This document shows, in pieces, positions 1-26,121 of a DNA stretch of 26,121 nt. The stretch lies in the IMG/VR virus record IMGVR_UViG_3300021082_000470, positions 1 to 26,121 of that record; one strand, written 5' to 3'. The notes beneath the pieces are model-generated. The model was not told where the DNA came from, did not search any database, and was given only the letters and a program-made list of their open reading frames with translations. Every line of letters begins with the position of its first letter. Positions within the stretch are counted from its first letter, which is position 1. This DNA comes from a virus. Lineage: Duplodnaviria; Caudoviricetes. Made by a program: the position numbers and the translations under genes.

Positions 1-2384
1 CCGATGATGTCCGTCGTCGTGTCCCCGCTCGGGCTGTAAACGTAGGCGGTGAACGTGATCTTGTTCAGGCTGTCGCTGTCCGCCGCGACGCTCGTGACGA
101 AGGTCTTCTGTGTCAGAGTGATCACAGTCGTGTCAGCACCGACAGCATCGCCGAGTACTTTGGCGGCACGCTTGGTCTGGGTGATGACACCGGTTGCATT
201 GGCGACGTTGCTGACGTAGTCTATTGACGTGAGGGCAAACAATACGTCTTCGTTAGGGGCAGTGCAGTACTCGAGAGCCGCACTGACTGTGGTAGCCTTG
301 ATGTTTGAGCCATCAACACGCCAGTTGGTCATCACCGTAGTTGGATGCTTATTTACATCGTCAACCCGCCACTGGAATGTTGGGGCGTTGTTGATTCGAT
401 TGAACCAAACTATATCTCCGTTGACCCCGTAGTGTCCGGCTCCACCGCTGGCTATCGCATTGAGAAGGGTGCCAGCACCTGGATCGACTACGTGTTCTCC
501 GTTGGGCAGAGGTGTCCAGGTGTCAACGGTTGGATTAACACCACACATTGTTGCCGTGAGAGTTGCTTTGGCCTTGTTGATTGCCCGTTGGCAGCTGACA
601 ATGTGCCAGTAAGGCTGGGTTTCAGGAGAGTCGGTGAAGTCTGCGTTGCGGATGGCTGTTCCCTTGGCGCCACTGATTGCGTCTGCCCAGCGGCTTTGGA
701 CGTCGTGTACTGTGATGCTTGCTCCGTCCGCCGTATCTGGGTCGAGGCTTTGTGTTACAGTAGCCGTAGCAGCTAGAGACGTGAATCCACTGGTGAGAGT
801 AAACTCAACAGCAACTACACCAGTGCCAGTTTCGCCTTTCTTCACAAGATATACAGGAAGAAGACTTCCACCACTGGTGGTGACCCCACTACAGCGGCCA
901 TAGTAGAACTCGTCTTGGACTGCCCCTACTGCACCGTCTAAGGAATCGTGGTGGTCCACGAAGCGAATCCAACAGTCTCCAAGGGTCACCATTGCATTGG
1001 CAACCCAGCGACGAATACGGCCTGGATGGAAGCCATCTGCACTAGGGGAGACAGGGTCTCCTGGAGAGGGGCTTCCGCTCGTGTGGTGCACTTGCACCAT
1101 GTTAGGCAACCGAGGATATGTCGGATAGGAATGCCGGGCTAGGTCCGGTGGGGCAAAGGTCTCATACTCGGGTGAGGTCATCCCACTATCGAACCAAGAT
1201 ATTGTGGCTCCGTTTTGGCCTACCGGGCGAGCTTCGAATATCAAGTCAACCCCAGCCACGAATTCCGTAACTGTGCCGCCGGTTTGGTTGATGGCACCGT
1301 CTCCATAGTTACGCCACAGTACAGCCCGGACCTTGCCACCGGTGACGATGTTGTCATGTAGGCCGGCATGGATTCGGTGTTGGGGAGCTACCGTATTGCG
1401 GCTAACGTAGCGACTCTTGCGGTTGTCTCGCCGGGTGTTTAGAGCGGTGTTGTTGCTGACAGTGTTGTTCTCGTCTAGGATCCAAGGCAGGTCGTCCCAC
1501 AGCGGCTTCATACCGCTAGACCCTGAGATCCCTGTCGCTATTTCTTTGACGTCCCCTGCTCCGTCGTAAGCCCAGTTGTTAGCTAACTCTGTATCACGCT
1601 CTTGGCCATAGCTCTTGCGGTGATAGTGAAAATAGATACGGAGGTTAGCCGCAGCTGTGTGTCCTGTAAGATTAGCCGGCTGTCCGTTGTACTGAAGTGT
1701 GTCGTCGTTTTCGGGAATTGTCTGGGGACCACCCAATTGGACAATTGTGTAGGTGTTGCTAAGAGGGTCGTGGTCAATAGCACAGTCGAGCTGGTTCAAA
1801 ACAGCACAGAGGGCTCGATAGGCACTTAGTCCTACAAGATAGACGTTCTGCGGCACACCGTCGATGGGTAGGCCGTTAGGAAGACCTGGATATGTCCCAA
1901 GTGTTCCACAGGCATCCCACAATTCTTCCAAAAGACTATCCCAAGTTCCCCCAGAGGTCCCAGTTAGGTAGTCTGAAGTGTTGGCATAGCTCCTGAAGTT
2001 AGTGATTGAGGAGCCAGAGTCAACTCCACGTCTGGCAGCAAGAAATCGGCCATCTGCAAAGTCACAGAGGTACAGGGCACTGGGGTCGTCTTCACTTCCG
2101 AGGAGAAGCCTCTCGGCGTGTACTAAGTACATCCCTTCGAAGGTGAGGGTGACCTGTGCTGCGTTAGTGGGTTGGCTTGTCTGAGTCCAAACGATTGAGT
2201 GGGCCTGGCTGCTGGAGCCTGCCAAGACATCTACGGATTTCTTCGTCAGCAAAAACCAGCCGCGAGTAGGGGCTGGACCTAGAGGGCAGAAGATACTGTT
2301 GGCCTTCTGCCAGGCTCTGGAGCGACTAGGAACAGCCAGACAGACAGGCTGACCGCTGATGGTGATACTCGTGGCGATCTGCAC
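1..2384 (-). CDS. Large tail-tip/hub-like protein with fibre-like C-terminal repeats (3'-truncated by window edge; absent from ORF track)
   Basis: Manual translation from GTG at 2384 (MQIATSITISGQPVCLAVPSRSRAWQKANSIFCPLGPAPTRGWFLL...) gives 794 codons with no stop to the window edge. Starts 6 nt after the upstream stop. Thr/Val/Gly-rich C-terminus. ORF is solid; function is inferred from position and composition. Confidence 0.75.
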   Translation of the reverse strand, partial: MQIATSITISGQPVCLAVPSRSRAWQKANSIFCPLGPAPTRGWFLLTKKSVDVLAGSSSQAHSIVWTQTSQPTNAAQVTLTFEGMYLVHAERLLLGSEDDPSALYLCDFADGRFLAARRGVDSGSSITNFRSYANTSDYLTGTSGGTWDSLLEELWDACGTLGTYPGLPNGLPIDGVPQNVYLVGLSAYRALCAVLNQLDCAIDHDPLSNTYTIVQLGGPQTIPENDDTLQYNGQPANLTGHTAAANLRIYFHYHRKSYGQERDTELANNWAYDGAGDVKEIATGISGSSGMKPLWDDLPWILDENNTVSNNTALNTRRDNRKSRYVSRNTVAPQHRIHAGLHDNIVTGGKVRAVLWRNYGDGAINQTGGTVTEFVAGVDLIFEARPVGQNGATISWFDSGMTSPEYETFAPPDLARHSYPTYPRLPNMVQVHHTSGSPSPGDPVSPSADGFHPGRIRRWVANAMVTLGDCWIRFVDHHDSLDGAVGAVQDEFYYGRCSGVTTSGGSLLPVYLVKKGETGTGVVAVEFTLTSGFTSLAATATVTQSLDPDTADGASITVHDVQSRWADAISGAKGTAIRNADFTDSPETQPYWHIVSCQRAINKAKATLTATMCGVNPTVDTWTPLPNGEHVVDPGAGTLLNAIASGGAGHYGVNGDIVWFNRINNAPTFQWRVDDVNKHPTTVMTNWRVDGSNIKATTVSAALEYCTAPNEDVLFALTSIDYVSNVANATGVITQTKRAAKVLGDAVGADTTVITLTQKTFVTSVAADSDSLNKITFTAYVYSPSGDTTTDII

Positions 2385-2390
2385 CTAAGA

Positions 2391-2744
2391 CTACCTTCCG
2401 CCGTTGAGGCGTTCAATTCGGTTGATTGCACCAGCATCAGCGGCGATAATCGGCGGCTTTTTGAGATTGGCTGCTGCGAGGTTGCGGGCATGTTCTTTGA
2501 CAATCAGAACAGCTGCCTCGAGGATGTCAATGCCGACAATTGGGTTTTGTGTCACAATCTCGGTCATCTCGACCATGACCTGGTTGGACTGGGGTTTAAT
2601 CCAGGCCTTGACCATTAAGGCTGGCGGAGCTGCATGCGAGGAGACGGGTTCAGAGCCTGGAGTTTGGAATTCGGACACTTTCTTTCCTTTCAGCTTGCGG
2701 AGGATGGACTCTTGGGCACGACGTTGCTTGCGGTTGGGAATCAT
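2391..2744 (-). CDS. Hypothetical phage protein (117 aa, basic N-terminus MIPNRKQRRA)
   Basis: ATG at 2744 overlaps the upstream TGA (ATGA), so this start is preferred over 2765. Confidence 0.7.
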   Translation of the reverse strand: MIPNRKQRRAQESILRKLKGKKVSEFQTPGSEPVSSHAAPPALMVKAWIKPQSNQVMVEMTEIVTQNPIVGIDILEAAVLIVKEHARNLAAANLKKPPIIAADAGAINRIERLNGGR

Positions 2745-3058
2745 TTGTGGGTCTGCATTTCCCAAAGGTGCCGGACGAATGGGTTTTGGCCTTGGTTAGG
2801 AAGCTCTTCGTAATCAATGTGGGGTGGGATGAATTCCTTTCGAGCCTGTTCCAGCTCTTCATCGGTACATCTACGAATAGCCCCTACCTGCCCCCATATC
2901 CCTACGGAGCAAGAGACGTGCAGAAGAACTCCTTCGTCAGTAACTGGTTCTTTGTTGACCAGCACCCGAATCTCTTCTGTCTGAGACGTGCCTATGAATT
3001 TAGCATACTGGATGCCGTAGGTACAGACACCAATCTTTCGCCAAGCTAGGGGTCTCAT
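2741..3058 (-). CDS. Conserved-looking hypothetical phage protein (HVSxS...R-x-T-x-EE...HLW type)
   Basis: 105 aa; LHVSCS, RRCTDEEL and NPFVRHLWE resemble a common small phage family from memory; ATGA overlaps at both ends. Confidence 0.7.
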   Translation of the reverse strand: MRPLAWRKIGVCTYGIQYAKFIGTSQTEEIRVLVNKEPVTDEGVLLHVSCSVGIWGQVGAIRRCTDEELEQARKEFIPPHIDYEELPNQGQNPFVRHLWEMQTHK

Positions 3059-4224
3059 TCGCCGGGATTCCGCTTGAATTCAGGACTGGGTTCGAACGTT
3101 GGGGGCTGGACGTGTTCGGAAGTTAGGGGTGCAGTAGCCGACAGGAACTGGTAGAAGCTGCCACCCTTCTCCTTCGCCATCGTCTTAGCCCGTTCCAACC
3201 ATTGTATTGCTTCCTGGACACCCTTCCGCGCAGCCTGTTCAACCGTAACCCCGTGCCAGCTACAGCGACACTGGTAATCCCACGGTGGGCGGAGCTTCTT
3301 GAAGGTTGGGTCGTCAGCTCGATAGATGTTCGTGCTGTTAAGGCCCAGCTTCTCCAAGGCCATATGCTCCTTGCGTACCCGAGCGTCTGCCGTTGCGTGG
3401 TAAGCGACATAGGGGAAGTGGTCACTGACTAGCGGATTGGCCATTGCAGCAGCTTGCCCATCGCTTAGGGCAGCAGCAGTGTTAGTCCGGAAGACGTTCT
3501 CGAGGTGAGGTTCGCTGAAGGTGTGTTCCTCGAGCTTGGTAATCACCGTATCGATGAACTCGTCTTTGTTGGTTCCTTTCTGTAGAGCTTCGGCAAGTAA
3601 GTCCCGGACGACTTGGGCTCCCTTCTCAGTGACCTCTTTATGGGTAATGGCAAAGGAGCCGGTATGTACTTTCTCCGCTGTGTCTTTGTAGTTGATACCA
3701 ACAGCAGCTGGCTTCGACCGGAGAGTCTTGACGACATTGTCGAGTACGGGTAGGTGGACAGTTTCGGCTTCCACAATCTCCGGTCCCGATAGGGCGGGGA
3801 GAAGTTCCTCAACCGGCGGGATGGAGGTATCAACTAGGGCCGCAGAGTCTGGCTCGGGGGTCTCAGCAACCGTGTCGGCGATGCCTTGGAGAAAGCTCGT
3901 GTAAGTAGCCCGAGTTAGGTCCGCTTGGATAAGGGGGCGGAGAGCTAGGATCTCCTTCTCCATCAACCCGGCTAGGGTGCCATGGGTGACAGTTTCGGCG
4001 CTGGTCTTAAGAGCACGCAGCTTCTCAAGGGTTGCTTTGAGCTTAGAGCTGGTTCCCTTGAGGATGAACTCCCTTAGCCGCTTGACATCGTCGTGCTCTT
4101 CGAAGGAGACAGCCTCTCCGAACTGCAAGGTGTCCTCGTCCTGATCTTCATCGGCGTGCATGAAGACAGTGGCTTCGGGATCTTCTTCGATGAACCGTCT
4201 GCTACGGTCACTCAGTGAAAGCAT
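3055..4224 (-). CDS. MuF / SPP1 gp7-like head morphogenesis (minor head) protein
   Basis: Phage_Mu_F-type motifs NVFRTN, YHATADARVRKEH, PPWDYQCRC; directly follows the portal. Likely start is ATG 4224 (MLSLSDRS). Confidence 0.9.
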   Translation of the reverse strand: MLSLSDRSRRFIEEDPEATVFMHADEDQDEDTLQFGEAVSFEEHDDVKRLREFILKGTSSKLKATLEKLRALKTSAETVTHGTLAGLMEKEILALRPLIQADLTRATYTSFLQGIADTVAETPEPDSAALVDTSIPPVEELLPALSGPEIVEAETVHLPVLDNVVKTLRSKPAAVGINYKDTAEKVHTGSFAITHKEVTEKGAQVVRDLLAEALQKGTNKDEFIDTVITKLEEHTFSEPHLENVFRTNTAAALSDGQAAAMANPLVSDHFPYVAYHATADARVRKEHMALEKLGLNSTNIYRADDPTFKKLRPPWDYQCRCSWHGVTVEQAARKGVQEAIQWLERAKTMAKEKGGSFYQFLSATAPLTSEHVQPPTFEPSPEFKRNPGE

Positions 4225-7200
4225 GGGCTTTGATCTCTCCGGTTGGCTCGCTTGTGATTTCCTCGAGGTCAACAACCATGTGGACCTGCTTGTGACCGAT
4301 CTGCACTTGTTTGGCTACGCCGACTACCTTGTACTTGACGCCCTTACGAGCAATGACTTCTCTCTCATCGCTGTGGCCGTCGATTCCTTCAATGGCAACA
4401 CCGGTCTTGATAGCCATTCGATAGAGGACGGGGGTGTCACCGTGAGCGAAGCCTTCAGCCGCTTTCTTGTTGGAACGAGAGGTACAGCTGCTGCACTTGA
4501 ACTGGACAGTAGAGCCAAGAGTCTCTAGGGCAGCCCACTCTTCTGTTCCGGGAGTTATGTGAGAGACACCGCGATATACTATGCCTTCGTAGGATGGGGC
4601 TTTGGCCAGTTCCTTGTGCAGATTATTCATAGCTGTTGGATCACCCTTAGCTGCACCCCTCTTTACTACCCCTAGCTCGGCCATACGAATGTCTTTGGCT
4701 GAGCCTTTCCACTTATGGAAGGGGCTGCTAATGTAGTTGTTGGAGGCAACGAAGTTCGCATGCTTCTCGGGGTCGTGCTGATGCCCGGTATTGATCAGAG
4801 ACTCCATCGTTGAGTTACTTTTGATCGCCACACGGTGGAAGTGGGGGGCACTGTATCCAGGGCTGGGCTTGAACTTGGAGACGTGAGGAGTGTTATCCGT
4901 TGGCAGGTTCTGAATCTTCTCGTTCAGCTCCTTGCTGATCATTTTCTTGGCAGCTTGCTGACCTGCTAGAGCCTTTTCGATGTCGCTGATCGGGAAGTTC
5001 CACAGCTCTTTGACGGAGGCGATCCCTAGAGCCTTGAACTTTTTCAAGAAGTGGACGTTGGTGTTGATCTCGGAGATTGCCTTGTCTGGGAAGGCTGCCT
5101 TGATAACGTTCAAGTCAACGCTGTTCTTGGGGACCAGTATCTTGGTGTTGTCTTCACCGTGGTTGAGGTAGGCAATCTTCTTGATCTGCATCGGGTTGAG
5201 CTTGCCACTCAGCATTCCCGCCAGCTTGTTAATCCGGTCTTGAACTGTTTTCCCGAGGAAGGACTTGATTCCGGTTGAAGAGACGGGCTCGAGGCTGGGG
5301 ACTGGTGCCGTTTTAGGTGCGAGCTCTGACCCGTTGGGGCCGTACATTTTCTCAAGCTTGTCCAGGCGGGCATGGAACACCGGGTCGTCGCTAACTGCCT
5401 TGAGCTTGGTCTTGTGTTTGAGGATCTCTTTGGCCTGTTCAGCCACGTCAGCGTCGGTTATGTCCTTGAAGATGACACCAGCTTGTCCCTGATTCCGCAT
5501 GCTTTGCAGTTCGGTCAGGTTCTCGTTCCACAGGCTGCCCTTTGGCATGCCTTTGGCCCGGTACGCTGTAGCTCCACCGTTGTCGATTCGCCAAGGTGTT
5601 CCGTTCTTATCAACGAGAATGTTGTCTTGGTTTTGGCCAATGACGTCCCAGTTGGCGAGCAAGGCATCGGCTACAAAGTTCTTGCCGAGCTTGGCGATGA
5701 CAGACTTCTTCTCATCCCCGCTTAGGGAACCTAGCTGCTTGCCTTCGACGTGCGGGCTGAGGAGGAAGGTCTGGTCACCTTCTTTGTGGATTGCAGAAGC
5801 GGGTGCCAACACACCCATGACGCTGTACAGCTTGTTGGTCACCGCTTCGTTGAGAATTTGCCCGAGGTTAGCTCCGGACTTCTTAACAGCCTTAGACCCC
5901 TTGCCTGTTGTAACTAGCGTGGCATTGGAAGAACCCCCTAGAGTCTCGACGTGAGTGAGAGGCAAGTAGGGGTGGGGTTGATCCTTGCCTTCTTTGGTTT
6001 TCTCAACCAGTTCGTCAAACTCTTTCTCTGTCAGGTTCTTCATGACAGAGGCGGGGATGTATTCCCCACCTTTGTAGAAGACCCCACCGATGGTAACACC
6101 ACCGGGAGGAGCATGCTGGTGGTTCTTGACTTCATCTAGTTGAAGAGGTTGGCAAAAGGGGGCGTAAGACGCCACCTCCTCTGCATGCTGGGAACCAAGG
6201 ATCTCGAGATGGTCAAGGTCGAAGTTGGGATGCCGATTCTTCCCGCCGATTACCATCTTGACAGTCGCAACCTTGGAACCGCCAGTTGTTGGCCTTGGAT
6301 AGATATGGCTGATGATTCCTTCAGAGCCGTGCAGGCGTGCTGCGGTTGGCTTTACACGGACCTTGTGCCCGATCCGGTGCGGTGGATCTTTTTCATCAAA
6401 CTGAGCTTGTCCCGTCAGCCTGATGGGATAATGTTCTCGCAGCTTGTTGCTGAAGATCATCCGGTCGAAGACAGCAACCTTGCCCTCAAGGTCGTTGAGC
6501 CGCTGGGCATAGTAAGCCCCCCAGCCGGGCTTGACGTAGGCAACAGTGATGTGGGGATGGTACTCAGGGTGAGTCTTGGTATGTGGCTGCTTACAAAGCT
6601 CTTCGTGCAGAGCGTGAAGCCCCTTGCTGATGACGTCGATCTTAAGAACGTCTGGCTTGCCTTCTTCGCCGTGGAAGCAGGTGCACGGTCCAAGCTGGAT
6701 GGCGATTGGGGCTAGAGCTGTGACTTGTGGCTCGAGGCTGTCAGCCGAGTCAGTGTGCAGACCGAAGAGGACGGTGACGTGTGGCTGGTTCTCTCGCTCT
6801 ACAAGGTGCTCGGCGTCGATTCGATGGCTTAACTGCCACACATTCCAACCTAGTTCGGAGGGGAGGTTGAAGAGGCAACATGAGAACTGGTGCTTCTCTG
6901 GCTCGGGTGCCGGCTCCTCACTGTGCTGGGATGCCGCAGGCTTCTCCTTGGTCTTCCCGAGGATCTTGTAGTGTGTATTGTTGACAAAGCCAGTGTAGTC
7001 TGCTGTGTTGTGAAAGGCGGCAAGGTGCTTGGCTGGGATTGTGAACTTGTTTCCTCCAAGCACCTTGCCCTTGTACTGACGGACTGCTTTGTGAAAGTGT
7101 TTCAGACCTTCGTGGGCGAGAGTGCCTGGCTCAGCAGTGAACATTCCGTTATAGGACTCACCAAACTGCTCGGAGTGTTGTGAGCTGTGAAGCCCATTGC

Positions 7201-8626
7201 TGTGCAAATAGGCTTCTATCTCATGCTTTGAACTTCCGCTGCTGACGTACTCTCCCTTGTGATAGTGGTTCCAATCACCACGAGTTGAAGTCCCTATTTC
7301 GTGATCTCCTTTCTTGTAGCGGTGTTTGTCAACTTTGGTGAATCCGTGCTTGCCCAGGATCTTACTAACGCTGGGTACATCCTCTGCAAACTGCTGTTGC
7401 TGTCCCTGAACCTGCAACGGCTGCTGACCTTGAACTTGTCCTTGAGCGGGGGAGCCAATTGCAGAGCCGGCCATTGCGCTGCCGCTGGTGTCCTGCGAGA
7501 AGGACTCGACGAGGGAACGGGGTTGGATCTCAAACTCAACGTCTCCACCCCAATTGAGCCAGGCACAGGGACGCAGGACTTGCTCACAGACACATTGGAC
7601 AATCTCCGCCAGCTCTTGGGTGCAAACGGAGAGAACGACGAGGAAGGGGATGCTGCGGCCACTGTATCCGCTACCTGTATCCGAGGCTTTGGCGACCTCG
7701 ATCGGGACGTCTGCCCCGTACATGATATTCTCGTCGCAGTGCTGAACCCAATCAAAGATTTGGGAACCGCCCGATACATCCTGGGGAGGGGTGTAATCGG
7801 TAAGAGGCTTGCCGTTGGAATCGAGGAGGCGAGGCAGGGTGAGGGCACCGCCGCTTAGCCGGTTCTCCCCGATCTCCCGCAGCATGTCTCGCCATGGAAG
7901 CTGGGTTCCGTCGGGAAGGGTGACCAGCATGTTGGGCGGATACCAGAAGATGTCGCCGATGTAGGCATCTTTGGTCATCCGGAGTTGGAGAAGTCGCTTG
8001 GCGCCATGGTCCATCCACTTCTCGTACCAAGCCGGATAGGAGCGGCGGAGACAGCCTGTGCCATAGGGGCTGCCGAACTCAGCGTTGAAGGTCAGCCACA
8101 ACGCCTGTGGGAAGTACATCTGCTGGCCTTTGATTCGCTCCCCAACTTGCCGACCACCTGCCTCGAGGGCACGAGCGTCTTCCGGGGCGAACTCCTTGCA
8201 GCCGTTGATGACGAGGAGGCCAGTTCGGTCTTGCTTATACAAGACTTGGAGAGGGTTGAATCCCCACCGCTTGGCATTGGTGAGCTTGGTCCGGTGGTAA
8301 TCCCACAGGAACTTCCACTGCTCCTCGACCCACTTCTTGACGATTGGGTTCTTGGCCGTGACGATCACCTCCGCCGGCATCAGAGCGGCGTTGCGGACGT
8401 TGAGGCTGAAGTTGACGATCGGGTCAGAAGTCAGCATCATCCGGCCGGTCCAGAGCCGCCACTGTGGAAGCTGGGTAACGAACAGCTCCCCATAGTATGT
8501 GAACCGGGTGCTGTGATAGTCCCGTGTGGGATCGGTTCCGATCAGCTCGGACTTGATTTGCTCCTTGCCCTTGCGTCGGCGAGTAGCTGGTCGGCCGTTG
8601 GCTGTTCCGTTATTTGTTGCCATCAT
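4208..8626 (-). CDS. Portal protein (Mu gp29/DUF935-like) fused to His-rich domains, 2H phosphoesterase, SH3-like domain, atypical kinase and ADP-ribosyltransferase
   Basis: First ~375 aa are portal-like (DPIVNFSLNVR, NAKRWGF, GSPYGTGCLRRSYPAWYEK, EQVLRPCAWLNWG) and the gene precedes MuF. Downstream catalytic motifs: HVTV/HITV; DALLANWD/RIDNGG; YRG/SCTS/ERE. Confidence 0.85.
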   Translation of the reverse strand: MMATNNGTANGRPATRRRKGKEQIKSELIGTDPTRDYHSTRFTYYGELFVTQLPQWRLWTGRMMLTSDPIVNFSLNVRNAALMPAEVIVTAKNPIVKKWVEEQWKFLWDYHRTKLTNAKRWGFNPLQVLYKQDRTGLLVINGCKEFAPEDARALEAGGRQVGERIKGQQMYFPQALWLTFNAEFGSPYGTGCLRRSYPAWYEKWMDHGAKRLLQLRMTKDAYIGDIFWYPPNMLVTLPDGTQLPWRDMLREIGENRLSGGALTLPRLLDSNGKPLTDYTPPQDVSGGSQIFDWVQHCDENIMYGADVPIEVAKASDTGSGYSGRSIPFLVVLSVCTQELAEIVQCVCEQVLRPCAWLNWGGDVEFEIQPRSLVESFSQDTSGSAMAGSAIGSPAQGQVQGQQPLQVQGQQQQFAEDVPSVSKILGKHGFTKVDKHRYKKGDHEIGTSTRGDWNHYHKGEYVSSGSSKHEIEAYLHSNGLHSSQHSEQFGESYNGMFTAEPGTLAHEGLKHFHKAVRQYKGKVLGGNKFTIPAKHLAAFHNTADYTGFVNNTHYKILGKTKEKPAASQHSEEPAPEPEKHQFSCCLFNLPSELGWNVWQLSHRIDAEHLVERENQPHVTVLFGLHTDSADSLEPQVTALAPIAIQLGPCTCFHGEEGKPDVLKIDVISKGLHALHEELCKQPHTKTHPEYHPHITVAYVKPGWGAYYAQRLNDLEGKVAVFDRMIFSNKLREHYPIRLTGQAQFDEKDPPHRIGHKVRVKPTAARLHGSEGIISHIYPRPTTGGSKVATVKMVIGGKNRHPNFDLDHLEILGSQHAEEVASYAPFCQPLQLDEVKNHQHAPPGGVTIGGVFYKGGEYIPASVMKNLTEKEFDELVEKTKEGKDQPHPYLPLTHVETLGGSSNATLVTTGKGSKAVKKSGANLGQILNEAVTNKLYSVMGVLAPASAIHKEGDQTFLLSPHVEGKQLGSLSGDEKKSVIAKLGKNFVADALLANWDVIGQNQDNILVDKNGTPWRIDNGGATAYRAKGMPKGSLWNENLTELQSMRNQGQAGVIFKDITDADVAEQAKEILKHKTKLKAVSDDPVFHARLDKLEKMYGPNGSELAPKTAPVPSLEPVSSTGIKSFLGKTVQDRINKLAGMLSGKLNPMQIKKIAYLNHGEDNTKILVPKNSVDLNVIKAAFPDKAISEINTNVHFLKKFKALGIASVKELWNFPISDIEKALAGQQAAKKMISKELNEKIQNLPTDNTPHVSKFKPSPGYSAPHFHRVAIKSNSTMESLINTGHQHDPEKHANFVASNNYISSPFHKWKGSAKDIRMAELGVVKRGAAKGDPTAMNNLHKELAKAPSYEGIVYRGVSHITPGTEEWAALETLGSTVQFKCSSCTSRSNKKAAEGFAHGDTPVLYRMAIKTGVAIEGIDGHSDEREVIARKGVKYKVVGVAKQVQIGHKQVHMVVDLEEITSEPTGEIKAHAFTE
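4235..4720 (-). other. R-S-E clade ADP-ribosyltransferase domain (VIP2/Alt-like) at the portal-fusion C-terminus
   Basis: YRG (4568-4576), SCTS (4478-4489), ERE (4358-4366) in canonical order and spacing; boundaries approximate. Confidence 0.85.
5345..5950 (-). other. Atypical (PI3/4K-, HipA-, CtkA-like) kinase domain in the portal fusion
   Basis: LGGSS loop, VKK lysine, NE glutamate, DALLANWD (5645-5668), DNIL, RIDNGG (5573-5590); boundaries approximate. Confidence 0.8.
6420..6890 (-). other. 2H phosphoesterase domain (Acb1/T4 gp57B- or LigT-like) in the portal fusion
   Basis: Two HxT motifs: PHVTVLFG (HVTV 6770-6781) and YHPHITVAY (HITV 6542-6553), 76 codons apart. Confidence 0.85.
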
Positions 8627-8906
8627 TCAGCTCTTCGATCGGTTTTACTGTGACTTGCTTTGGGTCTCCAGCTTCAATGCGGAAGTCCCAGTAAGGGTTG
8701 CCGTATGAGTCTCGCATGTTGGGGAGACAGATAACGGTTCCTTGTTTGATTTGCTCAGCTATGTTCTGAGCTACTTTTTGTGCCAAGACAGGGATGATCT
8801 CCTCACCTCCGTGTCCTTGGAAGATCATACCCGCCGGGTAGAATAGGATACCAACACCTTCAAGCGGTTTGTCACCTTCTTCAAGGATCTTCGGCATCAT
8901 GGACAT
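8610..8906 (-). CDS. Hypothetical protein (98 aa)
   Basis: ATG at 8906 overlaps the TAA of the start-less upstream frame (TAATG); 3' end overlaps the portal start. Confidence 0.7.
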   Translation of the reverse strand: MSMMPKILEEGDKPLEGVGILFYPAGMIFQGHGGEEIIPVLAQKVAQNIAEQIKQGTVICLPNMRDSYGNPYWDFRIEAGDPKQVTVKPIEELNDGNK

Positions 8907-9190
8907 TATTTCACCATTGCAGCCTTCTCGTTGAACCACCGTTGTGACTTAGCCTTCTCGGCCTGCTCTACGCTACCCGTGCGGACTAGGACCGCAGTGT
9001 ACAGGCCATCCTTGGTAGAGGGATCTACTAAAGCGTGCTGGTATTGTAGCTCCGCGAGAGTGTACGGTATATTGGCAGCCCAGCATTGCTTGAGCTCGAT
9101 TGCCCACCCTAGGTAATCGGCTGGGATTCCAGGGTAGGCTGCGGCAAGGAGGCAATCGAGCTTCGCTGTTCCCGGATTTTCTCCAGGGAT
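8906..9190 (-). CDS. Start-less -1 frame ORF; putative frameshift extension of a tail assembly chaperone (lambda gpGT-like)
   Basis: 94 sense codons open in the -1 frame relative to 9109..9459 (...LAAAYPGIPADYLGWAIELKQCWAANIPYTLAELQYQHAL...RWFNEKAAMVK*); no ATG/GTG/TTG until the last three codons; stop is coupled to the next ATG. Confidence 0.6.
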   Translation of the reverse strand: MPGENPGTAKLDCLLAAAYPGIPADYLGWAIELKQCWAANIPYTLAELQYQHALVDPSTKDGLYTAVLVRTGSVEQAEKAKSQRWFNEKAAMVK

Positions 9191-9459
9191 TTATTGCCGA
9201 GAGCCACGATCACTTCGTGAAACTCAAAGGCCTGGCTCTCGAAGACCTGGTCTTCTGTGACTTGATTCTCAGGAGTGCTGAAGAGCTTGGCTAGGTACTG
9301 CCTGATCTTACGCCAGCGGGCTTCTTGATTAGCTTCCGTCTCGCACTCCCCGAGGAAGCGGCGAGCAGCGAACACATCGACCACAGCCGCAACCCCGTTC
9401 TCCCCTTCTAGCAGCAGTGTTGCTGGCTTACTGAGTTTGAATGTTCCGTTATCGCTCAC
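9109..9459 (-). CDS. Putative tail assembly chaperone (116 aa)
   Basis: Helical-looking small protein with a Ser/Pro-rich tail overlapping a start-less -1 ORF, as in G/GT pairs. Confidence 0.55.
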   Translation of the reverse strand: MSDNGTFKLSKPATLLLEGENGVAAVVDVFAARRFLGECETEANQEARWRKIRQYLAKLFSTPENQVTEDQVFESQAFEFHEVIVALGNKSLEKIREQRSSIASLPQPTLESQPIT

Positions 9460-9472
9460 TGTTGCCCTTTCG

Positions 9473-11287
9473 TCAAGCTTCTATTGAATTGCCCTTGCCC
9501 TTTACCACACTGGCTCCACAACTGGTCTCGCTGGGAGTTGGCTTGGCAGAAGACACGTAACCATTGATTCTGTATATTCTATACCCTCTTGTGAACCAAG
9601 CCGGACACGTCAAGAGGTCAAAGGCAACCCGAGGGACCTCGACGTTCTGTTCGACTAGGGTTGCCAGGTTCCCGCTAATGCTTTTGAGCTCTGGCATTGG
9701 GGGCTTGTGTTTGATGCGCAACCCCTTGAACTGTAGCAAGACATGAACAGTGGGGAGACCGTTGTGTTCGACGACGTGCTCTTGGTCTTGGGATTGTGAG
9801 TAAGAGGGGCCGCCTAATCCGACAGTGCTGCCGGTTCCGTCCTCTTGGCTGCCTAAGCCTAAGCTGCCAGGAGAAGGCATAAAAGCCACAGCCAACTTGT
9901 GCCACCACTGCTCGTCTTTACGGAGGATACGGATTCGGAGGTCGTATTCGATCCAACCTCCGTCCGCGGGGATGTTGGGGCAGGCGAAGGAGGATTGAGG
10001 TCTGCCCTGAGTGGTGGGAAGCTGGCTGCCTGTAGCCCCGATCACGATAAACTGTTGGTTCTCGCAAAGGTCAATGATTTTGGCCTCGGCGAGTTGGCTG
10101 CGAAGTGGGATTACACGAGGCGAGGCGATACCCCGATTGCCCCAAAGGTGCTGTACACTAGTCCGCCACAGATCGTAGTTGCCACGTTTGGTAGTGAAGT
10201 TGCCGTCGATTGGCACTGGCTCCCAAAGGTCCGTAGCCTTCAGCATCTCGTTGATACACTTTGTCATCGTCCATGACATGCTGAAGCTGCTGTCTCGGGC
10301 CTGGTCGAACTTGCCGCTGCGGAGACTAAGACGAGCGGGGATCGCCGTTCCGTTAGGATTTTGAGCTCGGAGCTGGGCATCCTTGGTCAAGGCAGCTGTG
10401 AGAAAGAGGATTCCGGCCAAATTCCGGGGAGCATCCAAAGCAGTCCGAACGTGCATGTTGAGCGTATAAACGGCTTCGTTGAATCCTGGACCTACGCTTT
10501 CGAAAGAGGCATCACCACCAGCAGCAATGCACCCCAAGGGAAGGAAGTCACCGGGCTGGGCTTCGTCGGTGACGGAGAAGGTCAAGCGACTGCGAGTGTA
10601 GTCTTCCCGCCAAACGTTGCTAGTACGCCGGAAGCCTTCGGGGACGAGGATTGAGATGTTGTCTCGAACCTCATCTACAATATGAGTTGGTGTCTTGCCA
10701 GTAGCGTCTCGCTTGACAGCGATTTCGGCATAGCCGCTGATAGTCCGGGAGCAAAGTCCCTCGAAGTCGTTGGACCAGGTTGTCTCAAAGTTGAAGGCGA
10801 CAAAGGCCAGCGGATTCCTAGTTCCTTGGGTGGCTAGGCACTCGGAGACGTGGAACTCAACAGCCCAGTCGATCTCGAAGGCAAGCCTTCCCCAAGGAGT
10901 GATGTTCCATCGCAGGGGGCGAGGACCATACAGAACATCGTTTTGGATCGCCGTAAAGCCACCGTTGATCCGGTCAAATCCAGTACCTAGGCCAGCGATG
11001 GTGAGGGTCTTGCCGGGAACCTTGAGAAGCCGCCGCAAGGCTTCCATCGTGGCACCCATCGATACTTCAGCAGCAGCAGATGTAGGAGACGCTACCGTAA
11101 AGATCGAATGCATCTCGAGAATGTATCGAGTGTATTTTACAGCGCGGTTGCTGTCGTCGTAAACGAACTCACCGGCGAGGCGGTAGGTTGGGGGAGTGCT
11201 CTTATAGGTTGCGTCTCCGCCACCCCATTGCACCGTGTTGTAGGTGACGGTTAAGCCGGAGAGGTTGTTTAAGACGAGGGCTGCCAT
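9473..11287 (-). CDS. Tail structural protein (604 aa), probably distal-tail/baseplate-type
   Basis: Long beta-rich ORF directly downstream of the tape-measure-like gene; function is positional inference. Confidence 0.6.
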   Translation of the reverse strand: MAALVLNNLSGLTVTYNTVQWGGGDATYKSTPPTYRLAGEFVYDDSNRAVKYTRYILEMHSIFTVASPTSAAAEVSMGATMEALRRLLKVPGKTLTIAGLGTGFDRINGGFTAIQNDVLYGPRPLRWNITPWGRLAFEIDWAVEFHVSECLATQGTRNPLAFVAFNFETTWSNDFEGLCSRTISGYAEIAVKRDATGKTPTHIVDEVRDNISILVPEGFRRTSNVWREDYTRSRLTFSVTDEAQPGDFLPLGCIAAGGDASFESVGPGFNEAVYTLNMHVRTALDAPRNLAGILFLTAALTKDAQLRAQNPNGTAIPARLSLRSGKFDQARDSSFSMSWTMTKCINEMLKATDLWEPVPIDGNFTTKRGNYDLWRTSVQHLWGNRGIASPRVIPLRSQLAEAKIIDLCENQQFIVIGATGSQLPTTQGRPQSSFACPNIPADGGWIEYDLRIRILRKDEQWWHKLAVAFMPSPGSLGLGSQEDGTGSTVGLGGPSYSQSQDQEHVVEHNGLPTVHVLLQFKGLRIKHKPPMPELKSISGNLATLVEQNVEVPRVAFDLLTCPAWFTRGYRIYRINGYVSSAKPTPSETSCGASVVKGKGNSIEA

Positions 11288-11292
11288 TGGAG

Positions 11293-12741
11293 CTAGTGAA
11301 TAGGAATGTATTCTGGAAGTCCTGGCATGTGACCGATCAGGCCACCCGGAACTGGAATCTCGTCCGTAACCTGCCCGGCAAAGGGACTATCGGGTCCGGG
11401 CTCTAGGTGCTTCTGTGCCCGGAACCAATGGAAGATGCTGGCGTTCTCTCCCTCTTGCTGTTTCCGGAACCAAGCCTTGATTTCCTGAGGCATAGCAGGA
11501 CCGAGGAAGAAGTTGGCGATTCCGTCAGTGATTGCATTAGCCAGAGTGTACTGACCCTCTTTCTGCCCGCCGAATACTTTGTTCACAATCCCTAAGATGT
11601 TGGAGAGGTCTTCGAGTCGGCTGTTGAGAGTCTGAAGTATCGGTTCAGAAATCTTGTCTCGGATCTCCTGGGTGGAGGAGCTTATGCGGCTGCGGTTCTC
11701 GATGTAATCCCCCGTCTCATCTCCCAGTCGTTGAGCCGTTCTGATACGAGACATGATATCACGGACACGGGCATTGGCTTCAGCTTGGCTTACATCAGCG
11801 CTCAGGTTGCCGATTAAGGCTCTGGCTCGTTCGGCTTCGTTAATGACCGCGGTTCCGGCAGCGATTGGCACACCAGCAGCAGCTACACCCACAGCGAGGT
11901 AGGGGGCAGCAGCACCTAACCCACTGGCGAGGGCAGTTACTGAGGGGATGTTGGCAACAGCACTAGCACCTAGGTTGCCGACTGCACTCGGAACAAGGCC
12001 ACCCTGTGCAGCAATTCCTGCGATCAGGTTAGCCGCACGCTGTACACCAGGGTGAACTGTGTTAGCTTTCTCTGCTTCTTCTTGATTGCGGAACTGGGCT
12101 TGTACCGGAGGAGTACGACGTTCGCTTTCCGTAAGCTGCTGATCGGACGACAGTGGCGGAGGGGTTTGGGCATTCGCTGCACGGTTAGCCCTCTCCCGTT
12201 CCTGCTCTCTGCCGAGGCGAAGTTGCTCGGACTGGATCCAGCTGTCTTCTTGAACCCGCCGTAGCTCGGGCGTGTTTAGCAGGTCTTCAGTGCGTGTGGG
12301 AGCAGTTGGAGATGTAGCCGGGCTGGCAACTGGGGCCGAAGCTGGAACGGACGTCACGTTACGAGCAGCGGAGAGGAGCTTGGTTGCTTCGGCGAGGGTA
12401 GTTCCTAGAGCCTTCTGTAGCTCGGCAGCAGTGACGTTGGGGTCGGCTGTGTAGATACCCTGGACTGTACCCAGCAGCCCCTGGGCTCCGGCTGGAGAAG
12501 GCTGTGGAGCCGTTGCAGAGGAGGGGCTAGGTGGGCTGGGGGCCGTTACAGTAGCGGGCTGGCTGCCCTTACCAGCTAGGGAAGAGGCTCCACCGAGTTG
12601 GCTGAGAAGCTTTTGGAAGTCGGCTGCGATTACCTTGCCAACGTCTTCAGCAGAAGGGCCGCCTTGCGCTGTGGTGGGGCTTGTAGCAGGTGTAGTGCTG
12701 CTACTATCTTCCAGCCTAAATGTGACCTTCGCCTCTTCCAT
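11293..12741 (-). CDS. Tape-measure-like protein (482 aa)
   Basis: Begins MEEAKVTFRLED; Ala/Gly-rich hydrophobic segment (LASGLGAAAPYLAVGVAAAG) followed by helical region; lies downstream of the tail tube. Confidence 0.6.
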   Translation of the reverse strand: MEEAKVTFRLEDSSSTTPATSPTTAQGGPSAEDVGKVIAADFQKLLSQLGGASSLAGKGSQPATVTAPSPPSPSSATAPQPSPAGAQGLLGTVQGIYTADPNVTAAELQKALGTTLAEATKLLSAARNVTSVPASAPVASPATSPTAPTRTEDLLNTPELRRVQEDSWIQSEQLRLGREQERERANRAANAQTPPPLSSDQQLTESERRTPPVQAQFRNQEEAEKANTVHPGVQRAANLIAGIAAQGGLVPSAVGNLGASAVANIPSVTALASGLGAAAPYLAVGVAAAGVPIAAGTAVINEAERARALIGNLSADVSQAEANARVRDIMSRIRTAQRLGDETGDYIENRSRISSSTQEIRDKISEPILQTLNSRLEDLSNILGIVNKVFGGQKEGQYTLANAITDGIANFFLGPAMPQEIKAWFRKQQEGENASIFHWFRAQKHLEPGPDSPFAGQVTDEIPVPGGLIGHMPGLPEYIPIH

Positions 12742-12750
12742 TGACTCACA

Positions 12751-12966
12751 CTACGGTACATCACGTGGCATCCACCCGTTCCAGCTCCACCCACATTCCC
12801 ACATGTCTCGCTCTACGGCTAGAACATCAGGGTAGGGGTTAGCCGTCTTAGGCAAGCCGCGAACCCAGCGAGCTTCGTAGCCAGCGTTGTAGGCATCGAT
12901 CTTGGCGGCTGTGTCCTTGTCGTAGGGGAGTACTGACAGACACAGGAGGATGAAGGTGTTGAACAT
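12751..12966 (-). CDS. Rmf/CrpP-fold-like small protein with hydrophobic N-terminus
   Basis: AYNAGYEA...G...NPY......R..W..GW matches the Rmf-type pattern; TAATG coupling to the tail tube gene. Confidence 0.6.
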   Translation of the reverse strand: MFNTFILLCLSVLPYDKDTAAKIDAYNAGYEARWVRGLPKTANPYPDVLAVERDMWECGWSWNGWMPRDVP

Positions 12967-13490
12967 TAAGTGTCAGTGTAGTATTTTGCACTTCCCACGG
13001 TGCTGCTGTTCTGCTCGGGTAAGCAGCACATCAACACAGGGACGTTCCGTTCGGTTGGGCCGAAAGTAATGTCCAGGTTGTGTCCGGGAAGCAAGCCGGA
13101 GAGAGGGTAAGTTCGGGTTGCTGGACCCTTGGTAGCGGCAGGTGTTCCAGCTAGGGCAGTGAGCACGATCTGCCCGAAGTAGGGGTTCAGCAGCTCACCA
13201 ACAATCGGGTAGATGCCCATTGCGGCGTTGTACTGCCACATGAATGCCTTAGCGCCGGCATCCCACTCCTTGACCGTGGCGATGACGAACACACCACCAC
13301 CTTGAAACACGTAGTCGATGATGTGCCTTCCCCACAGCGTTGCATAGATTGGGAGAGCAATGACATTCTGCTGGTGCCGGATCGGGCCTTCCATCAGTCC
13401 AAGGGTCGTCGCAGCACCGCTGTTGAGACCGGCGACAGCATAGGTAGCCTGATACGGACCTGTTGGGAAGTCACCGGTAATTACGGCCAT
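12966..13490 (-). CDS. Putative tail tube protein (174 aa)
   Basis: Size, beta-rich pattern (LGLMEGPI...IIDYVFQGGGVFV) and position between neck genes and tape measure. Confidence 0.65.
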   Translation of the reverse strand: MAVITGDFPTGPYQATYAVAGLNSGAATTLGLMEGPIRHQQNVIALPIYATLWGRHIIDYVFQGGGVFVIATVKEWDAGAKAFMWQYNAAMGIYPIVGELLNPYFGQIVLTALAGTPAATKGPATRTYPLSGLLPGHNLDITFGPTERNVPVLMCCLPEQNSSTVGSAKYYTDT

Positions 13491-13526
13491 GAATCTAACT
13501 CCTCAAGGGAGATTGTGTCGGGTCAG

Positions 13527-13829
13527 TTATTCAGCACTCGGGTGGATGCGCAACCCCACCGAAGAGAGAGATGTCTCCACGTCTTCGGTCAAGTCGAGGA
13601 GGGTTACGAACCCAGCCTGTGGGAAGGCACCACACCACTTCTTACAAGCCTCGTATTCCTTGAGCTTCATCTCGAGGACGTAGCCGAGGTGACTCAAGCC
13701 ATCCTCCTCGTGCCAAGCAGCAGGGCTGACAGGAAGCTCGGCTTCCTTGATGAAAGGCTTAAGGCCTGACTTATCGATCAGGTCGGCCTTCATCTGGGCT
13801 TTACGGACGATCAAGAGTTTTCGGATCAT
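13527..13829 (-). CDS. Hypothetical protein (100 aa)
   Basis: ATG 1 nt after the upstream stop; fills the operon gap. Confidence 0.65.
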   Translation of the reverse strand: MIRKLLIVRKAQMKADLIDKSGLKPFIKEAELPVSPAAWHEEDGLSHLGYVLEMKLKEYEACKKWCGAFPQAGFVTLLDLTEDVETSLSSVGLRIHPSAE

Positions 13830-13830
13830 G

Positions 13831-14505
13831 TTAGTAGGTGTGGTAATGAGTGCCGTGGCTGTATCCGTGTTCTTGAGCCAGCTTGTGAAAGGCGGCTAGG
13901 TTCTTATGGGGCACAGCAAACCCGCCACGACTGTCAGAATCGCCTCCGTGCTTGCCAACCAGCGTGTGGAACTTCTCTGTGTCAAGACCATTACCACCTT
14001 CGTACATCCCATGGGCGAAGTCTTTGCTGTGGTGCTCTTTCAAGAACTTGGACCGTTGTATTCTTGGATCGTCTGGATTAGCCCGATTAGCTTCCTCATG
14101 CTGTGTCACTGTCTCCGGCTGCATCAACACCGGGGGAGCAACGGAGCCTGCGTCGGAGAGGCGGGACTCGGCTTCGGAGAATTGGTGTTCAGCGAATTGG
14201 TCATCTCTAAGGTGTGGTTCTGGAAGTTTGGCTTTTGACTTGTTATGCTCGTCCATAACCTTGTCGTTGTGTCTAAGGACAGAATGCCAGAGGTGGTGCT
14301 TACCCTCATCAAATGACTTCCTTGCCTGTTCTTCGCTGCCACCGGTGTGGGTTCCGTACCACTGGCCATGTTTGTATCCGGGAATGGTGCCTGGCTTGTG
14401 AGGTGTGCGATGCACTTCCCAGCGGTTATTGGGAGTAGCCAGCGAGACGTTTAGATTGTATAGCAGCTTGTTTAAGCCGCTTTTGGAGACTTTCTTTAGG
14501 CCCAT
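13831..14505 (-). CDS. His-rich putative internal (cargo) polyprotein, 224 aa
   Basis: Likely start ATG 14505 (MGLKKV), 4 nt after the upstream stop; 23 His; QFAE, QFSE and QHEE motifs; C-terminal shared His-rich domain. Confidence 0.75.
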   Translation of the reverse strand: MGLKKVSKSGLNKLLYNLNVSLATPNNRWEVHRTPHKPGTIPGYKHGQWYGTHTGGSEEQARKSFDEGKHHLWHSVLRHNDKVMDEHNKSKAKLPEPHLRDDQFAEHQFSEAESRLSDAGSVAPPVLMQPETVTQHEEANRANPDDPRIQRSKFLKEHHSKDFAHGMYEGGNGLDTEKFHTLVGKHGGDSDSRGGFAVPHKNLAAFHKLAQEHGYSHGTHYHTY

Positions 14506-14509
14506 AGTG

Positions 14510-15097
14510 TTACCCGATTGCGTCTTCTGTTTCTCGGAGCTTCTGTTCACGCATACAGCCGCGGAAGCGAAGACGATAGCCAAGGAAGGCCTGGTCCTCT
14601 CCACCCCGGTTGTCAAGCGTTACGCTTTCCATTCGACCTCTACCGCGATAGTTCCAAGGGGTGATAAACTCCGCCCCGTCGTTCTCGTTCGGTAGGTTAC
14701 AGTAGGTGTTCAAGGCAGTGCGGAAAGACCAGTTGTTGTGCAACCCGTTGGGCTTGGTTGGGTCTCCCGACTTGTGAACTATAACCGCTCGCTCTAGGTC
14801 GTGTAAAGTCCACGAACCTAACAAATACAAATCTTGTGGCATCTTCAGCAAGCCGCGACGGTCTTTTGCGAGGAACTCTGGCCGGCGCCAAATGCCAATT
14901 TGGATGTTGAGGATCTCCCTGAGTGAGTCGGTGACTTCCGAACCGGTTTCTACTCCCATGTCGTCAATTGCTATGAAAAAGTTGCCAGCATCGTAGCTGG
15001 GCAAGGCGTCGTGACTAACAGCGCACTCGTTCCACTTCCAGCTGAACCGATCTCTCAGCCAGGTTTGAGTGAACTCGAGTGCGAGGGCCATGGACAT
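14510..15097 (-). CDS. Putative tail terminator/completion protein (195 aa)
   Basis: Position between gpG-like and tail tube genes; alpha/beta pattern ending in a GYRLRF strand. Confidence 0.55.
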   Translation of the reverse strand: MSMALALEFTQTWLRDRFSWKWNECAVSHDALPSYDAGNFFIAIDDMGVETGSEVTDSLREILNIQIGIWRRPEFLAKDRRGLLKMPQDLYLLGSWTLHDLERAVIVHKSGDPTKPNGLHNNWSFRTALNTYCNLPNENDGAEFITPWNYRGRGRMESVTLDNRGGEDQAFLGYRLRFRGCMREQKLRETEDAIG

Positions 15098-15100
15098 AGG

Positions 15101-15754
15101 TTAATAATGATCGTGTACCGAATAGTGATCACCATGGGTGAACCCAGACGCCTTGGCATCCTTGTGAAAGGCTCTAATACCTTCCTTCGGTATGCCGAAA
15201 TGCGTGACGTTTTTTCCTTCCTTATAGTCTTCAGCGTGTCTGTCTAACAGGTCGTGAAATGTGTGCTTGTTTCCCTTGCTGTGATGAAACGTGCCAACAA
15301 AGTGTGTAGAAGTATTCGCCTTCTCCGCATGCTGGCTGCTGACAGGAAGATACTGGTTTTCCGCGACCAGCTCTCTCGCCCTCTCCGATGTTACGTGGGC
15401 AGCATTGAGCTGGCGGGTGTCCCGGAGGTCTTCAGTCTCTTCTTCATGCTGAGAAGACTTGTAGCCTATGTGATGTTCCTGGGCGTCAGCCATTGCGTCT
15501 TCCAATGAGGAATGGAGAGCAGCACCCACTCTGATCCCTTTCCCCGAGTACTTCATGACATGTGTGGAAGGCTTGCCGGTCTTATAGATGACGTCCCCTG
15601 GGGTCTTCATTTTCTCAATGCTGTAGTTGAGTCCCTTACTGCTAGATGCTTTGTGCACCTCACGACCTCGAGCATCGTACCCTTTCTGAAAGTTCAGGCC
15701 GTCGGAGGATTCGGAGTGCTGGGACACAGGCTTGATGTCTTGGGGTCTTGACAC
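15101..15754 (-). CDS. His-rich putative internal (cargo) polyprotein, 217 aa
   Basis: 21 His; QHSE, QHEE and QHAE flank two small domains; contains scaffold-like HVTSERARELVAENQYL; C-terminal shared His-rich domain. Confidence 0.75.
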   Translation of the reverse strand: MSRPQDIKPVSQHSESSDGLNFQKGYDARGREVHKASSSKGLNYSIEKMKTPGDVIYKTGKPSTHVMKYSGKGIRVGAALHSSLEDAMADAQEHHIGYKSSQHEEETEDLRDTRQLNAAHVTSERARELVAENQYLPVSSQHAEKANTSTHFVGTFHHSKGNKHTFHDLLDRHAEDYKEGKNVTHFGIPKEGIRAFHKDAKASGFTHGDHYSVHDHY

Positions 15755-15756
15755 GG

Positions 15757-16104
15757 CTACACCTTGGATAATTGCTTGTCTAGTTCTTTGAACGCATCTT
15801 CAACAGCTGAGTCGGGGTCGCCGCTGTAGGCAATTGGGTTGATTCCCTCAACACGGCCATCCTTGTGGATCAGAGTGAGGCTGAGCTTGCAGAACCACTG
15901 CCACACTCCTGCTCGAGTTGCTTGGCAAAGGAGGAAGCTGCCTTCCCGGTTGTCTCTACAGAATTCCTTAACCCGTTCCCACACTTCTCTGGGAGAAGCA
16001 TCCAGAGTGTAATTGTGAGGCCCGGAAGCTCCCCACTGCTTAAGGTCTTGAACAACGTCGCGGTTGTGGTTGGGGTTGAGGAATGTACCCTTGTCTGCTG
16101 TCAC
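15757..16104 (-). CDS. Hypothetical protein (115 aa)
   Basis: GTGA overlap with the upstream stop and GGAGG upstream of the start. Confidence 0.7.
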   Translation of the reverse strand: MTADKGTFLNPNHNRDVVQDLKQWGASGPHNYTLDASPREVWERVKEFCRDNREGSFLLCQATRAGVWQWFCKLSLTLIHKDGRVEGINPIAYSGDPDSAVEDAFKELDKQLSKV

Positions 16105-16943
16105 AGTGGCTTCCCTCCCCCGTTATACAGCTCGGCGATTCGGACTAAGCCGGCGATTCCTGCCCCGAGGATTTGGTTCCACCAATCCGTTGGGAATTGG
16201 GAAGGCCAGAGACGACGGCGACGCTTGCCCTTGCCGTGGTGGTGATATTTGGCCTTCTCGTCGTTGGTTCCGACAACAATGCAGCCAGCGAGAGAAGTCT
16301 CCAGCTCCTGATTCGTTCCACCCGCCCCGTTTGGCTTGTTGTATTCTGCTCCTGGGCCAGAGGCAGCCTCGGACAGCTGACCGGGTTGGAGACTTTGACG
16401 AAGACGGCCGGTATCGACTAGGATCTGCACCTTGCGGTTGCCATATACGTCAAGCTTGGTCTTGCCGCCAGCTTTCTTGACAGCAGCCCAGGCGAGCTGA
16501 GCAGCACGTTGCTTGGCCTGCTCAATTGGCATTCGCTTTACTAGCCAGCCTAGGCGAGTGCCGAAGATCTGCTTCCACAGGAGAATCTGGTCTCGGGTGA
16601 GCAGGCCGTTGTGGGGACCGACCCCATGCTTATGCCCACGGCCTAAGCCGGCTGCCTTCTTGAGAGTCTGCATCTCTCCGGGACCGAAGCGGCGTCCATA
16701 GGCTAGATAGGCTCTGGAAAGGGGAGCCCATTTATCGCCATCAGCACCAGCTTGGCCTCTGCCCAGCTCTTCGAAGTTGGGTGCTACTAGGCTGATGAAG
16801 GTGTAACCGAGACGGAGCTTGAAGCCCTGGGCGATACTATAGACGTCTGGGACCGAGCCGCTGAGGATTGCCGGGAGCCTGCGCAGCAACGCAACCAGCG
16901 TTGGCTTGCTGTCTCGACTTACGGTAACAGTCGTCTCAGACAT
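16101..16943 (-). CDS. Mu gpG / P2 gpS-like virion morphogenesis (neck/tail completion) protein
   Basis: G.KWAPLS..Y, ILVDTGRLRQSL, VVGTN...AKYHHHG...RR motifs; likely start ATG 16943. Confidence 0.85.
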   Translation of the reverse strand: MSETTVTVSRDSKPTLVALLRRLPAILSGSVPDVYSIAQGFKLRLGYTFISLVAPNFEELGRGQAGADGDKWAPLSRAYLAYGRRFGPGEMQTLKKAAGLGRGHKHGVGPHNGLLTRDQILLWKQIFGTRLGWLVKRMPIEQAKQRAAQLAWAAVKKAGGKTKLDVYGNRKVQILVDTGRLRQSLQPGQLSEAASGPGAEYNKPNGAGGTNQELETSLAGCIVVGTNDEKAKYHHHGKGKRRRRLWPSQFPTDWWNQILGAGIAGLVRIAELYNGGGKPL

Positions 16944-16944
16944 C

Positions 16945-17238
16945 CTAGTAGCTATATCCCTTGAAGCGTGGTTTTCGGGGTTCAAACCCCAACACACGCA
17001 TTTTCTTGTAACGGGCCATCGCTTCTTCGTACATCGCTCGCTTCTCTTCCGCTTCTGCCAGAGGCAGCTCTTGGGCTACCCGTTCGGCATGGGCAGCGAG
17101 ACGAGCTTCGTGCCCCGGAACTCCATAGCTAAAATTGTTGAGGGTGTGGGCATAACACTTGGGCTCTTGTTCGGAGGCGGTCGCATCTTTGGGAGTAAAA
17201 AAGTTAGGTCCAACAGCACCGAGCTTCAACCAACCCAT
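16945..17238 (-). CDS. Hypothetical protein (97 aa)
   Basis: GGGAG upstream of the ATG; stop lies 1 nt before the next start. Confidence 0.65.
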   Translation of the reverse strand: MGWLKLGAVGPNFFTPKDATASEQEPKCYAHTLNNFSYGVPGHEARLAAHAERVAQELPLAEAEEKRAMYEEAMARYKKMRVLGFEPRKPRFKGYSY

Positions 17239-17329
17239 CGTGACTCTCCCCAGAGAGGACGGAAACGGCTATTCAGTCCATTTTAGCCTGTCTTGCGTCG
17301 CCGCTAGCCTGCTTGGAGTCCTTCACCTG

Positions 17330-17761
17330 TTAGTCCGCTTCTCGTTTGGTTGGCCAAGAGACATCTGGGCCGAATTTCTGTTTGAGCGTCTCGATATCAT
17401 CCGACAGCCGGTTGATGTCTTTCTGCTGTTCCAGGTTTTGGACCCTCAGACCTTCTTGAACCTTGATGCATTCTCGTTCTCGATTCCGAACTTCTTCCAA
17501 TGCCTCGGAAAGATGGCCGATTTGTTCCTTCCTCTCTTTCTCCAGCTTCTCGTTCTGTGTGGTCAGAGTGGCGATGACGTACTCGTAGCCCCTATTGAAT
17601 TGCTGGTCTTCGTATTGGCGATCAATGCGCTTCTCAGCATTCAATTGCACTTTGGCTTTAATCAAAAAGCCAATGATAGTGCCAATAGCGGTTCCTGCTG
17701 CAATGAGGAGTCCACCTATTGCACCCAACGTACCAATGTCCAGGCTTAGAACACCTATCAC
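17330..17761 (-). CDS. Membrane-anchored coiled-coil protein (holin/spanin-like), 143 aa
   Basis: GTG 17761 overlaps the upstream TGA; N-terminal TM (LGAIGGLLIAAGTAIGTIIGFLI) then coiled coil. Confidence 0.65.
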   Translation of the reverse strand: MIGVLSLDIGTLGAIGGLLIAAGTAIGTIIGFLIKAKVQLNAEKRIDRQYEDQQFNRGYEYVIATLTTQNEKLEKERKEQIGHLSEALEEVRNRERECIKVQEGLRVQNLEQQKDINRLSDDIETLKQKFGPDVSWPTKREAD

Positions 17762-18123
17762 TTTGACCCTTCCGTGAGGTTGCTGATTGTCTTTGCCATG
17801 GCATTGGTAGCGATCTGCATATCTCGTAGGCTCGGTGAACGAATCCACTCGACGGTCATGAACACGAGATATACAGAGCTGACTACGGATATTGCGGCGT
17901 TGACTGCTAAGAACGCGACGACAGTTGGCGGGCCGACTACTTTGAACACAACTAACAGATATGCAATGTGGGTCAATGTCTTGGAGATGAGCCAAAGCAA
18001 GGCGGGGGCTAAGAGTTGGTGCCGTTTGTAGATGAGTGCCGCCAGCAAAGCCCCTATCAGTAGCAGGCACGCTGCTATAATGGTGATGTTTGACACGATG
18101 TACAGCACAGCTTGTTCTTTCAT
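17758..18123 (-). CDS. Multi-pass membrane protein (holin-like), 121 aa
   Basis: Three hydrophobic segments; tightly coupled to neighbours. Confidence 0.7.
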   Translation of the reverse strand: MKEQAVLYIVSNITIIAACLLLIGALLAALIYKRHQLLAPALLWLISKTLTHIAYLLVVFKVVGPPTVVAFLAVNAAISVVSSVYLVFMTVEWIRSPSLRDMQIATNAMAKTISNLTEGSK

Positions 18124-18126
18124 TTG

Positions 18127-18405
18127 TCATTTGATGCACAGAGGGCAAGCATCCTTATTGCGCATCTCTTGGGCACTGTTGCCGTACATCAGTTCATATG
18201 GCAGCAGCTGCTTAGGAACACCTGGGCAACCCTTCGCGTGGAACGTATGACCCCGCTTTGCGGCCACATACTTCCAATTGGCGGGCTCTTTGAAGACAGC
18301 GGGTGGGGGAGTGCGATGCATTGCGTTCTCAGCGAGTAAGACGACCATAAAGGCTGCACAGACTACTGCTGCTGTAACCATGCACCAGCAACAGCGATGG
18401 ATCAT
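18127..18405 (-). CDS. Membrane-anchored protein with Ada metal-binding-like domain, 92 aa
   Basis: ATGA overlap at 18402-18405; hydrophobic N-terminus; YVAAKRGHTFHAKGC...ACPLC pattern. Confidence 0.7.
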   Translation of the reverse strand: MIHRCCWCMVTAAVVCAAFMVVLLAENAMHRTPPPAVFKEPANWKYVAAKRGHTFHAKGCPGVPKQLLPYELMYGNSAQEMRNKDACPLCIK

Positions 18406-18617
18406 GCGCCGCTCTTTCTCCGGGCTGGGAATATAGGGGCTCGAATCGGGTCTTTCTCCGCGCCCTCGAGAGCTTCTACTCTCGTCTGGAGCTCCACAAG
18501 GGCTGTTTCCAGTTGGTGCTGACGGTCGTTCTTGAGGGTGATTCGAGCCATGAACCAACAGCTTAAGAGGTTCGCCGCCGTGCATACCATCAAGATGTAG
18601 AATGTCCATTGATGCAT
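18402..18617 (-). CDS. Small membrane protein with coiled coil (71 aa)
   Basis: GGAGG upstream; N-terminal TM then LETALVELQTRVEALE. Confidence 0.65.
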   Translation of the reverse strand: MHQWTFYILMVCTAANLLSCWFMARITLKNDRQHQLETALVELQTRVEALEGAEKDPIRAPIFPARRKSGA

Positions 18618-18622
18618 TCAAA

Positions 18623-18889
18623 TTAGCCTCCGCCTCCTTCACCACTGCCCCCACCTCCATTATCACTGCCTTGTAGCTCTGTAGCAGCACAGGCTCCCTC
18701 CGCCACTCCTTGCCAGCCAGCTCGGTAGTTGGTATTCGCCACCGTCACTTGGATTGCGTTGGATGTCCCCGAGCCGCCAGCGTAGAGTCCGGCTGGATCG
18801 CCAAGCTCGTCAAACACCTGAACGTCAACCGAAGACATTGGTGGCGACGTCTCACCAGACTCTGGCCAGCGGAATGAGAATTCTGGCAC
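18623..18889 (-). CDS. Small hypothetical (structural?) protein, 88 aa, Gly-rich tail
   Basis: GTG 1 nt after the gp36-like stop; fills the gap. Confidence 0.6.
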   Translation of the reverse strand: MPEFSFRWPESGETSPPMSSVDVQVFDELGDPAGLYAGGSGTSNAIQVTVANTNYRAGWQGVAEGACAATELQGSDNGGGGSGEGGGG

Positions 18890-18890
18890 G

Positions 18891-19412
18891 CTAGAGGTTC
18901 CCTGGCAGGTCTGCCTTGTGCCGTTTGCGGTTGCCTACTGGCTCTTGACCCGTGCTCTCTTCCACAACGACTCGGATTGGATTGTCGAGCTTGTGGATCT
19001 CAGGTCGGAAGTTGGTGACTGTAGGGGTGTGGTCGAAGCTGGGAGGCTGCTCGGGTACTTGGAAGCGACCCCAACGAGCCTCACTTAGCTGGTCCCGGTA
19101 AGTCTGCACCGAGTCGATGACACTGGCGGGAGGAACATTGCCCCGACGGGCGAATAGGAAGAAGGCTGCAATATTGGCGTTGCACCACTTGCACCAGGCG
19201 TTGCTGGCTGCCATCAGGGCCAAGCTGGCAGTTGAGTACTGGTTGCAGAGAGCGGAATTCATCTCCACCGCAGCTCGCTCAATAGCCCTGGTGATGTTAA
19301 GCGTCTCTTCGGCACTTTCTACCCCGTCAACATTGTCGTCGATATGCGCCAAGACGCCAGCCTCGCTCATGAGGGCTTCGACGTCAGCACGGACGCAATA
19401 GGTTGTAGTCAT
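18891..19412 (-). CDS. Mu gp36-like (DUF1320) head-tail adaptor
   Basis: YC...DV N-terminus, ITRAIERAAVEMNSAL...Y, WCNANIAAFFLFARR pattern; located after the capsid genes. Confidence 0.8.
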   Translation of the reverse strand: MTTTYCVRADVEALMSEAGVLAHIDDNVDGVESAEETLNITRAIERAAVEMNSALCNQYSTASLALMAASNAWCKWCNANIAAFFLFARRGNVPPASVIDSVQTYRDQLSEARWGRFQVPEQPPSFDHTPTVTNFRPEIHKLDNPIRVVVEESTGQEPVGNRKRHKADLPGNL

Positions 19413-19418
19413 TGGGAA

Positions 19419-19790
19419 CTAGGTCTTGCCGACCATTGCGGCTTCACCGTCTGCACTGGACATGATTTTGATGAAGCCGAAAGGTGCGATCTTTGTCACG
19501 TCCAAAGCTGTCCACTTGGAGGCAGGGAGCGTGACTACACCGTTGGTGCCGATGTTATCGACCAGCACAAAGGTTCCGTCCGCTGCCTCAGAGGCGTGAA
19601 TTGTAATCGTTGTGATCGTTGCACCGGGCTTGACGGCGATGTACGTGAATTCTCGGATGTCCACTACGTCACAATCGCCTAGAACCGTGTCGGTGTGGAA
19701 GGTGGTGAGAACACCATACCGAGGCTTGACGGCCATCGCTCCGTCGCTGCCGGTAGGGGGATTCAGTTTGGGGGTGAGTAGTCCGGCCAT
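19419..19790 (-). CDS. Small beta-sandwich-like virion protein (123 aa)
   Basis: Alternating beta pattern (ITIHASEAADGTFV, FIKIMS). Confidence 0.65.
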   Translation of the reverse strand: MAGLLTPKLNPPTGSDGAMAVKPRYGVLTTFHTDTVLGDCDVVDIREFTYIAVKPGATITTITIHASEAADGTFVLVDNIGTNGVVTLPASKWTALDVTKIAPFGFIKIMSSADGEAAMVGKT

Positions 19791-19793
19791 GGA

Positions 19794-20219
19794 TTAATGT
19801 GGTTGGTTGAGGATTTCTTTGGCCCGTTCCGGTGACACCGGTTGGACTTCGTACTCGGAAAATTGGAGCCCACTAAGAGATGGCTTGATATCTTCTTCCA
19901 GCTTCTCTTCATGCTGGGTGTTGTCCTCGTCGTGGACCTTGATCTTGACCCAGTGGTGAGAGTTGTCTTTTGCCCCACCACCACCCTTGAAAGGCTTGTG
20001 TTCGGTACCATGGTCAACAACTGTGTGCTTGATGCCAGCAGCGTTGAGAGCCTTGGAAGTTTTCTCGGCGTGGTGGCCAGAATTCAGTCCATGTGAGTAA
20101 TAGAACTCACGGCGAAGGATGTGGTGCCCGCCACTGAAAGTATGTTCAGAAGGATCAGAACTTGGCTGGTCTTGGCCATACAAGGCTTGGTTAATTGCCT
20201 TCTTGTGTTTCGCAGCCAT
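19794..20219 (-). CDS. His-rich putative internal (cargo) protein, 141 aa
   Basis: 15 His; QHEE and QFSE precede a C-terminal VSPERAKEIL motif shared with the scaffold; TAATG coupling. Confidence 0.75.
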   Translation of the reverse strand: MAAKHKKAINQALYGQDQPSSDPSEHTFSGGHHILRREFYYSHGLNSGHHAEKTSKALNAAGIKHTVVDHGTEHKPFKGGGGAKDNSHHWVKIKVHDEDNTQHEEKLEEDIKPSLSGLQFSEYEVQPVSPERAKEILNQPH

Positions 20220-21136
20220 TAGGTGTCTCCGCCGTTGATCCAGGTGACTTGGATAGTGCCGTTGACCACAACCGTTGCGTCGCCGTCGATGTCAGCAGCG
20301 GCCACACCGAGGTTGAGGAAGAGGTCGATAGGTGTTGTGCGGCCGTCTAGGATCGCCCCGACTTGGGCAGCAGCGATGTTAGCGAGGACACCAGTGACGA
20401 CAGCAGGGGCCGTGTTGATGACGGTCGAGGAGGGGAAAGTCTTGACCGCTTCAGCACTGCCCGGCATCATGTTCATCATCGTCGTGGCTAAGGTCAACGA
20501 CGAGGCGGTGACGCTGCCGATCCCGATTGAGACCGTAACCCCCGACTTGAGAGTTGTTGCGATGACCGAGGTCGTTGTAACTGCAACACTGACCACCGTG
20601 TCGATAAAGCGGAGACGACCGGCTGGGAAGTCATACAGCTTAAGGCCGACATAGGCCAAGGCGTCGGTGATTGTCAGTGGAGTGTTGACGAGGGTGAGTA
20701 CAGTGCGGCGGAAAGAGCCCGAGCCGCTCTCCGAGGCGGTGACACCAATTCCGGATACAACGGCACCTACTGTGTCAGCAGGGGTGGTGGCACCTGCGTT
20801 GAGAATCTCCAGCTTCTCGTGATTCCAGCGGAGAGTGCCGCCGACAGGGATCTCAGCCTGGATTCGGGGGTAGCTGGTGCTGCTGATCACCTTCTTGACT
20901 GTTGGGGTAGCTACCGCCGTGTCGGCGTTGTAGATCGAGATCTGCTCGATATCCTTCTGCTCACCCGCCCCTGTCAAAAGAGTGGCAACGGTGACGCCAT
21001 TCAGCTGCCCTACCTCTTCACTGAGACCGTTGGCCCCTCGCCATAGCACACTGTAATAGGGCTGAGTCGTAGCCGGAGCACCTGCCAAGACTGCGGTGAG
21101 AGATTGAGTTGAGTCTTTGAGAACGGCTATGGACAT
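20219..21136 (-). CDS. Two-domain beta-rich virion accessory protein (305 aa)
   Basis: GGAG RBS; Thr/Val/Ala-rich; jelly-roll-like C-terminal half (KLYDFPAG...IDLFLN...GTIQVTW). Confidence 0.7.
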   Translation of the reverse strand: MSIAVLKDSTQSLTAVLAGAPATTQPYYSVLWRGANGLSEEVGQLNGVTVATLLTGAGEQKDIEQISIYNADTAVATPTVKKVISSTSYPRIQAEIPVGGTLRWNHEKLEILNAGATTPADTVGAVVSGIGVTASESGSGSFRRTVLTLVNTPLTITDALAYVGLKLYDFPAGRLRFIDTVVSVAVTTTSVIATTLKSGVTVSIGIGSVTASSLTLATTMMNMMPGSAEAVKTFPSSTVINTAPAVVTGVLANIAAAQVGAILDGRTTPIDLFLNLGVAAADIDGDATVVVNGTIQVTWINGGDT

Positions 21137-21250
21137 GTATTTTCTCCAAGGTAGAAGTAGTCCAAGGGCTGGTCACTAAACACCACTGCCGATGTAGTGA
21201 TTACCCATGCAGCGACTTCAAATAGGGGTTTCATGGCGGCGCGAACCTGA

Positions 21251-21637
21251 CTACTTGTTGTCCTTGTTTGCGTTCTTGCCGGCCTTGCCTTCCAACACCC
21301 CCTCAGCGTGGCTGGCGTCGGACGTCGTTTTCAGCAGCTTAACACTCATCGAATTCGTCAAGTTGTGTGTCTCGACCTGGAGCGCGTAGGTCTTGGATTG
21401 GTAGTACAGAACCGCCGCCGTCATCAGTGGGCCAAGGAACGCCAGAACGAGAATCAGCACTCGCTCTATGGATGCCTGCTTTTCCTTGGTCGCAGCTGCA
21501 ACGGCAGTCCGATCTTTATCTTCCTTGTCGCTTCCAGCCTGCCGGTCTTTATCTTCCCGCTTCTCTTCGGCTGCGGCTTTGAGCGCATCAGCGGCTAGTC
21601 TGGCACGGGTTTGTTCGGGCGTTTCGTAGTCGGCCAT
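21251..21637 (-). CDS. Single-pass membrane protein (128 aa)
   Basis: GGGAG RBS before ATG 21637; charged N-terminus, TM VLILVLAFLGPLMTAAVLYY, then HNLTNS...AEGVLEG. Confidence 0.7.
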   Translation of the reverse strand: MADYETPEQTRARLAADALKAAAEEKREDKDRQAGSDKEDKDRTAVAAATKEKQASIERVLILVLAFLGPLMTAAVLYYQSKTYALQVETHNLTNSMSVKLLKTTSDASHAEGVLEGKAGKNANKDNK

Positions 21638-21677
21638 TGTATCTCCCAGCCAAGGGAGTCTAGGAGGCATGTGCAAA

Positions 21678-21737
21678 GGGAGTGGGAAGGTAATGAGGCT
21701 CCCCACTCCCCAAGGGCCAACACCGGCGAAGGTGTTG
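21678..21737 (-). other. Two intergenic hairpins
   Basis: Perfect inverted repeats 21678-21686/21702-21710 (9 bp) and 21718-21724/21731-21737 (7 bp). Confidence 0.5.
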
Positions 21738-21763
21738 TCAGAACATGGTTTGGGGACTGACGG

Positions 21764-22318
21764 CTATTTGTTCTCCGCCTTGGCTTCCAGTTCGGCCAGA
21801 CGCTTCTTCGCGGCTTCCTTGACAGTGGGGCGGGTGTCGCAGTCAGCAATGTCTTGGAGCTTGTCCTCGCTTCTCATGTTGGCGATGTGGGGAATTGCCT
21901 CCTGAGCCGCCATGTTTTTCACAGGCGACTCTTTGTCGGCGATGTCCTTGCCAGTAGCGGCATCCTTGACGGCATGCACCGGCGGCTTCGCAGCTTCCGT
22001 ATCCGTCTTGACCGCGGCGGTATTGGGATTGTTGACCGGGTCCTTGGGGAGCTCGTTGGCCACAGCCTTGACACCAGCCTGGAAGCCTTCGACAAACTCC
22101 TTGGCAGGGGGCTTGTCTCCGGTCTTCGCAGCCACATAGGCACTGATCTTCTCCATCGTGCCTTGTGGCATTTCCTTGGCGGCAAGGACCAAGAACTTCT
22201 CCTTGTCCGCACCGCACTTGTCCCCGATCGCTCGAAGTGCGTCCAACTTGGACTGCCCAGTGCCAGAGTCTTTCAAGTGCTCCAGCAAGTTCAGAACGTC
22301 CGGATGAGTCTTCGACAT
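21764..22318 (-). CDS. Hypothetical protein after MCP (184 aa) with small C-terminal helical domain
   Basis: Strong GAGGAGG RBS (22323-22329) before ATG 22318; C-terminal DTRPTVKEAAKKRLAEL. Confidence 0.75.
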   Translation of the reverse strand: MSKTHPDVLNLLEHLKDSGTGQSKLDALRAIGDKCGADKEKFLVLAAKEMPQGTMEKISAYVAAKTGDKPPAKEFVEGFQAGVKAVANELPKDPVNNPNTAAVKTDTEAAKPPVHAVKDAATGKDIADKESPVKNMAAQEAIPHIANMRSEDKLQDIADCDTRPTVKEAAKKRLAELEAKAENK

Positions 22319-22366
22319 ACGACCTCCTCTTACACACATAATGGATTTAACAACCAACGTTGCCTA

Positions 22367-22396
22367 ATTATAGCCCAGGGCTACACAGAAAGACAA
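22367..22396 (-). promoter_or_regulatory. Candidate sigma70-type promoter with overlapping palindrome
   Basis: TTGTCT (22396-22391), 18-nt spacer, perfect TATAAT (22372-22367); palindrome TAGCCC-N-GGGCTA at 22371-22383. Confidence 0.5.
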
Positions 22397-22418
22397 GGCT
22401 CAGAGAAAATCCCTGAGC
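22387..22418 (-). terminator. Candidate intrinsic terminator/attenuator after MCP
   Basis: GCUCAGGG-AUUUU-CUCUGAGC stem (8 bp, one G-U) followed by an interrupted U-rich tract CUUGUCUUUCU, 10 nt after the MCP stop. Confidence 0.5.
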
Positions 22419-22428
22419 TAGCACCGGT

Positions 22429-23547
22429 TTATGGGGTCACGTCGGCGTTGAAGATAGCTCCGGGGATGTACAAGGCAGGGAAGCCATTGTGCACGTGGTT
22501 GAGCGTCCAACCCGAAGGATTCCAGTTGGCATAGCCGTAGGCATAGTAGCCATGCCGGAAGGCACGCACGCCGTTCGGTCCTTCGGTGATCACTTCACCA
22601 CCGTTGAGGTACTGGCACCAGTCTGGCGACGGGGTGGGAAACATCGTGACCTGGTCGTCGGCTACCAGGGTCGTATCAGTGGCAGCGTTCGACACCCACA
22701 CTTCGAGCGAGTAGTCCACGATGTGCCATTGGAACCAAGGCAGAGCACGCAACACCGCCGAGAAGCGACCCGGACCTTGCCGTACAACCGACTCGAACGG
22801 GGTGTTCGAGGTTCCGGCCTGTGCCTTGATCTTGTCGTTGTTGAGGAGGTACTGCCAGGTGTTGCTGTTGAGCACACCGTGTTCCAGGCCCATACCCGTA
22901 AGAGCGTTGCAAGCTAGGTTGGCAGCGTACACGTCGCCGGGGATATCCGTACTGGCCGTTGCCCAGCTAGCCCCGATGATTCCGTTCAGCTGGTTCTTGT
23001 TGTTGGCCGGGATCTGGTAGTCGATCGTGTCCTGACCGCCGGAGAAGCCATGCTTCAGCTCGTCACCTTCTTGATCGAAGGTGTAGGAGCCACGCATCAT
23101 GGCAGCCGTCTGAAACTCGATCAGGTTGGCAGCGGCTTCGGCCAAGTACCGCTTCTGCCGCATGAGGTAGTTCTCCCCCATGCTGTCGATCACGGTAACA
23201 GCCTGACCGATCTGACGACGGTTGACCATATCCTCGTCGGTGAGCGGGATGCTTTCCGCCACACGGGGAATGGTGAACCGAACGCGACCAGCCTTCTGGG
23301 GCTTGACTTGAGTGTTCTGAGTGCCAGGCACCGTAGCCGTGGCAATGCGCCGAGTGCGGTTGAACACGTCGTAGCTGCCCTCACGAAGAGGGTAGTCGAT
23401 CATGTTGCCGCTTTGGGCGTCGGGATTGCGGGCTGCTAAGCCCCACCCGAACAGATCGGAGAGAACGGTTCCGGGGAGCTGAACCCGGCTGACCTCACGG
23501 AGAATAACTTCCGGTGCCAGAAGCTCTTGAACTGAACGGCCAGCCAT
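22429..23547 (-). CDS. Major capsid protein (HK97 fold, lambda gpE/Phage_cap_E-like)
   Basis: 372 aa; follows the head decoration gene; IEFQTAAMMRG, IDYQIPANNK, WATASTDIPGD, GFPALYIPGAI patterns; AAGAGG RBS at 23558-23563. Confidence 0.9.
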   Translation of the reverse strand: MAGRSVQELLAPEVILREVSRVQLPGTVLSDLFGWGLAARNPDAQSGNMIDYPLREGSYDVFNRTRRIATATVPGTQNTQVKPQKAGRVRFTIPRVAESIPLTDEDMVNRRQIGQAVTVIDSMGENYLMRQKRYLAEAAANLIEFQTAAMMRGSYTFDQEGDELKHGFSGGQDTIDYQIPANNKNQLNGIIGASWATASTDIPGDVYAANLACNALTGMGLEHGVLNSNTWQYLLNNDKIKAQAGTSNTPFESVVRQGPGRFSAVLRALPWFQWHIVDYSLEVWVSNAATDTTLVADDQVTMFPTPSPDWCQYLNGGEVITEGPNGVRAFRHGYYAYGYANWNPSGWTLNHVHNGFPALYIPGAIFNADVTP

Positions 23548-23776
23548 AAAGATTCAACCTCTTAGTTTGGGACTCGAAGTTTGAAGTGGACTCAAGTCCA
23601 CAAAGTTGCCCTTGTTGCCTGCTTTCGCAGACTGATGTTTATTCACCGAGGTTTTCCGTCTCTCGATAAGACGCATATCAAAGCCACCAGCACCGACCCC
23701 GCCACTCTCTTCCACTTAGACCCGCTCCCATTTGGCGTTCAAGAAGGGCCGATGCTGGTGGGTTGTTGTCCATGGC
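23548..23776 (-). ncRNA. Structured intergenic RNA / MCP leader (class unknown)
   Basis: 16-bp stem 23684-23699/23746-23761 with two G-U pairs only on the sense strand; GUCUGC-GAAA-GCAGGC hairpin (23617-23632); GUGGAC-UUGA-GUCCAC hairpin (23586-23601). Confidence 0.5.
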
Positions 23777-24577
23777 TTACGCTGACACAGGCACCGTACC
23801 GCCGGTCAAGACGTACCACATGAGAGTGGCACCGTCCGTACCGTAATCCGCATACATCAGAGCCGTGCCGCCCATCTTCTTGTTCGCCGTCGAGAAGGTG
23901 AGGGTCGTGCTCACAGCACCACCGGCGTCTCCGTACACGATCGTATTGGCAGCGGCGGTGATCACCATGCTGGCATCGACACCGTTGTACAACAGCACGC
24001 TGTAACCGCGACCCACTGTAGCCAACGTCGGCAGGGTGAAGTTCACCGCGTTGGTAATCGCGATGAACATGTCACCGTGGTCGGTGTCTAGCAAGGTGTA
24101 GTCGGCGGTCTTGAAGTACCGCTTCCGAGGCGCCAAGAGGAAGGCAGATCCGTGTGGAGTCGGACCGACCATCTTGAAACCGGTGCGAAGGAGAACAGCC
24201 AGCGAAGCCTTGTCTTCGCCGTAGATCTCGCTTTCGGCCTTGATGATACCGCCGGTCAGCACTTTGGTGAACTTGTCTTCGGCCGTTCCGTCACGGTCCA
24301 GCATCGACAAGTGCATCGGCAGGATGCCAATAGCGTTTTGCGTTCCGTCGTTGGCATCGGCATCATACAAGTAGCCCAACCCATCCGAGTCCTTGAGAGC
24401 CATGATGTTGCCACCACGGATCGTCGTTGTCAGGTTGGTGTTGCCCGCGTCGGTGATTGACGACTTGAGAGTGACCTTCTCGAGAAACTTCCGGTGGTTG
24501 TTGTCTGGGCCAGTGGCCAGGAACTGAACCTCTTCAGTTTCCTTGAGAGCTGAAAATCCAGGCTTGCTTTCGGGCAT
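23777..24577 (-). CDS. Head decoration protein with C-terminal fibre-like domain (266 aa)
   Basis: Between scaffold and MCP; gpD-like TIRGGNIMA...YDADANDGTQNAIGIL; C-terminal KTADYTL...VNFTLP; AAGGA RBS. Confidence 0.75.
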   Translation of the reverse strand: MPESKPGFSALKETEEVQFLATGPDNNHRKFLEKVTLKSSITDAGNTNLTTTIRGGNIMALKDSDGLGYLYDADANDGTQNAIGILPMHLSMLDRDGTAEDKFTKVLTGGIIKAESEIYGEDKASLAVLLRTGFKMVGPTPHGSAFLLAPRKRYFKTADYTLLDTDHGDMFIAITNAVNFTLPTLATVGRGYSVLLYNGVDASMVITAAANTIVYGDAGGAVSTTLTFSTANKKMGGTALMYADYGTDGATLMWYVLTGGTVPVSA

Positions 24578-24699
24578 CGTATCTTTCCTTCGTAAGTCCT
24601 AGCCTTCTTCCCTATCTCGACTCTCTGGGGAGAGTTGCTACGGTTGTCGGGTCGTCGGCTAGGATGTCTCCGGGTTGTCTGCTGTGTGCAGGCTGAGTG

Positions 24700-26121
24700 C
24701 TATGAAAGGGGGTTGGAGCGAGGGTTCGCCGGGTTGTATCGCCCGCCGGGGAAGTTCGTGCTCATAACTTGGTTTGGGTGCTTGGCCGTCTCGTTGGCGA
24801 CCATCTCGCTGACTCCGAGGCGAGGCTGGATTTGGGCAGCAGTCTGAGCGAGATAGGCGTTGGTTCCGACTAGCTCTCGAGCACGTTCGGGGCTGACATG
24901 CCCCGGTCCGATGAAGTCACCCTCTTCGAAGAACTGCTCGGGCTCGTTGGGTCCGAAGATGGGCTTGCCATCCGGACCTAGGGTAATGTTGCGGAAGGGG
25001 GGCGACTTGCTGTCCTCGATCTGAGACGTGTTGAGCACTTCCTCGAGGAACTGGAGGCTACGAGGCATTGCAGAGGCAACCATCTCGGCGACTTGGGCTG
25101 TCGTATAAACGGGTTGCTCTTTCTCCTCGGCGAACTGAATCACAGACTTGCCGTCTTCCGTCGGGTTGAGATCGGAGAGCAGCTTGACTCGCAGAGAGGG
25201 TGGGATCTTGGCTGTGCTGATAGCCGTTACCACCTTGTCCCGAGCGGCATTGTTCTTGGCTTGGGCCTCGGCAAACTGAGCGGCCTTGGTGTACGTTTCA
25301 GCCTTGGCCTTGGCTTCCCGTTCAATGACGAGTGCACGCTGTCCGGCTTCGATTGCTGCTCGAGCCTTGGGAGACAGGGCTTTGAGCTCGTCTTCGGAAA
25401 ACTGGAGCTGGTTATGTTCTTCGTACTGCTTGTCGATGTTAGGCTTGTGAGCCTCGTTCGTCATTGTGTAGTGCTTGCCGTGCTTAAACCCAAACAAGTC
25501 AGCTGCTTCATGGAACTTTTGGGCGTGTTCCGGATCGACGGCAAAGTGCCCAGAGTTGTCACCCCGTACACCCACAGAACCGTGTCCGTGGTGTACGACC
25601 AGGTGGTTGAACTGCTGGAACTTTCTGTTGCTCTTTAAGGGCTGGAACGTTCCGAGGTGGTGCTCTTTGCCAGCGAACTGGGCGCTGAACTTTTGGGCCT
25701 CTTCTTCGCTGAACGGCATGCTCGTCTCCGTTACTGGGGGACTCTCCTCCTTGTCCTCGGCTTCCTTGGCTTCGTTTTCGGCTTTGGCCTTCACCGCGGT
25801 ATTGATTCCGGTGAGGAGGAGGTCGATGGCAGTGTCGGAGCTGATGTCAAAGTCCGAAGGGAGGACTACGTTGAACTGGGCTAGGCCAGCGACGACAGCG
25901 GCCAGCTTCGACTTGTCCGTTGCAGCCGGAGGAATGTCCGGGTTGTTGGTCAGTGGGTCTTGGTTCGCTGGAGGAGACTCGGGGATGATAAGGTCGGTGG
26001 GAGGTGTTGCCTCATACTCTGCATCGCCCGCTTCGGGTGTTGCCTCGGCGTCGTTCTCGGGGTTGGATGGGTCGGCGGGACGCTTCTTCTTTTTGGAATC
26101 GCCTGCACCGAAGTCATCGTG
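24700..26121 (-). CDS. Scaffold / C-terminal part of protease-scaffold protein (5'-truncated)
   Basis: Frame is open 109 codons upstream of the ORF-track start to the window edge (HDDFGAGDSKKKKRPADPSNPEND...); acidic Pro-rich and coiled-coil segments; directly upstream of decoration and MCP genes. No protease domain is visible in the window. Confidence 0.75.
   Translation of the reverse strand, partial: HDDFGAGDSKKKKRPADPSNPENDAEATPEAGDAEYEATPPTDLIIPESPPANQDPLTNNPDIPPAATDKSKLAAVVAGLAQFNVVLPSDFDISSDTAIDLLLTGINTAVKAKAENEAKEAEDKEESPPVTETSMPFSEEEAQKFSAQFAGKEHHLGTFQPLKSNRKFQQFNHLVVHHGHGSVGVRGDNSGHFAVDPEHAQKFHEAADLFGFKHGKHYTMTNEAHKPNIDKQYEEHNQLQFSEDELKALSPKARAAIEAGQRALVIEREAKAKAETYTKAAQFAEAQAKNNAARDKVVTAISTAKIPPSLRVKLLSDLNPTEDGKSVIQFAEEKEQPVYTTAQVAEMVASAMPRSLQFLEEVLNTSQIEDSKSPPFRNITLGPDGKPIFGPNEPEQFFEEGDFIGPGHVSPERARELVGTNAYLAQTAAQIQPRLGVSEMVANETAKHPNQVMSTNFPGGRYNPANPRSNPLS

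What the first reader, a model, noticed from the sequence alone, without database searches (positions are those of the whole stretch)
4114..25662. Candidate capsid-cargo system: effector domains fused to head proteins or tagged for packaging, then released at a shared cleavage motif
Seen: three peptide-level signals link the same small set of genes. Q-[F/H]-x-E linkers occur in six proteins, a scaffold-like helix in three, and a shared His-rich domain in four; the portal also carries three enzyme domains. Established: T4 gp21 and phiKZ gp175 cut head proteins after Glu in short motifs, T4 internal proteins and the Alt ADP-ribosyltransferase are packaged, processed and injected, and the Mu portal is processed during head maturation. 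Inference: this phage loads cargo by three routes (portal fusion, insertion into the scaffold, free proteins carrying a scaffold-mimic tag) and uses one protease to free injectable domains. I do not know of this combination being described, but cannot search for it.
Basis: partly seen in the sequence, partly recalled or inferred. Interest (0 to 1): 0.93.

Follow-up and report, generated by a model that had tools for sequence, protein, structure and literature searches.

The report
Protease-cut cargo strings in phage head
An uncultured phage and its relatives join swappable enzyme domains and small basic protein modules to their portal and head-scaffold proteins through one four-residue linker, which is likely where the phage's own head protease cuts them loose so that they would travel in the virion to the next host.

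Summary
Q-[F/H]-x-E occurs 20 times in six head-related proteins (1.5 expected). A His-rich module is shared by four proteins and a scaffold-end helix by three. The missing upstream part is a clan-SH prohead protease fused to the scaffold (750 aa), with invariant His and Ser.

In relatives, all 36 protease-scaffolds and 57 of 67 long portals keep the motif while cargo swaps (2H, GNAT, ART, sigma-70, topoisomerase, InPase). Only 2 of 120 portal motifs lie inside Pfam domains (30 expected). Cargo-free distant scaffolds repeat Q-F-S, so the motif is likely an old scaffold-degradation signal reused as a cargo linker.

Corrections: a cut after Glu is doubtful (P2's known cuts follow Phe). Kinase and ART stay joined as one 71-kDa piece. 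The helix tag is convincing in one free protein, weak in a second and absent from three. No cut, packaging or injection is shown.

Portal-fused effectors and T4 capsid-targeting sequences are published. Motif-delimited arrays inside the scaffold and a natural scaffold-mimic tag were not found in my searches. This scan noted the same motif in a relative (e1-5918934) and other motifs in other phages. New variant of a known kind.

The parts
24700..26121 (-). 3' 473 codons of the 750-aa prohead protease-scaffold gene; the protease domain (about residues 1-170) lies beyond the window end
   Evidence: P0010 tail differs at 2 of 473 residues; L014 overlaps the window end at 77 of 81 bases
25705..25716 (-). 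Variant site P-F-S-E, upstream border of the scaffold's His-rich insert
   Evidence: relaxed scan; Pro invariant, Met and Glu at least 90% conserved in 42 scaffolds
25459..25632 (-). His-rich module B inserted in the scaffold
   Evidence: HMM from non-window segments, E 7.5e-8
24925..25404 (-). Five Q-F-x-E sites in the scaffold (first bases 25404, 25278, 25137, 25053, 24936)
24868..24900 (-). Conserved C-terminal scaffold helix, predicted coat-binding element
   Evidence: Conserved in the clade; a similar helix is kept in the reduced Planctomycete scaffolds
23777..24577 (-). Head decoration-like protein; no motif
   Evidence: Weak HDPD and phrog_3583 matches; 0 motifs
22429..23547 (-). Major capsid protein (lambda E-like); no motif
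   Evidence: PF03864 E 8.6e-14; 0 motifs
19794..20219 (-). Free 141-aa protein: basic His-rich module, QHEE (19916), QFSE (19865), C-terminal scaffold-like helix (19809-19841, weak score)
   Evidence: start overlaps the upstream stop
15101..15754 (-). Free 217-aa protein: QHSE (15721), basic module, QHEE (15451), scaffold-like helix (15365-15397), QHAE (15334), module B (15116-15292)
   Evidence: 9 of 11 helix residues but only 2 of 11 codons identical to the scaffold's
13831..14505 (-). Free 224-aa protein: basic module, QFAE (14199), QFSE (14184), QHEE (14103), module B (13837-14016); no helix tag
   Evidence: its C-module is 57 of 82 identical to a QHAE-bounded module inside the scaffold P0028
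7457..8626 (-). Portal core (about residues 1-390), free of motifs
   Evidence: Portal_Mu; no strict motif in the first 390 residues of any of 67 portals
7199..7390 (-). His-rich module A on the portal, between QFAE (7393) and QHSE/QFGE (7180, 7168)
   Evidence: HMM from 22 non-window segments, E 3e-8; 44 hits in scaffolds and 7 in portals
6965..7117 (-). His-rich module B on the portal, closed by QHSE (6928)
   Evidence: E 2.6e-4; model pLDDT 80
6512..6817 (-). 2H phosphoesterase (Acb1-like) domain, two HxT motifs, closed by QFDE (6403)
   Evidence: PF13563 42.1 bits, above cut-off; Acb1 23.5 bits, below cut-off 27; HxT at residues 616 and 692
6191..6391 (-). Small basic module of unknown family, closed by QHAE (6190)
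   Evidence: no homologue among 330 proteins searched
5327..5959 (-). Predicted HipA/PI3-4-kinase-like domain, preceded by an HAPPGG module; not separated from the ART by a motif
4277..4543 (-). Predicted ADP-ribosyltransferase domain (YRG, SCTS, ERE)
   Evidence: PF03496 E 4e-4, below cut-off; relatives P0041 and P0042 pass it
3055..4275 (-). MuF minor head protein with one QFGE (4114-4125) after an acidic leader
   Evidence: PF04233 E 4e-12; relatives L007 and L008 also carry motifs in the MuF N-terminal part

Best explanation
Q-[F/H/Y]-x-E is likely the cut site of this phage's own clan-SH prohead protease, and the phage lineage has likely reused this old scaffold-degradation signal as a linker to hang swappable cargo on head proteins. 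Shown in sequence: the protease is the N-terminus of the scaffold gene, and the motif sits right after the protease domain, through the scaffold, right after the portal core and between cargo domains. Inferred steps: (1) portal and protease-scaffold bring their fused cargo into the procapsid; (2) some free proteins, best ORF 15101, are recruited by a copy of the scaffold's C-terminal helix; (3) the protease cuts at the motif, more likely after the aromatic or His residue (my odds 55%) than after Glu (30%) or the small residue (15%); (4) acidic scaffold and tag fragments leave, while basic 8-12 kDa modules, the 20-kDa 2H domain and the 71-kDa kinase-ART piece stay with the DNA; (5) these are ejected into the next host and act against early defences or redirect host functions. 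I put the cut-site step at about 0.85 and the whole chain at about 0.55.
For: Protease: top Foldseek rows are herpes assemblins and T4 gp21; VIA Z 8.2 (rmsd 3.1, 114 aligned) to gp21 and 8.1 to VZV protease; His49 and Ser106 in 153 of 153, His134 in 152 of 153. Motif: 343 vs 9.8 expected in 36 protease-scaffolds, 6-20 in each; 217 vs 17.4 in 67 portals; none in portal cores. 2 of 120 motifs inside Pfam stretches vs 30.2 expected, and 55 of 60 domains preceded by a motif, in 26 portals. In 10 phage loci, the 14 of 124 ORFs with a strict motif are all scaffold, portal, MuF or small His-rich proteins. Ancestry: 107 distant, mostly cargo-free protease-scaffolds (median 430 aa) repeat Q-F-S. Natural control: 7 Planctomycete chromosomal cassettes have tail-less portals with 0 motifs; no protease was found in the 3 of those genomes searched. 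Shuffling: 536 segments fall into 47 clusters and 92 singletons; a free module is 57 of 82 identical to a scaffold-embedded one. Charge: 79 His-rich fragments have median pI 9.0 vs 5.6 for 165 others, like the small basic T4 internal proteins (PMC9026906, passages). P2 gpO cleaves gpN and itself, presumably also the portal (PMC7552001, passages); the gpN cut and the end of the gpO protease domain both fall after Phe.
Against: No cut, virion content or injection was measured. T4 core fragments and SPN3US propeptides made by repeated cuts mostly leave the head (PMC9026906 section 2.5; PMC10052503 passages), so the modules could be expelled. The helix tag is absent from 3 of 5 free motif-bearing proteins seen and scores at chance level in a fourth. 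Kinase and ART have no motif between them, and neither passes a Pfam cut-off in the window. In the cargo clade Glu follows Q-F-x in 88% of 312 sites, which fits a T4-like cut after Glu, and gp21 is the best structural match. 10 of 67 portals lack the strict motif. Homologues share descent, so counts at conserved positions are not independent. Selecting fragments by His content may raise their pI.
Confidence: 0.57

Rival explanations
1. The motif is the protease site, but the small His-rich modules are not delivered effectors. They are cut free and expelled, or act as internal structural or DNA-condensing filler; only the portal enzymes may be delivered.
For: Scaffold fragments and multiply cut propeptides usually exit (PMC9026906, PMC10052503, passages). 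The modules are small and basic, and 5 of 36 scaffolds have none.
Against: Their number (0-6 per scaffold) and variety and their movement between scaffold, portal and free genes look like conflict-driven turnover. T4 internal proteins of similar size are kept and ejected (PMC9026906).
Confidence: 0.2
2. The free His-rich genes are a reservoir or by-product of module shuffling. Their motifs and helix are left-over scaffold pieces, and the products are not packaged. Portal and scaffold routes would still stand.
For: The tag is absent from 3 of 5 free proteins. The ORF 13831 module occurs inside another phage's scaffold.
Against: All three window genes are intact and tightly coupled to late genes (overlap or gaps of a few bases). 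The ORF 15101 helix keeps 9 of 11 residues but only 2 of 11 codons of the scaffold's, which implies selection on the peptide.
Confidence: 0.13
3. The motif is a docking or assembly signal that is not cut; cargo stays attached to a full-length portal and scaffold.
For: No cut has been measured; the last motif position drifts in distant homologues.
Against: The motif sits directly behind an intact protease domain and recurs through a scaffold that must be removed. It is lost in cassettes where no protease was found. P2 processes gpO and gpN (PMC7552001).
Confidence: 0.08
4. The repeat is a DNA-level recombination site for module exchange, and the peptide is incidental.
For: Modules do swap at these borders.
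Against: Codons at the 20 sites are synonymously mixed (CAG/CAA 16/4, TTT/TTC 6/6, CAT/CAC 5/3, GAG/GAA 12/8) and flanks share no DNA.
Confidence: 0.02

Closest known systems
P2 gpO and Mu gpI/gpZ protease-scaffolds with portal processing
   Same: N-terminal serine protease fused to a C-terminal scaffold; P2 gpO cleaves capsid protein, itself and presumably the portal (PMC7552001, passages). Mu gpI repeats x-L-S-A five times in its scaffold part and Mu portal has A-L-S twice in its tail (not tested against chance). The family profile aligns weakly to gpI and gpO in register at the catalytic Ser.
   Different: P2 gpO (284 aa) and Mu gpI (361 aa) are too short to hold cargo arrays like the 660-1700 aa proteins here. 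Here the capsid protein has no motif. That Mu gpH is C-terminally processed is recalled; my two searches for it found no paper stating it.
T4 internal proteins IPI-III and Alt with capsid-targeting sequences, cut by gp21
   Same: Small basic proteins plus an ADP-ribosyltransferase are loaded into the prohead, freed by the prohead protease and ejected; the targeting sequence lets related phages load varied proteins (PMC9026906, passages and section 2.5).
   Different: T4 cargo are separate genes with a 10-19 residue N-terminal tag that binds the core and is cut after L/I-x-E. Here most cargo is fused into portal and scaffold, and the candidate tag is an internal or C-terminal copy of the scaffold helix.
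Polyvalent proteins and portal- or MuF-fused effectors (Iyer et al. 2017, 2022)
   Same: 2H, PBECR, InPase, ART and Nudix domains fused to portal, MuF or the capsid-processing peptidase, predicted to be packaged and injected (PMC5512222, PMC9503650, passages). The same domain types occur on these portals.
   Different: The passages I read name no shared linker motif or release by the prohead protease at each junction; for polyvalent proteins they discuss fused metallopeptidases. Their supplementary architecture files were not seen.
phiKZ gp175 and SPN3US gp245 head maturation
   Same: One prohead protease cuts many head proteins at a short repeated motif (S/A-x-E, A-x-E), including portal and ejection proteins (PMC9026906, PMC10052503, passages).
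   Different: Those cuts mostly remove N-terminal propeptides from giant-phage proteins; they do not separate folded cargo domains in a C-terminal string.
Engineered P22 scaffold-fusion cargo loading
   Same: The C-terminal helix-turn-helix of scaffold is enough to pull a fused protein into the procapsid (PMC9962691, passages).
   Different: Engineered, and P22 needs no protease site; ORF 15101 would be a natural case with cut sites on both sides of the tag.
MuF polymorphic toxins (Jamet et al. 2017)
   Same: MuF gene directly downstream of the portal; proposed delivery of effectors from the head (PMC5576092, passages).
   Different: The window's MuF has no recognised C-terminal toxin; cargo sits on portal and scaffold.

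Membership tests
Clan-SH prohead protease-scaffold (P2 gpO / Mu gpI type) | Assemblin/gp21 fold | tested here: met
   Model pLDDT 84.6; VIA Z 8.2 to gp21 and 8.1 to VZV protease, next unrelated 4.8; Foldseek top rows all of this fold but E above 0.001
Clan-SH prohead protease-scaffold (P2 gpO / Mu gpI type) | Conserved catalytic His and Ser | tested here: met
   His49 and Ser106 in 153 of 153, His134 in 152 of 153
Clan-SH prohead protease-scaffold (P2 gpO / Mu gpI type) | Protease N-terminal, scaffold C-terminal, upstream of decoration and capsid genes | tested here: met
   Window and L001-L003
Pfam Mu-like_Pro PF10123 | Sequence match above the curated cut-off | tested here: inconclusive
   2 of 38 homologues hit below cut-off; family HMM vs Mu gpI 3.3 bits, 1 of 300 shuffles as high; P2 gpO 2 of 300; T4 gp21 24 of 300; hhalign not significant
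Clan-SH prohead protease-scaffold (P2 gpO / Mu gpI type) | Proteolysis of scaffold and portal at the motif | not testable with these tools
   Needs protease assay or virion proteomics
T4 internal protein / capsid-targeting-sequence system | N-terminal 10-19 residue targeting propeptide | tested here: not met
   Candidate tags are internal (ORF 15101) or C-terminal (ORF 19794); only ORF 15101 has a short N-terminal piece before a motif
T4 internal protein / capsid-targeting-sequence system | Small basic mature products | tested here: met
   Predicted products of 8-12 kDa; pI 6.9-9.9 in the window, median 9.0 in scaffolds of relatives
T4 internal protein / capsid-targeting-sequence system | Cut C-terminal to Glu in hydrophobic-x-E | tested here: inconclusive
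   Glu in 88% of near-clade sites but 35% of far-clade sites
T4 internal protein / capsid-targeting-sequence system | Retained in the head and ejected | not testable with these tools
   No virion data
Polyvalent / portal-fused effector proteins | Several conflict-type domains in one polypeptide tied to the head module | tested here: met
   2H, GNAT, ART, InPase, sigma-70, topoisomerase I, zeta toxin, LPD3, ART-PolyVal on 26 of 30 portals scanned
Acb1 anti-CBASS nuclease | 2H fold with two HxT motifs and PF23474 above cut-off | tested here: inconclusive
   Both HxT present; PF23474 23.5 bits vs cut-off 27, PF13563 scores higher; activity untested
MuF polymorphic toxin | C-terminal toxin domain on MuF | tested here: not met
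   MuF domain at 222-339 of 406 aa, no further family
HicA-like fold for module A | Match to PF07927 or solved HicA | tested here: inconclusive
   One Pfam hit at E 0.095; no HicA in the PDB sequence search; not folded

The most novel reading that the evidence does not exclude
A natural, programmable capsid-cargo system with three loading routes and one release code. The scaffold itself carries strings of up to six small basic effector modules, so each procapsid would load them at scaffold copy number; the portal carries enzymes; and free proteins hitch a ride with a copy of the scaffold's coat-binding helix that is then cut away. The motif would then read out from sequence a catalogue of over a hundred kinds of segment, many of unknown family, as candidate virion-delivered anti-defence proteins of Planctomycete-infecting phages.
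Probability: 0.33. Interest if true: 0.85.

Novelty: new variant of a known kind. Interest (0 to 1): 0.64.

Why it matters
If right, it explains how effector domains fused to a portal become free proteins, a step not addressed in the polyvalent-protein passages I read. It shows a simple evolutionary path: a scaffold-degradation motif turns into a cargo linker. It gives a sequence rule for finding virion-delivered proteins, which act before any phage gene is expressed, and points to two recurring small module families with no known function. A natural scaffold-mimic tag would parallel engineered P22 loading. The core claim is testable with one recombinant protease.

Tried and rejected
Structure prediction of capsid protein with the scaffold's C-terminal segment was not available, so binding of the helix to capsid is untested.

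Module B: no match at E 0.001 in PDB or viral structures (weak rows are ferredoxin-like folds such as Cas2 and S6), no usable Atlas hit, and the wide VIA search could not be run on it. A profile search for longer proteins returned 6 hits: four from this phage and two already-known scaffolds. Module A: no informative PHROG or PDB match. PADLOC gave nothing relevant. The N-terminal modules of the three free proteins and portal residues 746-812 had no homologue among 330 proteins.

No isolated phage matched the protease-scaffold or the portal core. The protease was not found in genome contigs and gave only one weak hit, E 7.9e-4 and not followed up, in 401 genomes of the Planctomycete phylum searched. 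The host is therefore inferred only from portal and capsid similarity.

Sequencing runs: no RNA holder listed. DNA contigs from other samples cover the portal and the free genes with no indels or joints, though no single contig spans either stretch.

Rejected: a DNA-level repeat; chance; MuF polymorphic toxin. The phage G preprint was irrelevant.

Literature searches finding no description of this combination. The library lacks most subscription papers, and the supplements of Iyer 2017 and 2022 were not seen.
Full report
WHAT THE WINDOW IS. The window is a 26-kb virus record holding a late-gene operon on the minus strand: a truncated scaffold gene, decoration-like and lambda-E-like capsid genes, connector and tail genes, then a 1472-aa portal and MuF. 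No isolated phage matches it. Portal core and capsid are 42-52% identical to genes in seven Planctomycete genome records, so a Planctomycete host is likely but indirect.

THE OBSERVATION. A six-frame scan found 21 matches to Q[FH]xE, all on the minus strand; 20 are in six genes and one contains a stop. Across 32 translated ORFs (one mis-framed by me, no motif in it), shuffles gave mean 1.5 and max 7, and QFxE and QHxE were the two most enriched of 4170 trigrams. An HMM built from 10 non-window segments recovered the His-rich module B in scaffold, portal, ORF 15101 and ORF 13831. A second His-rich family, module A, sits on the portal and occurs 44 times in scaffolds and 7 times in portals. The helix is the conserved C-terminal element of the clade's scaffolds. 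Scored with a matrix from 42 non-window tails, the ORF 15101 copy ranks 2nd of 275,316 positions; the ORF 19794 copy (17.7 bits) does not beat an unrelated pilus-gene hit (18.3), though it lies five residues after a motif. The 2H domain passes Pfam's cut-off. The ART is below cut-off but has the expected residues. The kinase rests on motifs and Atlas neighbours.

THE MISSING PROTEASE. Relatives L001-L003 have the whole gene. P0010 (750 aa) matches the window's truncated ORF at 471 of 473 residues, and L014 overlaps the window end. The N-terminal 170 residues fold with pLDDT 84.6 and match T4 gp21 (Z 8.2, rmsd 3.1, 114 aligned) and herpes assemblins (Z 8.1); Foldseek agrees but only at E above 0.001. 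His49 and Ser106 are present in 153 of 153 homologues and His134 in 152. Sequence links to Mu gpI and P2 gpO are weak but in register at the catalytic Ser (1 and 2 of 300 shuffles as high; T4 gp21 24 of 300). hhalign was not significant and Pfam Mu-like_Pro hit 2 of 38 homologues below cut-off.

All 36 protease-scaffolds of 662-1717 aa carry 6-20 motifs (343 vs 9.8 expected); 67 long portals carry 217 vs 17.4. 57 of 67 portals have a strict motif in the tail and none has one in the first 390 residues. Of the 10 without, eight show R-F-x-E or Q-F-D-L/V at the same junctions and the two most distant show x-L-S-T-like words, judged by eye. I scanned 30 of the 67 portals against Pfam and dropped four with no tail domain. 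In the other 26, 2 of 120 motifs lay inside domains against 30.2 expected (minimum 12 in 20,000 simulations), and 55 of 60 domains had a motif between them and the previous domain. Cargo differs freely: 2H, GNAT, ART, InPase, sigma-70, topoisomerase I, zeta toxin, DUF5661, LPD3, MuF. Cutting all 103 proteins at the motif gave 536 segments in 47 clusters plus 92 singletons. 31 of 36 scaffolds hold one to six His-rich modules. In ten partly overlapping phage loci, the 14 of 124 ORFs with a strict motif were all scaffold, portal, MuF or small His-rich proteins; with Tyr allowed, one neck gene also matched. These homologues share descent, so counts at conserved positions are not independent.

WHERE THE MOTIF CAME FROM. 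A profile search found 249 homologues and listed 150. The 107 distant ones of 350 aa or more have median length 430 against 757 for the 46 near ones, and less than half the His content. Many repeat Q-F-S right after the protease domain and through the scaffold. The motif therefore likely predates the cargo. A natural control points the same way: seven Planctomycete chromosomes hold a reduced cassette whose portal stops at the core with no motif and whose short scaffold keeps the helix but has lost the Q-F sites. No protease was found in the three such genomes searched. Mu shows a similar design, with x-L-S-A five times in the scaffold part of gpI and A-L-S twice in the portal tail (not tested against chance).

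WHERE IT CUTS. In the near clade Glu follows Q-F-x in 88% of 312 sites, which fits T4's L/I-x-E rule (PMC9026906 section 2.5). In the far clade the third residue is Ser in 64% of 396 sites and the fourth is Glu 35%, Leu 21%, Ala 15%, Asp 13%; the second position takes Phe, His, Tyr, Leu or Met. P2 gpN is cut between residues 31 and 32 and the gpO protease domain ends at 141 (PMC7552001, passages); in the fetched P2 record both positions are Phe. I favour a cut after the aromatic or His residue, without confidence.

MECHANISM. Cutting would leave a 47-kDa portal and release basic modules of 8-12 kDa, a 20-kDa 2H domain and one 71-kDa kinase-ART piece, while helix-bearing pieces are acidic. Across 36 scaffolds, 79 His-rich fragments have median pI 9.0 against 5.6 for 165 others (His selection may bias this). 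T4's retained internal proteins are small and basic (PMC9026906, passages), so retention and ejection are plausible. Against this, T4 core fragments and SPN3US propeptides mostly leave (PMC9026906; PMC10052503, passages). The free genes are tightly coupled to late genes, and the ORF 15101 helix keeps 9 of 11 residues but only 2 of 11 codons of the scaffold's, which argues for selection. The C-terminal scaffold helix suffices for cargo loading in engineered P22 (PMC9962691, passages). But ORF 13831 and the free proteins of L002 and L003 lack the helix, so the third route is the weakest.

COMPARISON AND NOVELTY. Effector domains fused to portal, MuF or the head peptidase are published as predicted packaged effectors (PMC5512222, PMC9503650, PMC5576092, PMC7302621; passages only, supplements not seen). 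T4 capsid-targeting sequences and giant-phage multi-site maturation are established. P1 DarA-Hdf are head-bound anti-defence proteins (PMC12810830, abstract only). PMC2628397 (passages) confirms the nested protease-scaffold layout of Mu-like phages; the phage G preprint (passages) added nothing. Searches found no account of motif-delimited arrays inside a protease-scaffold or of a natural scaffold-mimic tag; the library lacks most subscription papers. Mu portal processing is recalled and was not found. After I had formed my reading, this scan's index showed the same motif noted in a relative and analogous motifs in other phages; these are unchecked notes, not support. It works like the T4 internal-protein system but is not a member of it; it belongs with the portal-fused polyvalent effectors.

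VERDICT. Real, clade-wide and far above chance; cut-site reading about 0.85, whole chain about 0.55. New variant of a known kind, interest 0.64.

Noticed in passing
L017:6368-11029, L018:4820-9404, L019:5447-10024, L020-L023 similar: Seven Planctomycete chromosomes hold a compact cassette of short scaffold, decoration, capsid, gp36-like and tail-less portal genes; in L020-L023 it lies upstream of an Flp-pilin-like gene cluster. No protease was found in the three genomes searched, and no terminase or tail gene stood out in the ORF list. Possibly a domesticated capsid or nanocompartment.
   Followed up: partly
window 8610-8939 (-): The 109-aa gene directly upstream of the portal resembles portal residues 226-277 (BLAST E 3e-4, portal-core HMM E 0.002). 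No such ORF scored in L007-L010.
   Followed up: partly
window about 5970-6180 (-) and portals of relatives: An HAPPGG-type module heads the large terminal enzyme block; all 16 copies found have a motif within 45 residues upstream. Candidate leader for ejection of large cargo.
   Followed up: partly
P0038, P0040, P0056: Sigma-70 domains occur as motif-bounded portal cargo, suggesting a virion-delivered sigma factor.
   Followed up: no
L010:7296-11417; P0051: L010's portal is fused to MuF, which holds an intein-like insert seen by eye; P0051 has a weak Pfam intein match. Many relatives fuse portal and MuF through the motif.
   Followed up: no
window 3055-8626 versus 22429-26121: Portal and MuF lie downstream of the tail genes, far from protease and capsid; in L002 the terminase lies upstream of the protease.
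   Followed up: no
window 12751-12966 (-): 71-aa gene with a below-cut-off match to ribosome modulation factor (PF04957, E 5e-5).
   Followed up: no
P0075 residue 435; P0055, P0059, P0079: Helix-like words resembling the scaffold tag occur in a few portal tails, at scores within the chance range.
   Followed up: no

Follow-up and report, generated by a model that had tools for sequence, protein, structure and literature searches.

A four-residue tag, Q-[F/H]-x-E, recurs in six proteins encoded by the 26,121-nt window (the whole stretch of phage DNA analysed here) and is likely the cut site of the head protease, because it separates exchangeable cargo modules and is all but missing from related loci without this protease. 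Judged from sequence comparison, it is probable that the phage's own protease cuts at the tag, whichever bond is used, and the more specific reading, by which it would cut after the tag glutamate and free cargo inside the head, is assigned a probability of roughly two in three. The initial annotation had proposed a prohead protease site, and this proposal finds support, all of it comparative, in a protease domain present in the full-length protein, in sites lying outside folded domains, and in the near-absence of sites where the protease is missing.

A recurrent tag in six proteins

Across the 31 open reading frames of the window (8,443 aa) the tag occurs 20 times, whereas 5,000 shuffles within proteins gave 1.47 on average and never more than 7, so that chance is rejected as its origin and the enrichment, for which a pattern search with shuffling had been proposed as a check, is borne out. 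QF.E ranks first and QH.E second among all gapped triplets tested, and when all six frames of the window are scanned, 21 Q[FHY]xE words free of stops appear, every one of them within the same six proteins, namely the protease-scaffold, the portal tail, the MuF leader, and three small proteins. All 22 sites originally listed (20 Q[FH]xE words together with the variants QLDE and QYEE) translate as given, on the minus strand and in frame with the six named reading frames. Their restriction to these proteins also holds, but the absence from the other 25 reading frames is not significant alone, since merely 0.6 occurrences would be expected there; the signal is thus the enrichment, not the absence elsewhere. 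In held-out relatives, 67 of 68 Q[FH]xE words in classified proteins (some genes being counted twice) belong to a portal, MuF or protease-scaffold protein. A literature search covering few subscription papers, with queries including QFSE, QFAE, QHAE, and QFxE combined with phage, returned no description of the tag. The features concerned are as follows.

3055–4275, minus strand: MuF minor head protein; its acidic N-terminal leader has QFGE (4114–4125) at its end
4208–6130, minus strand: 640-aa C-terminal cargo of the portal fusion, no internal site
6179–6391, minus strand: 71-aa module with QHAE at its end (6179–6190), then QLDE (6131–6142); KOW/SH3-like by eye only, no Pfam match
6392–6916, minus strand: 2H phosphoesterase module (Pfam PF13563, above cut-off) with QFDE at its end (6392–6403)
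6917–7156, minus strand: module B in the portal tail, with QHSE at its end (6917–6928)
7169–7381, minus strand: module A, 71 aa, helix-five strands-helix, His-rich, with QHSE at its end (7169–7180), then QFGE (7157–7168)
7382–8626, minus strand: portal core (Pfam Portal_Mu, above cut-off) and Gln-rich linker with QFAE at its end (7382–7393)
13831–14505, minus strand: p224 (224 aa) with QFAE (14188–14199), QFSE (14173–14184), and QHEE (14092–14103); module B at 13834–14019
15101–15754, minus strand: p217 (217 aa) with QHSE (15710–15721), QHEE (15440–15451), and QHAE (15323–15334); scaffold-helix copy at 15356–15400 (E 1e-6), module B at 15104–15304
19794–20219, minus strand: p141 (141 aa) with QHEE (19905–19916) and QFSE (19854–19865); weak scaffold-helix copy at its C-terminal end, 19812–19838 (E 0.004)
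22429–23547, minus strand: major capsid protein, without tag
23777–24577, minus strand: decoration-like protein, without tag
24700–26121, minus strand: C-terminal 473 aa of the protease-scaffold, ended by the contig edge (reading frame and homologue P0032)
24835–24921, minus strand: scaffold C-terminal helix, H-V-S-x-E-R-A-x-E-x-V
24925–24936, 25042–25053, and 25126–25137, minus strand: scaffold sites QFFE, QFLE, and QFAE (translation)
25267–25278, 25393–25404, and 25417–25428, minus strand: scaffold sites QFAE, QFSE, and QYEE (translation)
25417–25662, minus strand: module B in the scaffold, about 80 aa, His/Lys-rich, no family, with QYEE at its end (profile E 1e-9)

The protease-scaffold fusion

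The protein initially annotated as the scaffold has a reading frame that is open at the contig end and represents the C-terminal portion of a fusion between protease and scaffold. P0032, a 750-aa protease-scaffold, is identical to it at 471 of 473 positions, and the protease domain (His49, Ser106, His134) as well as the further sites QFDE and QHAE were read from this homologue. Pfam, PHROGs, and NCBIfam hold no name for the protease-scaffold or for the three small proteins. The N-terminal domain models as a head protease of the herpes/T4 type, or assemblin fold (model pLDDT 79), and models of the corresponding domains of three loci (L001–L003) gave 62 matches in BFVD at E ≤ 0.001, with TM up to 0.67, the named ones being mostly prohead proteases or scaffold-protease fusions. 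Comparison with the PDB by Foldseek gave no match at E ≤ 0.001; matches to herpes proteases and gp21 fell at E 0.004–0.04, with pseudorabies assemblin best (E 0.004) and T4 gp21 lower, and protease-profile sequence searches of the PDB gave none. The Mu-like prophage I protein family (PF10123) remained below its cut-off, one of 30 proteins matching at 16.6 bits vs 25.2 and P0032 not at all. His49, Ser106, and His134 occur in all 47 close proteins and in 115, 114, and 113 of 116 distant matches, respectively, and their spacing suggests a catalytic role. A complex predicted for the protease domain and a QFAE-bearing 35-aa stretch of portal linker (score 0.01, mark 0.32) counts neither way.

In 39 of 44 homologues the first Q-F/H-x-E match lies right after the protease domain, at residues 151–181, and in 3 of 44 a match falls within it. 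Tails of the 47 close protease-scaffolds contain 452 Q[FHY]xE words where 13.6 are expected; members are 477–1,717 aa long, and the number of sites per protein, 5–16, scales with the number of inserted modules. A conserved M-P-F-S/A-E that may be a nested scaffold start is found in 36 of 47, with no clear ribosome-binding site at this position in the four DNAs inspected. By analogy with the herpes scaffold (PMC8537868, in part), the C-terminal helix would bind the capsid protein. The capsid protein itself contains no Q[FH]xE, in the window or in the close relatives tallied, and since it and the decoration-like protein are free of the tag they are predicted to remain uncut. Distant capsid proteins have a conserved Q-[Y/F]-L-E and, together with the matches inside the protease domain, indicate that a sequence match does not by itself define a site.

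Modules bounded by the tag

Both structural families carrying fused cargo exceed their Pfam cut-offs (Portal_Mu, PF06074, 24.6 vs 23.9 bits; MuF, PF04233, 47.2 vs 29.6 bits), and effector matches in portal and MuF tails include 2H, GNAT, DUF5661, zeta-like kinase, topoisomerase IB, and ADP-ribosyltransferase. For the 2H module the generic family passes, whereas anti-CBASS Acb1 (PF23474) stays below its cut-off of 27, at 23.5 bits for the whole portal and 26.1 for the excised stretch. The 640-aa cargo, 41% identical to that of the relative L004, includes a part which, from its pattern as judged by eye, we take to be kinase-like, and a weak Pfam match to ADP-ribosyltransferase (about 4277–4528), with no tag at the junction of the two. 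At the place of the QLDE variant, just before the shared C-terminal cargo, L004 has QFDE. Portal borders in another three loci (L008–L010) read R-F-x-E instead of Q-F-x-E. Modules A and B belong to no Pfam family, and Atlas searches yielded no usable match. In the model of module A, confidence is lowest at the tag (pLDDT < 50 at residues 69–71). A HicA toxin was considered for this module and rejected: one of 12 members matched at E 0.04, the model has five strands, and it finds no PDB match at E ≤ 0.001.

The placement of sites at domain boundaries, claimed from the outset, is correct insofar as none of 40 sites lies inside a Pfam domain (10.3 expected), but sites in the scaffold also split its conserved core. 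Relatives exchange tag-bounded modules among portal, MuF, scaffold, and stand-alone genes, and of 32 modules shared across classes only 6 span a site (15.3 expected) and 14 are bounded at both ends (3.7 expected). Modules A and B have been copied from gene to gene together with their terminal tags, which is compatible with the tag being a scar of DNA-level shuffling, either a recombination site or a duplicated linker, with no function in the protein. This origin is nonetheless very improbable, since the 20 sites have 20 different 12-base codings that use synonymous codons, conservation being at the peptide level as first suggested, and since the scaffold core, which is not mobile, keeps its sites at fixed positions in 154 proteins, with joint changes at homologous positions in P0103 and P0152.

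Loss of the protease and of the tag

At least one site is present in 146 of 154 scaffold homologues with a protease (99 of 107 and 47 of 47), as opposed to 2 of 17 without, which may descend from one single loss. The protease-less scaffolds are shorter and divergent. A protease search of genomes with protease-less loci, of which that of L070 alone is titled complete, gave no match in 8 of 8 and recovered the protease in both controls. These loci retain capsid, decoration, portal, and scaffold genes and have almost no sites, which argues against the tag being an uncut signal by which proteins dock on the assembling core or are targeted to the capsid, as do the parallel between site number and inserted-module number and the portal-fused modules, which need no docking signal between every pair. 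Docking draws some support from T4, in which a capsid-targeting sequence of 10 residues combines targeting with processing and a processing-blocked variant still targets (PMC9026906, in part), as well as from the lack of any other evident loading signal in p224 and in stand-alone cargo genes at other loci. Overall, docking by itself appears unlikely; its combination with cutting in the same tag is possible.

Two loci, L087 and L088, keep the protease, yet their scaffolds have no canonical site. Protease and canonical tag are hence separable, as could be the case if a host protease, rather than the phage enzyme, did the cutting. There is little probability of this, because chromosomal protease-less loci of the likely host group, in which a host enzyme would persist, have lost the tag, and because the identity of the last tag residue follows that of one position in the phage protease. 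Specifically, Arg133, which precedes His134, is the best of 143 protease columns for an acidic fourth tag residue (48 of 52 vs 4 of 45), a link that comprises only 3 changes, or 1–3 independent pairs, on a poorly resolved tree built by a quick method and is not significant. Three proteins (P0140, P0160, P0117) are without Arg133 and retain acidic sites.

Proposed position of the cut and fate of the cargo

Of the 485 QF/QH words of the close family, 409 have Glu at position 4, the most fixed one, whose entropy is 1.2 bits vs 3.2 for position 3. Pro is rare at position 5 (3 of 455), a depletion that positions 6–7 do not show, and both features would suit a cut after the Glu. In the wider and distant family Q-F-S/A is constant and position 4 is E, D, L, or A, so that another cut position is possible, with the same protease serving the same purpose and cutting one residue earlier, between S/A and E, after a small P1 residue. 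Herpes assemblins have Ala at P1. The His that forms the third conserved residue here, comparable to that of the herpes Ser-His-His triad (PMC4498786, in part), points the same way. This earlier cut is considered fairly unlikely, because in the close family position 3 varies (Ala or Ser in just 241 of 485 words, with F, D, T, and G also found) while Glu is nearly fixed. Moreover, a cut after position 4 would place an aromatic residue at P3, reminiscent of the P3 determinant of T4 (PMC9026906, in part), and would give the non-Arg clade Ala or Leu at P1.

With cutting after the glutamate as the preferred reading, the shell would assemble on the protease-scaffold and portal, and hence enclose anything fused to either. 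The protease would then release itself at the first site, cut the C-terminal part of the scaffold into pieces of 8–74 aa able to exit, and trim the portal tail at QFAE (residues 412–415) and the MuF leader, thereby freeing modules A and B, the 2H phosphoesterase, and the 640-aa kinase-like/ADP-ribosyltransferase-like piece. Loading of p217, whose first site is at residues 12–15, and of p141, in which (as in p224) it lies beyond residue 100, may proceed via the copied scaffold C-terminal helix. This copy is absent from p224 and from the stand-alone genes of other loci, and so does not explain their loading. Some of the freed pieces may enter the host with the DNA, as the internal proteins and Alt of T4 do.

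A broader and distinctly tentative proposal, one that we would not favour at present, is that of a programmable cargo polyprotein system, in which modules ending in Q-F/H/Y-x-E slot into the protease-scaffold, portal tail, or MuF, or ride the copied helix, and are freed in the head and delivered as a high-copy, fast-changing anti-defence kit, Arg133 vs Ser/Ala/Thr switching between T4-like cutting after Glu and herpes-like cutting after Ala/Leu. If the preferred reading is right, sequence alone would tell which proteins of an uncultured phage family are packaged and processed, and a list of candidates for injection against host defences (modules A and B, 2H, GNAT, ADP-ribosyltransferase-like) would be available with exact borders for expression. 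It would also provide a release mechanism for published portal- and MuF-fused effectors, for which no linker code was found in the literature searched, and the prediction for Arg133 would make the origin of Glu vs Ala specificity in assemblin-fold proteases testable by one mutant.

Comparison with known systems

That a head protease cuts scaffold, portal, and cargo at a short tag is already known from T4, phiKZ, and SPN3US and makes the present findings less surprising. The third conserved residue of the T4 head protease is Asp, unlike the conserved His found here. T4 gp21 cuts after L/I-X-E (PMC9026906, in part), and the corresponding tags are A-X-E in SPN3US and S/A/G-X-E in phiKZ (PMC5694885, in part). 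Shared with T4 gp21 (acting on scaffold gp22, IPI-III, and Alt), phiKZ gp175, and SPN3US gp245 are an assemblin-fold protease, a short Glu-ended tag, many scaffold sites, self-cleavage on the C-terminal side (here proposed), and cargo comprising small internal proteins and an ADP-ribosyltransferase (PMC9026906, PMC5694885, PMC10052503, each in part). In contrast to these systems, the tag here has four residues with Gln and Phe/His/Tyr, protease and scaffold are fused, the cargo appears to consist of modules strung in the scaffold and portal tail and not to depend on N-terminal propeptides, and the capsid protein has no site.

In the herpes assemblin precursor (pUL26, with R and M sites), likewise, the protease precedes a scaffold with a capsid-binding motif (here inferred) at its end, and there is a Ser-His-His triad (PMC8537868, PMC4498786, both in part), His43/Ser109/His128 in pseudorabies virus corresponding to His49/Ser106/His134. 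Unlike herpes, there are many sites rather than two, the tag ends in Glu, and portal and cargo would be cut as well; where herpes has an Arg pair in the oxyanion loop, the close family has Gly-Asn and the distant one Arg-Asn, as mapped by spacing only. The Mu head module (protease I, portal gp29, MuF gp30, gp36) has the same Portal_Mu and MuF families. Its portal lacks the last 124 residues, a removal attributed to protease I (PMC11915804, in part), compared with 1,057 aa of modules in the tail here; no Mu cut motif was found in the literature searched.

Resemblance is also found to polyvalent proteins and to MuF- or portal-fused effectors, in which 2H, ADP-ribosyltransferase, and other domains on portal, MuF, or head peptidase are predicted to be packaged and injected. 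Their release has been proposed to occur via built-in metallo-, HINT, or papain-like peptidases, and the available parts of these sources give no linker code for a head protease (PMC5512222, PMC9503650, PMC3482391). Several effector domains per virion-linked polypeptide, the hallmark used by Iyer (2017), are present here; the built-in zincin metallopeptidase of that scheme has no Pfam match in the window's proteins, and one weak ATLF-like match was seen, in L021 only. Taken together, the system is probably a variant of head processing of the T4/phiKZ type.

Distribution of the tag

The structural genes of the window lie on the minus strand of a single 26,121-base virus record, and the Q-F/H/Y-x-E tag that recurs in six proteins of the window (a portal fusion, a MuF protein, a scaffold and the stand-alone proteins p224, p217 and p141) is real. 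The 22 sites listed in the initial annotation all translate as given and in frame, and codon usage varies as it had stated, 20 sites having 20 different codings; a six-frame scan found 21 stop-free Q[FHY]xE words, all inside the six named proteins. Across 31 ORFs (8,443 aa), Q[FH]xE occurs 20 times, against a mean of 1.47 and a maximum of 7 in 5,000 within-protein shuffles (QF.E 12 versus 0.75 expected, QH.E 8 versus 0.71). Since these two patterns rank first among all gapped triplets, a post hoc choice of pattern does not explain the enrichment. The claimed restriction to six proteins stands as an enrichment within them, while absence from the other 25 ORFs, where 0.6 would be expected, is uninformative alone. 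Among classified proteins of close relatives, 67 of 68 Q[FH]xE words (a tally counting genes common to loci L014 and L018 twice) belong to the portal, the MuF protein or the protease-scaffold; the 12,316 aa of capsid, neck and tail proteins contain a single one.

The protease-scaffold

The window's scaffold reading frame is open at the contig end; the homologous protein P0032 (750 aa) agrees with it at 471 of 473 positions, extending it by 277 residues at the N-terminus. A structure model of the first domain, built from three close relatives (pLDDT 79), gave 62 matches at E<=0.001 among viral structures, and most of those with a name were prohead proteases or scaffold-protease fusions. Comparison with the PDB gave pseudorabies assemblin as top match, further herpes proteases and T4 gp21 ranking lower and all matches being weaker than E 0.001; membership of the Mu-like_Pro family was not supported by Pfam. 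His49, Ser106 and His134 are conserved in 47/47 close homologues, and in 115, 114 and 113 of 116 distant ones, respectively. In the T4 head protease, the third conserved residue is Asp. The spacing of His49, Ser106 and His134 approximates that of His43, Ser109 and His128 as given for the pseudorabies enzyme in PMC4498786, the residue mapping being our own inference.

All 44 close protease-scaffolds carry 5–16 sites. The first lies at residues 151–181, right after the protease, in 39, inside the protease domain in three and beyond 181 in two. One protease-scaffold, P0046, reaches 1,717 aa, contains many modules bounded by tags and has no match in Pfam. A further motif is:

Window 25705-25719, minus strand: M-P-F-S/A-E, kept in 36/47 close scaffolds; either a putative tag variant with Pro or a candidate nested start codon, with no clear ribosome-binding site before it in four DNAs inspected

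Tags as module borders

The initial annotation had placed most of the sites at domain boundaries, and none of 40 sites in ten portal/MuF-tail proteins lies within a Pfam domain, versus 10.3 expected. These tails are wholly unlike between phages (2H phosphoesterase, GNAT, DUF5661, zeta-like kinase, topoisomerase IB, ART). In the window's own portal tail, the kinase-like and KOW-like labels were assigned by eye. Splitting 65 proteins after each tag yielded 394 pieces of at least 35 aa, which group into modules that recur in different protein classes. Of 32 modules common to more than one class, six run across a site, where 15.3 were expected and 2,000 draws gave no fewer than 6; 14 are flanked by sites on either side, against 3.7 expected and no more than 10 in any draw. 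Module A, a 71-aa His-rich unit with 27 members, occurs in scaffolds, portal and stand-alone genes; its model is a compact domain of helix, five strands and helix in which the tag part is unstructured, and it has no match in the PDB; the His/Lys-rich module B has four copies in the window (portal, scaffold, p217, p224). Arrangements seen at individual loci are:

L019:9971-16950: 2H domain divided between portal ORF end and MuF ORF start, which a 2-base gap separates; the two may form a single, interrupted portal-2H-MuF polyprotein carrying 15 tag sites
L006:7296-11417: portal-DUF5661-2H-MuF fusion; its MuF part contains an insert resembling an intein, with a Pfam match below the cut-off (E 3e-5)
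L008:9929-13414 (also L009, L010): portal-2H-MuF fusion with borders R-F-A-E, R-F-E-E and R-F-T-E
L022:13624-14229: stand-alone gene starting M-K-L-Q-Q-F-D-E, each tag followed by a repeat of the word K-H-P-R...G-K-F; in the L021 and L008 portal fusions, the last site has a similar word behind it
Window 6050-6130, minus strand: H-A-P-P-G-G-x-T-I-x-G-V-x-Y-x-x-G-E, opening the last portal cargo

The R-F-x-E borders indicate that tag position 1 is relaxed in the L008-L010 lineage, although its scaffold retains QFAE and QFSE. The H-A-P-P-G-G word, possibly an ejection or anchoring signal, also opens the last portal cargo in L004, L005 and L007/L018, though the downstream enzymes differ.

Relatives without a protease

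Related loci that carry scaffold, decoration, capsid, gp36-like and portal genes occur in Planctomycetota genomes and on some metagenome contigs; they lack a protease domain, MuF match or portal tail and serve as a natural knockout of the protease. Among 17 complete scaffolds of this kind with at least 600 bases visible upstream, two have any site, both non-standard; in protease-bearing scaffolds, a site lies in the last 190 aa of 99/107 distant and 47/47 close proteins. Whole-genome searches found no protease in any of eight genomes with such loci, most of them incomplete, and recovered it in both control genomes, in one only at E 4e-5. These loci may stem from a single loss, which limits the comparison, as do two chromosomal loci that are possible intermediates of protease loss:

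L087:1847-3082 and L088:933-1995: non-Arg protease kept, tags worn or absent, scaffold without a canonical site; in L088, the protease is split from its scaffold

Portal identity of 37–48% makes Planctomycetota the likely host group. Many Pirellulaceae genomes carry a compact capsid operon:

L070:6368-11029, plus 16 similar loci: genes for a short scaffold lacking the protease, for decoration, capsid and gp36-like proteins and for a portal without a tail
L070-like loci: L027, L033, L035, L038, L064, L065, L071, L074, L077, L078, L080-L085, L089

The stretch examined includes a terminase in L069, L070, L075, L077, L081 and L084, and in most L070-type loci it gave no tail or MuF matches; this operon may represent a capsid that has been domesticated, or an element resembling a gene-transfer agent.

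Predicted cleavage

Judged from sequence, the tag is a protease site with a probability of about 0.8, whichever of two bonds is cut. Cleavage one bond earlier, between Q-F-S/A and Glu, is possible: the fixed core in the wider family is Q-F-S/A, and herpes assemblin has Ala at P1 of its cut site. Of 485 QF/QH words in the close family, however, 409 have Glu at position 4 and only 241 have Ala or Ser at position 3. Pro is never found at position 3, in 3/455 cases at position 5 and at background level at positions 6–7. According to PMC9026906 and PMC5694885, respectively, the T4 head protease cuts after Glu (L/I-X-E), as do those of SPN3US (A-X-E) and phiKZ (S/A/G-X-E). The near-fixed Glu, the Pro pattern and these precedents favour a cut directly after Glu, which we predict as the probable position.

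The tag's last residue co-varies with residue 133, preceding His134, across the 97 of 116 distant proteins analysed (those with short tails, no His134 or no late site were dropped). Where this residue is Arg, sites are mostly Q-F-S/A-E/D (48/52 proteins, 106/117 sites); where it is Ser, Ala, Gly or Thr, they are mostly Q-F-S-A/L, the fourth position being acidic in 4/45 proteins (18/126 sites). Among 143 protease columns, this one best predicts an acidic fourth position. In a quick tree, residue 133 changes only three times, leaving one to three independent pairs, so the co-variation cannot reach significance. A nested pair with Thr133 (P0103, P0152) now has QFSL/QFSA at homologous sites, and three proteins without Arg133 (P0140, P0160, P0117) have kept acidic sites. 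The Arg133 link may serve as a testable lead.

Proposed cargo loading and comparison with known systems

Modules fused to portal, MuF or scaffold would be loaded without a separate signal. A C-terminal helix profile from 39 scaffold C-termini, P0032 left out, recovers the window's scaffold helix and finds copies in p217 (E 1e-6) and p141 (E 0.004), and none in p224 or the stand-alone genes of other loci. Because the herpes scaffold binds capsid via its C-terminus (PMC8537868), p217 and p141 would likely load by mimicry of this helix. Some of the released cargo would then be ejected into the host, as T4 Alt and the T4 internal proteins are (PMC9026906) and as PMC9503650 and PMC5512222 predict for portal- or MuF-fused 2H and ART domains.

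Searches of an open-access literature library retrieved no description of a Q-F/H-x-E tag; this analysis adds the protease-less comparison, the Arg133 lead, the cut-position argument and the copied scaffold helix. The processing belongs neither to the T4 system nor, for its protease, to PF10123. Its predicted processing resembles that of T4, phiKZ and SPN3US heads in mode of action; unlike in T4, the capsid protein is predicted to remain uncut and no general N-terminal targeting peptide is evident in the cargo, where p217 has a site at residues 12–15 and p141 and p224 have their first after residue 100. Portal and MuF are of Mu type, and the fused protease-scaffold precursor is herpes-like.
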